NCBI GenBank assembly: GCA_963840035.1
Contig: CAWIXE010000002.1
Location: forward strand, 928,001 to 992,000
Origin: a candidate division FCPU426 bacterium
GTDB lineage: Bacteria > Oederibacteriota > PGYV01 > Palsa-1178
Direction: 5' to 3'
DNA: 64,000 bases
In this document: piece after piece, positions 1 through 64,000 of the stretch
Layout of the letters: each line of letters opens with the position of its first letter
Position numbering within the stretch: the first letter of the stretch is position 1
Position numbers and translations under genes: made by a program
The notes under the pieces: model-generated
Told to the model about the DNA's origin: nothing
Database searches by the model: none
What the model saw: the letters and a program-made list of their open reading frames with translations, nothing else

Positions 1-645
1 GTCCCAATGTGTTTTCAATTCCCCTTTCTTCGTCAATTCCACACCTTCATGATATTTAATAGGTCCCGCGCCTAGAAGTTTCGCATTCAGCGAAAGGTTT
101 TCACTTGCCACATAAAGAGTATTGTTCTTCTTATATTGCCCCGCGTTGACCACATGTGGATGATCTGCATAGCATTCATCCGCTTTTTCACCATCCCCGA
201 GCCTGATAATCCTGCCAACCTGGAGATACCCAAATATCGCATGAAAACCGTATTTGTCCTCCTCAAACTCCGGCTTCCCATTGTTCCACTTAGCATGCTG
301 AAACCACCCAAAAAATAAAAACAAATCCCCTTCTTTTACTCCCTGATTCCGAAGATGCCCCTGAGCCGCATCACACTGCCCAAACGCCGGCAGCCAGCCT
401 GGAGCTCTTTTGATTGCATCCTTACGTATATCAGGGTCAAGATGGCAGTAGTTTTCGATTTTGGTGTTTGATTTCAGGGATTTAATGATACCCCAGTACG
501 TTTGACCTTTATATGAAATATCATCGTATGTAAGACTATCTTTAGAAGGAACCGGCATTGAAATCATGTCTTTTCTGTCAAATATAGGGCTCGGCATCTC
601 ACCATACTGTGAGTCAAATCCTTTGCGGCTCAGTATAATTTTCAT
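1..645 (-). CDS. Nucleotide modification associated domain 3 (Nmad3)-like protein, runs off the window start
   Basis: Absent from the ORF track. Manual translation from ATG at 645: MKIILSRKGFDSQYGEMPSPIF...CHLDPDIR...PAFGQCDAAQGHLRNQGVKEGDLFLFFGWF, matching Nmad3 motifs. ATGA overlap with the upstream stop. Confidence 0.85.
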   Translation of the reverse strand, partial: MKIILSRKGFDSQYGEMPSPIFDRKDMISMPVPSKDSLTYDDISYKGQTYWGIIKSLKSNTKIENYCHLDPDIRKDAIKRAPGWLPAFGQCDAAQGHLRNQGVKEGDLFLFFGWFQHAKWNNGKPEFEEDKYGFHAIFGYLQVGRIIRLGDGEKADECYADHPHVVNAGQYKKNNTLYVASENLSLNAKLLGAGPIKYHEGVELTKKGELKTHWD

Positions 646-1217
646 TTCAAAAATTTAAAAATTAAGTACAATTTGTTTTCAAGGATATGTTTTTCAAATG
701 GCACAGGAGTCTTTTTTTCAGACCCTCTCGTTAAAAATATTTCTTTTGGCTTAATTTTATTAAAGGAAAAGTAGAATTGGCTTTCTTTTTTTCCTTTCTT
801 TGTTTTTAAGCTATTTATGAACTTGCCCATTTCTTTATCAGTAAAAACAATCATTCTGTTGTGAATCCACTTATCTGGTTTTCTGCTTTTATTTAAAGTT
901 TTTCTTTTTGAATATTCTTCATACACACCAAAAAGAATATAAAAATCAGCCCTTCCAACAACATGCTTAATATTTCCGAACCAAAAATTCGTATCATATT
1001 TATGTTTGCCCGTAGGAATGTGATCCCACGATCTAGAAGCTTTAACTTGAATCGTTGCGCTTTTTTTTGATTTGTTGCTATAAATTAGCAAATCAAAACC
1101 TTTTTGCTGCCTGCTCATAGGTACAAGCAAAGCAAAACCCTTGTTTTTTGGAAATACATTCTGAAGCTCTTCGGCGACCTTATACTCTGAATATGGAAGT
1201 GTAAAAATGTTCTCCAT
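642..1217 (-). CDS. PD-(D/E)xK restriction-endonuclease-fold protein
   Basis: SEYKVAEEL...KGFDLLIY...TIQVKASR pattern (E...D...QxK). GAGGAG RBS favours the ATG at 1217. Confidence 0.6.
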   Translation of the reverse strand: MENIFTLPYSEYKVAEELQNVFPKNKGFALLVPMSRQQKGFDLLIYSNKSKKSATIQVKASRSWDHIPTGKHKYDTNFWFGNIKHVVGRADFYILFGVYEEYSKRKTLNKSRKPDKWIHNRMIVFTDKEMGKFINSLKTKKGKKESQFYFSFNKIKPKEIFLTRGSEKKTPVPFEKHILENKLYLIFKFLK

Positions 1218-1281
1218 TTTTATTCTCCTCGTTTGCATAAATTAATCAGCGTAATTAAATATACGAATTAAAAATACTATT

Positions 1282-1827
1282 TTATTTGCCTATTATTACA
1301 GTGCTTGCTACTGTTGAAATAAAAATTATAGTAAAAAATAAACCCAATAACGCTTGAAATGCAGCTATTACTTCAATCAAATTTTTAGCTGGTTTTGTCC
1401 TGTTATATCCAAACGTTGTTATTGTTTGAACGCTGAAGAGCACATATTGAAGCTCGGCATTCCATGTGGTTGATTTCATTATTTTATTTTCGAATTTCAA
1501 AGAACCGGGAATATGCCACTCAATTATTCCATATAAAAACGCAAAAAGAAAAATAAACAAAAAATAATAGATGAGTAAATATGTCAATCCCAGACTCAAT
1601 GGTTGTTTTATTGTAGTTAAAACCAAACTCCAAATAAAAGTTATTGCTACCAGAATCCATAACGCAGAAGTAACATGGTCAATGAAACTATTTTTTTTAA
1701 AGTATCCCTTGCCATTTCTTGTGTCTTTAATTCCAAAAAAAGATAAAATGTAATAAAAAACAATGTAAACAGTGCAAGCAATTGTAACATTTCTGGGGTT
1801 TCCTATGAATTCTATAACATGATTCAC
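1282..1827 (-). CDS. Ion channel domain membrane protein (Ion_trans_2, K+ channel-like)
   Basis: Several TM helices and pore-like FSVQTITTFGY. AGGAGG RBS before GTG. Confidence 0.7.
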   Translation of the reverse strand: MNHVIEFIGNPRNVTIACTVYIVFYYILSFFGIKDTRNGKGYFKKNSFIDHVTSALWILVAITFIWSLVLTTIKQPLSLGLTYLLIYYFLFIFLFAFLYGIIEWHIPGSLKFENKIMKSTTWNAELQYVLFSVQTITTFGYNRTKPAKNLIEVIAAFQALLGLFFTIIFISTVASTVIIGK

Positions 1828-1850
1828 GAATCACCTCCTTATATAAAATC

Positions 1851-1962
1851 CCCAACACCGTGCCTTGACAATTGACTTTATTCAAATAACCGCCTCATTT
1901 TATTGATCACATTCATATTTCATTGTATATAACAATATTCATCATTCCTCTCAAATTACACC
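1851..1962 (-). repeat. Cassette-boundary repeat copy 1
   Basis: cccaacaccgtgccttgacaattgactttattcaaataaccgcctcattttattg on +, ending about 25 nt before the channel gene start. Confidence 0.9.
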
Positions 1963-1967
1963 TTTAC

Positions 1968-2471
1968 TTACTTCAACTTTTTTATTTGATTTAATGCCTT
2001 TTTACAACCGATATTATTGGCTGTATTTAAATCTTTTTTTGCATTATCAATTTGGTCTATAATCACATAACATGCGGCTCTTAGTATATAAACATCACAG
2101 AACGAATTATCTAGTTCAAGTGATTTACTACAATCTTTAATAGCATCATCATATTTTTTTATGCCAAACTCCGCAGAGGCTTTTCCGTAATAAGCTACCG
2201 GATCATTTGGGTTAAGTTTGATTGCCTTAAGGCTATCTTCAATCATACCTTTATTATCACCAACACGCATTTTCGCAAAGCAGCGCCTATCAAACGTTCG
2301 GTAATTTGATGGGTCTATCTCAATTGCTTTTGAATAAAACTCTATCGCTTTTTTAAAGTTCCCGTTTGATGCTTGTTTATCGCCTTTATCAATATATGTG
2401 TCTGCGCTTATTGCCAATATAAATGTAATCGATAACATTGAAAGAATTATCAATAACACGTTTTTTTTCAT
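1968..2471 (-). CDS. Secreted TPR repeat protein
   Basis: Signal peptide MKKNVLLIIL after GGAGGAG RBS, then 3-4 TPRs. The ORF-track start at 2546 lies inside the repeat. Confidence 0.8.
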   Translation of the reverse strand: MKKNVLLIILSMLSITFILAISADTYIDKGDKQASNGNFKKAIEFYSKAIEIDPSNYRTFDRRCFAKMRVGDNKGMIEDSLKAIKLNPNDPVAYYGKASAEFGIKKYDDAIKDCSKSLELDNSFCDVYILRAACYVIIDQIDNAKKDLNTANNIGCKKALNQIKKLK

Positions 2472-2504
2472 TTCTCCTCCGGAATCAAATTTATTAAAAA
2501 ACTT

Positions 2505-2560
2505 CCCAACACCGTGCCTTGACAATTGACATTGTACCAGTTTCATCTTAATTTTATTAG
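2505..2560 (-). repeat. Cassette-boundary repeat copy 2, joined to the RAYT-like 3' end
   Basis: cccaacaccgtgccttgacaattgacatt on +. Confidence 0.9.
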
Positions 2561-2728
2561 CGTTTTATCTCCCAGTTTGTGAATAAGGCTTTCAATACGT
2601 TGTTTTATGACCTTGTCTTGTGCCGCTTCTGCTTCCAGTTTGTTTATTGCCTTACTTACCGCTTTGTGGGTTATGGCAAACATTTCCGCTACTTCCTTTA
2701 ATCTTAATCCGGTTTGGCTTCTTATCAG
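2543..2728 (-). pseudogene. C-terminal fragment of a RAYT/Y1-transposase-like protein (DnaA_C/TrpR-like HTH)
   Basis: Manual translation LIRSQTGLRLKEVAEMFAITHKAVSKAINKLEAEAAQDKVIKQRIESLIHKLGDKTLIKLR*. No start codon. Cut at the palindromic element starting at 2731. Confidence 0.55.
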
Positions 2729-2730
2729 TG

Positions 2731-2833
2731 AAAATGGTACCAGACCTCGAGTTAATAGTTAATACATAACTTTTTTAACTGCTGAACCAGACTTTCTTTT
2801 GTCAAATATTAACTCGGGGGCCGGTTCCATTTT
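2731..2833. repeat. REPIN-like inverted repeat, family A (TGG(T/C)ACCAGACC)
   Basis: 27-nt arms 2731-2757 and 2807-2833 with 4 mismatches. Confidence 0.8.
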
Positions 2834-2849
2834 TTCCAATTATCTTATA

Positions 2850-4691
2850 TTATGGCCCTGGCGGAGAAAACCATACTTCATCGCTGTTGCCCGTTGCGTT
2901 TTCTCCTCCTATGCACCAAATTTTTGGGCCCGAGCCTGCATCATATATAAGCGCAAGGCTCCTGTATCTGTGCCCAAGTGTTGCGTTATTCGTTGCTTTC
3001 CACCAGTTTTTTCCGTCTGAGGAAGCCCACGCGTCGGCATATCCATTCAGCCCGCCTGTTCCTCCAGAAACCCATATCATATTATTATATACCCAGCTTA
3101 AATGGCCTCTCCTGGGGCCAAAGGGCGCTGATGCTGTGGCGCATTGCCAGTTCACACCGTCTGACGATGACCAGACATCATTTAATTCATTTCCTCCGGT
3201 TCCCATCCCTCCTATGACCCACATTTTCAGCCCCGTGCCGTCGTCAAAAACGACGCTTGAGTGCATCTGCCTCGGCGGGAATGCCGCGGAGGCGTTCGCG
3301 CATGTAAATGTAATCCCGTCGGATGACGACCATACATCGTTAAGATATAGATTCACACTGCCTTCGCCGGCTATGACCCATATTTTATTGTTAAAGACAA
3401 GGCACGTGTGGTCAAATCTTCCCTCAAATCCGCCGTTATGCGTTGAGCAGCTCCATGCCGCGCCATCCGTGGAATACCACACGTCGTTCCTTATGTCTGC
3501 ACTTCCGGCAAAACCGCCGATGAGCCACATCTTCTCGCCGCTTCCCGGGTCAAAAGCCACGCAGCCCGCGCCCCATCTGCCATGGGCCGCGGTGTAGGTC
3601 GTCGACGCGTACCAGTTGGTCCCGTCGGAGGAATAAATAACGTCATTTCTGATAGTGCCTACATAACCGCTTACGGCCCACATCTTTCCGTCGTATACCG
3701 TGCCAGTATGCCAGTACCTGCCGGCAAACGTCGTTCCCGAAGCTGACTGCGCCCAGTATGTTCCCGGACCAAATGTCGGTGTTATTGACGCGGTTGGTGA
3801 TATAGTGGACGTGTTCGTGGAAGTCGGGGTGGCCGTCTTTGTAAGTGTTACCGATTTTGTATTCGTAAATGTCGGTGATATGGACCATGTGGGCGATATC
3901 GTATGCGTGCATGATATGGTATATGTCCCGGTAATAGTGGGCGTCGCCGTACTCGTACCGGGATCATTGTATTTTACATTCACGCCTTTGCTTATGAGAT
4001 AAGGAATGTCCGTGTGAAGCGCCTTATAGCTCAGAGTGTTTCCCCTCAGGTCGACTACAGAGCTCGGGCCCAATCCCCCGGCATCGCAATTCTGTACGAT
4101 GGCGTCTATGTCCGTTATGTTGCTGCTGCCGAGGTCCAGATGGAAAAGTCCGGTCAGTCCCGCTATAGGATCAAGGCTGTTTATGCCCAGGGTGTTCCTG
4201 TATAAATTCATCCATGTGAGTCCGGTCATCCCGCTAATGGCATCTATGTTCAGGGGCACAGTGTTATAGTATATAAGGAGTTCGGTTAATTTCGGGAAAT
4301 ACTGCACGCCTTCAAGATTATTGACAGCCTTGCTGACTATGAAAAGCACCGTAAGGTCCTGGGACTCTTCCCTGTAAATATCCCCGGTGGGCTTTGATAA
4401 GGTCAGCCTTATTTGGGACTCCAGCACTGGGTCGGGGATATTGATGCGAACGTATGTGGGCGTAACGGTCGGGGACATTGACGCGGTTGGCAGCAGCGTG
4501 GAAGTCCTTGTTGCCGTGTTTGAGGGCGTGACGGTTTTCGATGATGTAGGTATGGGCGTGGATGTGGATGTAAAAGAAACCGTGGGATCAGGGCTTGCAA
4601 AAACAGACGGCCCCACGGGGTGTCTTTTCGAACACGACATCATGCATTGCATGATCAGGGCCAGAAAAATAATAAAATATTTTTTTTTCAA
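2850..4691 (-). CDS. Lipoprotein with Thr-rich linkers, internalin-like LRRs and a Kelch-like beta-propeller
   Basis: Lipobox MMSC-SKRHPVGP, TxT linkers, IPDPVLE/NNLEGVQYFPKLTEL LRRs, repeated NDVWSSSDG blades. Likely TTG start at 4691 after GGAAGG. Confidence 0.8.
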   Translation of the reverse strand: MKKKYFIIFLALIMQCMMSCSKRHPVGPSVFASPDPTVSFTSTSTPIPTSSKTVTPSNTATRTSTLLPTASMSPTVTPTYVRINIPDPVLESQIRLTLSKPTGDIYREESQDLTVLFIVSKAVNNLEGVQYFPKLTELLIYYNTVPLNIDAISGMTGLTWMNLYRNTLGINSLDPIAGLTGLFHLDLGSSNITDIDAIVQNCDAGGLGPSSVVDLRGNTLSYKALHTDIPYLISKGVNVKYNDPGTSTATPTITGTYTISCTHTISPTWSISPTFTNTKSVTLTKTATPTSTNTSTISPTASITPTFGPGTYWAQSASGTTFAGRYWHTGTVYDGKMWAVSGYVGTIRNDVIYSSDGTNWYASTTYTAAHGRWGAGCVAFDPGSGEKMWLIGGFAGSADIRNDVWYSTDGAAWSCSTHNGGFEGRFDHTCLVFNNKIWVIAGEGSVNLYLNDVWSSSDGITFTCANASAAFPPRQMHSSVVFDDGTGLKMWVIGGMGTGGNELNDVWSSSDGVNWQCATASAPFGPRRGHLSWVYNNMIWVSGGTGGLNGYADAWASSDGKNWWKATNNATLGHRYRSLALIYDAGSGPKIWCIGGENATGNSDEVWFSPPGP

Positions 4692-4723
4692 AAATGCCGC
4701 CTTCCTTTGTGTAATAAAAGAAT

Positions 4724-4871
4724 CCACAACACGTGCCTTGACAATTGACATTAATCAAATAAACGCCTTATTTTATTAACCCCACTTGTATTTCTTCGTA
4801 AATAATCACTATTTATCGTCCCTCTCTAATTCCACCATCGCGCGATACTCTACCAACTAAGTTACCGCCCC
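4724..4871 (-). repeat. Cassette-boundary repeat copy 3 (long form ending in a tRNA-5'-like segment)
   Basis: ccacaacacgtgccttgacaattgacattaatcaaataaacgccttattttatt...tatttcttcgtaaata...tactctaccaactaagttaccgcccc. Confidence 0.9.
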
Positions 4872-4900
4872 TTCCAAACTAATGCCGCAGGGCATATAGA

Positions 4901-5137
4901 CTATTTCTTAACGAAAACCAGCATATTAAAATATATCGTGGTAGCTTTTGCCCCAAGTAACGCCCAGATACATCCCGGGTTCTGAGTAACTGCTATGTTT
5001 TCCATAGAGTGAAATTCCCAGTTGTCTTTAGCTTCCAGATTGATAAGGTCCGCAAAAGACCTGACAGCCCCGTCAAAAGACCCGTTCTTTCCCAATACTA
5101 ATTCTTTTGGTGCCGGTACACATTTATACTGCGCCAT
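4901..5137 (-). CDS. Small DUF4177-like protein
   Basis: MAQYKCVPAP...LINLEAKDNWEFHSME...MLVFVKK. Flanked by a 16-bp perfect inverted repeat. Confidence 0.6.
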   Translation of the reverse strand: MAQYKCVPAPKELVLGKNGSFDGAVRSFADLINLEAKDNWEFHSMENIAVTQNPGCIWALLGAKATTIYFNMLVFVKK

Positions 5138-5372
5138 ATTCCCCCCCATACTTTTTTACGTTATTTAAATTCTCCTGAGCTTTCTAAAACATTCATTACA
5201 TCTTTCAGCCCTTGTTATACTCATGATGCCCTGCGGCATTATTATTTCCCTATTATCCCGCAAGAGTCGGCCGCCATCTCGGCATACGGCTCTTTGCATC
5301 TCGCCTTATATTAAGAATTTAAGTAAATACCTTATACTAAGTCATCATCAGGGCACAAATTATCAGCGTGTT

Positions 5373-8165
5373 TTATATAGCGTCTTTAAGTTCGTTTTTT
5401 ATTTTTTCAGCTCTTTTATCGCCTAATTCCAAAGCTTTTGACGCGTCTTTAAGGGCGCCTGCTTTATCCCCGAGTTTTAACTTTACTTCAGCCAGGTAGT
5501 AGTATACTTCTCCGTCTTTCAGCATGGTTACAAGGGCTGTTTCCAGGTCTTTTTTAGCTTTTCCATAATCACCTTTTTTGTAATACATCATGCCCCTGCC
5601 TTTAAAGGTAATATCCGATTTTGGCTGCATGTAAAAGGCTGTGTCAAAATCCTTATTTGCGGCGTTGTAGTCGCCCATCTGGGTATATGCTATTCCCCTG
5701 TATGAATAACCTATGCACGCCTGCGGGAAACCTTTGATCACGGCTTCGAAATCTTTGACCGCGCCTTTATAATCACCCATTGTTATCCTGAGGTTTCCGC
5801 GAGTCAGATAAGCCGAAGTATATTTGGGGTTCAGTTCTATCGCTTTATCAAGGTCCATCAGGGCCTCTTTATTGTTTGCAAGCGCTATTTTGGCTGTTGC
5901 GCGGTAATTGTAGTAAGTATAATCTGCCGGATTGTCCTTTAAGAATAAATCACAGTCCCTGATGGCTCCGGCATAATTACCGGAATACATTTTATCAAAT
6001 AGCAGCTGCAGGGGCGTTTTTGCTTTTCCGGTCCTTTGGTCTATGGCGCTGTCCGGTAATTTCTTTTCCCTTTTTGCGAGTCCCAGCCATATCTTTGCTT
6101 CTTTATATCCGCCTTCACCCCAGACATCATACACGGAATTATCGCCTATTGCCTTAAAACATTTAATAGCCTCTTTTTTCATTTTCTTATCGACATAATA
6201 CTTCGCAAGCTCGTTCCAGGCTTCCCAGTTGTGTTCATCCGCCTTTATGAGGTCGTTTATGGCTTTTAGCTTCATCTTTATCACTGCCGGGTTCCTGGTT
6301 ATCTTTTCCTTGGCATGATCCGTGGCCTGTCCGTTGAGGTCCTGGCTTATGGCCGCGAGCACCAGATTTGGATATAGGGCAGCCAGATCGGGATTACCCT
6401 GCGGGATTACTTTTTTCGCGTCAGCAAGCGCTTTATCCCTGTTTCCGGTCAGTGACATCCAGAAAAAGTAATCTTCCCAGTTTTTGATATCCATGGGTTT
6501 GCGCCCGAAATACAGGAGCATGATATTCTTGTAATCTTTGTAATATGGCGATGATTTTACCGCGTCCGCGAAGTTATCCCTTGCGATCTGATTGCCGTCA
6601 AATTCATACGAACCGCTTGCGCGGAAACTGTCCTGGGCAATCTCACTGATAAGGAAAGGACACTTGTTATAAAACTGCTTATAAAGCCCCTCAATCTCGG
6701 CTATACTCCCGTGCCATTTTGGCTGCAGATAGTTGGCAAAGTTCAGGTAAGCGGCGGAGTCGTATGGATTTAAGCCGATTGACGTGCTAAAAGCATCATG
6801 CATTTCCAGTTTATCAATCCCTGCCGCCAGACCGGAGATCATCAGATTATTCCATGTCCAGCCGTCCCCGGGAGCGGTTTTTGTGGCCCGGCGGGAGGCG
6901 TTTAATCCAAAGTTGATGCGCCGTTCGATCTCCGCCCACTTTTTGGATTCAACAGTATTTGCGTAACCGTTGCCTCTCAAGTCCCAGGCCCAGTTTATAT
7001 ATGTATCCGACAGCAGCATCCACGCATCCTGATTTTCCGGATGTATTTTAGTCCATGCTTCGGCAAGCTCGATGGCTTCACTGTTATATTTTGATTTGCT
7101 GAGTATTTTGACGGCTGACTTGTAAAGATAGACATTATTATTGTCATTTAGAAGCTGATTTATTAAGGCTTTTGCCGGTTCCGCGTCGTATATAGGATTT
7201 GAAATACTCGCTTTTATCTCTTCATAAATTGTAAAAGGCGACTTTTCAGCGGTATTGTTGATTTTGTTTACCGCTATCCAGGACCCACCCTGATTCCTGT
7301 CTGCGGCTGTCCACTGCCATCTGCTTTTCAGGAATGGATTATCCGGTTCCTTTTCGGACATTTTATCCACACCACAGGCGATTGCCGGCCATGCCCGAAG
7401 TATGTGCTCTATGCGGGCGCTTTTCAGGAAATTATCTTCGTTTAAGAACAAAGTCTTTGAAAAATATTCCTTTTGTTGCTGTTCAAGTTTTGCTTCAGTC
7501 CATAAAAAATAACACTCCGCGGCCCACTCAGGCGCTTTGTGCACTTCACCAACAGGAAATTTTTTCCTGTAATAACCGTCGATTTTGCCTCCCCAAAAAT
7601 GCAGGGCTATTTCATATTCATTGTTCAGCTTTTTTATGGTGCCTTCGCCAAAATGTCTTCCTTTAAAACGCATCGGCAACTGTTCCCTGTATACCTGTTG
7701 TATAGGTTTTCTCAGCGGATCAAACAGCGCCAGATTCTGGAATAAATAGCCCACATCAGGTATGCTCATGTTAAAACCAGGCGTATAAGAAGCCCTGATC
7801 ATAGCCAGATAACTTATAAATGAACCAAGCGGCGTTAAGCCGCTGTCCTCGACATTAGTAAGTGGAAATATAAGCGGGCAAGGCGTCAATTCTCTTGAAG
7901 AAGAAACCAGTTTTTTTATAAGTGCACTAATTTCGGTATGAGGTTTCATTGCTTTGGCCTGCATCTCGGCAATCTGTTTTTTAATTGCAAAAAAACCGGA
8001 AATCTTTCCGCCGAATAACATAATCAGTGTCAGTCCCGATAAAATAACAACGGATAATATTATAATGGGGAGTTTTGCCCCGGAAGAATTCTTCCACACA
8101 GGCTGAAGCTGTCCATCTGTATTATTATTTGAACCATTGCCGGAGCTATTATTCATCAATTCCAC
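5373..8165 (-). CDS. Large membrane-anchored DUF4034-like plus TPR protein
   Basis: N-terminal TM, WAWDLRGNGYANTV and LQPKWHGS motifs, C-terminal TPRs. Confidence 0.7.
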   Translation of the reverse strand: MELMNNSSGNGSNNNTDGQLQPVWKNSSGAKLPIIILSVVILSGLTLIMLFGGKISGFFAIKKQIAEMQAKAMKPHTEISALIKKLVSSSRELTPCPLIFPLTNVEDSGLTPLGSFISYLAMIRASYTPGFNMSIPDVGYLFQNLALFDPLRKPIQQVYREQLPMRFKGRHFGEGTIKKLNNEYEIALHFWGGKIDGYYRKKFPVGEVHKAPEWAAECYFLWTEAKLEQQQKEYFSKTLFLNEDNFLKSARIEHILRAWPAIACGVDKMSEKEPDNPFLKSRWQWTAADRNQGGSWIAVNKINNTAEKSPFTIYEEIKASISNPIYDAEPAKALINQLLNDNNNVYLYKSAVKILSKSKYNSEAIELAEAWTKIHPENQDAWMLLSDTYINWAWDLRGNGYANTVESKKWAEIERRINFGLNASRRATKTAPGDGWTWNNLMISGLAAGIDKLEMHDAFSTSIGLNPYDSAAYLNFANYLQPKWHGSIAEIEGLYKQFYNKCPFLISEIAQDSFRASGSYEFDGNQIARDNFADAVKSSPYYKDYKNIMLLYFGRKPMDIKNWEDYFFWMSLTGNRDKALADAKKVIPQGNPDLAALYPNLVLAAISQDLNGQATDHAKEKITRNPAVIKMKLKAINDLIKADEHNWEAWNELAKYYVDKKMKKEAIKCFKAIGDNSVYDVWGEGGYKEAKIWLGLAKREKKLPDSAIDQRTGKAKTPLQLLFDKMYSGNYAGAIRDCDLFLKDNPADYTYYNYRATAKIALANNKEALMDLDKAIELNPKYTSAYLTRGNLRITMGDYKGAVKDFEAVIKGFPQACIGYSYRGIAYTQMGDYNAANKDFDTAFYMQPKSDITFKGRGMMYYKKGDYGKAKKDLETALVTMLKDGEVYYYLAEVKLKLGDKAGALKDASKALELGDKRAEKIKNELKDAI

Positions 8166-8190
8166 GTTCCCTCCTAATTTTATAAAAACT

Positions 8191-8340
8191 CCTCAACACC
8201 GTGCCTTGACAATTGACTTTATCCAAATAATCGCCTTATTTTACTGACCATACTACTATTTCTTCACAAATACGCACTATTTATCATTATTCCCCAAATC
8301 CATCCTATCCACGATGCTCTACCAACTGAGATACCGACCC
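8191..8340 (-). repeat. Cassette-boundary repeat copy 4 (long form ending in a tRNA-5'-like segment)
   Basis: cctcaacaccgtgccttgacaattgactttatccaaataatcgccttatttt...gatgctctaccaactgagataccgaccc. Confidence 0.9.
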
Positions 8341-8376
8341 GCTTTGCCATCCAAACCCCTGTCCTGGTCTATCTCC

Positions 8377-8441
8377 CTTGAACCCACAGTCCCTTCCAGG
8401 ACACCTGATTTCGAGTCAGGTACCATTCTACCCAATCCCGC
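8377..8441 (-). pseudogene. Degenerate class II (Leu/Ser-type) tRNA remnant
   Basis: Minus strand: D-arm-like GCGGGATTGGGTAGA, anticodon stem-loop CCTGA-CTCGAAA-TCAGG, variable hairpin GTCC/GGAC, T-arm start GTGGGTTCAAG. Acceptor stem absent. Confidence 0.6.
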
Positions 8442-8486
8442 TTAATTATCAACATACACGACGAAGCCTTGACGAAGTCACCGAAA

Positions 8487-9842
8487 TCACTCCGCAGGGA
8501 ACTCCACGTTCATTATCATATTCATCACTGAATCTTCTGCCGCGGTTGTTGTTTTCTTCATGTTTTGGTCCGTATAATCAGTCCCTGTATAATCTATAAG
8601 TGTTATGTATTTCCCCTGCAATGTATAGTACATTTTCAGGTAATGTCTTGTATAAGCGGGGCATGCGCCTTCCTTTGTATCATACTCGGCTACTGCCCAC
8701 CCTTTTCCCGCAGGTTTTATTATGCTGATGCCGCAGAGATTATACTTCTCGTACGGTTCAGCAAGGCTCGGATGTTTTACAGCGTCAATTTCTGCCAGCT
8801 TTTTTTTGCGCAGTGCTTCAGCTATCGCTGGATTCTCCGGGGTGAATTGATCCTCCGGTATGCCCAGTGAATCTGAAGGTATAACGGATACTTTGAGCAG
8901 GGCTAACCCCGGACATGGCGTTTTTTGCATCATCATCAGCCTTTCGCCTTTTGCGCCTGCCGGCATCATCGTCCAGCTATCATCAGGCTGGATTGTCATG
9001 CCGTTAATCAGCTTGCCGCTTCCCGCCATAAATCCCATCGCTTTGTCCCGAATGCCGGGCAGCATCATAACAGAAGTAGCAGCCGCCACTATGGCCACAT
9101 AAAATAAAACAGAAAGGAAACATCCAAGAAATGTGTTCATGCCTTTTGTCTCTTCGGGTTTTACATTATTTGCCTTTTTATAAAGATTGTACATTACAAC
9201 TTTCAGCGACGTGAAAAACGGCCCAAGCAGGATGCCAATACCGGTCGACACCGCCAAAAAAACAATATTGTCTTTAAGAAAACTAATATGGCCGGTTTGT
9301 ATGATAATCTGGGTTGCGGCATTAGGCAATATATAAAAGAACAAGCATAAAAAAAAGACCGTCCAAAAGCGGCCTTTTACAGTCAGGGCGCTTACTTTTA
9401 ACGGGCTTGAAGATTTATCCTCCAGGACCGCGGCTTCCATCGCAAAGAACCTTGTAGTAAGCCAGTATATTCCGGGGAATACAAGCAACACAAGGCCCAG
9501 CAGCGATACTATCATGTAAATCATCATTGCCACAAAGCCTCTCAAAGCCTTTGAAGAACCGTTTGATACGGCGGCACTTATGTCAATCCTGCCTTCAAGG
9601 TGTGCCATGGATATGGCTGTTATCAGCGTAGAAACGCCCAGTAACGACAAAAGTACAGCAACCAGAAAGGCCGCCATTATAAATGGCGAGCTGCTTTTAA
9701 CGGCAATAACATAAAAAGACAGCGCCATAAGAGGCCCTATACTTATTATATTCATTATGATCAAAGTAAAATAGTTGCCAACACAAACAGAAAATGCATC
9801 CTTCAAAACTTCCGAAAACGCGGCTCCTGATTTTTTTGTCAT
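8487..9842 (-). CDS. Multi-pass membrane protein (GDPD-membrane-domain-like) with soluble C-terminal domain
   Basis: About 6-7 TM helices with LLLVFPGIYW...ALTVKGRFWTVF pattern. Confidence 0.6.
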   Translation of the reverse strand: MTKKSGAAFSEVLKDAFSVCVGNYFTLIIMNIISIGPLMALSFYVIAVKSSSPFIMAAFLVAVLLSLLGVSTLITAISMAHLEGRIDISAAVSNGSSKALRGFVAMMIYMIVSLLGLVLLVFPGIYWLTTRFFAMEAAVLEDKSSSPLKVSALTVKGRFWTVFFLCLFFYILPNAATQIIIQTGHISFLKDNIVFLAVSTGIGILLGPFFTSLKVVMYNLYKKANNVKPEETKGMNTFLGCFLSVLFYVAIVAAATSVMMLPGIRDKAMGFMAGSGKLINGMTIQPDDSWTMMPAGAKGERLMMMQKTPCPGLALLKVSVIPSDSLGIPEDQFTPENPAIAEALRKKKLAEIDAVKHPSLAEPYEKYNLCGISIIKPAGKGWAVAEYDTKEGACPAYTRHYLKMYYTLQGKYITLIDYTGTDYTDQNMKKTTTAAEDSVMNMIMNVEFPAE

Positions 9843-9891
9843 AACACCCCCATTAATAGTATTTATAAACAGTTTGAACTTAAAATAAAAA

Positions 9892-9970
9892 CCCCAATAC
9901 CGTGCCTTGACTCAAGTCTTTATTCAAATAAACGCATACTTTATCAGACATGTTGCTATTTCTTTGTAAA
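9892..9970 (-). repeat. Cassette-boundary repeat copy 5
   Basis: ccccaataccgtgccttgactcaagtctttattcaaataaacgc...tgttgctatttctttgtaaa. Confidence 0.85.
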
Positions 9971-10003
9971 CAAACATAAAATAAGCGTCGGGACCTGATT
10001 TAT

Positions 10004-10074
10004 ATTCACAAACCGGGGGCCGCCTGCTGTGTACCGGAATGAAATGACTGTTACATAGTCCCCGGTTTGTGAAT
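10004..10074. repeat. Inverted repeat, REP-like family B (ATTCACAAACCGGGG)
   Basis: attcacaaaccgggg ... ccccggtttgtgaat. Related copies at 16831-16867 and near 14945-15065. Confidence 0.75.
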
Positions 10075-10090
10075 TGGCCAGCCTTTCATA

Positions 10091-10495
10091 TTAACCCATC
10101 ATCTTCTTTGCCCAGTTAAAGTACCTGTCCGTTCTTTTATAAATTTCTTCAGCCTCTTTTTTCGTAAATATCCTGTCCATATACTCAACCTGATTTTTCA
10201 TCGCGATTATCCTTCCAAGCGCCGCGGCTTCATTGCCGGCTGAGCGGCCCAGTTTCTCTTCCATGAGCTTTATCACATCCCGGTGGTCCTTGCTTGTGCT
10301 CCTTATGCCGCATTTCTTTGCAAGGACGGCATCCGTGGCTGATATGGCGCAGTGCACGGCTTCAAGGCCTACTGAGTACCAGTTTTCATCTTTGTATGCG
10401 GCATTCATCGCCCTGAAAAAAGCGGACGCCTTATCCATGTATACGGCATGGCTTGAGTTTTCCACGTTTTCAAAGCCGCCATGTTTTATGTTCAT
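10091..10495 (-). CDS. HEPN domain protein, putative toxin
   Basis: HEPN pattern AVHCAISATDAVL...DHRDV...MKNQVEY. Overlaps the MNT gene stop by 4 nt. Confidence 0.8.
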   Translation of the reverse strand: MNIKHGGFENVENSSHAVYMDKASAFFRAMNAAYKDENWYSVGLEAVHCAISATDAVLAKKCGIRSTSKDHRDVIKLMEEKLGRSAGNEAAALGRIIAMKNQVEYMDRIFTKKEAEEIYKRTDRYFNWAKKMMG

Positions 10496-11106
10496 TTTAT
10501 CAGTTCCCCCATGTTCTTACCGTAAATCACCGTACCTGACCTGAATATTTCCATTACAAGCCCGTTCTTTTTCTTATAAGCGCCGCGGAATTCCGGGACG
10601 CTTAATATGGCCGGAGACAGCACATTACCGTATTTAGCGATAAAAAATCCGGATGCTTTGGATATCCTGTCGGCTGCCGCCTCTTTTTTATCAGCATCCC
10701 TGACCACCATCATGATGTCTATGTCGCTTTCCGCCGAATCTTTGCCTTTTGCCACGCTTCCGAAGAGTATTATGGATACAGTATCCGCTTTTGCCAGCCC
10801 TGCCAGGTCATGCGCAAGTTCTATCTTCAGATTTTCCTCAGCTTTAAATACCGGCTCGATTATGTCCCGCACATTAATATTGGACCTGTTTAAGGCATAA
10901 ACCGCGGTCCTGCCGCTTCCGTCCCTTTTTATGACGCCCAGCGCCGCCAGTTTCTTTAACTCAGAGGAGCAAGACTGGTGATTGATTCCCGCCATCCGCG
11001 CAAGAGCGCGGCCGGAATGAAGCCCCTGTGCCCCGCATAGCGCAGCGAGAAGCTTAATGGCTGTTTTATTTGAAAAAACACTTAATACCGCATTTTTAAA
11101 GATCAT
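10492..11106 (-). CDS. HTH plus minimal nucleotidyltransferase (MNT), putative antitoxin
   Basis: N-terminal wHTH (SGRALARMAGINH) and LFGSVAKG...ESDIDI motif. ATG at 11106. Confidence 0.85.
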   Translation of the reverse strand: MIFKNAVLSVFSNKTAIKLLAALCGAQGLHSGRALARMAGINHQSCSSELKKLAALGVIKRDGSGRTAVYALNRSNINVRDIIEPVFKAEENLKIELAHDLAGLAKADTVSIILFGSVAKGKDSAESDIDIMMVVRDADKKEAAADRISKASGFFIAKYGNVLSPAILSVPEFRGAYKKKNGLVMEIFRSGTVIYGKNMGELIK

Positions 11107-11126
11107 AGCCACCCCTGTCTTGTTTT

Positions 11127-11180
11127 GCAGACAATTGTCTGCTTTTATAGACAGTATATATCCTTTTACGCCCTTGTCAA
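11127..11180 (-). promoter_or_regulatory. Sigma70 promoter and operator palindrome of the MNT-HEPN module
   Basis: TTGACA (11175-11180), 16 nt, TATACT (11153-11158). Perfect palindrome GCAGACAATTGTCTGC at 11127-11142. Confidence 0.7.
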
Positions 11181-11208
11181 CATGAAAATTACAGCCAGAT
11201 AACACAAT

Positions 11209-11290
11209 CCCCAACACCGTACCTTGACTCAAGAAATTATTCAAATAAACGTCTTATTTTATTGGCCATGTTGCTATTTCTGCGTAAATA
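11209..11290 (-). repeat. Cassette-boundary repeat copy 6
   Basis: ccccaacaccgtaccttgactcaagaaattattcaaataaacgtcttattttattggccatgttgctatttctgcgtaaata. Confidence 0.85.
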
Positions 11291-11344
11291 AGCGAAAAAT
11301 ATGTGTCAAAAAGAACCGGCCTTTCCTAATAATTAAATAATGCT

Positions 11345-12097
11345 TTATTCACAATAAACAAAATACGCGCTTATCGACGTCGCGATGGGGTTCGTCGCGT
11401 ATGTGCCGCTTGCCGGCAAGCCTGCCGAAAAATCCGACCATGCAGAGCCGCACGCGTACAGCCCATTTCCGTCTGATATCAGGATAGACCCCTCAGCAAC
11501 CGTGCCTATCCAGTAGGTGCCGGCGTTTAATGTCGTCAAGGGGAAAACAAAGGCATTAAAAGAGTTATAAGTCATGGCAACGCCGGAAGTTTCGCTTATC
11601 AAAGCGCCCGGCGAGCCTGTGTTGTCCGCATATATCCCTATCCTGTACTGTTTTCCTATATTGCCGGCTTCATTTCCCACGCCGAACATGACGTAATTGA
11701 AAGTGATATCTGAAGCCAGCGTATAGCTGCTTATCAGCATGCAATTGGAGGCCCAGTTGTAGGAAACGGCCATATTCCCGATAAGGTTTCCGCCGCACAC
11801 CAGCGAAGTGGGAGTCACCGTGCAGGTGGCAGTCGCGGTCTCAGTGGCAGTCTCAGACACAGTGCCGGTGCATGTAGCCGAGCTTGTTTCCGTAATCGTA
11901 ATGGTTCCGGTGAGCGTGACGGTCATCGTCGGCGTTTGAGATGCTGTTGCGGTTTCCGTCATAGTCCCCGTTTGAATTATTGTCCGCGTCATGGTAACTG
12001 TAGCCGTCATTTCTCCCACCGCAGTGTTCTCCGGCCCTGACGGCGCTTTTTTATTGCATCCGTAACAAATCAACAAAAAAACTGCCAATAAGATCAT
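11345..12097 (-). CDS. Lipoprotein with Thr-rich stalk and beta-sandwich C-terminal domain
   Basis: CYGC-NKKAPSGP lipobox, TxT linker, YRIGIYADNTGSPG...AGTYWIG head. Start uncertain because of an A7 tract. Confidence 0.7.
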   Translation of the reverse strand: MILLAVFLLICYGCNKKAPSGPENTAVGEMTATVTMTRTIIQTGTMTETATASQTPTMTVTLTGTITITETSSATCTGTVSETATETATATCTVTPTSLVCGGNLIGNMAVSYNWASNCMLISSYTLASDITFNYVMFGVGNEAGNIGKQYRIGIYADNTGSPGALISETSGVAMTYNSFNAFVFPLTTLNAGTYWIGTVAEGSILISDGNGLYACGSAWSDFSAGLPASGTYATNPIATSISAYFVYCE

Positions 12098-12149
12098 GTT
12101 TTTTTCATACTTCCCCTCCATTTTATCCCGGTGTCCGGTATTAAATCAA

Positions 12150-12183
12150 CAACACTGTGCCTTGACAATTGACTTTGCTCAAA
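12150..12183 (-). repeat. Cassette-boundary repeat copy 7 (short)
   Basis: caacactgtgccttgacaattgactttgctcaaa. Confidence 0.85.
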
Positions 12184-12186
12184 CGT

Positions 12187-12375
12187 AAAAAGGTGTCAGA
12201 CCTGATTCATGATTCTATCCTTCGACAGGCTCAGGATTATATTTCCTCTGCCGCAGGCATGCCTATCCCGCATAGTTATTTTATGGATTGTTTGAAAAGA
12301 ATCTTCCCGATAACCCCGGTTCACCATCACAGCTCCCAGTTTTCAGTCGTATGCCCCACAAGCCATCCTATCACA
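12187..12375. repeat. About 185-bp dispersed repeat, copy A (copy B at 19075-19254)
   Basis: Shared cctgattcatgattctatccttcgacaggctcaggatt...ttatggattgtttgaaaagaatct...tatgccccacaagccatcct. Confidence 0.85.
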
Positions 12376-12420
12376 ATATGCAGTACATTGCAACCAATAC
12401 CGGTTTGTCGTTATTGTACA

Positions 12421-13620
12421 CGTAAGTTGCAACAATTAAAACCCCACCCCAACCAACTGAGGCATTTTTCTTGTAAAGATTTGATTTGTCATTTGTGTCG
12501 CAGTTTCGTATCCAATTACCTTTCTGGGGTAATTGTTCATCCATGTCTCTATTTTCTTGATTTCCTTATTGCTTATAGGGCCTATGCTGGTTCCCTTGGG
12601 TATAAACCGTCTTATCATCCTGTTTGAGTTCTCGTTTGTACCTCTTTCACAGGAACAATAAGGGTGAGCAAAATATATATTTGTCCTTTTTTGTCCATTA
12701 AATACTTTGCTGGCTTCTAAAAACTCCCAGTTCAAGAACTCCGAGCCATTATCTGCCGTGATACTCTTAAAAATATCCTTAAAATTTTCTTTGTATTTCT
12801 GTTCCAACTTCGTCAGAACTCTGTCGACTTCTTCATTTGAGGCTGACTTCATTTTCTCAATTATTTCCTTTCTTGTCTTCCTTTCACTCAACGTCAACAA
12901 ACATTTTTTATCCCCTTGCTTTCCTTTGACGCAATCGATTTCCCAGTGACCGTATTCAGATCTTTCATTGGCCTCTTTTGGTCTGTCTTCTATGCTCTTG
13001 CAAAGTCTGTTCTTATCGAAAACACGCACTCTTTTGTTCTTGTTTTTCCTTTTGCGTTTCATCCATAAATCCTCATTGCTTATGCCATAAAAAACTTCTT
13101 TGCCTATATAGTTATAAATGGTTTTTGCACTTAAAGTCACAGTAAATTTCTGTTCTTTGTTCTTGATTGTTGCTGCAACCGCGGCCGGAGAGTATCGGTC
13201 TTTCTTTATGGTTAGTTCTATGTATTCAGCCAGTTTGTGGTCGCTGCCTATCTTTAATCCTGGTCCTTTGTGCTTTGACTTTTCATCATGTATTTCCTGG
13301 CCTATGTGCGCTTTATATACCTTCCGGGTTGTTAAATCACTATTCAACAGCTCAATCGTGCCTCTTTTTATCTCTCTGTTTATCGTCCTGTGATTTCTAC
13401 CCAACAAACGGCCTATCTCGCGACCTGTTAATTTCTTCTGCCGTAAAGCCTCAATCTTGTATCTTTCGCTTTCCCTTAAATACGTTCTTGTGGTACTATT
13501 TACTTGTCCCATCAGTCCAGCTCCTTTGGTTTATGTTTGGTCGCACTTACATAATACCATCAGTTGTTCTGTTGGGACTTTTTCTTTTTCTATGTGGGGT
13601 TTTTCATCTTACACTTTTTA
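12421..13620 (-). mobile_element. IS30-family insertion sequence, 1200 bp
   Basis: Imperfect 27-nt terminal IRs ending AAAACCCCAC. Flanked exactly by the 16-bp direct repeat ttgtcgttattgtaca (12405-12420 and 13621-13636). Confidence 0.9.
12436..13512 (-). CDS. IS30 family DDE transposase
   Basis: HTH (TINREIKRG), GHWEIDCV, ITADNGSEF, ERGTNENSNRMIRRFIPKG. Appears intact. Confidence 0.95.
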   Translation of the reverse strand: MGQVNSTTRTYLRESERYKIEALRQKKLTGREIGRLLGRNHRTINREIKRGTIELLNSDLTTRKVYKAHIGQEIHDEKSKHKGPGLKIGSDHKLAEYIELTIKKDRYSPAAVAATIKNKEQKFTVTLSAKTIYNYIGKEVFYGISNEDLWMKRKRKNKNKRVRVFDKNRLCKSIEDRPKEANERSEYGHWEIDCVKGKQGDKKCLLTLSERKTRKEIIEKMKSASNEEVDRVLTKLEQKYKENFKDIFKSITADNGSEFLNWEFLEASKVFNGQKRTNIYFAHPYCSCERGTNENSNRMIRRFIPKGTSIGPISNKEIKKIETWMNNYPRKVIGYETATQMTNQIFTRKMPQLVGVGF

Positions 13621-13632
13621 TTGTCGTTATTG

Positions 13633-13827
13633 TACATAATAGTGTGTAAATTCATTTTGGCCGTTAATTATGTTTGTTTCCATTATAAACGGCTTCCCCC
13701 CTCTCCTCTTTAGGAGAGGGGCAGGGGTGAGGTGAAACCAATTGGCTTGTTCCCCTCACCCTACCCTCTCCCATATGGGAGAGGGAAAAAATAACAAATC
13801 AGTTTACACACAATTAATGACAGTATC
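13633..13827. repeat. About 195-bp MITE/REPIN-like element, copy A
   Basis: Sub-terminal gtgtgtaaa/tttacacac IRs and inner hairpins cctctcc/ggagagg and ccctcaccctaccctctccc/gggagaggg. Copy B at 37743-37934. Confidence 0.85.
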
Positions 13828-14006
13828 CGGTTTGTCGGGTGCCGGAGTCTGTATTCCCATTTCAATCCCTCGCGTCTTCTCAGAGGCCTCTCAGTCGAAC
13901 CGGGGTCGGGCTTTCACATTTTTCGAGTCAATTTTCCTATATAAATGTTGCCATATTATACAGGTTTCTGTATACTACATGCAAAATTACACCCTGGGAG
14001 ATCAAT

Positions 14007-14693
14007 ATGAAAAAAGTTCTCGTTCCTTTGTTTGTTTTATTCGTTGTTTTGCACGCCATTATCGCCGGATGCAAGAATAACCCGGCCCCTGCAGGCCCGT
14101 CCGGCCCTTCCGGCACGGCTACAGTAACGGCTACCTGCACTTTATCGCCTACAATTACATGCACGCCTTCAGCGTCAGCCACCGTTACCCCCACCATCAC
14201 CCCGAATAATTCAGCCGCGTCATTTGACTTTGAAAGCGGCACCCAGGGCTGGGGAAATACGGGATACGCGGCTGTCATAGACGAATCCCTGAGCACTGCC
14301 AGAGCGCACGGAGGCGCCTCGTCGATTATGATCAGCTGCAGTTTCACCAATACAAATTATATGGTTTCGCTTGTAAAGTATTTTTTCCCGGATTACTACA
14401 ACTTCAAGGGAAAGACTTTTTCAGCGTGGATATATGTCCCGGCAACGATGGGAATATTGTCCCCTTCGTACAGCACCCGGCTTTATATGTGCGACCTGAG
14501 CGGATGGCATTACGTGGTCGGCCCGGCGCTCACATCAACGGACATGTGGCAAAATATAACTATATCCGTCCCTGATGACATGGCCATGGATAATTATATT
14601 CAAAGGATAGAATTCTGGGTATGTAAATCATTACCGTCGACAACACCTGACTGGACCGGGATTATTTACCTGGATGATGTGTCTTGGTTTTAG
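14007..14693 (+). CDS. Lipoprotein with Thr-rich stalk and carbohydrate-binding-like domain
   Basis: IAGC-KNNPAPAGP, FDFESGTQGW...IYLDDVSW jelly-roll ends. ATG at 14007 after GGGAG. Confidence 0.75.
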   Translation: MKKVLVPLFVLFVVLHAIIAGCKNNPAPAGPSGPSGTATVTATCTLSPTITCTPSASATVTPTITPNNSAASFDFESGTQGWGNTGYAAVIDESLSTARAHGGASSIMISCSFTNTNYMVSLVKYFFPDYYNFKGKTFSAWIYVPATMGILSPSYSTRLYMCDLSGWHYVVGPALTSTDMWQNITISVPDDMAMDNYIQRIEFWVCKSLPSTTPDWTGIIYLDDVSWF

Positions 14694-14819
14694 TCCTCCA
14701 GAGCAATTAGCTAATTACGCGATACAGGACACGGCATCCAGTTTTACTTCCAGTCCGGCCTGCTTCTGCCTATGACATTATTGGACAATACAAGCGGTGT
14801 GTTTCCGTCAACGAGATTT

Positions 14820-14896
14820 CCAACACCGTGACTTGACAATTGGCATTGTTCAAATAAACGCCATATTTAATTGGCCACGCTGCTATTTCTTCGTAA
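14820..14896 (-). repeat. Cassette-boundary repeat copy 8
   Basis: ccaacaccgtgacttgacaattggcattgttcaaataaacgccatatttaattggccacgctgctatttcttcgtaa. Confidence 0.85.
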
Positions 14897-15094
14897 CTTT
14901 CCATACCAACACAATCCAACACCATACCCAACGAAATCTCCCTTTTCACAAATTGGGGTCCCCTTCGGAAAGCCCGGGGTTTTCTATACATTGGCAATCT
15001 CCCGAGCCTGTCGAAGGAGACCCAACCCCGTGAAACATTTCGCCGCCTCCAACCAATTCACAAACATACGATCGCCCCGGTTCCGTTTAAAACA

Positions 15095-15742
15095 TTATTT
15101 AAAATTATCCAGTATTTTTCCGCGCATATTTTTGTATTCCTCTTCCGTGATAACTTTTTTATCTTTCAGCGCTTTAAGGTCATTCAGTTTCTGCTCCAGA
15201 GGGGAGACGGATGTGGCTGCCTCAGGCTGACCGGCTGTGGACACGGCCTTTTGACGAAAATATTTGTCACACGATGTATTCTCAGATGGCGGCATCTTGC
15301 CCCATTTATCATGGAACTTTTCGTCCCCTCCCGACGCTTCTTCCGCAGTTTTACCCCCTGACAGAACTTTATATTCAAAATACCTCAGTATCTGTTCCTT
15401 ATCAAAGAGAAACCAGTACTCAGTCCCGCTATTCACGCTGTATTCCTCGGCTTCCGTCACTGATGACGCGTCAGAGAAATAATCCCCGTCCTTGTACTGT
15501 GTCTTGAAGCGCTGCTTTGTGACGGCTTTTAAGTTGCCAAATTCTATTGCTATCATGTCGCAGTTGCCTATGCTTCCGCCCGGCTGCGGGCAGCAGGTTC
15601 CGGACATGGCGGCCAGTACGTCCGCATATGTGGCAGTGCCCACCATAGGCTTGAACTTATCCTTTACCTTATGGTTTACAGTTGCACATCCGTTCAAAAG
15701 AAAAAAAGATATTGTTAAGACCAAAGCAAACATCCTTTTCAT
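15095..15742 (-). CDS. Lipoprotein with C-terminal SHOCT domain
   Basis: LNGC lipobox and LNDLKALKDKKVITEEEYKNMRGKIL. Confidence 0.8.
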   Translation of the reverse strand: MKRMFALVLTISFFLLNGCATVNHKVKDKFKPMVGTATYADVLAAMSGTCCPQPGGSIGNCDMIAIEFGNLKAVTKQRFKTQYKDGDYFSDASSVTEAEEYSVNSGTEYWFLFDKEQILRYFEYKVLSGGKTAEEASGGDEKFHDKWGKMPPSENTSCDKYFRQKAVSTAGQPEAATSVSPLEQKLNDLKALKDKKVITEEEYKNMRGKILDNFK

Positions 15743-15869
15743 CGCAAACCTCCCACACCTGACTATTTGTTTTTAATGATAAAGTCTCATCACTTCAACC
15801 CCACTGCTAAACCCATTAAAAATGGCGTCAGACAGAACCCGAATCATGAACATTTCGCGAAAGAGTCAG

Positions 15870-16568
15870 TTAGTAATCAAAGTCCACGCTGTCGACGTAA
15901 ATATTACCGCCTGTGACAACTGGCAGGCTTTCATTTCTTGCGAATATCCATATGCCTTCCAGGAGGGCTTGTGCGCCCGTCGGAGGTGGATTTGCGGCTG
16001 TGTCCCATACAAAGTGCTGCCATTCCCCGGTGCCGTCCGCATAGCCAAGGTTTTGCCAGTGTGTAAAAAATAAAAGCGTACTCATGCCTATGCCTATTTG
16101 GTATCCCGCCATGCCCGGCGGGCATTTGATGTAAAAGCTTATGACGTGTCCTGTCACATCTAAGCCGCCCGGATAATAACAATAAAATATTTCATCGCCT
16201 GTATCCACAGCGCTATACATGGATCCGGGCGGGTCAAAATAATTCCCGGAGGTATAACCCAGGCTATTCAACGAACTAAACGTCCAGTTGGGTAATTCCG
16301 CGGCCGATGAAAAAGAATAATCAGCGCCGGGTATAACCGCGGTAGCGGTTTCAAGCGGCGTGTTTGTATTTGTGGCTGTCGAAGTAGGCGTTGCCGTGGC
16401 GGTTATAGTGGAAGTAACCGTTATAGTAGCCGTATCAGCCGGAGTGGCAGTCATGGTTACAGTTGAGGAAGGTGTAATACCGGCCAAAGGATTAGCAGGA
16501 GACTTCTTCTTACATGAAACAAGAGATAAAGCAATAACCGCAACAAGTAAAAAAGCTAACTTTTTCAT
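15870..16568 (-). CDS. Lipoprotein with Thr-rich stalk and CBM-like head
   Basis: LVSC-KKKSPANP, TxT linker, NIYVDSVDF end. Confidence 0.75.
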   Translation of the reverse strand: MKKLAFLLVAVIALSLVSCKKKSPANPLAGITPSSTVTMTATPADTATITVTSTITATATPTSTATNTNTPLETATAVIPGADYSFSSAAELPNWTFSSLNSLGYTSGNYFDPPGSMYSAVDTGDEIFYCYYPGGLDVTGHVISFYIKCPPGMAGYQIGIGMSTLLFFTHWQNLGYADGTGEWQHFVWDTAANPPPTGAQALLEGIWIFARNESLPVVTGGNIYVDSVDFDY

Positions 16569-16920
16569 TTTTCCTCCGTTAATTTATATGTCATTCCCGC
16601 ACGAAAAATTGGTGTCAGTGGCTGATTCATGATTCTATTACAACAACACAAACAGACCTATCCCACAAAGCAACTAAATGGTTTGTCTGAAAAGAATTGT
16701 CCTCAAATATTAAATCCCGCATATCCCCTCCGCGCAGTCAGGAACCGAATTTAAGTATGTCTTATTATACCACTTCGGGGCTTATTTGTAATTGACCTTT
16801 TAGGCATTCCAGTCGGTCACACTGCCATCCAATTCACAAACCGGGGACAGTCCCCATTTTGTGAATTAGCTGTTAAAATCATTCACAAAAACAAATCTGT
16901 AAATTACCCCTGTTTTTGCT

Positions 16921-17127
16921 TTATGTCATGTCCGTTGTTTTTACCGTCCTGCCGGACTTGTCATATGTCACCCATTTGCCCGTCTGTTTACCATCCTTAA
17001 ACCATCCCTGCCGCATTTTGGAGCCGTCTTTCCTGTACCATTCCCAGTACCCGTGCTTTATGTCTTTTTCCAGGTTCCCTTTCGCATATATACTGCCATA
17101 CTTATTTGAGCGTGTAGTTAAATCAAC
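16921..17127 (-). pseudogene. 5'-truncated MORN-variant (YwqK-like) small protein
   Basis: Manual translation ...GSIYAKGNLEKDIKHGYWEWYRKDGSKMRQGWFKDGKQTGKWVTYDKSGRTVKTTDMT*. No upstream ATG, abuts repeat copy 9. Confidence 0.65.
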
Positions 17128-17128
17128 T

Positions 17129-17184
17129 CCCAGGACCGTGCCTCGACAATAGACATCGTCCCAAAATCCGCCTTATTTTATTGA
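17129..17184 (-). repeat. Cassette-boundary repeat copy 9 (degenerate)
   Basis: cccaggaccgtgcctcgacaatagacatcgtcccaaaatccgccttattttattga. Confidence 0.75.
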
Positions 17185-17255
17185 ACCAAGGTCTTTGAGC
17201 AAAAATGTGGCTGTCCCTTTTTTACTATAACAGGCCCGACGCTATTATTTTGACT

Positions 17256-17948
17256 TTATTTTTCTTTTGACAGCAATCCCTGCCCCAAAAAAACCGTTAC
17301 TGCCGCAAACATAAATATGGATAAAACCATTAAAATTATGGCCGCTTTTGGCGCAAACCACAGAAATGGTATGTTTGCTATGAACAGCAGTATGCTTCCG
17401 AAAACCGTATATGAAAACGCTTTCCATGTTTTAAAAAATGCAACGGCATATATAAAAAACGCTGTATAGGCAAGCGTAAATCCGGCTACGTCATATGACA
17501 AATACTTTAATGTTTCCACTTGCCTCAGATAAAGCATAACATCGGGAGAAATACCTGCCAAATGGCCCTGAAATCGATATATGCCGGCGCCAAAAACAGG
17601 CAAATTATTCATGATTTCCATAAGTAAAGATATCCCTAAAAGTGATTCCGCAAAAATCACAGCATAAGGATTTGAATCAAACTTCTTTACAGCAAACATA
17701 ACGCTGACCGGGAAGAATGAAAAAGCATATAACAATATCAGCATTGATTGAACCAAAGAAAAAACAGAATCTATCCCGGAACTATTTTGGGCCGCCGAAG
17801 GTATAAACCCTCCCGGGCTGACTTTTGGCATTACAACAATATAGGAAATACCATATCCGACAAGACCAATAACGGTAAGTATTCCAAGCATGTAAAAAAC
17901 TTTTTTAAACATTTCACTACGTTCGGCATTATTGTCCTTTGCTTTCAT
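17256..17948 (-). CDS. Multi-pass membrane protein of unknown function
   Basis: About 6 hydrophobic segments. Confidence 0.65.
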   Translation of the reverse strand: MKAKDNNAERSEMFKKVFYMLGILTVIGLVGYGISYIVVMPKVSPGGFIPSAAQNSSGIDSVFSLVQSMLILLYAFSFFPVSVMFAVKKFDSNPYAVIFAESLLGISLLMEIMNNLPVFGAGIYRFQGHLAGISPDVMLYLRQVETLKYLSYDVAGFTLAYTAFFIYAVAFFKTWKAFSYTVFGSILLFIANIPFLWFAPKAAIILMVLSIFMFAAVTVFLGQGLLSKEK

Positions 17949-18163
17949 TGCATCATGCTCCTTGAATAAATTGTCCGGCTTAAAGTAAAAAGTGTCCGGT
18001 GTCAGACCTTGCTTAGAGCATTAATAATTTTAATTTGCTTTGTATATACTCCAAACAGGGTCTGACGCCTTCCGCATTTGCGGCCCGCCTGCCGAAGGCA
18101 CCACAAGGGGGGGTGGCAATTTGCCCCCACCCTTTCAGAAATCCACAACACTGCCTTAAATCT

Positions 18164-18218
18164 CCAACACCGTGCCCTGACATTAGATATTCTAGCAAAA
18201 TCCGCTATATTTTATTGA
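18164..18218 (-). repeat. Cassette-boundary repeat copy 10 (degenerate)
   Basis: ccaacaccgtgccctgacattagatattctagcaaaatccgctatattttattga. Confidence 0.7.
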
Positions 18219-18284
18219 AATTTATTCTAAATCTTATGTTACCCATAAAATTAATTTACAAGGTCCGATACCCACAATTTCATT

Positions 18285-18923
18285 CTATAACTTAACCGCC
18301 TTAAACGCGATTCTTACTTTCACAGTCTTTGGTTTTTTAGCCTTCCTGTAGCTAATCCCATCCTTATTTAAGACACCAATCTTCACTCCTGCATTATAAG
18401 ACAATTCCTCCACAGTCACCGCCCCTGTCTGTTCAATAACTTTCCTAAGCACAGCCGAGCACCCTTCGGCGTCGCTTTTTGCGTCGTGGTGGTTTAGTTT
18501 GTGTCTGACATGTTTGCACACTGTGGGTAGTTTGTGGTTTTCGAGCTGTTTCCACAGCTTCTGTGTCAGCTTGCAGGTGCAGATGAATTCTGTTTCAGGG
18601 AGATCAAGCGCGTAAAGATTGACAAGCGCGCGGAGCACCTTTGAATCAAAAACGGCAAAATGGGCGGCAAGGGTCGAGCTGGCAAATAGAGGCTTCATTT
18701 TTCCGTATATTTCAGGAAATTCAGGCTTATTTCTGACATGGGAAGGTTTTATGCCGTGTATGCTGATAAAATCATGCCTGAACTCCGAGTAGTCCACATG
18801 GGGCCGTATTAATGAGGATCCGGATTCCAGTAATTTTCCATCTTCCAAAAGCGCATACCCGATGGAACAAGCGCTTTCCGGATTATAATTGGCTGTTTCA
18901 AAATCAATACAAAGAACCCGCAT
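18285..18923 (-). CDS. DEDDh 3'-5' exonuclease (DNA polymerase III epsilon-like)
   Basis: IDFETAN, AAHFAVFD, HHDAKSDA motifs. Confidence 0.9.
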   Translation of the reverse strand: MRVLCIDFETANYNPESACSIGYALLEDGKLLESGSSLIRPHVDYSEFRHDFISIHGIKPSHVRNKPEFPEIYGKMKPLFASSTLAAHFAVFDSKVLRALVNLYALDLPETEFICTCKLTQKLWKQLENHKLPTVCKHVRHKLNHHDAKSDAEGCSAVLRKVIEQTGAVTVEELSYNAGVKIGVLNKDGISYRKAKKPKTVKVRIAFKAVKL

Positions 18924-19074
18924 AAACCCTCCATTGTTCTGGTATATGAAACTTGGGGCGATGCTCTAGCCGTTAGTTCCCCTTCCGACATGTTCTTCGC
19001 ACATCACGGTTTTTGTGGATATGCTTTTAAATGAAATCCCTGTGTCATTATACGGAGATATAATTATCAACACA

Positions 19075-19254
19075 AAAAAGGCGTCAGGGCCTGATTCATG
19101 ATTCTATCCTTCGACAGGCTCAGGATTCTGCCGCAGGCATGCCTATCACGCATATTTGTCTTATGGATTGTTTGAAAAGAATCTGCCCCGTCATTCCGGT
19201 TAAGCATCATAGCTCCCGTTTATATTAGTATGCCCCACAAGCCATCCTACCACA
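19075..19254. repeat. About 185-bp dispersed repeat, copy B
   Basis: Aligns with 12187-12375. Followed by palindrome gttattgcacactt/aagtgtgcaataac (19287-19331). Confidence 0.85.
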
Positions 19255-19480
19255 CCCACACCCCCAATACAACCCCACCCCTCAACGTTATTGCACACTT
19301 TGGGGTCAGCCCCCCCCAAGTGTGCAATAACCATTCTTGAGCCCTATTATAACACTTGATCGAAAATATTTCAATTTTGACATCAATCCCATTATAACAA
19401 CTTGACTGAATGCGGGAAATGCTATAACATAAAAAACATCAAATTATTCCCATAATTTTATTATGAATACGGGGGCTCAA

Positions 19481-20779
19481 ATGAAAAAGACGATACATTT
19501 GTTAATAGTTTTATCACTCATGTTTTTGGTGTTGGCATCCTGCGGCAAAAAGAATAATCCTGCCGCGCCGTCGGTTAACCCCACATTAACACAAACACTG
19601 CGCGATACAGGGACACCTACCTTTACCCGGTCAGTCACGGATTCCCCCACTGAAACCGCAACACGCACGAGCACTCCGCCGGCTACCGGGACATACACGA
19701 ATACGCCGACAGCTACCGGCACTGACACATTTACGCTGACAGCTACCGATACATATACTGTTACCACGACCGGCACCGAAACCCTGACATTTACAGAAAC
19801 AGCCACTTTTTCACCGACATCCACCCCTACCAGGACAAACACGATTACAAACACGCCTAACGCGACCCAGACAGCGGCGGCCCAGCTCACCGCTGAGGCC
19901 CGGCAGACCGTGGTCATTGGATTGCCGTATACTTCATTTGCTTCGGTGCCCGGCGGGACTTTCGTACAGGCAGCCCCGGGTTCTAGCTTCACCCATACGG
20001 TTTCATCTTTTTACATGTCCAAGTATGAAGTGACTTATGAACTTTGGTACGAAGTATATATGTGGGCATTAAGTAACGGGTATGTCTTTAATAACCTGGC
20101 CCATGAAGGAAGTGTCGGGTATTCCGGAGGGGTTCCGACGTCAAGAAAGCTTGAGCCCGTAACCTGGGTTACATGGAGAAGCGCAATTGTCTGGTGCAAC
20201 GCGTACAGCCAGATGACAGGCCGCACGCCAGTGTATTATTCTGACGCGGGGTTTACAACTCTTATAAAGAATTCAACAGCCGGGACTTACAGCGGTTCTG
20301 TTAATACCACACCCGGGAGTTTTGACAATCCTTACGTAAACTGGTCCTGCGACGGTTTCCGCCTTCCGACAGAGGGCGAATGGCAATTCGCGGCAAGATA
20401 CATAGACGGCACAACCTGGACCCCGTATACATACGTATCCGGCGACTCAGCGCCGAGCAGTTCGTCCGCAACCATTGGCGATTATTGCTGGTATTCAGGA
20501 AACTCGGGAAACACCAGCCACGACGTCGGGACAAAGCTGCCCAATGCACTTGGCATATATGACATGTCAGGAAATGCCTATGAATGGTGCTTTGATTTCT
20601 ATGGAAATTATCCCGGCACTTCCACGGATTATAAGGGGGCCGCGGCCAACAACCTTCGCTCCATATTGGGCGAACATTTCTGGGACGACGCCCAATACAT
20701 GTATGTGGGCATGCGCAGCAACGTCTATGCATGGGGCGCGAATCACATTATAACCATACGGCTAGCAAGGACTCAGTAA
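19481..20779 (+). CDS. Lipoprotein with Thr-rich stalk and SUMF1/FGE-sulfatase (CLec-fold) domain
   Basis: LASC-GKKNNPAAP, MSKYEVT, FRLPTEGEWQFAAR, PNALGIYDMSGNAYEWC. Confidence 0.9.
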   Translation: MKKTIHLLIVLSLMFLVLASCGKKNNPAAPSVNPTLTQTLRDTGTPTFTRSVTDSPTETATRTSTPPATGTYTNTPTATGTDTFTLTATDTYTVTTTGTETLTFTETATFSPTSTPTRTNTITNTPNATQTAAAQLTAEARQTVVIGLPYTSFASVPGGTFVQAAPGSSFTHTVSSFYMSKYEVTYELWYEVYMWALSNGYVFNNLAHEGSVGYSGGVPTSRKLEPVTWVTWRSAIVWCNAYSQMTGRTPVYYSDAGFTTLIKNSTAGTYSGSVNTTPGSFDNPYVNWSCDGFRLPTEGEWQFAARYIDGTTWTPYTYVSGDSAPSSSSATIGDYCWYSGNSGNTSHDVGTKLPNALGIYDMSGNAYEWCFDFYGNYPGTSTDYKGAAANNLRSILGEHFWDDAQYMYVGMRSNVYAWGANHIITIRLARTQ

Positions 20780-20834
20780 TAGGACAACGATTTCAACCAT
20801 TGTCTGCCGTTTTTAAAAGACGCCAGTAAGTTTA

Positions 20835-21028
20835 GTGCCAGACCCCGGGTTAACAGCTAATAACCAAGTAATGGCCGCGGTGAGTGTTCCCCGCCGGGCC
20901 CTTATCCGAAGTACGTGCTGAAAACAAAGAATGGCACCAGGCCATGGGTTAATGGTTATAAATCACTTAATAACAGCTGAACCGGAATAGCTTTTATCGG
21001 CTATTAACCCGGGGTCTGGCGCCATTTT
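20835..21028. repeat. REPIN-like inverted repeat, family A
   Basis: gtgccagaccccgggttaacagc ... gctattaacccggggtctggcgccatttt, with a third arm at 20930-20953. Lies between convergent genes. Confidence 0.8.
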
Positions 21029-21030
21029 AA

Positions 21031-22935
21031 TCACTTTAAAATTATAGCCACCTTCGGTTTTGAATACGCCTTTTCAGGGCCGTCCTCCGCATAAACTGAT
21101 ATGTAATAACTTCCGGCACTGAGCCCGCCGAGTTTTCGCTTCGGCAGTGTAAGCACGGTGTCACGCAGGAAATATCCTTTATATGCCTGATCTATTACGA
21201 GCCTAAAGGATGTTGTGTATATCCTGACATGAATCATGGACGCGTGACGCGTCACATCAAACTTCACCATCAAATCCGCATGCTGACTGACGGGATTTGG
21301 GAACAAAATAACATCAACTATTTCAAACTTTTCTTTTTCCTCCGCCGTGGGTACGGCAGTGGCCGTCCCTGTCGGCATCGGCGATGGTGTCAGCGTCATG
21401 GTTCCGGAAAAAACAGCCGTAAATGTGGGCGTTGCGGTAAATGAAGATGCCGCTGTCCGAGTTGCTGTCATTGTATTAATCTGCGTGCCTGTCGGCAATA
21501 ATGTCGGCGTGGATGTGCGTGTGGCTGTAAATGACGGCACCACCGTCAACGTGAACGTGGCAGTCGTAAGCACAGCCGTAAAAGTCGCGCTTTCAACCGC
21601 TGTGGCTGTCATGCTTGGCACAGTTGTATTCGTCAGTGAAGGCGTAGCCGTATGTGTGGCTGTATTAACCGGGCTTACGGTCAGTGTCGGCGACTGGGAT
21701 TGCGTTGCTGTTTCTGTATAGGTTGAACTCGGGGACACTGTATTTATGTACGTCCCTGTTACGGTAAACGTAGGCGTAAAAATCCCGGATGTATGCGTTG
21801 ACGTTGCCTCCGCTGTCCTTGTATAAGTGCGCGTAACCGTGTTCGTGTAAGTGGCTGTAGGAGGAGCAGGTGTCTGAGTGTGCGTAGATGTACCGGTAGT
21901 AGACCCCGTGATTGTACATGTCGGCGTACCTGTAATTGTGTTTGTCGGTGTACCTGTCTTTGTGCTTGTTGCCGTAACTGTCTTCGTGCTTGTCGCCGTA
22001 CCTGTCTTCGTGCTTGTCGCCGTACCTGTCTTCGTGCTTGTCGCCGTACCTGTCTTTGTGCTTGTCGCCGTACCTGTTGATGTAAACGTGGCTGTGATCA
22101 CGGGCGTCGCCGTACGCGTGCGCGTCCTTGTTATTGTTGCGGATGGCACGCAGCCGGCCGGTATTGTCCCGTTGAAACCTGTATTATACTGGTCTGTAAT
22201 CGCGAGCACGAGGTAGCCGTTCTTTATCACCGCGTTCTGCGGTATAAAGTCGCACTCATTCTCGGCAAAAGTGTGTGTGGCAGCCTGCCACCTGGATGTG
22301 TTAAATGTGTCAAAATCATCCTTCCACTGCAGGGTAAAATTATTGCCGGTGCCGTAATTTCCGCTGCCCGGAGTATATGAGTAATACGACGCGTAATCAT
22401 AATAGGCGTATGCCGGCAAGGAAGCCGGGTCAAAAGCGCCTGCCCAGGACGCCAGGTTTGTGGCCCAGTGGTTGAGCATGAATTTTTGGGTAAAAGTCAG
22501 TTCCGCTATATGGCTCCCCGAATCCCTGTACACCTCGGCGCCGTCTATAAACCACGCCACATATGAAGGCGTCCATTCAACCGCATAAACTATGAAGCAT
22601 TTTGTAGGGTCGGTTCCCAGCATTTGTATGTGTTCATGCATGGTGTGGTTATAGGTAATGGCATTGAACTGAACGCGGTCATTGTAAAGTCCCAGCACCT
22701 CAACGTCCAGTTCGTTCCACTGTGGAGTGGTGAAGTTGTCATCATTGAATGTAAACATAGTGGACAATATGCCGCTCTTGTTCGAAGCAAGCATCCGCAT
22801 TTCAAATCTTCCATATTTATATGATGTTGTCGTCCTGATTTCAGCCGCCTTGTAATTCTTCGCGTATGCCGGCTGTGAGGCCAAAATAAATAAAACCAGA
22901 GTAACGAACCACAGAACCTTCCTGCTCTTTGCCAT
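21031..22935 (-). CDS. GH16 beta-glucanase with long Thr-rich linker and T9SS-CTD-like C-terminus
   Basis: KYGRFEMRM, WNELDVEVLG catalytic motif, YAVEWTP. Terminal FPNPV...LSAGSYYI...KVAIILK. Confidence 0.9.
   Translation of the reverse strand: MAKSRKVLWFVTLVLFILASQPAYAKNYKAAEIRTTTSYKYGRFEMRMLASNKSGILSTMFTFNDDNFTTPQWNELDVEVLGLYNDRVQFNAITYNHTMHEHIQMLGTDPTKCFIVYAVEWTPSYVAWFIDGAEVYRDSGSHIAELTFTQKFMLNHWATNLASWAGAFDPASLPAYAYYDYASYYSYTPGSGNYGTGNNFTLQWKDDFDTFNTSRWQAATHTFAENECDFIPQNAVIKNGYLVLAITDQYNTGFNGTIPAGCVPSATITRTRTRTATPVITATFTSTGTATSTKTGTATSTKTGTATSTKTGTATSTKTVTATSTKTGTPTNTITGTPTCTITGSTTGTSTHTQTPAPPTATYTNTVTRTYTRTAEATSTHTSGIFTPTFTVTGTYINTVSPSSTYTETATQSQSPTLTVSPVNTATHTATPSLTNTTVPSMTATAVESATFTAVLTTATFTLTVVPSFTATRTSTPTLLPTGTQINTMTATRTAASSFTATPTFTAVFSGTMTLTPSPMPTGTATAVPTAEEKEKFEIVDVILFPNPVSQHADLMVKFDVTRHASMIHVRIYTTSFRLVIDQAYKGYFLRDTVLTLPKRKLGGLSAGSYYISVYAEDGPEKAYSKPKVAIILK
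21950..22077 (-). repeat. 24-bp coding tandem repeat, 5.3 units (TGTATSTK)
   Basis: gtacctgtcttcgtgcttgtcgcc repeated. Confidence 0.9.
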
Positions 22936-23240
22936 ATTTTCTCCTTAATCATTCTGATACCAAGCGGCTTAATTACAGGTTACCGGTAAACTTACGGGCC
23001 AAAAAAAATCCTATATCCGTCATCTTCCCTAAAATTTGTAAGTGGTAATATACTGTGATAGCCGTAACATTTAACCAGCTGTCATCCCCGCTCCCGGTTA
23101 TACTAATAAACTATATTCTGAATTTTACCACACCGAAGCCTTAATTTCAACCTATAACACCCTGCGTAACAATACAAACAAATGAAAAAGGGTGTAAGAT
23201 GATGATTCAGTCCGCCTCCCGATTTACAAAACGGGATTGA

Positions 23241-23702
23241 CTACTCTTTAAGCATTTTTTCCAGCTCTTCAAACTCCTTTATCATATCCCCGGTGCTTAT
23301 CGTTCTTTCCGGGGCCTGGCCGTGCGCACCCACGCCCGCGTTAAACGCGTAAGCAAGGCACGTATTGTAGATGTTAATGTCATCTAATAGGCGGTTTACA
23401 GCCTCTTTTTTCTTTCCGGTTATGCCCGCTTTCCTAAGGGCTAACATGTCCCGGGTCTGCAGCCAGTGCTGTATTTCCCACTGCGCCTTTATCATACCCT
23501 CTGTTTCATTGCCCGTCTTCCTGATAAGTGCATCGCAGTTATAAAGGAATAAGAGGTTTTCTTTGCATTCCAGTATGGTATCTATGGTCAGGGTTTTTAT
23601 GGCCCTGTATTTTTGAAATTCCTGGTAACCCACAAACGCCGCGAATACGGCTAATAAAATCAAAACTACTTTAAGAACGGTTTTTCCATGCATTGAAGCC
23701 AC
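23241..23702 (-). CDS. Hypothetical protein with N-terminal membrane anchor
   Basis: Co-oriented ORF with GAGG RBS and one TM. Confidence 0.6.
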   Translation of the reverse strand: MASMHGKTVLKVVLILLAVFAAFVGYQEFQKYRAIKTLTIDTILECKENLLFLYNCDALIRKTGNETEGMIKAQWEIQHWLQTRDMLALRKAGITGKKKEAVNRLLDDINIYNTCLAYAFNAGVGAHGQAPERTISTGDMIKEFEELEKMLKE

Positions 23703-23706
23703 CTCT

Positions 23707-24093
23707 TCATTTATCAGAATTTTCCTGATTTTCAGTCTCTGGGGCCTTTTTCTTTTGCCTCACAATTAAAAACATGCCAACTACCATCAGCACCATACTT
23801 ATAATGGACGCGGCGCCCTTGATGACATAATATGCCGAGAGCACTTCCTGCATCTTTGGGTTTGTAAGGTCGGTAAATGTCCGGGATATGCCCGGGACGA
23901 ACAGCATTGACGGTATATAGTTAAGCAGGCTTATGGCAGACGCGATAAGCACGAGCATAAAGCCGGAGTTGGATTTTTGTCTCCAGCCGATAAAACACGC
24001 TATAATCAGGAGGATGTAGAGTGTGACCCAGAGCAGGTAGTTAAGCCAGTAGCCAAGGTGAAACAGAGTAACAATAGAACCCATGTTTTCCAT
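23707..24093 (-). CDS. Small 3-TM membrane protein
   Basis: GGAGG RBS and hydrophobic helices. Confidence 0.65.
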   Translation of the reverse strand: MENMGSIVTLFHLGYWLNYLLWVTLYILLIIACFIGWRQKSNSGFMLVLIASAISLLNYIPSMLFVPGISRTFTDLTNPKMQEVLSAYYVIKGAASIISMVLMVVGMFLIVRQKKKAPETENQENSDK

Positions 24094-24112
24094 AAGAACC
24101 TCCGGTAAGGCT

Positions 24113-24941
24113 AATTAACAATTAATAATTTACAATTAACAATTTTCGTCTATCGCGCCGGGGCGCGATTGATTTGGGCTTTACAACTAACCTTACTTCT
24201 AACCTGTAGAGAGGGGGCTTGCTCCCTCTCTATGTTGGCATTAGAACAACTACCTTTTTCACCCTGCAACGTTTAGAGGGGGCAAGCCCCCTCTCTACAA
24301 AATCTAAATATGTTTAAGGGCAATTAACAATTAATAATTTACAATTAATAATTTTCGTCAATCGCGCCGGGGCGCGATTGATTTGGGCTTTACAACTAAC
24401 CTTGCTTCTAACCTGTAGAGAGGGGGCTTGCTCCCTCTCTATGTTGGCATTAGAACAACTACCTTTTTCACCCTGCAACGTTTAGAGGGGGCAAGCCCCC
24501 TCTCTACAAAATCTAAATATGTTTAAGGGCAATTAACAATTAATAATTTACAATTAACAATTTTCGTCTATCGCGCCGGGGCGCGATTGATTTGGGCTTT
24601 ACAACTAACCTTGCTTCTAACCTGTAGAGAGGGGGCTTGCTCCCTCTCTATGTTGGCATTAGAACAACTACCTTTTTCACCCTGCAACGTTTAGAGGGGG
24701 CAAGCCCCCTCTCTACAAAATCTAAATATGTTTAAGGGCAATTAACAATTAATAATTTACAATTAACAATTTTCGTCTATCGCGCCGGGGCGCGATTGAT
24801 TTGGGCTTTACAACTAACCTTGCTTCTAACCTGTAGAGAGGGGGCTTGCTCCCTCTCTATGTTGGCATTAGAACAACTACCTTTTTCACCCTGCAACGTT
24901 TAGAGGGGGCAAGCCCCCTCTCTACAAAATCTAAATATGTT
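24113..24941. repeat. Tandem array of four near-identical 209-bp units, each with a GTAG-type REP doublet (BIME/REPIN-like)
   Basis: Units start at 24113, 24322, 24531 and 24740. Each has a heptamer run (caattaa)n, hairpin atcgcgcc/ggcgcgat, GTAGAGAGGGGGCTTGCTCCCTCTCTA and its inverted partner. Confidence 0.95.
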
Positions 24942-24983
24942 AGTGCCGGCGCATAACTCCGGTCTGTAAACAGATCCAAATAT

Positions 24984-26441
24984 TTATGGCATGTATATAT
25001 ATTCAAAATTTATCCTGTAACCTATATTCTCAAGCGGTGCGCAGGTTGGCGGGGCGGCTTTTATGTAGTAAGTCCCGTCTGTGGATATGGTCAGATACGT
25101 TTGCGCGTCGATTATTGCCATGGACGAGTTATAAAGCGTAAGGACCGGGTTTACCGCGGAGGTTGAATCCGTTGTCGAGAGGTTTATGTATGAAGAATAA
25201 TCCAGGACAACCTCAATCTTTATCCAATCCTCGTCACACGCGCCGTCAAAGGTATGCTGCTGGTAAAAGTATACATTGTCTCCGGGCGCCACGAAATCCT
25301 CCACTATATTCACTGTGGCTTGTGTATCGTCCCCTGCGCCCTGTTCATATATATCCGGCTGGTTTACTGCCACCGTAGACGTGGCCGTGGCTGTGGGCGT
25401 GGCTGTTCTGGTCGCGGTTGAAGTCCTGGTTATGGTGGCCGATGGAAGCGGATTGCCTATGGATATGGTATAAAGTTTCTCCATGGCAGTGCCGCATGAC
25501 GCGTCCATCACCTTTAAACGCATTACCACGCAGTCGGCCGGCACTGTCACATCAAAATCCCCGGCAGGATAAGGGACGGGGGTTGTATCCGTCTCGTTGC
25601 TGCTGTTAAAAAAGAAGACGCTGCATGTGTTGTTAAACGCCGCGCTCTTATTTGTGAATCTCACCGGAATAACCTGCCCGGGGGTTGTTTCCAGGCTCAT
25701 GGTGTCTGCATCGCAGTAATTGTGAAAACTGTGGTTCTCGGCCACTCCGGATACGACATAACGGTATGAACCGTTGTCGTTCTCATACATATCGGCGGTG
25801 CCGTTTATGAAAATCGTAGGCGTCATAGTCGGGGTCTGTATTAATTCGCCTATGGTTACCGAATAGCTTTTATCCCCGGCATCAGAACAGGCCCCTTCCT
25901 GCAGCGACACGCAGAAATAACCACAATCCGCCGGCACTGTTACGTCAAAGTCGGTGTTATTAAAATTACCAGCCGCAACATAGGTTCCTGTATTGTAGTT
26001 GTAAAACATGACCGAACACGAGAAATAAAGAGCAGCCCCTTTATTTGTAAATCTAACCGGCACCTCCTGCCCCGGGCTTACCAGGAGCTGCATGTTGTCA
26101 TGGTCGCACATTCCGTCGCCGCTAAAAGTGTGATTCTCCGTTACCCCCGGAGTTACAAACCTGAAGTAATCCGGGTCGTCGTCCGAATCGTCCTCATAAA
26201 TATCCGGTTCATTTAAATACCGTGTCTCCGTCGGCGTAATTGTTACCGTGGGAGATAATGTCACAGAAGGAGAAAACGTTGATGTAATTAAGGGATCAAC
26301 CTGTGTCGCAGTCATACTCGCAGTCAAAGTCGCTGTAGAAACCGAGGCCCCGGGAGACGCCGGGCTGTTCTTGCCGCATGATGAGACAAATACTAACACG
26401 TTCAAAACCACCGCCGTCATTACAAGTATCCCTTTTTTCAT
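24984..26441 (-). CDS. Lipoprotein with Thr-rich linkers and three repeated beta-sandwich (PPC-like) domains
   Basis: VSSC-GKNSPASP and repeats DIYE...ENHTF...CD.D...DFDVTVPADC. ATG at 26441. Confidence 0.75.
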   Translation of the reverse strand: MKKGILVMTAVVLNVLVFVSSCGKNSPASPGASVSTATLTASMTATQVDPLITSTFSPSVTLSPTVTITPTETRYLNEPDIYEDDSDDDPDYFRFVTPGVTENHTFSGDGMCDHDNMQLLVSPGQEVPVRFTNKGAALYFSCSVMFYNYNTGTYVAAGNFNNTDFDVTVPADCGYFCVSLQEGACSDAGDKSYSVTIGELIQTPTMTPTIFINGTADMYENDNGSYRYVVSGVAENHSFHNYCDADTMSLETTPGQVIPVRFTNKSAAFNNTCSVFFFNSSNETDTTPVPYPAGDFDVTVPADCVVMRLKVMDASCGTAMEKLYTISIGNPLPSATITRTSTATRTATPTATATSTVAVNQPDIYEQGAGDDTQATVNIVEDFVAPGDNVYFYQQHTFDGACDEDWIKIEVVLDYSSYINLSTTDSTSAVNPVLTLYNSSMAIIDAQTYLTISTDGTYYIKAAPPTCAPLENIGYRINFEYIYMP

Positions 26442-26477
26442 TTTTCCCCCAATAGTATAATTCGTTAACCCCAACTG

Positions 26478-26660
26478 TAAGGGCAATTAACAATTTTCGT
26501 CTATCGCGCTGTGGCGCGATTGATTTGGACTTAACAACTTACCTTACATCTAACCTGTAGAGAGGGGGCTTGCTCCCTCTCTATGTTGGCATTAGAACAA
26601 CTACCTTTATCACCCTGCAACGTTTAGAGGGGGCAAGCCCCCTCTCTACAAGATCTAAAT
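26478..26660. repeat. Solitary diverged copy of the 209-bp unit
   Basis: Same REP doublet and spacer as the 24113 array. A further partial copy lies at 27459-27570. Confidence 0.9.
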
Positions 26661-26679
26661 ACGTATTAAAAACTTCGTT

Positions 26680-27417
26680 TTAATATAACTGCACCATGTC
26701 TATCATGAAATCATCGCTCCACTGCGAATTACCCGACGCTGATATGGCGTACATGTCCCATTCAAATCTCCTGACTTCCGTCAATATCTGGCTTACGGTC
26801 TGGGGATGGCTGCCGGTAAATGAATCAAAGGCAAAACCCTGGGTTAACTCGGCAAAATTTATGTTGAACTGCTGCCACGTGAGCGGCGCGGTTATTACAA
26901 ATTCCTTCCTGTACCTTGACTTTATGCCCTGGTCCTGCTCTGTCTGGGACCCGAGGGCAAAACTAAAGTGCATATCCTTATTGTAAAGCGAAGTCGTGGA
27001 AACGCTTGAATAGGCGTAAAAGCTGATGCCGGAGTATGCCGATATGTCCGCGGCATATGTCACGGTGGTATACATGCCGGTAAAACCGTATTGTAATGAA
27101 GGCGGGTAAACTATACTGGTAAAAATTAACTGATTTGTTATCTTTGCGCAGCCCGCAGTGGAGCCAGGGGCTCCGCCTGACGCCATAAATGTGCTTGATG
27201 ATATATTTGAATTGGCGTTTGTAAGGCCCAGGTCCACGTCGTCAAAAGCGTACCAGCTGCCGCCGAGTAAATTTTGCGAATTACCATCTTCGCAATCGTC
27301 AATAAGCAAAGGTGCCGGGCCGGCCGGCCCCGGATTAGTGCCTTTATTATCGCTTGTGCATCCAAAAAATAACGCTGAAACCAATAGTGCCGCTGCCAGG
27401 AAATGGATCTTTTTCAT
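26680..27417 (-). CDS. Lipoprotein with CBM11/CIA30-like domain
   Basis: FFGC lipobox, LIDDCEDGNSQNLLGGSWY, DISAYSGISFYA, IDMVQLY. Confidence 0.75.
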   Translation of the reverse strand: MKKIHFLAAALLVSALFFGCTSDNKGTNPGPAGPAPLLIDDCEDGNSQNLLGGSWYAFDDVDLGLTNANSNISSSTFMASGGAPGSTAGCAKITNQLIFTSIVYPPSLQYGFTGMYTTVTYAADISAYSGISFYAYSSVSTTSLYNKDMHFSFALGSQTEQDQGIKSRYRKEFVITAPLTWQQFNINFAELTQGFAFDSFTGSHPQTVSQILTEVRRFEWDMYAISASGNSQWSDDFMIDMVQLY

Positions 27418-27967
27418 TCCGCTTGCCCCCTGTTTGAATTATAAAACCTTTCTTTATCACCCTTCTATGTTTAGAGGGGGCAAGCCCCCTCTCTACAAAA
27501 TCTAAATACGTTTAAGGGCAATTAACAATTGTGGTCTATCGCGCTGGGGCGCGATTGTTTTGGGCCTTAAAACAATGAACAATGAACAACTGCATCTCTA
27601 CAATCCCGCACTTTATAATAGAAAGTGCCATAGCACACCATAATTATTAATTGTTAATTGCCATAGAAAGGATAATTCTGATTATTTCCGTTTTGCATCA
27701 TGACTTCCTTTATTATTGTATTCCCCGAAGAAATCCTACCACACACACACATTCATTTCAACCCAAACAGCTGTTCCTTTTTAGGAAAATCTTTTTTCTC
27801 CGACCCTTGGTCGGCCCCGGTGCCGACACGCATAAAATCCAAATACGAACCGGCAGGGCAAATTAGCGCCGCGGTTAATAAAAAAAATGTTTATCAGAGC
27901 ACACTTGAAATTTTCCTGTATTTATGCAAATATATTAAACAACAATATTGATCCGGGGGGTTCTTTC

Positions 27968-28528
27968 ATGGCAAAAAAAATTGTAATGTTTATTTCTGTT
28001 TTAATGATGCTTTCGTCATTTCAGGCGTGCAAGAACACTTCTCCATCAACGCCCGCGGCATCAACCCCGGGAATGACTTTTACAGTCACCGTAACCAGCT
28101 CGCGGACAGCCACTTATACGCGGACGCCTTCCGCGACTTATACGCGCACAATCACACCGACTTTCACAATGACGCCCTCTTTTACAGCCACGCGCACTTC
28201 CACGCCGGCGCATTCTCCGACAGCGACTGCCACATATACATTTAACCCGCTGCTTACTTCCCTGTCTCCTGACACGGGCACATTCAACACCGGGGATATT
28301 GTCCCTATTACCATTTATATTAACCAGCCATCGCCTGCAGGCGGAACTCAAATAGCCCTTAATACCACCGGCGGCTGCGCCAGCGTGGCTCCAATCGCCT
28401 TAATCGCAGGAGGCATGAGCAGCTGCACCATAAACATGACTGTCGGTGTTGTCCCTTGCTCCGGAGGTCTGGTCGCCACGCTTTCAACAAGCACAGTAAC
28501 AGGATCATATGACGTGGTTGCGCCATAA
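27968..28528 (+). CDS. Lipoprotein with Thr-rich stalk and Ig-like head
   Basis: FQAC-KNTSPSTP, TxT linker, PSPAGGTQIAL. Confidence 0.7.
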   Translation: MAKKIVMFISVLMMLSSFQACKNTSPSTPAASTPGMTFTVTVTSSRTATYTRTPSATYTRTITPTFTMTPSFTATRTSTPAHSPTATATYTFNPLLTSLSPDTGTFNTGDIVPITIYINQPSPAGGTQIALNTTGGCASVAPIALIAGGMSSCTINMTVGVVPCSGGLVATLSTSTVTGSYDVVAP

Positions 28529-28732
28529 ATCAATTGCAATAGGCCATATTTCCGTTTACAGGTTGTCATTGCGAGGTGCCGTATTTGTTTTATGGCGACG
28601 AAGTCGACCGCTAGAAAATCAAACGTTTATTATTGGTTAATTAACAATTATGGCGCAGCTATATTATTATTATAAAAAAGTGCGTAAGCACACCATAATT
28701 GTCAATTCTTAATTGTAAATTGTTAATTGTTT

Positions 28733-29152
28733 TCACACACCTTCAAGTATTGTCGTAAAAATATCGTGGTGTTCCTCTTCATCCTTGAGTATGTGCTCGA
28801 AAATCTCTTTTGTCGTATAATCCTTCTCCTCCTGCGCCAGCTCCACTATCTGTTTGTAAAGCGCAATTGCGACCTCTTCATCCTTTTTGTTCTGTTCTAA
28901 CATTTCCTTCAGACCGTTGCCGACATTTATCGGCGTCGGTTTTGCCGTGGGCACGCCGCCTAAGTAGTTAAGCCTTTCCGCTATCATTTCCGCGTGTTTC
29001 ATCTCCTGTATGGCTATTTTTTTAAACTCATCTTTTACAGCAAAAGCCTTTGCGCCTGACCATAGCACGTGCTGCCACATGTACTGTATCGAGACCTGCA
29101 GTTCCCGCGCGATACCGTCGTTCAACAACCCAAGCAGTTTTTCCGAAGCCAT
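28733..29152 (-). CDS. Bacterioferritin-like / ferritin-like diiron protein
   Basis: ARELQVSIQY, QEMKHAE...ERLNYLGG, DEEEHH. Confidence 0.85.
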   Translation of the reverse strand: MASEKLLGLLNDGIARELQVSIQYMWQHVLWSGAKAFAVKDEFKKIAIQEMKHAEMIAERLNYLGGVPTAKPTPINVGNGLKEMLEQNKKDEEVAIALYKQIVELAQEEKDYTTKEIFEHILKDEEEHHDIFTTILEGV

Positions 29153-29257
29153 AACCACCCTCCTCATATTTTTTTACTCCCAATTTCGCCGCAATTCAGG
29201 TTTTGTTATTTAATTATAATAACAATGTGCCGCCGCACACCATAATTGTTAATTGTA

Positions 29258-29887
29258 TTAAAGCACCACCTGCACCGTCCCCCTGTTCGCCGGCATGCCC
29301 GGCGCGCTTATCGTGTCTTCGCCGTCCAGCCCATTTGTCATTATTATCCAGTAACTGTTCCCTGGAATCAGCAGGAAATCCTGGCTATTCGCGTCGTTTG
29401 AAAGGGGGATTGTGTATCTGAGAGTCGTTATTCCGCCCGTTTCAGTGCCTGATACCGCTGATGTGTTGTCAATAACATCGGGGCTGTGGACATGAAAACC
29501 GCCGAACTGGTCGGATACGACGGTTGTTCCGCCTGAAACATAGCCGATAATAATGTTCGCGCCGTTCATCTGCGCCGCGGAATTAAATCCAAGGCCGATC
29601 CATCCCGTGGTGGGCGCGCTCACTACGCAGTCCAGGTTCGCGCCGTTTACCTTCCACCGGAACGTTATGCCGGCCGCTGACGCCGTGGAAAAGCCGTCAG
29701 GTGTGGGTGTGACGGTCGGAGTGAAAGTGAGAGTACGCGTCATGGAGGGCGTCAGCGATTGAGCAATGGTGGCGGTCATGGTTATCGCGGGCGTATTTGA
29801 CGGGCCCGCGGGATTTGTCTGTTTACTGCAAAAAGTCAGCAATAAAACAACAGCTGTCAAAAGCAAAACAGTAACGGCCTTTTTCAT
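29258..29887 (-). CDS. DOMON domain lipoprotein with Thr-rich stalk
   Basis: APTTGWIGLGFN...MNGANIIIGYV...SDQFG. Confidence 0.8.
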   Translation of the reverse strand: MKKAVTVLLLTAVVLLLTFCSKQTNPAGPSNTPAITMTATIAQSLTPSMTRTLTFTPTVTPTPDGFSTASAAGITFRWKVNGANLDCVVSAPTTGWIGLGFNSAAQMNGANIIIGYVSGGTTVVSDQFGGFHVHSPDVIDNTSAVSGTETGGITTLRYTIPLSNDANSQDFLLIPGNSYWIIMTNGLDGEDTISAPGMPANRGTVQVVL

Positions 29888-29898
29888 TTATTCCCCCG

Positions 29899-30807
29899 CT
29901 AAGTTTTTTTATGCTTTAAAAACGTCCCGTTCTCATACTCATCAAAAGCCACGCGCAGCTCTTCCCTTGTGTTCATGACTATGGGCCCGTACCACGCGAC
30001 CGGCTCCTTTAAGGGTTTGCCGGAAATAAGCAGGAACCTCGCTCCTTTTATTCCCGCTTTTACGGTTATGCCGTCCCCGCCGGAGAATATTACGAGGTTT
30101 TCTTTTTCCGTAAAATCATTAATTGCTTCTGCCGCATAATACTTTTCCGGGTCACCTGTAAAATCCGCCGCCTGTTCGCCAAAATTACCGCTGCCTTCAA
30201 AGATAAATGCCATGGCCGCGTGGTCAGGGCTGATACTGCGCGTGAAAACAATTCCGGGTTCAAGCGTGATGTCCATGTATTCGGGGGCAATGACTATGTC
30301 CTTTACAGGTCCTGTAACCGCGTCTATTTTCCCGGCTACGACCCTTATGATTGCGCCGTCCGTTTTTACCACAGGTATGGCGCTGCTTTTGACTTCCCTG
30401 TACCGCGGTTCCATCATTTTATTTTTTGCCGGAAGGTTCGCCCACAGCTGGAAACCGTGCATAGCGCCCTTAGCCCCGCCTTTTGGCATTTCCTGGTGTA
30501 TGATGCCGCTGCCCGCCGTCATCCACTGCACATCACCCTGCGAGATGACGCCGCTGTTTCCCATGGAATCGCCGTGTTCCACCGCACCTTCGAGCATGTA
30601 TGTGATGGTCTCTATGCCGCGGTGCGGGTGCCATGGGAATCCGGCCACGTAGTCTGCCGGGTCATTTGACTTGAAATGGTCGAGCAGGAGGAACGGGTCT
30701 GCAGGGTTGTCAGGGGAAAAACCCAGCGCCCTTTTAAGTCTTACGCCCGCGCCTTCAAGCACGGGTTTCGCCCTTGTTATGGATTTTATCTTCATGTGAT
30801 TATTCAT
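29899..30807 (-). CDS. Pirin family protein
   Basis: DPFLLLDHF, FPWHPHRGIETITY, VQWMTAGSGIIHQE, YGPIVMNT. Confidence 0.95.
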   Translation of the reverse strand: MNNHMKIKSITRAKPVLEGAGVRLKRALGFSPDNPADPFLLLDHFKSNDPADYVAGFPWHPHRGIETITYMLEGAVEHGDSMGNSGVISQGDVQWMTAGSGIIHQEMPKGGAKGAMHGFQLWANLPAKNKMMEPRYREVKSSAIPVVKTDGAIIRVVAGKIDAVTGPVKDIVIAPEYMDITLEPGIVFTRSISPDHAAMAFIFEGSGNFGEQAADFTGDPEKYYAAEAINDFTEKENLVIFSGGDGITVKAGIKGARFLLISGKPLKEPVAWYGPIVMNTREELRVAFDEYENGTFLKHKKT

Positions 30808-30832
30808 TTTAATATCACCTGAACTGAGGGCA

Positions 30833-31420
30833 TTATTTCCCGCCAGAATGGTTATGCATTACAAATTCCCAGTTGATAAGCGGCCAGAAAGCGTCCACGT
30901 ATTCCGCCCTTCTGTTGCGGTAATCTATGTAGTAGGCATGTTCCCATACGTCAAGCACCAGTAACGGCTTTTTCCCTTCTGTGAGGGGGTTGCCAGCGTT
31001 CTGGGTCTTCATGATGGAAATGCTGTCGCCAGCGTCATCCACGAGCCACACCCAGCCGGAACCGAAGACCTCCATCGCGGCTTTGGAAAATGCCCCCTTG
31101 AATCCGTCCAGCGAGCCAAACGACTTGTTTATAAGCAGTGTAAAGCCTTCGTCAAGCTCCGGTTCATGCTTCGTGCTAAGGCAGTTCCAGAAAAAGGAAT
31201 GGTTCCAGTGCTGCGCCGCGTTGTTAAAAACAGGGCCTGACGCCTTAAGTACTATATCGTCTAAAGCCATGTTTTCGAACTCAGTACCTTTTATAAGCCT
31301 GTTAAGGTTGTCCACGTAAGCTTTATGGTGCTTTCCATAATGGTACTCAAAAGTCTCGGCAGAAATCTTTGGCGCGAAAGCGCCTGTTGAAAAATGAAGA
31401 TTTGGAAGTTTATGTTCCAT
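30833..31420 (-). CDS. sodB: Fe/Mn superoxide dismutase, Fe-type signature
   Basis: HYGKHHKAYV, FNNAAQHWNHSFFW, DVWEHAYY. Confidence 0.92.
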   Translation of the reverse strand: MEHKLPNLHFSTGAFAPKISAETFEYHYGKHHKAYVDNLNRLIKGTEFENMALDDIVLKASGPVFNNAAQHWNHSFFWNCLSTKHEPELDEGFTLLINKSFGSLDGFKGAFSKAAMEVFGSGWVWLVDDAGDSISIMKTQNAGNPLTEGKKPLLVLDVWEHAYYIDYRNRRAEYVDAFWPLINWEFVMHNHSGGK

Positions 31421-31577
31421 GTGTGCCTCCTAAAAATGCGGTAAATATACCGGCAAGGGTTTTAGTTTAGAGGTTTGTTTGGAGTCCGTACTACAAATAT
31501 AGCATTAAAAACGGCAGTGTCAATGGTAAGCCGGAAAATAAATGTCGATTGCCTGTTGCCATTTTCATAATTAGGCG

Positions 31578-31676
31578 ATTGGTACCAGGCCTCAATTTAA
31601 CAGTTTGTGTATATAATCATGTGCAGCTGGACCATGCTCATTTTTATAACTATTGACCCTGGGTCTGGACCAATTT
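31578..31676. repeat. REPIN-like inverted repeat, family A (degenerate)
   Basis: attggtaccaggcc ... gggtctggaccaat. Confidence 0.6.
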
Positions 31677-32270
31677 TTTATCAACCTTTGCCAGCCCGGC
31701 CAAAATTGCCGGGCCCATAAGCAGGATGCCTGAAAGCAAAAATCCCTAGCACAAGTATTCCTTCCACGATATCGCGTGCGCGATACCCGGGGGTATCAGG
31801 ATAATCCATACAGCCACTCCTGCGGCTATGCAAGAGTAGGATGAGACGATGATAATCTTCCAGTTTTTCCTGAGCGTATCCCCCATTCTGCCCGATAAAG
31901 CATTTCCCAGCCATTTATAAGGCCCTTTTATCTGGGTTGAGGCAAAGATGGTATAAAGGAAAAAGAGGGTAAAAGCCACGCCGCCGCCGGTTAAAAAAAG
32001 CGCCAGGCACAGGAGCGTAAATACCGGAGTATAATATTTGCTGTTAACTCCGGATAATGCCCACTTTACAATAAGCATACCCACAATGGCCGAGGCCATG
32101 CCTGTATACAGGTAGTTCGGGATAAGCGTCATCGCGCCTATGGAATCCAACATCATGCCGGCTGTGGGCGTATTTCCCTTTTGCATGGCTGATATGGCGT
32201 GTATAATTCCCTGTGCGCCTATGAAGACGGAATTAATTACCACAAAAATCCCTGTTCTGTTGACTTTCAT
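31650..32270 (-). pseudogene. Membrane protein with an in-frame TAG at 31746-31748
   Basis: EYLC*GFLLSGILLMGPAILAGLAKVDKK: a hydrophobic helix continues in frame after the stop. Confidence 0.55.
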
Positions 32271-32307
32271 AATAAACCCCCCCGATATTTTCGTGCTGGA
32301 CGCTAAA

Positions 32308-32868
32308 TCAAATCAGTGACAGCGTCCATTCTTTTATCTTTTCCCAGTCCCTGAAGTCCCCGAACTTTTCTATTCCCATAAAAAGTTTTGCCATGAACCT
32401 CTCAAAACCGCTTTTAGGCTCGCCTATCATACCGCCAAAGACCGCTGTTGAGACAGGGGTAAAACCCACTGCCACCATTTCAGGGTAATGTCCGGCTTTT
32501 TCCCTCGTGCCTTGATTTGATGAAGTGATTGTGGCGCACATGATAAAAACCGCCACGGGAACTTTGCCAAGGGCTTCCCTGTTCTTTTGAACATACGCTA
32601 TGATATCGGGGTGCGGGGCGGCGCCGTGTATCGCCGAACCTAAAATCACAAGGTCATACCCCGACAAATCGCCTGACGCCTGTGAAGCCGCGGAAATTTC
32701 AGCCTTGCATCCGGCCTTATCCAGAGTTTTTTTCATATACTCAGCTGTTTCTTTTGTGGACCCCATGAACGACCCGTATACCAAGTAAACTTTTTTCATT
32801 TTACCTTCCTTCGCGTAGCCGGCCGGGAACAGCGCCATGGCCAAAATAATTATCAGAAATTTTTTCAT
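32308..32868 (-). CDS. Flavodoxin-domain protein (HemG-like) with signal peptide
   Basis: VYGSFMGSTKETAE, YDLVILGSAIH, GDFRDWEKIKEW. Confidence 0.85.
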   Translation of the reverse strand: MKKFLIIILAMALFPAGYAKEGKMKKVYLVYGSFMGSTKETAEYMKKTLDKAGCKAEISAASQASGDLSGYDLVILGSAIHGAAPHPDIIAYVQKNREALGKVPVAVFIMCATITSSNQGTREKAGHYPEMVAVGFTPVSTAVFGGMIGEPKSGFERFMAKLFMGIEKFGDFRDWEKIKEWTLSLI

Positions 32869-33439
32869 AAAACCTCCGGTGAAGTATAGGTTCCATATCG
32901 GCATATTTTTTATTAATAAGCTGATTCTAATTTACCTTCAGCATCATTATACACAAACACAAAACAGTTTCAACTCCGCACTTGCCGTTGATGCTGTTGC
33001 CATCATGTCCGCATTTGATTAAACAGCCGCGCAAACATCCCATATTTTTCATATTCAATGATGTTATGACGTCATTAATTCGGGTTGTATATTGCCGTCT
33101 ATTTGTCAGGTTTATAAGCTCTTTATCTTGTATTGTTTAAACATTTAACAATCATGTTATGAAACCGCGCGCCATCTGACAGAACCAAAAAACAAACCCG
33201 TCTTGCTTTGCGGCGCGTCAGGGTATATATGGGTATTAAGAAGTTCTTTTTTCCGCTCTTGTAGCAGGCGCATTATATGCGCCCGTACGCAGTGCCGGCC
33301 GGACAAGATTATGCAGGCACAGAACAAGATCAGCCACAAAGGCCAATACAGCTTCACCTCACCCTACCCTCTCCTAAGAGGAGAGGGAGAAAAAGGCTAT
33401 AAAGTGACAACGGCAATAAAAACTAAACGGAGGTGGCTT

Positions 33440-33919
33440 ATGAAAGACTTCCTGTCGGGCATTATCTCTTACTTCTTTCTCTTCATACTTGTCCCCGGTT
33501 TTAGTTTCTGCTTCCTCTCTTTATTCGCTGTTTCCCCTGTTTTTACAACCGGGCTGTTCTTCATCATTGGCGCGTGTTTTACCGTGGCTTTTGTCATTGT
33601 CGCGAGCGATTCCGCCATACGGGGCAATACCGAGGAAGCGCGGCTTGAAGAGACGCGGGAGTATCATCAGGCAATGTTTGATTTTAGCAGGCCGGAGTAC
33701 GTGCCGGGGGTGGTTCAGAAGTCCATATACACTTCAGGAAATAAGTTTGAGCTGGAGATTGGCGGCAAACAGTTTATCGCGTATATCCACAACGACGGTT
33801 CCGTATTACTCAAGAACCTTAAGTCAGGTAAGTCAAAATCCATTTCAATTATCGAACTCCGCAAACTACGCGCGCAGGAGCGTACTTATCAAGGAAGAAA
33901 AAATTTAAGCTGGGACTAG
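33440..33919 (+). CDS. Hypothetical membrane protein
   Basis: GGAGG RBS before ATG 33440, two N-terminal TMs. Confidence 0.6.
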   Translation: MKDFLSGIISYFFLFILVPGFSFCFLSLFAVSPVFTTGLFFIIGACFTVAFVIVASDSAIRGNTEEARLEETREYHQAMFDFSRPEYVPGVVQKSIYTSGNKFELEIGGKQFIAYIHNDGSVLLKNLKSGKSKSISIIELRKLRAQERTYQGRKNLSWD

Positions 33920-33957
33920 ACGGCCAAACCGCATTATAATCTTTTTGTATTATGACA

Positions 33958-34539
33958 TTATTTAAACTCAAGCCTTATATTTGCGCCGAACTTCAGCCCT
34001 GACATGGGCACATATCTTTCGCCGTCATATACTTCCGCTGATAACAGCCTGTATCCAGCATGCGCGCCGAGTATGACAAGTCCTATATCATTGATTGAAT
34101 TCGTTACATATGTTCCGCTGAATTTCGTGGATTTTTCACGCAATACATTTACCTTAAGTTCCAGCCCGGCGTCCGCGTCAGCCACATAAGCGTTAACCCC
34201 ATTTTGCGCAGACGTTGCGCGGGCGTAGCCGTTGTACGCGCAGGCAATGATGTTGAAAGGGTCTGTTTTAGGGAAAAGCATTATGTAAGTGCCTAACATG
34301 GCCGGAATTACAAGGGTATCTTCGTTATACTGTATGCCGGTCCTTATGCCTATGCCGCAGCGTTCATTGTAGCGCACACCCAGGTCAAAATCGCCGTAAA
34401 ACCCGCCCCTGTTGTTATTTAAAACTATGCTGCCAAGATAAACATTTGAATCAATGACTGCAAAACAGCACGGAGCCGTAAAAATCAAGGCCAGAAGGAT
34501 AAAAAATGATACTTTTTGTTTGTTGCTTATCCGAGCCAT
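33958..34539 (-). CDS. Putative outer-membrane beta-barrel protein
   Basis: Signal peptide, alternating beta strands, terminal GANIRLEFK. Confidence 0.55.
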   Translation of the reverse strand: MARISNKQKVSFFILLALIFTAPCCFAVIDSNVYLGSIVLNNNRGGFYGDFDLGVRYNERCGIGIRTGIQYNEDTLVIPAMLGTYIMLFPKTDPFNIIACAYNGYARATSAQNGVNAYVADADAGLELKVNVLREKSTKFSGTYVTNSINDIGLVILGAHAGYRLLSAEVYDGERYVPMSGLKFGANIRLEFK

Positions 34540-35322
34540 TTATCTTGTAAACTTGATGTTATCCAGACTGAATTCCTCATAAAAACTCAGGCCTGACGGC
34601 GCTATAGTATTAGTATTGATATTTACCTGGTATACATTGCCCAATACCGCCCCCGGCGTTCCGGTAAACGCTGATAAAGGTATGCTTGCGGACTGCCACG
34701 TGTTATCGCTTACGGCATTTAACGCGTAGTAAAGGGATGTGCCATACGGGTTATATATTTTAATCTCCAGTTTTAAGGCCGCAGTAGCCTTAATTTTGTA
34801 ATCAAAATTAAGATATGTCATATCAGTAATTGAAATGCCGGTTGACGTAGCGCTTGTTGTGATTGTTGCCATCAGAAGCTGCAGGTCGTAATCACCGCCG
34901 AATGAGGCTGTTCCCGTGACAGAGTAGTAATAATTACCGTTCAGCGGGCCTTTGTCAAGCCATGCCAGCCCGCCTGAAACTATATGGCTGCACGGGACCA
35001 TGCAGAAGTAATGCGTGTCGTTCACGCAGTCAGAACACGCGATCTTATTCACCGTGTCTCCGTCCTCGTAATCGTCTATCACGATTGGCCCGGGCGTATG
35101 CGTGTTTGTAACAGTCGGGGTTGCCGTGGCGGTTGAAGTCACGGTAAAGGACGGTGTGCAGGTCTGCGAAGGCGTCTGCGTAGCGGTATCCTGCTGTGTC
35201 CACGTGCAGGTAGCTGTCGCGGTATCTGACACAGACGGCGATGACGGCGAACTTTTTTTATGGCAGCTGAACATAAATACGGCCGAGATAAAGACAAGAA
35301 TGATTGAAACAACCTTTTTCAT
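34540..35322 (-). CDS. Lipoprotein with Thr-rich stalk and CBM11-like head
   Basis: MFSC-HKKSSPSSP, VIDDYEDGD, WQSASIPLSAF, LDNIKF. Confidence 0.75.
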   Translation of the reverse strand: MKKVVSIILVFISAVFMFSCHKKSSPSSPSVSDTATATCTWTQQDTATQTPSQTCTPSFTVTSTATATPTVTNTHTPGPIVIDDYEDGDTVNKIACSDCVNDTHYFCMVPCSHIVSGGLAWLDKGPLNGNYYYSVTGTASFGGDYDLQLLMATITTSATSTGISITDMTYLNFDYKIKATAALKLEIKIYNPYGTSLYYALNAVSDNTWQSASIPLSAFTGTPGAVLGNVYQVNINTNTIAPSGLSFYEEFSLDNIKFTR

Positions 35323-35414
35323 GAAAACCTCCCTGAATATTTTATTAATATTAAACAAATACCGGTTATTAATCAAGCACGAAATATGAGGCGCGGTTTC
35401 ATAAAATAACGCGT

Positions 35415-35822
35415 TTATTCTTCGCTTCCGGGCCTGTATTTCCTGTCATTTTTTCTCTGGCTGTTTTTACGCTTATCCCTGAGTATCATCCTTTTGATGG
35501 ATTTCGGCCTGCCGGCTTTTTTCTTTTTAAGATTCAGAGCCTCAGCCTTTGCCGCCTGCCTAGCCGCGTCCCTTTTTTTCTCTATCCGCTCAGCCATAAT
35601 TTCCCTGGCGCGTATGCGGTTAAGCCCCTGTGAGCGTTCTTCCATGCATTTAACCTCAATGTTTTCCTTAGCGCATGTAAGCCGGACAGCGGATGATACT
35701 TTGTTTACATTCTGCCCGCCTTTTCCTCCGGCGTGAATGAACTGTTCTGTCATGTCACGCTCATGAACTCCGAGCTTTAAAAGCCTCAAATTGACGGCTT
35801 CAAGACGTGATATGGGAATCAT
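35415..35822 (-). CDS. Peptidyl-tRNA hydrolase / release-factor-like protein (ArfB-like)
   Basis: GGKGGQNVNKVSSAV, ERSQGLNR, basic C-terminal tail. Confidence 0.85.
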   Translation of the reverse strand: MIPISRLEAVNLRLLKLGVHERDMTEQFIHAGGKGGQNVNKVSSAVRLTCAKENIEVKCMEERSQGLNRIRAREIMAERIEKKRDAARQAAKAEALNLKKKKAGRPKSIKRMILRDKRKNSQRKNDRKYRPGSEE

Positions 35823-36170
35823 AAGTTAAATACCTCCTATAAATTCACCCTTTTATGTTTTAAAAACAAATTATTATAACATCTTTAGGGTAAAGAAGTA
35901 ACCTGGTTTATCACCCCTCCGGGTTTAGAGCGGGCATGCGCTTTCCCCCTCAAACAATTGCTTCAGCGCAAAGACGCCTCTTCTCTCCATACCCGCATCA
36001 ACAAGGAATGAAAGCAGCTTTTTCGCGTCTTTTAAGCTGTTATCAGCCTTAAAGCTACAGAAATAGGAACTTAAGCACATTGACACAAAAAAAAATCGTC
36101 ACCAGAAGTATAAGGGATAATTTCGCATTCCGTTATGGAGTTTGGGTAAATCAGGATAATTTCAGGTTTT

Positions 36171-37034
36171 CTAGACTTTTTTCTTTCCGCTTTTTTTAAG
36201 CGGTTTTAAAATCCGCGCGGCCCTGCCGTCTTTTAGAACAGGCCGTTTGTATTTTCTCTTTATTTCAGGTTTTCTTCCCAAACAAATACCGGCAGCCAGC
36301 ATAATGACCGAGAACAAGGCAATACTAGCCGATATTATCATATTTTCCAGATATGGCGTTAATACAATTACAAGCGGAACTGACGCCAGCACAAATCCGA
36401 CCAGCGTTAAAGAAATATTCCTGATTCTAATTCCCAAACCCGCTATATACATCCCTGTTGCTGTTATAACAGTCAGAAACATGACCAGCCATGTATAATC
36501 CGTTTTAGGCTTCGTTATATTTGTGCCTTTATTCTTCACAGGCGCAAGGCTCCGCACACTCGCGTACTCTGAAAGCTTTTGTATAACAGCGAGTATTCCA
36601 TCCCCATACATTCCCTGATTGAAATACGGCGTCAAAATCTGGCTTATGCTGCCGATAGCTGAACCATCAGGCATGCCTGCGTCATTGCCGTATCCTATGA
36701 CAGCCCTCATTTCCCCGTTTCGCTTTATTACAAGCACCATTACGCCGTTATCCCTGCCATTTATTCCCAAGGCCCATCTTTTATATAAAACCTTTACAAT
36801 ATTGCCCGGGGCCTCAGTATTATTGTCGGAATTTAATGTAACCACCGCAAATTCCAGCCCATTTTCCTTATCAGCCAATTCAATCTGCTTGGTTAGGCGC
36901 TCTTCGGAGGCACTGTCTATAATACCCGCAAAATCACTGATGGGGCCTTTGGAATTAAGGTCATATATTGACTGCGCGGATATATGTGCGGAAAAAAATA
37001 AAGCAAATATCGCTGATATAAAATTCCTTATCAC
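36171..37034 (-). CDS. TPM domain membrane protein
   Basis: ISDFAGII, RWALG...DNGVMVLV, IGYG, PYFNQGMYGDGI. Confidence 0.8.
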   Translation of the reverse strand: MIRNFISAIFALFFSAHISAQSIYDLNSKGPISDFAGIIDSASEERLTKQIELADKENGLEFAVVTLNSDNNTEAPGNIVKVLYKRWALGINGRDNGVMVLVIKRNGEMRAVIGYGNDAGMPDGSAIGSISQILTPYFNQGMYGDGILAVIQKLSEYASVRSLAPVKNKGTNITKPKTDYTWLVMFLTVITATGMYIAGLGIRIRNISLTLVGFVLASVPLVIVLTPYLENMIISASIALFSVIMLAAGICLGRKPEIKRKYKRPVLKDGRAARILKPLKKSGKKKV

Positions 37035-37133
37035 GGCGCTCCTTTTGCGGACAAATTAAAATTTTAATTTTTGCCGGCCTTAAATTATTATAATTAAAAT
37101 AATGCAGCCGCGCACATTAATTGTTAATTGCCT

Positions 37134-37664
37134 TTAAAAAATTTCCAGCCTGTCCACACAAAGCTCCACGCTTTCATGCGGCTGGCCCAGTGTGACAAAC
37201 TGAATTTCTTTTATGGCGGTAAGGGCGGCCTTTAGCTCGACTTTACTCCCCCATCCCTGCTGCTGAAAAAGGTTCGCGTAGTGTATTTCCGTCTGGCCCC
37301 ACTGGTCAGTGGTGCGGAAGTCATTGCCGAAGTGGTTGTCGGAATCCTTATCCTTAAAATCCGGGTGCGTGGATACCAGCTTTACCCTGTACTTTTTCCC
37401 GTCGCCTTTGTGCCAGAAACGCAGCCCGTGCTTCGCGCTGATGTCAAAGGGCTTCTTTACATCCTTCGGGCTTAAATAATACCCCATACCCACAAATCCA
37501 AATTGAAATTTAACAGTGACCTTTCCGGCCATGCGCGCGCATTCACCGTCGCCTTTAACACCGGGTTTTGACATTATAAATGTTTCTCCGGAATGTGGTG
37601 TTACCTTTGAATCACCGCCCGCAGGGTTGTCATCATATGTGTACCAAAAGCCATTTTCCATCAT
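37134..37664 (-). CDS. CIA30/CBM11-like domain protein
   Basis: WYTYDD...GGDS, GLRFWHKGDGKKY, VDRLEIF. No signal peptide. Confidence 0.75.
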   Translation of the reverse strand: MMENGFWYTYDDNPAGGDSKVTPHSGETFIMSKPGVKGDGECARMAGKVTVKFQFGFVGMGYYLSPKDVKKPFDISAKHGLRFWHKGDGKKYRVKLVSTHPDFKDKDSDNHFGNDFRTTDQWGQTEIHYANLFQQQGWGSKVELKAALTAIKEIQFVTLGQPHESVELCVDRLEIF

Positions 37665-37742
37665 GTGTGTCCTCCTTATTTATGATGCATAATTATATCA
37701 TTTTTAAAGGCTTTTTTGTACCGGTCAAAATAATAGATATTT

Positions 37743-37934
37743 TACATAATAGTGTGTGAATTCATTTTGGCCGTTAAATATCTTTGTTATCATTATAAAC
37801 GGCTTTCTCCCTCTCCTCTCAGGAGAGGGGCGGGGGGAGGTGAAACCAATTGTCTTATTCCCCTCACCCTGCCCTCTCCCAAAGGGAGAAGGAAAAAAGA
37901 GCAAATCAATTTGCACACAATTGCTGACAGTATC
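37743..37934. repeat. About 195-bp MITE/REPIN-like element, copy B
   Basis: Aligns end to end with 13633-13827. Confidence 0.85.
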
Positions 37935-38053
37935 AAATCATTTCGTCGCATTCGCCGCATTCATCCTTGCCTTTGCCTTCATTAAATGTTATCTTTTATT
38001 AAGTCATTCCGCGTATTATTCAGCATGCGGCACACTAAACCCAGGAGACGCTC

Positions 38054-38437
38054 ATGAAGAAGAAAGCCGCTGTTTTCACGCTTATTTTTTTCAGTTTTTA
38101 TGTACTGCCCGTTTTTGCCACGGAATTAAACTTCCCGGACTATAAGGAAACTATCTCAAAGCAGCCGCAATACGCCGGATTCGGCATAGGCGGCGAGCAA
38201 TCCCTGGAGCAAAAAGTTTCTGACGACTTCAAAAAACAGACCCAGACCGGCACCTCCGACCCTGACGCGTACATAAACGTACACCAGGAAGAGTGCCACG
38301 GTGATTGCGGCATGGAACTGGAAGGAATACTAATAATAAGCGGCATTGTCGTGGTATGCACAGTCGGATTTGTCCTGATGCTGAATTTGCTCACAGGCGG
38401 GAGCAAGGTGGAGTCAAAGGCAGGGATTAGTTTTTAA
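38054..38437 (+). CDS. Hypothetical exported/membrane protein
   Basis: AGGAG RBS, signal peptide, C-terminal hydrophobic segment. Confidence 0.6.
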   Translation: MKKKAAVFTLIFFSFYVLPVFATELNFPDYKETISKQPQYAGFGIGGEQSLEQKVSDDFKKQTQTGTSDPDAYINVHQEECHGDCGMELEGILIISGIVVVCTVGFVLMLNLLTGGSKVESKAGISF

Positions 38438-38532
38438 TAGATAACGGAGGAAAAGGGACACGGGGAGACAAGAGACCAGAGACAAGAGTAAACACCACAA
38501 TTCTTATCTTCTGTCTCCTTTCTCTATTCCCT

Positions 38533-39990
38533 TTACTTATTCATCATATTTGTCAGGTCCTGTATTTTTCCCAGCATTTCCGCGGCTTTAATATTTGTCG
38601 GGTCAACGGCGAGGATGCTTTCGTACCATTTTTTTGCGTCCAGGTATTTACGGTTTTCAATTTCCTTCGCGCCGTTATCCATGTACTCCTTTATCTTCGC
38701 GTCTGTGATCCCCGGGTAAATTTTTTCCGCATCTTTTATCATTGCCAGGCCTATCTGCGTCATCCCTTTTAGTATATATGCCGCCGCGTCGTCGAACTTC
38801 AGCCCGGCCGCCCTGCGGTCAACGGCAAGGTGTATGTCTGACGCCAGTTTGTCCGTTTTCGGGTCGCCTTTTTTGTTTTCCTGCAGCAGTTTTACCTCAG
38901 CCTGCGCTTTATCTATTTTACCCGTGTTAAAATCATTAAGGGCTGTCAGGTAAAGCTGTCCATAAGACATCGCCTCCATGCCCTCGGTTAACCTTTCCTT
39001 ATCTTTTGAAAGGACGAATTTATCCTGTAGCAGCCTTTTTTCCCTTTCAGTCGGCACTTCCCCGAAGCGCGCCGTGACGCCGAAATTATGCACCACACCC
39101 GACGCGTTGAACGCGGCCGCGTAATCCAGGGTGAAGTTCTCTGTCGTAATGCCGCCGCCCGCAGTAAAGCTCTCGCTGTTTACGCCTCCCCTCACCGCGA
39201 TAAAATCAAAAGGCCTGAATTCCGCCCCGCCTGAATACCTTATGTATGACTGGCCTTTGCCCGCCGAAAAATCCCTGCCGTCGGAGAGAAGATTGATAAA
39301 AAGAGCATCGCCTGTAATGGCAACCCTTGAGTTTAAAAGATATAACGCCCCTCCCGCGCGCATATTCATCGGATAAAGCTCCACAGTGCTTCCTGTCTTA
39401 AGCTGCGGCTGTGTCACGTTTATCAGCGAGGCTGATGCCTTAAATACGCCGCCGAAATCATAGGAAGCGCCCGCGTCCAGGCCGAATCCGTTCGCGTTAT
39501 AAGTGTCAAAAGAGCGGGTAATGAGCTTAATCGTCATGCCAAACGAGAGCGAGCTCGTCACGGGATATGCGTACGTAAGCATGTATGCATCACTCCTGTC
39601 TGAAAAATCCCCGGTCTTGATACCCTCGCCGTTAATCCTTTCCACGCCTTCCACCCCCAGCTCAACCCTGGAAAAGGCCATCATGCCGTACTCCATGACA
39701 GGAAGGGCAAAACTTAAGACATTAAAATTTACCCCTTCTAGCGGCGACATATAATAAAAAGTAACCTCTGTATTCTTGACACAAGTTATCAGGGCAGGAT
39801 TAAAGTACGCTCCTGACGCGTCAAAGCAGTCTGCCGATGCGGAGTTTGCCATGCCGGCCGACCTTGCGCCGGAACCGCCCGAGTACAGGAACCCGCCTGC
39901 CGCGCCTCCGTCATAAGATACAGCAATCGCGGCTGCGGCCGCAGAAACAATGATACATGCCGTAAGAAATGATACGATTAATTTTTTCAT
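38533..39990 (-). CDS. PorV/PorQ-like beta-barrel protein with C-terminal TPR region
   Basis: FLYSGGSGARSAGMA...AYFNPA N-terminal motif, barrel strands ending LDYA...HNFGVTARFG, helical tail. Confidence 0.8.
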   Translation of the reverse strand: MKKLIVSFLTACIIVSAAAAAIAVSYDGGAAGGFLYSGGSGARSAGMANSASADCFDASGAYFNPALITCVKNTEVTFYYMSPLEGVNFNVLSFALPVMEYGMMAFSRVELGVEGVERINGEGIKTGDFSDRSDAYMLTYAYPVTSSLSFGMTIKLITRSFDTYNANGFGLDAGASYDFGGVFKASASLINVTQPQLKTGSTVELYPMNMRAGGALYLLNSRVAITGDALFINLLSDGRDFSAGKGQSYIRYSGGAEFRPFDFIAVRGGVNSESFTAGGGITTENFTLDYAAAFNASGVVHNFGVTARFGEVPTEREKRLLQDKFVLSKDKERLTEGMEAMSYGQLYLTALNDFNTGKIDKAQAEVKLLQENKKGDPKTDKLASDIHLAVDRRAAGLKFDDAAAYILKGMTQIGLAMIKDAEKIYPGITDAKIKEYMDNGAKEIENRKYLDAKKWYESILAVDPTNIKAAEMLGKIQDLTNMMNK

Positions 39991-39998
39991 GTCTCCCC

Positions 39999-41924
39999 CT
40001 ATCTCAAAACCGCTATTTTTCTTTTATATAACTTCGAACCAACTTCAACATGGCATATATATACCCCTGATTCCACAGTCATGCCGAAATCATTGCGCCC
40101 GTCCCACACCACTTTGTTTTCATATCCTGCCGCGGTTCCCTTGCCGCCTTCATCGCCTGCTTTTATGTCAAACTTCCTTACAATGACGGAAAACGGCGTC
40201 ATGACGGTTATTTTTACCCCGCTATTTTCAGCGAGCGTGTACCTTATCACCGTTTCCTCCGTTGCAGGGTTGAACGGGTTGGGATAACTGGTCAGGTTTA
40301 TGGCGTCATTTGACGAAGGCCGCGCGTTGTAATAAATATCAACCGAATCTATTACGGGCGATACAGTATTATCCTGGGTCGTCAGTGTCAGTTTATACCG
40401 GATGTACCTCTTATTGCCGAAAACCCCGGGCAGGGCCGCCGCTGCGGGGTCCGTAAACCATGTATTAGGCGTGCCGTCCGGGCCGATGTAATCCCATGTG
40501 GCGTTGTCATTATTTGCGGCGGCCTGGAACTTGACCGGCTGTGCGCCTGTCAAAGGGTCCTGGGACGCCGGCGACCATGACATGGATGTAAATGACGACT
40601 GCCCTTTTGTGTCAAAAGGCGGCGACCAGTAATTGCCCGACGGGACATATAAGGTGGAATAAGAATCAGACATGTAAACGAGAAGGTCCCGCGTCCTGTT
40701 AAAATCATCCCACGATGTGCCCGCGCCCGTAGTATATACAAGGTATGATTCCCTGCCGCCGAATGAAGCCGCGGTAAGCGCGTCTTCGCTGAAGACCGAA
40801 TTTTGCGACGCGTTCCTGTATATCTGCGACCCTTTTAGCGTGTAATAACCCGCGGAGCTTGAGCCGGAAGACTTGAAAAATATCCTGTAAGTGTGATTGC
40901 CCACAAAGCTGACCGGATTGATGAGCGTATAATTTATCCAGGAAAATCCAGGGAATATATTTGTTTTAGACAGGAAAATCTCGTCCGTCAGCATGACCAC
41001 CGACAGCGGGTTTGTTATATCCTGTATCACCACATGAAGGTCATCCGCCGGGGCCGCGCCGCCCGACTGCGCGTACGCCCTTACTTTGATTATGGTGGCC
41101 GGGTTTTTGACCTGGAAATCCTGGCCCACAAAAAAATTACCGTAAACGTTCGTATCCACATATGATGAATACGGGTTACCGATATAGCTAACCGGCCTGC
41201 CGGAAGCGTCCAGATAACCGCCAAGAGGGTCAAGGTATTCAAGGATGAAAACCGGCTGATTTCCGCTATTTTCCGACCAGTTCAAACCGGCGTCAATTGA
41301 CTGTAGTATCTGCTGATACGGGTCATTATGCGGATAAGTCGCAAAAAACATGTTATTAGGTGTGGTTGACCGGGGCTTGAGGTAATTTGACCCGTCAAGC
41401 CCCGAGAGCCCCTTTAAAAAGAGATGATACGGGGTATTCGCGCTCAAGACAGCGTCCGAAGTGAACGACACCCTGACATAGTAAGAACTGCCAGGCGCAA
41501 GCGTATTGTGCGCTTCATTATGTGTGCCGGGGCTCAGCCACTGGGCTATAACGGGTGAAGTGCCTCCGTAAGAATCCGCGAGTATGCCGCACTCGTATGA
41601 CCCCGTGCTTCCTATCCATTGCCCGTAGATGACCGCTGCGGTCACAGTCAAATGAAGAGGAAGCGAAAATGCCATTGCCAGCCTGTCGCCAGGGTTATAC
41701 AACAGGTAATCAGTATAACCCGCTACTATGAACCCATTGCCAGGCATGGAAAACTGGCCTGACTTCAGTTTTATGGACGCCCCGGCGCCGGTGTTTACCA
41801 CTGCCGCGGCGTTAAGCGACCCTCCGTAGAAATCCGAATCAGTGGTCTGCCTTATGACATCGGCAAAACAACTAGCCGCAAAAATCAGCGTTAAAAAAAC
41901 TCCAAACACGGTTTTAATTATCAT
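39999..41924 (-). CDS. Secreted protein with FlgD-Ig / T9SS-CTD-like C-terminus
   Basis: SYPNPFNP...WDGRNDFG...SGVYI...KIAVLR. Confidence 0.8.
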   Translation of the reverse strand: MIIKTVFGVFLTLIFAASCFADVIRQTTDSDFYGGSLNAAAVVNTGAGASIKLKSGQFSMPGNGFIVAGYTDYLLYNPGDRLAMAFSLPLHLTVTAAVIYGQWIGSTGSYECGILADSYGGTSPVIAQWLSPGTHNEAHNTLAPGSSYYVRVSFTSDAVLSANTPYHLFLKGLSGLDGSNYLKPRSTTPNNMFFATYPHNDPYQQILQSIDAGLNWSENSGNQPVFILEYLDPLGGYLDASGRPVSYIGNPYSSYVDTNVYGNFFVGQDFQVKNPATIIKVRAYAQSGGAAPADDLHVVIQDITNPLSVVMLTDEIFLSKTNIFPGFSWINYTLINPVSFVGNHTYRIFFKSSGSSSAGYYTLKGSQIYRNASQNSVFSEDALTAASFGGRESYLVYTTGAGTSWDDFNRTRDLLVYMSDSYSTLYVPSGNYWSPPFDTKGQSSFTSMSWSPASQDPLTGAQPVKFQAAANNDNATWDYIGPDGTPNTWFTDPAAAALPGVFGNKRYIRYKLTLTTQDNTVSPVIDSVDIYYNARPSSNDAINLTSYPNPFNPATEETVIRYTLAENSGVKITVMTPFSVIVRKFDIKAGDEGGKGTAAGYENKVVWDGRNDFGMTVESGVYICHVEVGSKLYKRKIAVLR

Positions 41925-43103
41925 ACTGCCCCCTTTTTTACCGTCATCAATGTTAAAACACGGTCAGCCTCTGAAGCGGTTTTGGGCGTCAGCCCGGCAA
42001 ATTTAGCCTCTTTTAGCAGTTTGAGTCCGTTAATTGCGGCAGCCGCCAGCTTCCCGTCGGTTTCAGAAATATGTTTTAAAAGTATTTTAGCCCCGCGTTC
42101 AGAACGCACCCATCCCATGACATGAAGCGCCGCCACGCGCTGCTGCCTGTCTCCGGAAGCCATTTTTTCAAGCACCGACATACCTTTGTTTATGTCAAAA
42201 CCGGCAAGAGCCCTCGCTGCGTTTGCCGATATGAGCGCGTCCCTGTCGTATAACAGCGGTTCAAGCAGCCTGGCTGCGGCGCGCTTTTGCCCTTCGTTTC
42301 CCAGCATTTCCGCTTCCAGGATTATCAATCCTTTTGACCTGACCGCGAGGTACGGATTTTTTAACAGGCGTTCCATCTCAGCCGGCGCCTTCGATAATCC
42401 GGCTGATATGAGCGACGCCGCATACGCCGGGTCTTTCTGCGGGTTCTCCGTTTTCCTGCCGCCGGATAGGGTCCACTTTACCCTTTCGAGCTCCACGCGC
42501 TGCGAATATATATCGCGTTCACGCGCTTCCGCAAGCTTATCAAATCCGCGGAGCACGGCGAGAAAAAGTATAAGTATTCCGACCCCAAAAGCGGCGATAA
42601 GCCATGTAACCTCAGTCCTGGAGAGTGTTTCATTTCCCGTGGATGTTTCTACAGGCGGTTTATTGCCAAGGTAAGCGCCCGCCATGAATTTTACCAGGTC
42701 CTTTTGTTCCTGCTCTCCGGGAACGGCGACCGCCATCCGGCTTATACCTTTCCTCAAATGCGTCCTTCACAAAACCGTAAAGCCTGTCGACCTGCGGGTC
42801 CGCCGGGAGAAGTTGTTTCGCCTCTTTTATGTCGATAAAACTTTTTTCCACTTCATTGCCGTAAAAAAAGTCTGACGAGCGTTGAACCAGCAGCCTTGCG
42901 AGGATTTTTTTCGCCGTAACATTGTCAGGCGCGTATTTCAGGGATTTTTCCATGGATGATATGGCCTCGTCCCTGCTGCCCTGAAGGTATTCGCTGACAG
43001 ACCTGTCATAAAATATCTGCCCCAGGTTTGAGTTGTCAGCCATGGCGGGATAAGCAACCAACAACGCCATAAATAACGCGCTTAAAATGTTCTTTTTACA
43101 CAT
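41921..43103 (-). pseudogene. TPR, TM and HEAT-repeat protein apparently split by a frameshift near 42735-42760
   Basis: ORF 42660-43103 (signal plus TPR) and ORF 41921-42757 (TM plus HEAT) overlap by 98 nt in different frames. Confidence 0.55.
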
Positions 43104-43356
43104 AGTAACCCCTCCCGATAAATTGAATCAGCATTTGGATGTATTAAAATAAGCGAAGTTTTAGCATTATTTAGGATGCCGGAGTTTTAGCAATTTGAGC
43201 GTGTAGGTTTGAATTTGTTACAGACTAATTATATCATATGTTTTCCCTTTTTCCAGTTAATGTCAGCCGGCAGTAAAATCCGTCTTGACGAAAAGTCCGT
43301 GAAAACATATACTTAATGGTCGTGAGGCCTTAAAAACACCAAAAATCGAGGTTATA

Positions 43357-45615
43357 ATGGTCAAAGAACATATCAAAAATAAGGTTAAAGAACAGACTGA
43401 ATTGCCGGGAAACAGGATTGTCATATGGTGCGACAGGCTAATATTCTGGCTCCTTCTTGCTACAGTTTTTATAATACCCATCTATTTTAATATTTATTCC
43501 TTTGACCAGTTCGAGATGCCCAAACTCACGCTTTTACGCCTTTTGACCTGCGCCATGCTCGCTTTATGGGCTGTAAAAACTTTTGAAACCGGCAAATTTG
43601 AATTTACCCCTACGCCGCTCGACTTCCCTCTTATCGCATGGGTTGTAATGAACATAGTGACCACAGTATCAAGCTTCGCGCCGGCTTTAAGTTTCAGGGG
43701 TGAATATGAGAATTTCGCGGGTTCGCTTTCAAACATCAACTACGTCATAATCTATTACTTAGCGGTTAATGCAGTTAAAGACAAAAAACACCTTACGGCA
43801 CTGACGTTATCCGCGATGCTCTCCGGTGTTTTTGTCACGTTATACGCAACCGCGCAGTATTTTGGCTTTGATTTCATAAAATGGAACGAAGGCTCCATGA
43901 TACAGGGCCGTTATTTCGCCTCCATGGGCAACCCCAATTTTCTGGGCGCGTTCCTCATAATGATAATTCCCTTCTATGCCGCGTATTTCATTACAAACCT
44001 GAGGTCAAAAAAGTATTCCATGCTCGTCATGCTTGGCATTATGTTCATTCTCTCATACATCGCGCTTGTGGGCACGCAGAGCCGCGGGCCGTTCCTCGGT
44101 TTCATAGCGTCAATCCTGGCACTGCTTGCGTACTGGATGTATAACCAGTACAAAGATAAATCCGTCCAGCCTGAGTTTTCCGGCAAACCTTTTAAGGATG
44201 TATTTATGGCGGGCTTCTTTTCAAATAAAAGGCTCATAGCAACCGCACTTTCGGTAATACTGGTCGCCGGCGTTTTAAGCGCCACATTCGGCAGGGACGC
44301 CACAAAAAGGATCTGGAACACATTAACGCACTTAAATGAAAGTTTTTCCACTTCCCGCCTCCATATATGGCTGCCTGCGCTGAAGATAATAAAGGAATAC
44401 CCTGTTTTCGGAACCGGGGTTGACACATTTAAAACCGTCTTCCCTAAATTTGAAGGCGTTGATTTCGCGCAGATAGACGGCGCCAATGTCTCCTCAAGGA
44501 CGGCGCATAACGAACTCTTAAACATCGGCGCGACCATGGGTTTAACTTCGCTTGGCATATACCTTCTGCTTATAACAGCTTTCCTTCTTGCCTGGATATC
44601 ATCACATAAGCGCCTGACTGACCCTGACCTTAAACTTATTTCAATGGCTGTTATTTCAGCCTTTACAGCCTACTTTGTGCAGAACCTCTTTTCTTTCGGC
44701 GTCGCTGCCATAAACACGCTTCTTTATGTACTTTTCGCCGTACAGATGTATTTATATAACAGCGGCTACGGAGTTAAACAGCGCGCCATAACCCTTCTAA
44801 AAACAGGCGGCAACGGTTTTGCCGTTGCTAAAACATTACTGCAGGCCGTTTCCATAGCCGTATTCCTGTATGCCGGTTATATGGCATACTCCATTTACAG
44901 CGCGGATGTGCACTACAACCGCGGTAAAATTTACGGCAACTACAAAAACGACTGGAAAAACGCCGTAACAGAACACATCGAATCGGTAAAGGAAGCTCCG
45001 GGAGAGGTTAAATACCCTGTTTACCTCGGCCTGGCTTATGAGAGATATGCAAATCAGATAACTGATAAACCCGCCCAGATACAATTACTGCATAAAGCCC
45101 TGGACGCGTACAGCGAAGGGGTAAAACTTAATTCCGGAAACTCCTATTACTGGGGAAACCTCGGCAGGACCTATTTCCTCCTGGCCAAGGCGGAAAACCC
45201 GTCATACCTGGAGCAGGCCATACAGAGCTACAGGACCGCCATAGAAAAAGCGCCGGTTACAGGCATCTTTTACAATAACCTGATAGAAATATATCTGGCT
45301 GTAGGCTCGATGGAGAACGCCATGCCGCTTATTCAACAGCTAACAATATATGATAAAAAGCTCGCCGCAAATTCATACTTCATGCTCGGCAACTTCTATT
45401 TTGGCAAAAGGAACCTTGCTGAAGCTGAAGTAGCCTATAGAAAATCACTCGAAATGGACCCGGACCTTACGCAGTCATATTACAATCTGGGTATTGTATG
45501 CGCGGAAAGACGCGATAAAGAATGCGTGAAGTACTGCATGGAGACATTCCTGGCGAAAGCGCCTGATACGGAGATGTCTCCGAAGGCGCGGGAGATTTTA
45601 GGGCGGTTTAGGTAG
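43357..45615 (+). CDS. O-antigen ligase (Wzy_C) family protein with TPR C-terminus
   Basis: SMGNPNFLGAFL, TQSRG, RLHIW...FGTGVDTF, AHNELL, terminal TPRs. Confidence 0.88.
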   Translation: MVKEHIKNKVKEQTELPGNRIVIWCDRLIFWLLLATVFIIPIYFNIYSFDQFEMPKLTLLRLLTCAMLALWAVKTFETGKFEFTPTPLDFPLIAWVVMNIVTTVSSFAPALSFRGEYENFAGSLSNINYVIIYYLAVNAVKDKKHLTALTLSAMLSGVFVTLYATAQYFGFDFIKWNEGSMIQGRYFASMGNPNFLGAFLIMIIPFYAAYFITNLRSKKYSMLVMLGIMFILSYIALVGTQSRGPFLGFIASILALLAYWMYNQYKDKSVQPEFSGKPFKDVFMAGFFSNKRLIATALSVILVAGVLSATFGRDATKRIWNTLTHLNESFSTSRLHIWLPALKIIKEYPVFGTGVDTFKTVFPKFEGVDFAQIDGANVSSRTAHNELLNIGATMGLTSLGIYLLLITAFLLAWISSHKRLTDPDLKLISMAVISAFTAYFVQNLFSFGVAAINTLLYVLFAVQMYLYNSGYGVKQRAITLLKTGGNGFAVAKTLLQAVSIAVFLYAGYMAYSIYSADVHYNRGKIYGNYKNDWKNAVTEHIESVKEAPGEVKYPVYLGLAYERYANQITDKPAQIQLLHKALDAYSEGVKLNSGNSYYWGNLGRTYFLLAKAENPSYLEQAIQSYRTAIEKAPVTGIFYNNLIEIYLAVGSMENAMPLIQQLTIYDKKLAANSYFMLGNFYFGKRNLAEAEVAYRKSLEMDPDLTQSYYNLGIVCAERRDKECVKYCMETFLAKAPDTEMSPKAREILGRFR

Positions 45616-45622
45616 TTTTAAA

Positions 45623-45703
45623 CCTTAACCCTTATCCTTATCCTTAGCCTGTAGACCTAAAGTCTAAGAGCTAAGGTTAAGGGTAAGGGTTTAGGGTTAA
45701 GGT
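45623..45703. repeat. Inverted hexamer-repeat hairpin
   Basis: (ccttaa/ccttat)n ... (ttaagg/ttaggg)n. Confidence 0.75.
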
Positions 45704-45720
45704 AAATATAAAACCAACAC

Positions 45721-45754
45721 AAAAAAAAGGCGGCTTTTCAGCCGCCTTTTTTTT
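45721..45754. terminator. Bidirectional intrinsic terminator
   Basis: A8-ggcggct-tttc-agccgcc-T8 between convergent genes. Confidence 0.9.
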
Positions 45755-45766
45755 GTACATGTAATC

Positions 45767-47137
45767 TTAAAAAGCCCCTTTTGGGCTGATTTTTCTCGCT
45801 TTTTTAAATATATCCGCGGCTTCAGCTTTACGGCCCTCTTTTTCATACACAGTCGCAAGGCCTATCAACGCGTCCGCGAAATTCTCATTCAAGTCCCTGG
45901 CTTTTTTAAAGTTTTTCTTTGCGTCTTTAATTTTATCCTGCCTGAAATAAACCCATCCGATTCCCACAAACGCATCCGGATTAAGCGGGTTGACTTCTAT
46001 GGCCTTTAAGAATTCCCTTTCAGCGTCCTTTAAGCGTTCTTTTTTATTTGAGAACCACTTGTAATAAACCCAGCCCAAGCCTATGTGTATGTCAGACTGC
46101 TCCGGGTTTAATTCAATGCCTTTCATAAAGGAACGCTCGGCAGCTTCAAGGTCATCCTTGTGGTAAAGCACCCAGCCCAAGCCCGTATGTGCGTCGCCGT
46201 AATTAACATCGGTCTTTATGGCTGATTTGAATTCTTTTTCAGCGGCGTTTAATTCACTCTCGCCTAAAAGGAACATCCTGTAATATGTCCAGCCAAGGCC
46301 GACAAAAGCGTCAAGGTCGTTTTTCCTGATCTCTTTTACCTTAAAAAATTCTGTCTCAGCTTCTTCATACCTGTTTTGTTTGTAATATACCCAGCCGAGG
46401 CCAACGTATATTTCGGATTCCTGGGGTTTCAGCGTAAGGGCTTTTAAGAATGCCTTTTCAGCCGATTTATATTCGCCTTTAAGGTAATAAAGCCATCCAA
46501 GCCCCGTGTGGGCGTCAGCGTATTTCGGGTTGATGCTAAGCGCTTTTTTATGTTCCGCTTCAGCCTCGGTCATTTTACCCTGGCTTACATAAACCCCGCC
46601 GAGGCCCAGATGCGCGTCAGCGTAATGCGGCTTGATGGAAATGGCTTTTTTAAATGAGGCACCCGCTTCGTTTATCTTTTCATTATTGTAATATATCCTT
46701 CCGAGTATGATATGGGCGCTCGCGTACTTAGGGTCTTTTTCAACGGCCATTTTTATGTAAGTTTCCGCTTCATCGAGCCTTCCCATCTGGTAATATATGT
46801 CTCCAAAACAGAAATTAGCGTTGGAAAAATCAGGATTTACAGCCACGGCCTTTTTTAATTCAGCTTCAGCTTCTTTATACTTTCCTTCAGTCGCGTACAC
46901 TCTGGCAAGCGCTACATAAGCGTCCGCGTATGTTTTTTCTTCCTTAATGGCTTTTTTGGCCTCTTCTTCGACTTCTTCAAGCTGTTCTTTTGTGCCATAT
47001 ACGCTGCACAAACAAGTAGGAGGGTCCGGAGTACCGAACCGGGGGTCGTTTTTCTGCTTTTTCAGCAGTTCTTTATAGAGTTTTATGAGATTGTCTTTGT
47101 CGGGCACGTTATCCTCCGGAATATTTTTTAACTTCAA
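45767..47137 (-). CDS. TPR repeat protein (about 11 TPRs)
   Basis: Repeated ADAHTGLGWxYY...AEKEFLKAI units. Confidence 0.9.
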   Translation of the reverse strand: MKLKNIPEDNVPDKDNLIKLYKELLKKQKNDPRFGTPDPPTCLCSVYGTKEQLEEVEEEAKKAIKEEKTYADAYVALARVYATEGKYKEAEAELKKAVAVNPDFSNANFCFGDIYYQMGRLDEAETYIKMAVEKDPKYASAHIILGRIYYNNEKINEAGASFKKAISIKPHYADAHLGLGGVYVSQGKMTEAEAEHKKALSINPKYADAHTGLGWLYYLKGEYKSAEKAFLKALTLKPQESEIYVGLGWVYYKQNRYEEAETEFFKVKEIRKNDLDAFVGLGWTYYRMFLLGESELNAAEKEFKSAIKTDVNYGDAHTGLGWVLYHKDDLEAAERSFMKGIELNPEQSDIHIGLGWVYYKWFSNKKERLKDAEREFLKAIEVNPLNPDAFVGIGWVYFRQDKIKDAKKNFKKARDLNENFADALIGLATVYEKEGRKAEAADIFKKARKISPKGAF

Positions 47138-47251
47138 TATATTATCAATTATATGTTAGTTTGGCAATAAGTATTTTTAGGGCGGATTTTCGATTCTAAA
47201 TTTTCAATTTTCGATTAATTACATGCTTAAGCAAAACGCCTCCATAAACCA

Positions 47252-47282
47252 TGCCTTGCGCAGCCTGAAGGATGCGGCTACC
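47252..47282. repeat. GTAG-type REP, family D
   Basis: tgccttgcgcagcctgaaggatgcggctacc, near-identical to 49262-49292. Confidence 0.75.
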
Positions 47283-47290
47283 AGCGTATT

Positions 47291-49189
47291 TTATTGCGCC
47301 TTATCGATACGCGAAACCCAATAATTGGCACGGTCTTTATACCCTTCCTTATTACATATCTTTACTATCAAATCCATGGTCACAGTATTAAATGGCTCGA
47401 GCAGGATGACTTTTTCAAGCATGTTAAGGGATTTTTCCGCTTCATGCAGGTTCTCATAATATATCATGGCAAGAGTTGTATATGTAAGCGCGGCTTTTCC
47501 GCCTTCTTTTATGGCTGCGGATTTATACATATCGGCCCTGATTACATCCCCGTTTTGCGCCTCGTATTCCATCATCCTGGATAATACGCTGCCAAAATAT
47601 TCTTCCGTAAAAATGTCCCTGTTTCCCCGTTGAAAAAATCCCCGGATAGAACACAGGCTCATCAGGCCGGATGTGCCCTTTTGTTTTCCTGTACAGTTGA
47701 GTATGCCATAAGGCGTTGTGGCCATTCCCGTGTTTTCCAGGACTGTAAAATCCGTATAAAAGACATTATCAGGGTCCGCTGAAATCATCAACGCTTCAAT
47801 TTCCTTTTCTCTTTTTACTGTAAGCGTGCCGGCTTTCCTGTCATTTTTGAATATATCAAGGTTAAAAAGGTTCGCGTTTGAATCATATACGCGCCTGTCA
47901 TTGTATTTGCCTTTTACCTGGCGCAGGTAGAGTATGTTAAATGCCATGGAATCGGATCCGGTAAAAATAACAGAACCAACCGGCGCTGTCCTTAACATAT
48001 TCTCAGCCCTGTCATAGGCCATGTAATATCCGCTGTTGGAATTGCGCGCCGCTGAATTCAATATCTGAAAACCTGACAGCGCGATAAAAACCAGCGGGAT
48101 AACAGCCGCCTTAAATACCGGCCTTTCCGGCAGTGACGCGACTGTAAGGTATATTCCTGCCGCGGCGGGCATAATAAGCAGCAGGTTTACAGGCAGGAAA
48201 AATACAGAATTCACCTCAGCGTAAAGCGGCGAAACCGAACCGCCGGTGAAGATAATGACAGCGGCAAGGTCAGCCGCGTAAAGAATAATGAATGTATAAA
48301 ATAATTTCACGGATTTCTTATACATGAAGTACAAACCCGGAATGACGAAAAGCAGGGCCGGCCAGTATGTTTTAAGGCAGTCGACTGCGTAGTTCAGCAG
48401 TTTAAAACCAAAAGCCGCCATAAACGGCGCCTGATGCTGCTGTTGCTGCATGTAAGGCTTCCTGAAAATATGGTTAATGACTTCACCAGCGCTGCTGATG
48501 CCTGCCCAGTCCATCACAGGATTAGCCCCTGCCCTTATGAAAAGATACGCGTAAGGTGTTATGAGCGAAAACAGGAAAAGAAAAAACGCCGTTACCAGGG
48601 ACATACCCGGTTTTTTTCCGGATATAAAAGGGATGGCCAGGATAAAAACCGCGAAAAGCAGCATGGTAGGATGAAGAACCGCAAGAAATCCCGCGGCATA
48701 ATATGACAGGAACAGGTATTTTTTTTCACTTTTTATTACGTATAACCCTGAAAAAGTCATGGCAATAAGGGCGCAAAATACCGCCATGATATAAATGCCG
48801 CCTTTATCATATGAAGATAAAAACCAGAATAAACCTGATGATGAAAATAAGAAAGCAGCCGTGACAGCTGAAAAAAATAGGTATTTGCGGTTATTTTCCG
48901 GGGCGTATTGTTTAAGAAAAAAAACTCCGGCAAAGGCCGCTGCGGCAAAAAACATAGCCCCAAGCAGGGCCGATAACAGGCCTATGCGCCATGATAAATC
49001 GCCCGGGAACGCGAGGGTGGCCAGTTTACCGGCCAGCATATATACAGGATAACCCGGAGGGTGCGCGATACCAAGCGAGGCCACGGCAGCGGATATCTCG
49101 CCGCTGTCCCCGAAAATAATGGTAGGAGGGGCGGAAGATATGTACAGGCAGATAAGAACCGCTGAAAGTAAAGCAACAATGTATTTCAT
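47291..49189 (-). CDS. DUF2723 (TMEM260-like) membrane glycosyltransferase
   Basis: GDSGEI...LGIAHPPGYPVY, YLFIRA...PVMDW, many TMs, terminal TPR. Confidence 0.85.
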   Translation of the reverse strand: MKYIVALLSAVLICLYISSAPPTIIFGDSGEISAAVASLGIAHPPGYPVYMLAGKLATLAFPGDLSWRIGLLSALLGAMFFAAAAFAGVFFLKQYAPENNRKYLFFSAVTAAFLFSSSGLFWFLSSYDKGGIYIMAVFCALIAMTFSGLYVIKSEKKYLFLSYYAAGFLAVLHPTMLLFAVFILAIPFISGKKPGMSLVTAFFLFLFSLITPYAYLFIRAGANPVMDWAGISSAGEVINHIFRKPYMQQQQHQAPFMAAFGFKLLNYAVDCLKTYWPALLFVIPGLYFMYKKSVKLFYTFIILYAADLAAVIIFTGGSVSPLYAEVNSVFFLPVNLLLIMPAAAGIYLTVASLPERPVFKAAVIPLVFIALSGFQILNSAARNSNSGYYMAYDRAENMLRTAPVGSVIFTGSDSMAFNILYLRQVKGKYNDRRVYDSNANLFNLDIFKNDRKAGTLTVKREKEIEALMISADPDNVFYTDFTVLENTGMATTPYGILNCTGKQKGTSGLMSLCSIRGFFQRGNRDIFTEEYFGSVLSRMMEYEAQNGDVIRADMYKSAAIKEGGKAALTYTTLAMIYYENLHEAEKSLNMLEKVILLEPFNTVTMDLIVKICNKEGYKDRANYWVSRIDKAQ

Positions 49190-49218
49190 AAGGCACCTGA
49201 GCATATGTATTTAGTCCC

Positions 49219-49292
49219 GGTAGCCGCAGCCTTCAGGTTGCGAAAGGCCGGCATCAGATCCTGCCTTGCGCAGCCTGAAGGCTGCGGCTGCC
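49219..49292. repeat. REP doublet (REPIN), family D
   Basis: ggtagccgcagccttcaggttgcg ... cgcagcctgaaggctgcggctgcc. Confidence 0.8.
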
Positions 49293-49305
49293 GGCATTAT
49301 GACAA

Positions 49306-51057
49306 TTAATTCCTGATAGAATCAATGAGTTCCCTTGCCGCTTCCAACGATGCCTGTGTAACGGTTTCACCGCTTAAAAGCTTTGCGACTTCCCGCAATT
49401 TATTCTGTCCATCAAGTTTTATTATCTGAGTTTCTGTCTTGCCGTCCTTTACAGCTTTTTCCACGGAATAATGCGTGTCAGAATAGGCCGCTATCTGCGG
49501 GAGGTGCGTTATGCACAACAGCTGTTTTTTAACGGAAATTTCCTTTAACTTCTTTCCTACGACCTGGGCAATTTTTCCCGATATGCCGGTATCTATTTCG
49601 TCAAAAACCATGCACGGTATTATATCCACAGCCGATAATATGTTCTTGATCGAAAGCATGATCCTGGAAATTTCCCCGCCCGAGGCTACCTTAACCAGCG
49701 GTTTTAAATCTTCTCCCGGGTTTAAAGATATCATGAATTCCACAATATTTATGCCTGTCGCTGACGGCCTGAAATTTTTACCCTTAATTTTAACAAAGAG
49801 CCCCGTGGTGTCTTCTGTTTCAGTTTCCTTAACATCCACAAGGAACCGCCCTTTGCCGATACCCAGGTCCTTAAGTTCTTCCTCTATCCTCGAGCCGAGT
49901 TCCGCAGCCTTCTTATGCCGCGTCTCCGAGAGTTTCTCGCAGATAACCGCCAGAGCCGCCATCAGCGCGTTTTTTTCCTTTTCCTTTTCTTCTATCAGGC
50001 CGCTGTTTAGCTCTATCTTCTTTTTCTCATCAGCCAGTTCAGCATGATATGACTTTAATTCGATTATCCCGCTCTTTTTATACTTTTTCATGAGGCTTTC
50101 GATAAGGCTTATCCGCTCTTCGGTTTCCTGAAGTTTATCCTTATCAAATTCAATCCTGTCCTTATATGATATAAAGAACTCCTTGATTTCCTCAAGCCTT
50201 ACGCCCGCGTCTTTGGCGAGCGCTATCTGGTCTTCCATTGCTTTTTTGTCTATCTTGGCTATCTCATCCATCTCTTCCTGCGCGCTGTAAAGAAGCGCTA
50301 TGGCGCCGTCGCCTTCCATGTCAAGCGAGGACGGCGAGAGGCTCATAATCACCGAATTAACCGATTCTTTCATGGCTTCCGCGTGCACCATCAGGTCCCT
50401 TAATCCGTTGAGTTTTTCAAGCTCGTCATCGGCTTTTAAGTCAGCCTGCTCAAGTTCGTTTAACCTGAATGAGACCATCTCAAGCCTGTCCTGTTTTTCC
50501 TCTTCAAGCTTTCGCATAGCGGCTATTTCACTGTTTATCTGGTTGAATTTTGAATACCCGTCCGAAACTTCCGACCTTAAAGGCAGGACAGCCGCGTATC
50601 CGTCGAGCAGGTCCATATGAACCTCTTCCTTTAAAAGCGACTGATGCTCGTGCTGGCCGTGTATGTCGACGAGTATCTTTCCGAGTTTTTCAAGGAACGC
50701 AAGCGTCGCGGATGAATTATTGATATTTATCTTGCCTTTTGAAGTCCTGCTGATTTCCCTCTTTATAACGAGCTCGCCGTCTGTCTTTTCAATTCCAGCC
50801 TCGTCAAGCATCATGTTTACCGCAGTCATAAGGTTTTTATTTCCCTTAATGTCAAATACCGCCTCGACTACAGCCTTATCCTCGCCGGTCCTGATGTTCT
50901 CCAGGTACCCGCGCTCGCCGACGGCGGTATTTATCGCGCCGATTATGATGGATTTCCCGGCGCCGGTCTCGCCGGTAAGGATATTAAGACCGGCTGAAAA
51001 GTCGATCTCAACATCTTTTAATAACGCATAATTTTTTATTTTGAGTGAAGCCAGCAT
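49306..51057 (-). CDS. recN: DNA repair protein RecN
   Basis: LTGETGAGKS, IHGQHEHQ, ASGGEISR, FDEIDTGISG, ITHLPQIAA. Confidence 0.97.
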   Translation of the reverse strand: MLASLKIKNYALLKDVEIDFSAGLNILTGETGAGKSIIIGAINTAVGERGYLENIRTGEDKAVVEAVFDIKGNKNLMTAVNMMLDEAGIEKTDGELVIKREISRTSKGKININNSSATLAFLEKLGKILVDIHGQHEHQSLLKEEVHMDLLDGYAAVLPLRSEVSDGYSKFNQINSEIAAMRKLEEEKQDRLEMVSFRLNELEQADLKADDELEKLNGLRDLMVHAEAMKESVNSVIMSLSPSSLDMEGDGAIALLYSAQEEMDEIAKIDKKAMEDQIALAKDAGVRLEEIKEFFISYKDRIEFDKDKLQETEERISLIESLMKKYKKSGIIELKSYHAELADEKKKIELNSGLIEEKEKEKNALMAALAVICEKLSETRHKKAAELGSRIEEELKDLGIGKGRFLVDVKETETEDTTGLFVKIKGKNFRPSATGINIVEFMISLNPGEDLKPLVKVASGGEISRIMLSIKNILSAVDIIPCMVFDEIDTGISGKIAQVVGKKLKEISVKKQLLCITHLPQIAAYSDTHYSVEKAVKDGKTETQIIKLDGQNKLREVAKLLSGETVTQASLEAARELIDSIRN

Positions 51058-51207
51058 AAAACCCTCCATATTCTTCATTTTAACCAATATCCAATATACT
51101 TTTAGCCATTAATAATGTATCGCTTTGCGATTTAATTATAATAAACCGCGGGATTTATCCCGCGAACCTAATATATTGGCCAAATGTTTATTGGCTATTG
51201 GCTGTAT

Positions 51208-53103
51208 TTACTTTTTTATATCCAACATATCCAATATCGCCCGTTCAATCCCCTTGTCATCTATCCCGCAGTCGCGTTTTAGCTGCGACATGGAGCCGTG
51301 CTCTATGAACTTATCAGGTATTCCGAGAATTTTTGTTTTTACCTTTTCAAGCCCTGCGGCGCTTATGACGCGCATTACGCTCTGCCCAAAACCGCCCTCT
51401 ATCGCGCCTTCCTCGACGGTTATTACCTTTTTTGTCTTTTTTGCCGTTTTAATAATCGCCGCTTTATCCAGCGGTTTGGCAAACCTCGCGTCTATTATTT
51501 CAATGGATATTTTATTCTCACGTTCCAGCTTTTCCGCCGCTTTAAGCGCGTTTTCCAGGGTGGTCCCCAGGCAGATTACTGAAACATCCGTACCGGATTT
51601 TACAAGTTTCGCTTTTCCTATCCTGACCGGCGTGAATCTGATCAGGTCCTTTGATACTGCGGCGCTGCCCCTGGGAAAGCGTATCGTCACAGGCCCGTCT
51701 TTGTATATGGCCGCGGCAGCCATCATGCGCTGCATTTCCCTGTCGTTTGAAGGCGCCATGACCACCATGCCCGGGATCATCTTCATGAATACTATGTCAA
51801 ATACCCCGTGGTGCGTGGGCCCGTCCTCGCCTACCAGCCCGGCCCTGTCGAGCGCGAATACCACCGGAAGCCTGTGTATGGCCACATCGTGGATTATCTG
51901 GTCCACCGCGCGCTGAATAAACGTGGAATAAATGGCAACAAAGGGCTTAAAGCCCTCCTTGGCAAGGCCTGCCGCGAAAGTCACAGCGTGTTCTTCGGCA
52001 ATGCCCACGTCAAAAAACCTGGACGGATATAGCTGCCTGAATTTTGAAAGATTGGTGCCTTCTATCATTGCGGCTACTATGGCGATTATCTTTTTGTCAT
52101 GCCTTGCCAATTTCACCAGGGATTCGGAAAACACCTTTGAATACGGGTTCGCGCCGGTTGATTTCGCGGCCTCACCCGTTATCCTGTCGAACGGCCCCAC
52201 CCCGTGAAAAAGCGTGGGGTTTTTCTCCGCCGGAAGGTAGCCTTTCCCCTTTTTTGTGATTACATGGACAATTTTGGGGCCCTTTATATTCTTGAGTTTA
52301 GAAAAGGTATCTACAAGTTCCTTTATATTATGACCGGCGTTTATCGGCCCGAAGTACCTGAATCCAAGCTCCTCAAAAAGCGCGCCGGGCGATATCATGC
52401 CTTTTATTCCTTCCGCAATGTGTTTTAAGACATTGGCGAAAGGGGCGCCGATGGGTTGGGGCAGTTTTTCAACAAATGATTTGAACCAGTCCTGCGCCTC
52501 GTTATAGCCTTTGCCCGTTATTATCTTATTTAAATATCCCGATAAAGCCCCCACTGTCGGTGATATCGACATTTCATTATCAATCATCACTATAAGTATG
52601 TCTGTTTTTTCATGGCCGATATGATTTATAGCCTCAAACGACATGCCGTTGGCGAATGACGCGTCGCCTATAACGGCAACCACCTTATGTTTTTTTCCCT
52701 GAAGATCCCTTGCTTTGGCAAATCCCATCGCGGCAGATATGGATGTCGATGTATGGCCCGCGCCGAACGCGTCATATCTGGATTCGTCGGGTTTTAAAAA
52801 CCCCGAAATGCCCTTATACTGACGCAGCGTCTTAAAAGCGTTTTTTCTGCCCGTGAGTATTTTATGGCTGTAAGCCTGATGTCCGACATCCCATATAATT
52901 TTATCAGCGGGAGGGTCATAGACTTTATACAGCGCGATGGTAGTCTCCACCGCGCCAAGGGATGACGCCAGGTGCCCTCCTGTATGCGATACGGTCTCTA
53001 TCATATAATCGCGCACCTCACAGGCAAGCGTATCAAGTTCGGCGAATGAAAGCCCTTTGAGGTTATCGGGGCTTTTTATATTATTTAAAATAGTGTACTT
53101 CAT
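51208..53103 (-). CDS. dxs: 1-deoxy-D-xylulose-5-phosphate synthase
   Basis: GGHLASSLG, WDVGHQAY, DNEMSIS, DVGIAEEHAV, GEDGPTHHG. Confidence 0.98.
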   Translation of the reverse strand: MKYTILNNIKSPDNLKGLSFAELDTLACEVRDYMIETVSHTGGHLASSLGAVETTIALYKVYDPPADKIIWDVGHQAYSHKILTGRKNAFKTLRQYKGISGFLKPDESRYDAFGAGHTSTSISAAMGFAKARDLQGKKHKVVAVIGDASFANGMSFEAINHIGHEKTDILIVMIDNEMSISPTVGALSGYLNKIITGKGYNEAQDWFKSFVEKLPQPIGAPFANVLKHIAEGIKGMISPGALFEELGFRYFGPINAGHNIKELVDTFSKLKNIKGPKIVHVITKKGKGYLPAEKNPTLFHGVGPFDRITGEAAKSTGANPYSKVFSESLVKLARHDKKIIAIVAAMIEGTNLSKFRQLYPSRFFDVGIAEEHAVTFAAGLAKEGFKPFVAIYSTFIQRAVDQIIHDVAIHRLPVVFALDRAGLVGEDGPTHHGVFDIVFMKMIPGMVVMAPSNDREMQRMMAAAAIYKDGPVTIRFPRGSAAVSKDLIRFTPVRIGKAKLVKSGTDVSVICLGTTLENALKAAEKLERENKISIEIIDARFAKPLDKAAIIKTAKKTKKVITVEEGAIEGGFGQSVMRVISAAGLEKVKTKILGIPDKFIEHGSMSQLKRDCGIDDKGIERAILDMLDIKK

Positions 53104-53110
53104 GGTTTCC

Positions 53111-53578
53111 TTAAAAGAGTATGATAGGTATCAATATCCCCAGTATTATGCCAGCGGAGGCTTCAAGCGGCGTGTGCCCTAAGAGTTCCTTTAACCTTTT
53201 TTCCGCGTGGAATTTATTCCTTCCGATCTCGTCCATCATCATGTTCAGTACCTTCGCCTGCCTTCCGGCCGCCCTTCTTACGCCCATGGCGTCAGAGCAC
53301 ACCACTATGCAGTACAACAGCGCCACCATAAACACGGTGGAGCTGAATCCGGCCGTGAGGCCCACGCTCGTTGTAAGGGCTGTAACAGAGGCTGTATGCG
53401 ATGAAGGCATGCCTCCGGTGCCCACTAAAAGCCTGAAATCCCACTTGCCTGTCATGACAAGATTAATAAAAAGCTTTAAAGCCTGTGCGACGAACCAGGA
53501 TATGAAAGTAATATAAAATATCTTATTGGTTGTTATCTGAACCAGTATGTTCCATGTGTCCCTGATTGCTGCGTCCAT
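53111..53578 (-). CDS. Divergent PAP2 (DUF212) protein
   Basis: GGMPSSH, DAMGVRRAAG, LKELLGHTP. Confidence 0.92.
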   Translation of the reverse strand: MDAAIRDTWNILVQITTNKIFYITFISWFVAQALKLFINLVMTGKWDFRLLVGTGGMPSSHTASVTALTTSVGLTAGFSSTVFMVALLYCIVVCSDAMGVRRAAGRQAKVLNMMMDEIGRNKFHAEKRLKELLGHTPLEASAGIILGILIPIILF

Positions 53579-53592
53579 TTATGGCCTCCGTA

Positions 53593-54477
53593 TTAGTAAG
53601 TTCTGTCAGTAAAGAAATCCGCTATCTCCTGCAGGTCTTTTGTGTCCCCACCTATTTTACCTAAAATAACCTTCGCTTCAAGCACTAATTTTGCGGCTTT
53701 TACAGCCGAAGCTTCCAGCCCAAAAAACGAGGGATATGTGGCCTTTTTTGCCGAAATGTCTTTCCTCAATTTCTTTCCCATTTTCTTCTCATCGCCTGTT
53801 TCATCAAGCATGTCATCGACTATCTGGAAAGCCAGCCCTATCTTTTCGCCAAAAGTCTTAAACAACTTCACTTTTGCCGGGCCGGCCCCCGCTAATAATG
53901 CCCCTGATGCCACGCTGGCCCTTATTAGCGCGCCCGTCTTGCCGGCGTGAAGCTTAGCGAGTGTTTCCGCAGATATTTTCTTTCCTTCGCTGGTAATGTC
54001 TATGACCTGTCCGCCAATCATGCCTTTTACCCCGGCGCCCAGCGCTATTTCGGATATGGCGGCAAGCAGCGCCGCAGGTTTTATCTTTTCATTGCGGCCG
54101 CATAAAAGTGCGGTCTCAAAAGCCCTGTTTAAAAGCGCGTCTCCGGCGAGCACGGCTATGGCTTCCCCGAATTTTTTATGCGACGTGGGTTTACCGCGCC
54201 TTAAGTCGTCGTCGTCCATGGCAGGCAGATCATCATGAATCAGCGAATATGTATGAATCATTTCCATGGCGCACGCAAGTGGCATGGCGTCCGCGTATGA
54301 CAGCCCGCAGGCCTTAGCCGCCATTAGCGTAAGCACAGGCCTGAGCCTCTTGCCTCCCGCGAAAAGGCTGTATCTCATGGCGTCATAAATAACAGCCGGA
54401 TACTCATCCTTCTCAGAAACATAACGCGCGAGGTTTTTTTCAACAAGCGCTGCCAGTTTTTTTAGTTTTGCTTCCAT
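53593..54477 (-). CDS. ispA: Farnesyl/geranylgeranyl diphosphate synthase
   Basis: GGKRLRP, LIHDDLPAMDDDDLRRG, FQIVDDMLD. Confidence 0.95.
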   Translation of the reverse strand: MEAKLKKLAALVEKNLARYVSEKDEYPAVIYDAMRYSLFAGGKRLRPVLTLMAAKACGLSYADAMPLACAMEMIHTYSLIHDDLPAMDDDDLRRGKPTSHKKFGEAIAVLAGDALLNRAFETALLCGRNEKIKPAALLAAISEIALGAGVKGMIGGQVIDITSEGKKISAETLAKLHAGKTGALIRASVASGALLAGAGPAKVKLFKTFGEKIGLAFQIVDDMLDETGDEKKMGKKLRKDISAKKATYPSFFGLEASAVKAAKLVLEAKVILGKIGGDTKDLQEIADFFTDRTY

Positions 54478-54611
54478 TAAAATGCTCCTTCAAGTCTCAA
54501 TGATCTCAGTAGTCTCAGTGATCTCAATAGTCAAAACAATCTAAACCGCTAAACAACACACCAGTTATACGTTCTATTTCTGCCACTCACCATCCACAAA
54601 TCACTACCCAC

Positions 54612-54911
54612 TTATTTGAACAACCCTCCATCGCCTTCCTCTTCATCTTCCTCATCTACTTTTGCCTTTTTTGTTTCTTTTTCCTCTTCCCCGCCAAAAT
54701 CTTCAGTTTCATAGCCTTTCTCAGTCTTCTTTTTCAGCAGTTCTATCTTGAGCTTCTTTTCCTTGAGAATTTCCCTGCATCTCTCTATAAGTTTCATTCC
54801 CTTTTCATATAACTCTATTGAGGCGTCAAGGTCAGCCTCGCCTGATTCAAGCTTATCAACAACGGTTTCAAGCTCGTTTAAATGCCCTTCAAACCCGGTT
54901 TCTTTTTTCAT
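54612..54911 (-). CDS. xseB: Exodeoxyribonuclease VII small subunit
   Basis: FEGHLNELETVVDKLESGE...LYEKG and gene context. Confidence 0.93.
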   Translation of the reverse strand: MKKETGFEGHLNELETVVDKLESGEADLDASIELYEKGMKLIERCREILKEKKLKIELLKKKTEKGYETEDFGGEEEKETKKAKVDEEDEEEGDGGLFK

Positions 54912-54978
54912 AATAACTCCTTGTCTTATGTTTTATGCATTAATTGAAAATTGAAAATATTAAATTGAAAATCATTTT

Positions 54979-56166
54979 TTACTTGACTTCCGCGTCCAGC
55001 GTTCCTTTATACAGCCTTATTTTAATGTTTTTTGTCGCCCTGTCAGCGTCCTTAAGGATGGCTCCGTTATCATTATAAACCACGGAATAACCCTTCTTCA
55101 ATATATTTAAGGGGTTCATTATCTTCAGCTTATCCGAAATTATCTTCACTTTATCGGATGAATCCTCTATCTTCTCATCAAGTGATTTTAAAAGGCTTTC
55201 CCCGAGTTCGTCAACACGCTGGACATAATCCGTATACATCTGAAATGGCATTTTAAAGGCATAACTTTTGGCCAGCCTGTCGAGCCTTTCCTGGTACATC
55301 TCCACCATGTGCGATATGGCGCTTTTTAAGGTGGCTTCCTGGGACAAAAGGGTTTCCATGATATCTTCCCTGTCCGGCACTATAAGCTCAGCCGCGGCAG
55401 AGGGCGTGGGCGCGCGCATGTCAGATACAAAATCGGCGATAGTAAAATCAATCTCATGGCCTATGGCTGAAACAACAGGGGTTTTAGCGTCATATATCGC
55501 GTGGGCAAGGTTCTCATCATTAAAAGCCCACAGATCCTCCATTGAGCCGCCTCCCCTTGCCAGTATGATGACATCCATTCCCATGGTATCCAGGTCTGTT
55601 AAGGCCTTTATGATCTGCGCAGGCGCGTCATTTCCCTGAACCAATGCGGGATATATGAGGATTTCTACCTGGGGGTAACGCCTTGATATGATGTTTATGA
55701 TATCCCTTATTGCCGCGCCTGTGGGGCTTGTGACGATGCCGATTTTTTCAGGAAATTTCGGGATGGAGACCTTATGTTTTTCATCAAAGAGCCCCTGTTC
55801 GGCGAGCTTCTTTTTTAATTTTTCAAATTCCAGCAGCAGGTCGCCCAAGCCCGTGACCTGTATCTCGTCAGCTATGAGCTGGTACTCGCTGCGCTTGCCG
55901 TAAATGGAAACGCGGCCGGATACCGCTACTTTTTTCCCGTCTTCCAGGTTTAAACCCGCGGCTTTTTTCCTGCCGCCAAAGAGGGCTACCTTGATCTGAT
56001 TGTTTTCATCTTTCAGGGTAAAATAGATATGTCCGGAGGCCGGGTTTGAGAAGTTGGATATCTCGCCCTGTATCCATACGGTTTTTAGCTGGTCTTCCAG
56101 GATTTCCTTAACCACGGTGGTGATCTCAGAGACTGTAAACGCCCGGTCCTTTGAATCACCCCTCAT
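54979..56166 (-). CDS. xseA: Exodeoxyribonuclease VII large subunit
   Basis: SGHIYFTLKD, ARGGGSMEDLWAFN, GHEIDFT, APTPSAAAE. Confidence 0.97.
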   Translation of the reverse strand: MRGDSKDRAFTVSEITTVVKEILEDQLKTVWIQGEISNFSNPASGHIYFTLKDENNQIKVALFGGRKKAAGLNLEDGKKVAVSGRVSIYGKRSEYQLIADEIQVTGLGDLLLEFEKLKKKLAEQGLFDEKHKVSIPKFPEKIGIVTSPTGAAIRDIINIISRRYPQVEILIYPALVQGNDAPAQIIKALTDLDTMGMDVIILARGGGSMEDLWAFNDENLAHAIYDAKTPVVSAIGHEIDFTIADFVSDMRAPTPSAAAELIVPDREDIMETLLSQEATLKSAISHMVEMYQERLDRLAKSYAFKMPFQMYTDYVQRVDELGESLLKSLDEKIEDSSDKVKIISDKLKIMNPLNILKKGYSVVYNDNGAILKDADRATKNIKIRLYKGTLDAEVK

Positions 56167-56169
56167 GGA

Positions 56170-57153
56170 TTACACCTTACGCAGATAAGCAGCGGCATCT
56201 TCAGGCAGGGTCGGGTTTATATAAAATCCGCTCCCCCATTCAAAACCGGCTACAGGTTTGACCCTTGGCATTATCTCTATATGCCAGTGGAAATGAGGCA
56301 TGTCAGCTTCCTTTAACGGAGCCGTGTGGATCATGTAATTATATGATGGCTTGTTCAGCGCCTTATTAAGCTTGGTAACCGCGTCTTTCATGATGTGCGA
56401 GAGGTCCTTTAACTGCGGCTCTGAAATTTTGTGAAAGTGGGCCGCGTGGTTTTTGGGAAGCAGCCACATCTCAAAAGGCGTCTGTGACGCAAAAGGCGTA
56501 AGGAGGACAAAGTGTTCCGTTTCCCTGACCACCCTGTCTTTCATGAGCAGTTCATTGTCAATCACATCGCAGTATACGCACCTTTCTTTAAATTCATAAT
56601 AATGCGCTCCGCTCAGGATTTCTTCATTTACTTTTTCAGGAACTACCGGCATGGCCATGAGCTGTGAGTGCAGGTGATGGGTGTTAGCCCCGGCCCTTGG
56701 GCCGCGGTTCTTGAATATAAGCACGTATTCTATCCTGGTGTCTTTCTGAAGGTCCGAAATCCTGTCCCTGTAAACCCTGAATATATCCTCAATGTGCTCC
56801 GGGGCGAGCCTGTCAAAATCCATATCGTGCCTGGGAGTATCAATGATAATTTCATTCGCGCCGGTCCCGGATATGACGTCAAAAATGCCTACTCCGTGTT
56901 TTTTAAGCTGGGTTTCAACCTTTAAATACGGGTTATTATTCGGGATGGCCCTTACTTTCCAGGACCCGTCTTTCTCGTTTATGGTATGTATGGTCTTACC
57001 CGTTTTGCCCTCGTTGCCGGGGCAAAACGGGCATGACGCTTCTTTTTCCGGAAGGTCTGCCGGTATCTTTGAATCAGTCTGGGGGTTAAAGGTCTTATCG
57101 TCGAGCGTTATAACCCATCTGTTTGTTACCGGATCTTTCCGTAATTCAGACAT
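56170..57153 (-). CDS. galT: Galactose-1-phosphate uridylyltransferase family
   Basis: ELRKDPVT, CPFCPGNE, FKNRG..AGA..HLHSQ, HWHIEI. Confidence 0.88.
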   Translation of the reverse strand: MSELRKDPVTNRWVITLDDKTFNPQTDSKIPADLPEKEASCPFCPGNEGKTGKTIHTINEKDGSWKVRAIPNNNPYLKVETQLKKHGVGIFDVISGTGANEIIIDTPRHDMDFDRLAPEHIEDIFRVYRDRISDLQKDTRIEYVLIFKNRGPRAGANTHHLHSQLMAMPVVPEKVNEEILSGAHYYEFKERCVYCDVIDNELLMKDRVVRETEHFVLLTPFASQTPFEMWLLPKNHAAHFHKISEPQLKDLSHIMKDAVTKLNKALNKPSYNYMIHTAPLKEADMPHFHWHIEIMPRVKPVAGFEWGSGFYINPTLPEDAAAYLRKV

Positions 57154-57555
57154 TTAGTCCTTCTTTTCTGTCTGCTTTTCTATCTGCTTATCAGCTGAAG
57201 GCTTTTCTATCTTTTTGGTGATGTACGGCCTGAGCACGTTTAACTTCGTGGATTCGCCGACACTTATCTGCACCACTTCGTCGCCCGCGTCTATCTTGGT
57301 AATGAAACCCACAACGCCTCCGGCTGTTACAACCTTATCCCCGACCTTCAGCGAAGAGAGCATTTCCGCTGTTTTTTTCTGTTCTTTCCTTGCCGGCATT
57401 ATGAACATGAAGTAAAAAATGACAAAGATTAGAACAAGCGGTAAAAACTGCATCGCAGCCGCCATTCCTGACGGTGCTTCCGCCCCTGCTCCTGCAACAG
57501 CGCCTGCTGCCGCCGGTACTGCTTCTCCTGCCGCGTACAATAATGATGCAAACAT
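57154..57555 (-). CDS. yajC: Preprotein translocase subunit YajC
   Basis: FYFMFIMP...LKVGDKVVTAGG, downstream of tgt. Confidence 0.93.
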   Translation of the reverse strand: MFASLLYAAGEAVPAAAGAVAGAGAEAPSGMAAAMQFLPLVLIFVIFYFMFIMPARKEQKKTAEMLSSLKVGDKVVTAGGVVGFITKIDAGDEVVQISVGESTKLNVLRPYITKKIEKPSADKQIEKQTEKKD

Positions 57556-57605
57556 GATTAAAACCTCCGTTTTTTATTGACAATTGACAATGGCCAATTG
57601 ACAAT

Positions 57606-59805
<2,200 letters not shown>

Positions 59806-59918
59806 GAAACCTCCGAAACAAATTTTGAATTTTCAATTTTGAATTTTAAATTGAAGGCAAAAAAACTCTTGGTTGTAATTGAAAATTGAAAATATAAAAT
59901 TGAAAATTAGCAGTCAAA

Positions 59919-60701
59919 TTATTTGTTGTTAAAACCCATCGACTGCGAAATCTTCTCGGCAGTCGTCTTTACCTGTTCCCCGAATTCCTTTATCTTTTCC
60001 TCGTTCATCCTTAAGGCCGGCGAAGTTATGGCAATGCACGCTATAACCCTGCCTCGGTAATTACGGACAGGTGCGGCTACAGATATCAGGTCTATTGAGT
60101 ATTCCTGGTTATCTACGGCATAGCCCAGGGTCCTTGCCTGGTTTACGGATTCCTTAAGCTTGTCCATGTTGTCTATGGTGTAAGGCGTAAATGGCTCAAA
60201 CTTCAGGGTTTTAATGATGTCATTTACCCTGTCGTCAGGCAGCGCGGATATCCATACTTTGCCCGGCGCCGAACAATGCAGCGGCACCCTCTCGCCCACG
60301 TTTGACTTAACGCCTACGCGCTCGAGTGTCTCAAGCACATCCACGTAAAGCACTTTGAACTGGTCCACTATGGCAAGCTGTATAGTCTCGCCCGTGGTCC
60401 TCCATAGCTGGCGAAGGTATGCCATGGCGTGCTGGCGTATGTCAAGTTTTGATAACACCGCGTTGCCAAGTTCAAAAAGGCGCATGCCAAGCTTGTATTT
60501 TGATGTTTCAGCGTCCTGCTCCACGTATTTCCTGAGCATCAGCGTGGTTAAAAGCCTGTGCACGGTGGATTTGTGAAGTTTGAGTTCTTTCGAAAGGGTT
60601 GTCACACCCACGCCGGTCTTGTATTCGCTCAATGTTTCTATGATGTCCAGAGTCCTCTCGACCGACTGTACCGTAGTATCATAAACCTGTTTCCGCCTCA
60701 T
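59919..60701 (-). CDS. IclR family transcriptional regulator
   Basis: VQSVERTLDI, KSTVHRLL, PLHCSAPGK, GYAVDNQE. Confidence 0.95.
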   Translation of the reverse strand: MRRKQVYDTTVQSVERTLDIIETLSEYKTGVGVTTLSKELKLHKSTVHRLLTTLMLRKYVEQDAETSKYKLGMRLFELGNAVLSKLDIRQHAMAYLRQLWRTTGETIQLAIVDQFKVLYVDVLETLERVGVKSNVGERVPLHCSAPGKVWISALPDDRVNDIIKTLKFEPFTPYTIDNMDKLKESVNQARTLGYAVDNQEYSIDLISVAAPVRNYRGRVIACIAITSPALRMNEEKIKEFGEQVKTTAEKISQSMGFNNK

Positions 60702-60778
60702 TAAATATTACCTCCGTTTGTATGTTCCCTCTTATATTAGTATTAGTCATTAGTAATTGGTAATTTGTTTCAAGTGAA

Positions 60779-62720
60779 TTACTCAGTTTTACTCGCCTGT
60801 ATCCTCATGGTAACTCGCCTGTTTAACTTCCTGCCTTCAGGCGTGTCATTTGTCGCGATTGGCTGCGTGTCACCCTTGCCAACCGGGGTAAATATCTTTA
60901 TATCCATGTCGAAAAGCTCGGCAAAGAACTTTACAACAGCTTCGGCCCTTGCCTGCGAGAAGCGCCATGTTATCCGCGTAGTTCTTTGACCTTCTCAAAG
61001 GCTGGCTGTCAGTGTGCCCCTCGACTATTATCTTGGTGCTTCCGTTTGATTTTATCATGTCAGCTATCTTTTGCAGGTCCTTATATACGCTTATCTTAAC
61101 GTCAGCCTTGCCGATGTCAAAAAGCGTGTCCGCGGCCAGGTTTATGACTATCTCCCTTAATATGACTTTAGTCTGGACCGATTGCGACCTGCCCCAGTTT
61201 CCTACGGTATCCATGGCGTAGAAGGTATATGTATAAATTGATGAACTTTTTGTTTCCATCATGCCAAGGTCATCTTTGCCGTCCCACTGCACCGGATACG
61301 GCTCGCCTTTGCCGCTGAATGTCTTAAATGGTTTTCCATCCGGGCCTGTGATTATGATTTTCCAGGCGCCTATGCCGTGCAGGTCGCTGGCGTTTTCAGT
61401 AAATGTGACAGGCACGCTGACCGTCTGAACCGAGCCCGGTTTGCCTGATTTTGGGGACGCGTCTCCAAACACATTAGGAGGTGTATTATCAAGGGCAAAA
61501 GGCGCGAAGTTTGACGTTGACTTTACGCCGTTTCCGTAATCAACCATGAGGGCAGCGTAATAATTGCCGTCAGGCGAAGGCATACCCATGGTGTCATATC
61601 CGTTCCAGAAGAGCCTGTTAAAGGCCTTCACGCCGAATATCCTCACGGGCTTTTTATACGCGTCATAAATTGCCATGGACGCGTTCTTAACTTTATTCTT
61701 GGCCACAACTTCCGGAATGAAGAATACGAAATCATAAATCCTGTCGTTATTCGGGGAGAACACCCTGGGCTTTGCCGCGAGTTTTACCTCGGGCGAGCCA
61801 AACCTGTATGATGCCGTAATCCTGTGCGTCGTACCCAGGTCGTCTGTTGTGTACGGGACATAGGCGTAATCAAGCGAGAAACTTCCCAGGCTTAAGCCGC
61901 CGCCGGCCGTAAGCTGCTTTATGGTGCCGCCTTTATACCCTCCGCGCAGCGAAATTACATCCATGATGGTCACTCCGCCGCCGACAAAATAATTCAGATC
62001 ATTGTCATTTACGTACTCGGCGTCAGCTTCAACGCAGAAATAACGCCCCGAGTATCCGAGCCCGCCCCTGAAAGTCATAGGCTGCAGGAATGCTTCCTTT
62101 ATATAAGTTGTTCCGGGGCCTATGTTTTTTGCCACAAGTCCGACTGACAGGCCCTTAATGAATGAAATGTCATAAACAACACCAAGGTCGAGCATAAATG
62201 ATATGGCGCTGCCGTTTGCCGCTGACGGGTCTATGGAATAATTTAAAACCTTGGCGCTGGCGCCTATGAAGAAATTCTCGGAAAATTCTTTGGCGAAACT
62301 TACTACCCCCGCAAACGAACTGGGTTCCAATGATCCGACCACATCATATCCTCCGGGCGCGCCTGATACTATTGTTTTGTCCATCTTTGAAACAGTAAGG
62401 TAATTAATGGAAAACCCGAGGTTGCCGAAGGAAAACGGGAGCAAAAGCCCGACATTTTCATCCCTTACAGACTGGAACCATTCGACGTGGGTAAAATTGA
62501 ATTCACCGAGCATAGAGCGTCCAAGCCCCGCGGGATTATAGTAAATGGAATTTAAATCATCGCCAATAGCGGTATAAGCCTCGCCAAGCGCCGCGGGCTT
62601 AGCCGGCGCCAGTATCTTAAGGAAATTATTGGCTGTGCCGCCTATTTGCGTGGCGTCTGAAAAAAGAGAGGCTGTAAGTGTAAATACAAGCAAAATTAGA
62701 AAAACTGATACTTTACGCAC
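60779..62720 (-). CDS. PorV-like barrel, FlgD-Ig and OmpA fusion with a +1 frameshift near 60960
   Basis: FLKILAPAKPAALGEA..YYNPAGL, FSPNND, VEGHTDS. The OmpA motif NMALSQARAEAV...NRRV is restored by removing one base, giving a stop at 60779. Confidence 0.8.
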
Positions 62721-62995
62721 TTTACCCGCCTTATGTTGAACTTTTTAACGTTATGATGATATTTTGTCAAATACAGGCTGTTTTGTCAACGGAAATTTTT
62801 ATATGGAGAAAACCGGTTTCAAAAATCAGCAAAAAACGCTTATTTTCACGTTTTTATTGATGTTTAAGCGAATTGCAAGGTTTTTCACCGTAATTGCAAT
62901 TTCTCAATGCAATACAAAACTGCTGAATTATAAAATCAAAAACGGATGTTTTGATATTAGTCAAAACATCCGTTTCCATGATTATTTAAGTAAAC

Positions 62996-64000
62996 TTATT
63001 TTATCTGAGCAATCCATATCCTTGAAGCGCCGGGTGAAGGCATCCAGAAATCACTCCATGATATATAAGCAAGCACCTGTCCGTCATTTGACCAGGCCGG
63101 TGATTCTCCATAGAACTCGTACGGCAGAAGCGTCCACTTTTCCGCTCCGATGGCGTGTACGACTTTTACGTTTGTGACCGGGTTTATGAAATACGGAGCC
63201 TGATATGTCTCGTCAAAAGCCATTCTCTTTCCCTCGTTATCCCATGTCAGGTGATTGATGCTTCCTAAGGCAGTGTAAAGGTACATCGGCTGGGTTGCGT
63301 CGCTGTTTACAACCCATAATTCCTCCATATTAATTGTCCTGTCATACCACATGGATGGAATTTCCTTCTTCTTTACTATGAAAGCAACGCGCTCAGAATT
63401 AGGCGCCCATTCTATCTCCGTAATCGCGTGCTTTCCGGTGTACATCCTGGTCTTCAAGTCGCCATTCTTATCAAGCCGCCACAGCGCGCTTTCCTTTTTG
63501 TAATTAGCCCCGGTGACGACGTACTTGCCGTCATATGACCACTTTGGCTGTGCGAGCGTCTCGCATGTTTCCTGGAATATTTTTTTGTTCTTCTTTCCAT
63601 TGGGGTTTATGGTGAATATTTTCCAGATGTTGCCTGAATCAGTGAACTCCAGGGTTACCTGCTTCCTGCCGGCTGTCAGCCAGAATTTCGACGGTGTGAG
63701 CGTCTCCCTTGAGAGGTCTTTCTGGTTGGTTGTATTCGCGTTCATAATGACGAACTTGCCTTTTTTTACATATATGACCTTTGATTCGTCCGAGTTCCAA
63801 AGCGGAAAAAGGTCTTTATCTTTCTTGCGTGTGACATCCAGCGGCCTGGCGTTCTTGCCGTCTATGTCAGCAATCTTTAAATATGTATAACTGTCTGTCT
63901 TGGTGACATACAGAAGCTTATCACCCGCAGGCGACCATAACGGCATCAGCTTGCTCTCGCCTTTCGTGATCTGGTCTATGGACTGCTCCACAGTATCGGA
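62996..64000 (-). CDS. TolB-like beta-propeller protein, runs off the window end
   Basis: Repeated PxWSxDG blades (PLWSPAG, PKWSYDG, PAWSNDG). Confidence 0.8.
   Translation of the reverse strand, partial: SDTVEQSIDQITKGESKLMPLWSPAGDKLLYVTKTDSYTYLKIADIDGKNARPLDVTRKKDKDLFPLWNSDESKVIYVKKGKFVIMNANTTNQKDLSRETLTPSKFWLTAGRKQVTLEFTDSGNIWKIFTINPNGKKNKKIFQETCETLAQPKWSYDGKYVVTGANYKKESALWRLDKNGDLKTRMYTGKHAITEIEWAPNSERVAFIVKKKEIPSMWYDRTINMEELWVVNSDATQPMYLYTALGSINHLTWDNEGKRMAFDETYQAPYFINPVTNVKVVHAIGAEKWTLLPYEFYGESPAWSNDGQVLAYISWSDFWMPSPGASRIWIAQIK

Follow-up and report, generated by a model that had tools for sequence, protein, structure and literature searches.

Identity of the repeats

The ten same-strand repeats within the window (here the entire 64,000-nucleotide stretch of DNA that was analysed) are solo right-hand (i.e., downstream, or A) ends of TIRtrons, the elements of the TIRYT transposases described by Di Nocera (2013; PMC3733652). 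These enzymes correspond to TnpA-Y1 subclass 2.1 (Quentin 2018; 10.1101/279083) and to RAYT group 1 (Bertels 2017; PMC5581495), an equivalence stated in 10.1101/2020.03.09.984088. Nine of the ten copies retain the final codons of a transposase gene, and the AT-rich conserved portion of the repeat consists of those codons and the stop. The initial annotation had regarded the repeat as the end of a recombination element with a possible Y1 transposase as partner, and both suppositions are borne out: terminal inverted repeats (TIRs) flank intact Y1 genes elsewhere in the same genome (termed here G000) and in relatives. Its further proposal that the recombination site is new fails, inasmuch as the TIRtron TIR is an already described class.

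In G000 an inverted pair of related repeats at C2:583767/584902 (21/22 identical) surrounds a Y1_Tnp protein of 327 residues, which has HYH and YVHMNP motifs (Pfam Y1_Tnp, 27.2 bits against a cut-off of 23) and a DnaA-like C-terminus (DnaA models, E 6e-9, residues 205-319; PF08299, E 0.003, which is under the cut-off, though this domain is recorded for the close homologues P0002 and P0003). This nearest intact gene (C2:583882) has a core that differs from those of the window copies by 2-5 bases. Closer to the window copies is a perfect 25-nt TIR (25/25) at locus L004 of the relative G012, around a gene that is 62% identical; inverted pairs around a Y1 gene also occur at L044 and L045, and three complete close homologues (86-100% amino acid identity to the G012 protein) each lie within different flanks. 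From these loci two TIRtron end types, each with a core of 22-25 nt, can be distinguished: A (downstream) and B (upstream). Mini elements of the form B..A also occur. At C2:582570-584902 of G000 a mini element, an ORF and the intact element form a direct-repeat layout, and on contig C15 of G012 directly oriented copies of mini elements bound cargo.

Most published TIRs carry the motif GGGGWSAS (according to the parts of PMC3733652 that were available); this is absent from the core of the window repeat and present in ends of another family within the window, termed F5. The motif is not obligatory, given that the same paper calls other TIRs unrelated or self-complementary. A transposase remnant at 2572-2731 was considered as the cognate enzyme and rejected, as it belongs to another subfamily; the HMM scan for such remnants covered the window region. 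The array in the window is probably old and without an enzyme of its own.

Organization of the array

All ten copies noted by the initial annotation were recovered, on a single strand, at the positions given. A 17-mer search allowing up to 3 mismatches yields nine matches, all on the plus strand, where shuffled sequences (n = 100) predict 0.10; the remaining copy, first placed at 4724, has a 1-nt indel and was recovered by a profile built from the window copies themselves. When this genome and its relatives were scanned with the repeat profile, copies were found in both, 13 of them elsewhere in G000; hence the repeat is not confined to the array, as had been supposed.

The ends and their cargo are arranged as follows; the ten copies, the remnant at 2572-2731, the cargo up to 12121 and the IS30-family element are on the minus strand. 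Copy 1 (1849-1904) comprises the last codons and stop of a lost transposase gene and a TIR core (starting at 1858), with its tip pointing leftward; its cargo (1-1827) is a small membrane protein (Ion_trans_2, weak), a 198-aa ORF and an Nmad3 gene, beyond which lies a further A end at window position -241, additional to the ten, followed by a UvrD helicase and a type III RM system. Copy 2 (2503-2558, core 2512) is separated from copy 1 by a TPR protein (1968-2471), and fused to its inner side is the remnant mentioned above (2572-2731), the C-terminal HTH of a different TIRYT subfamily (HMM i-E 7.7e-6, model positions 265-316 of 318), which is 77% identical to a remnant in G006:C97 whose end is the F5 repeat. 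Next come an end of the TIRYT family F6 (2737-2760), which flanks an intact gene in G002:C14; an LRR/Thr-rich/Kelch lipoprotein-like ORF (2850-4691); and copy 3 (4722-4777, core 4731), the indel of which is at the tip. A 930-aa TPR/DUF4034 protein together with an 82-aa ORF (4901-8165) lies before copy 4 (8190-8245, core 8199), and a 451-aa membrane protein without a family match (8487-9842) before copy 5 (9891-9946, core 9900). The interval up to copy 6 (11208-11263, core 11217) contains an inverted pair of F5 ends, i.e., a mini element (10005-10073), after the HEPN stop, and an MNT-HEPN toxin-antitoxin-type (TA) pair (10091-11106), of which G006 has an 80% identical copy at a different chromosomal site with F6 ends around it. 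As previously noted, this pair has its own promoter-like site (TTGACA-16-TATACT) and starts about 100 nt (110 nt) from the core.

To the right the array becomes more mixed. Between copies 6 and 7 lies a Thr-rich lipoprotein-like ORF (11345-12121). Copy 7 (12146-12183, core 12155), first placed at 12150, is truncated on its inner side, such that its A type is deduced from its window-type core; only some 30 nt of it precede the point where an end of a different transposase family, F2 (12187-12219), cuts it off. This F2 end is the TIR of an intact gene at C3:278093 of G000 and of which more ends lie near 16611, 17998/18069 and 19080. An IS30-family element (12421-13620), multi-copy in the genome and unrelated to the repeat, is followed by cargo spanning 14007-17948: a plus-strand lipoprotein-like ORF (14007-14693), a SHOCT protein (15095-15742), a second lipoprotein-like ORF (15870-16568) and a membrane protein (17256-17948). 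Interspersed with these are copy 8 (14817-14872, core 14826); copy 9 (17127-17182, core 17136); and a self-complementary F5 end (16833-16867), which has the GGGGWSAS motif of published TIRtrons, with another F5 end at 14945. Copy 10 (18141-18216, core 18170) is joined to a truncated earlier tip (at about 18141-18157) that is additional to the ten copies.

The cores of six of the ten copies lie 30-57 nt before a minus-strand start, as do only 19% of non-coding positions (P = 0.004, with hand-curated starts); this agrees with the six gene-proximal copies reported initially. The more general statement that the copies precede co-oriented genes holds for these six but not for copies 8 to 10 (first placed at 14820, 17129 and 18164): the tip of copy 8 adjoins a short non-genic stretch and then a plus-strand gene, that of copy 9 joins a start-less MORN-like frame (16924-17130), and copy 10 adjoins the truncated tip. 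The two rightmost copies do have the lowest similarity to their nearest neighbours (0.60 and 0.67), but rather than being the oldest and most decayed they may be members of other subfamilies, and nothing supports the suggestion that newer cassettes lie towards the window start.

Shared orientation was considered as proof of a cassette array and rejected, for GC skew tracks it genome-wide without any excess over genes: the G-rich strand carries 23 of 24 repeat ends and 88% of ORFs (P = 0.21), so that what had been read as a sign of cassettes is a strand property of the whole genome. Co-oriented flanks are likewise found for 21/24 A ends (a count that includes one duplicate row), 47/52 B ends and 122/145 ordinary gaps. 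End-type composition is another matter: the window has 10 A and no B ends, versus 6 A and 7 B elsewhere (P = 0.007, with copy 7 counted as A by deduction), and six window copies form a clade of their own (FastTree 0.92), which together point to a local source.

Breakpoints at element tips

Alignments reveal that the DNA beside the repeat changes at the tip between relatives--that is, the tips are breakpoints, as the initial annotation's sharp boundary had implied. The zone 1-40 nt beyond a core contains 13 of the 56 alignment ends, where 4.2 are expected on average (maximum 12 in 2000 draws), and 3 fall inside a core, where 13.8 are expected; these loci were picked for carrying ends, some of the events are dependent and 2 of the 13 are the termini of one intact element. 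Near-identical contigs have the end and the inner DNA in common and diverge from about 10-15 nt outside: for L054 and L060, 1485 of 1485 inner bases are common and only 10 outer bases, and the same pattern is seen for L035/L057 (99.3% over 1669 nt) and L036/L050 (100% over 291 nt). On short contigs, exchange at a fixed tip and movement of an end with its inner DNA to new sites are indistinguishable. Overall, the joins fall 5-20 nt outside the core.

Other loci illustrate what varies at the tips. L009 and L013 share a B end and both distal flanks and differ in cargo; G012 has an additional 2.95 kb relative to G022, starting 13-14 nt outside an A core; and inward-facing A and B tips enclose 8.9 kb of Rhs modules that separate rpoN from hpf, two genes that are neighbours in 7 of 7 family relatives (spacer 106-261 nt). 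Beside one intact element the upstream gene and -35 box of gmhA have been replaced rather than displaced, and the flanks on either side of intact elements are unrelated DNA. Cargo is found flanked by an A tip on one side and a B tip on the other; at L027 it is a single ORF, 29 and 18 nt from the A and B cores. Several joins cut genes or promoters, many tips lie mid-gene, and tandem partial duplications of tips are observed. No fixed target-site duplication was seen in any of 13 paired elements, the longest common flank word being 3-6 nt and in no fixed register. Stop codons within B tips were considered as an integron-like feature and rejected: at least those at L045/L050 and L047 are truncated genes entering the tip.

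The breakpoint evidence comes from relatives' loci and from other sites rather than from the window's own junctions. A DNA search of 99 genomes (best 3 candidates each) found scattered cargo matches and no locus orthologous to the window, and no sequencing run was listed for positions 1700-11400. The exact window-type 24-mer had no matches in metagenome contigs; a relaxed repeat pattern gave 30 rows (28 loci) in metagenome contigs, 6 matches in genome contigs and none in viral contigs.

A proposed mechanism and its rivals

Given that neighbouring DNA changes at tips in relatives, it is likely that the enzyme builds arrays by joining DNA to ends. On balance, the array in the window appears to have been built by a TIRtron enzyme that joined its ends to arbitrary neighbouring DNA, the gene bodies later decaying; cargo would thus have been captured by the Y1/HUH enzyme. 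By this scheme, the HTH would bind the core in its unfolded, double-stranded form. The HUH domain would nick a single strand a little way beyond the core, probably where the replication fork passes, and the nicked end would be transferred to a non-sequence-specific site. Deletions next to the end would follow, as would units that combine one element with neighbouring DNA; such units may re-enter, via the enzyme or RecA, next to a resident end belonging to the same subfamily. End-cargo-end-cargo arrays like those of IS26 would result, decay then leaving solo ends. Selection would favour joins ending just before a ribosome-binding site, and this could account for the cassette-like look. Most junctions have a tip on one side only; the joins on the inner side, from the cargo stop to the remnant, require a further deletion that the scheme leaves unexplained, and neither a circle nor an empty donor site was seen. 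Replicative cointegrate formation is not known for any Y1 enzyme.

A rather improbable alternative is that ordinary two-ended TIRtron insertions piled up in a permissive island, where unrelated deletions and acquired genes left solo ends beside cargo that was never moved by the enzyme. Indeed, the island extends from about -45 to +45 kb, far beyond the array, and contains IS30 as well as ends from three or more further TIRYT families--which, in both its size and its mixture of families, is what a permissive hot spot would show. Moreover, orientation and cargo co-orientation are at background level, a tip breakpoint is expected from any insertion, and the TA pair has another family's ends around it in G006. 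Such passive accumulation is nevertheless hard to reconcile with the unrelated flanks of intact elements and the replacement upstream of gmhA, with arrays of one end type and one subfamily, and with the inward-facing tips at the Rhs block, which would need two elements and two matched losses. The local clades, one-type arrays and tandem tip duplications would also fit spreading in the manner of REPs, whereby the enzyme copies short end-bearing pieces, some 60-150 nt long, into single-stranded DNA nearby, between pre-existing genes, and TnpA-REP does cleave both sides of REPs as well as distant sites (PMC8266576). This is unlikely, however: the repeat has neither a GTAG foot nor a stable stem or hairpin (z -0.64 to +1.43 for 10 strands, taken from 3 copies in the window and 2 ends of intact elements), breakpoints are enriched outside the core and depleted inside, and whole gene blocks vary at the tips of fixed loci.

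That a sedentary enzyme inserts single-gene cassettes site-specifically at the repeat, as in an integron, is very improbable, even though a start is found no more than 60 nt from six of the ten tips, L027 has its single ORF between A and B cores, and cargo has been exchanged beside a conserved end. The distances at which tips cut into genes, promoters and other transposases vary, so that no fixed cassette boundary is seen and the mid-gene joins largely refute this reading; furthermore, the enzyme gene is mobile and missing from this array. An integron proper is rejected: besides the mid-gene joins and lack of a hairpin, RYYYAAC/GTTRRRY boxes occur in none of the ten copies (as first reported), and no IntI match (TIGR02249) reaches the cut-off (89.7 bits at the highest, versus 265) in G000, a genome 98% complete. 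Of the integrase or Y1 enzyme sought by the initial annotation, it is the latter that was found, elsewhere in the genome. Its gene-capture platform, with a fixed end before each cargo, survives in the tip breakpoints and the Y1 partner, but not in the novelty of the site, the significance of orientation or specificity on the cargo side. Finally, that the repeat arose as an operator or promoter motif of a regulator controlling these accessory genes is scarcely credible: despite its dyad core and the six copies close to starts, it contains transposase codons and forms inverted pairs around a transposase gene, the downstream genes are unrelated, and the A end has no consistent outward promoter (58 promoter-like sites versus 43 +/- 7 in shuffled sequences), which refutes such an origin. 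An Rfam scan of positions 1-30000 gave 7 sub-threshold miRNA matches, none on the copies.

Relation to known systems and significance

The transposase of IS26 is a DDE enzyme, whereas the enzyme here is of the HUH/Y1 type, solo ends are left as copies decay, and circles are presumed. In other respects the likeness to IS26/IS6 is considerable: direct copies with unrelated cargo between them, arbitrary adjacent cuts, and units beside resident copies, although IS26 gives an 8-bp target duplication (PMC9602291) and the 13 paired elements here give no fixed one. Integron arrays resemble the window in their heterogeneous, mostly co-oriented accessory genes, often short leaders and self-promoted TA module (PMC8266576, in part), but here there is no IntI, attC or folded site, joins are not site-specific and orientation follows the replichore. 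REPtrons (RAYT groups 2-3) share the HUH core and the dispersal of repeats away from the gene (same source), and the 327-residue enzyme matches TnpA-REP weakly (PDB 4ER8, E 0.34; NF047646, 67 bits, under its cut-off of 80); they differ in that here there is no GTAG foot or hairpin, copies number in the tens rather than hundreds, an HTH is added and the gene is mobile.

The closest match is the TIRtron itself, as described in the accessible parts of PMC3733652: a Y1 gene of about 327 codons with a Y---NP motif, a DnaA_C-like HTH and terminal inverted repeats; TIRs that are dispersed and moderately abundant as singles, dimers and clusters; and genomes that carry several TIRYT genes, each of these with a TIR of its own. 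Those parts describe no cargo, one-end-type arrays, tip breakpoints or activity (the array features being found here), and they set binding and cutting of the TIR by the enzyme as future work. Similarly, subclass 2.1 TnpA-REP genes, and C-terminal fragments of such genes, are interspersed among the variable, clustered prochlorosin genes (10.1101/2020.03.09.984088). A literature search, thin in its coverage of subscription journals, turned up no publication describing cargo arrays at the ends of TIRYT elements and, in the portions available, no activity assigned to subclass 2.1. This is the second largest TnpA-Y1 subclass, present in 14.9% of strains (Quentin 2018; 10.1101/279083). Since the substrate is now defined (a core of 22-25 nt in two end types, with joins 5-20 nt outside it) and intact cognate enzymes exist, function is directly testable.

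A broader and more doubtful proposition, offered tentatively, is that TIRYT enzymes are an unrecognised, widespread engine of gene capture and shuffling, the HUH counterpart of IS26, excising an end together with adjacent genes in circular form and reinserting these circles at resident same-strand ends. If so, accessory islands (defence, TA, Rhs and surface proteins) would be assembled at TIR tips without a tyrosine or serine recombinase or a DDE enzyme. If these enzymes do not move genes, the locus shows how closely TIRtron ends, once decayed, mimic an integron array; if they do move neighbouring genes, accessory genes would be turned over by a path separate from both integrons and DDE transposons, which software built to find cassettes would fail to detect.

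Identity of the repeat

The repeat is an end of a mobile Y1 element, with breakpoints just outside its core and non-specific partner DNA; its orientation is linked to strand, and it decays into mini elements and solo ends. All ten copies of the array (1851..18218) occur on a single strand, where the initial annotation had placed them. A 17-mer with ≤3 mismatches matches nine of the ten, versus 0.10 expected by chance, and a profile built from them recovers 10/10 plus one additional copy at window position -241, directly past which (window -8747 to -365; C2:919253-927635) are a UvrD/GajB-like helicase and a type III RM pair. Within the source genome (G000), a degenerate pattern for the core--that is, the 22-25-nt part of the terminal inverted repeat (TIR)--yields 24 credible copies (27 rows listed, less two chance rows, C2:138766 and C2:152169, and one duplicate).

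Inverted copies at C2:583767 and C2:584902 enclose a 327-aa ORF with HYH and YVHMNP motifs, a Y1_Tnp score over the cut-off and a DnaA-like C-terminus; a close homologue bears the source label Candidatus Goldiibacteriota. In sequence, ORF and repeats fit TnpA-Y1 subclass 2.1, which is equated with the TIRYT/TIRtron elements of Di Nocera 2013 (10.1101/279083; PMC3733652). In the relative G012, a 62% identical gene is enclosed by perfect 25-nt TIRs that are nearer to the window copies. In G000, three TIRYT-type genes are intact and have separate TIRs, and there is no intact gene of the exact window subfamily; the window also contains ends of at least three other TIRYT families, plus an HTH remnant from one. 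The core pattern occurs in 10/24 genomes of the order; across the phylum's remaining 75 genomes there are eight single two-mismatch matches, probably by chance.

Two end types, A (downstream of the transposase gene) and B (upstream), diverge on the inner side, five ambiguous ends among the 24 having been assigned by hand; the AT-rich part of the originally proposed consensus is the transposase gene's last codons and stop. A ends account for nine window copies and the one at -241, and presumably also for the truncated copy at 12150. Mean likeness among window copies is only 63%; six form a clade (support 0.92) in a tree omitting the 12150 copy, which is too short. A second conserved word, YAAATA, at +67/68 from the core in 36/92 ends, A- and B-type alike, may be a putative second binding site, implying a functional end of ~75 nt. 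Just inside the core of the copies at 1858, 8199, 9900 and 11217 is a 9-mer similar to a relaxed DnaA box; being restricted to the window subfamily it is probably a chance likeness, though notable given the DnaA-like HTH.

Comparison with integrons

The array had been described as integron-like, with six copies just before unrelated co-oriented genes. Six of the ten cores do precede a minus-strand start (start codons curated by hand) by 30-57 nt, a distance criterion that 19% of random non-coding positions satisfy (P=0.004). The other four do not: one is 110 nt from an MNT-HEPN toxin-antitoxin (TA) pair, which is self-promoted as proposed, a second adjoins a non-genic stretch with a plus-strand gene after it, a third a MORN-like frame that lacks a start, and the fourth an earlier tip that is truncated. 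The integron comparison itself fails: the IntI model TIGR02249 has no match above cut-off in G000, attC boxes are absent from all ten copies (as had been noted), and folding of 10 strands gives no stability beyond that of shuffles. Nor is the shared orientation array-specific, because ends and ORFs genome-wide favour the same G-rich strand, which is the transposase sense strand in 23/24 ends (12/13 outside the array) and carries 2000/2266 ORFs. Flanking ORFs, called automatically, are co-oriented in 21/24 A rows (one duplicate row included) and 47/52 B rows, matching ordinary gaps (122/145).

Breakpoints at element tips

The comparison took in 35 sequences: three islands restored from adjacent loci, nine genome loci and the 23 metagenome loci that were left once five duplicates of genome loci had been taken out of 28. 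Internal alignment ends fall 1-40 nt outside a core in 13/56 cases, where 2000 draws from non-coding positions average 4.2 and reach at most 12, an effect size that is overstated because loci were chosen for ends and are not independent; 3/56 fall inside a core (13.8 expected) and 40/56 are distant from every end. Locus pairs that are near-identical give a clearer picture: between L054 and L060, 1485/1485 bases match on the inner side and just 10 on the outer, and L035/L057 (99.3%, 1669 nt) and L036/L050 (291/291) show the same pattern. Both distal flanks are conserved in two cases: L009 and L013, one locus, have the same B end and different cargo; and G012, relative to G022, has an additional 2.95 kb starting 13-14 nt outside an A core, its other edge being a palindrome of another family. 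The comparison suggested earlier does reveal neighbouring DNA that differs near tips, for loci in relatives and elsewhere in G000 rather than for orthologues of the window junctions. No target duplication of a fixed kind was found in 13/13 paired elements.

Tips are frequently joined mid-gene, at varied partners: an ATPase and a 305-aa gene (L001), another TIRYT gene (L008), an IS transposase, presumably IS110-like (L044), a helicase-like gene (L047) and a long gene (L045/L050). In L004 an A tip lies between the -35 and -10 boxes of the promoter (read from G022 and G023) of a gene taken to be gmhA, and the gene upstream of it in those relatives is replaced. A multi-copy gene family of genus g9 lies beside B tips at different loci (L004:3182-5491, L013, L036, L045, L050).

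Arrays, cargo and islands

The window array contains only A-type ends (P=0.007 versus the rest of the genome), and locus L001 of G012 only B-type (nine matches, 81% alike, versus 69% with two other G012 ends). In G002:C14 (L119), ends of family F6 are mainly in one orientation. Between rpoN and hpf, inward-facing A and B tips in G000 enclose 8.9 kb with four Rhs-repeat ORFs, where 7/7 family relatives have a spacer of 106-261 nt (as printed, short margins included); these ORFs (C1:1157484-1166422; L101:2484-11422) differ in their C-termini and are each followed by a small ORF, resembling a toxin/immunity-like array in sequence. A mini element and the intact element stand in direct repeat around a single ORF at C2:582570-584902. 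Both F1a-type end remnants (C1 before 1157393; C2 ~582530) have a GTAG-type REP-like hairpin, similar in the two cases, a short way ahead of them; TIRtron ends may prefer positions adjoining other Y1-family repeats.

The window's TA pair and exonuclease recur in G006 at another chromosomal site in another order, and F6 ends flank the TA pair there; in G002, Nmad3 adjoins an intact F6 element. In two different families, TIRYT-end islands occupy the same chromosomal spot (G006:C97, L099, and G012:C15, L022), after genes that are taken to be ispE/spoVG-like; G000 has tRNA-Gln there. The window also contains an IS30-family element (12421-13620), which recurs in near-identical form at other places in the genome, and a 209-bp tandem repeat (24106-25032, 26457-26756, 27431-27573) with about four near-identical copies, two GC-rich palindromes and related dispersed copies.

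Discussion

A site-specific integron analogue is very improbable: besides the missing integrase, attC boxes and fold, orientation is genome-wide and tips are joined mid-gene and within the gmhA promoter. That solo ends are copied locally, as REPs are, is unlikely. A passive pile of scars is a more serious, though still doubtful, alternative, against which stand the excess of alignment ends just outside cores, the near-identical pairs, the L009/L013 cargo and G012 addition, the inward-facing tips around the Rhs block, the direct-repeat geometry at C2:582570-584902, the homogeneity of arrays in end type and subfamily, and the recurrence of window cargo in similar islands. Enzyme-driven joining of ends to neighbouring DNA is modestly favoured as what would build the arrays. 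Against it, inner-side joins and A-only versus B-only arrays are left unexplained, the island extends tens of kilobases past the array without its repeat, the window copies are so dissimilar, and the exact enzyme is not intact. Of the gene-capture platform initially proposed, what stands is a recombination-element end with breakpoints near tips; joins to the cargo are not site-specific, and an enzyme would presumably effect capture.

The element class is already in print; a literature search of incomplete coverage found no report linking it to one-sided arrays or tip-proximal exchange, the nearest parallel being the association of subclass 2.1 elements with prochlorosin genes (10.1101/2020.03.09.984088). 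TnpA-REP shows its enzyme family to be capable of cutting at variable distances from the site (PMC8266576), no other RAYT group is as IS-like as group 1 (PMC5581495), and IS26 arrays arise by units entering beside a resident copy (PMC9602291), a logic that enzyme-driven joining would share, by a different chemistry. The core would probably be recognized as double-stranded DNA, given its lack of folding and the HTH of the protein; the HUH domain would then nick close to the tip, and strand transfer would follow there. Joins to nearby DNA would generate adjacent deletions and element-plus-cargo units, which would re-enter beside a resident end, and selection would favour those joins that spare a ribosome-binding site.
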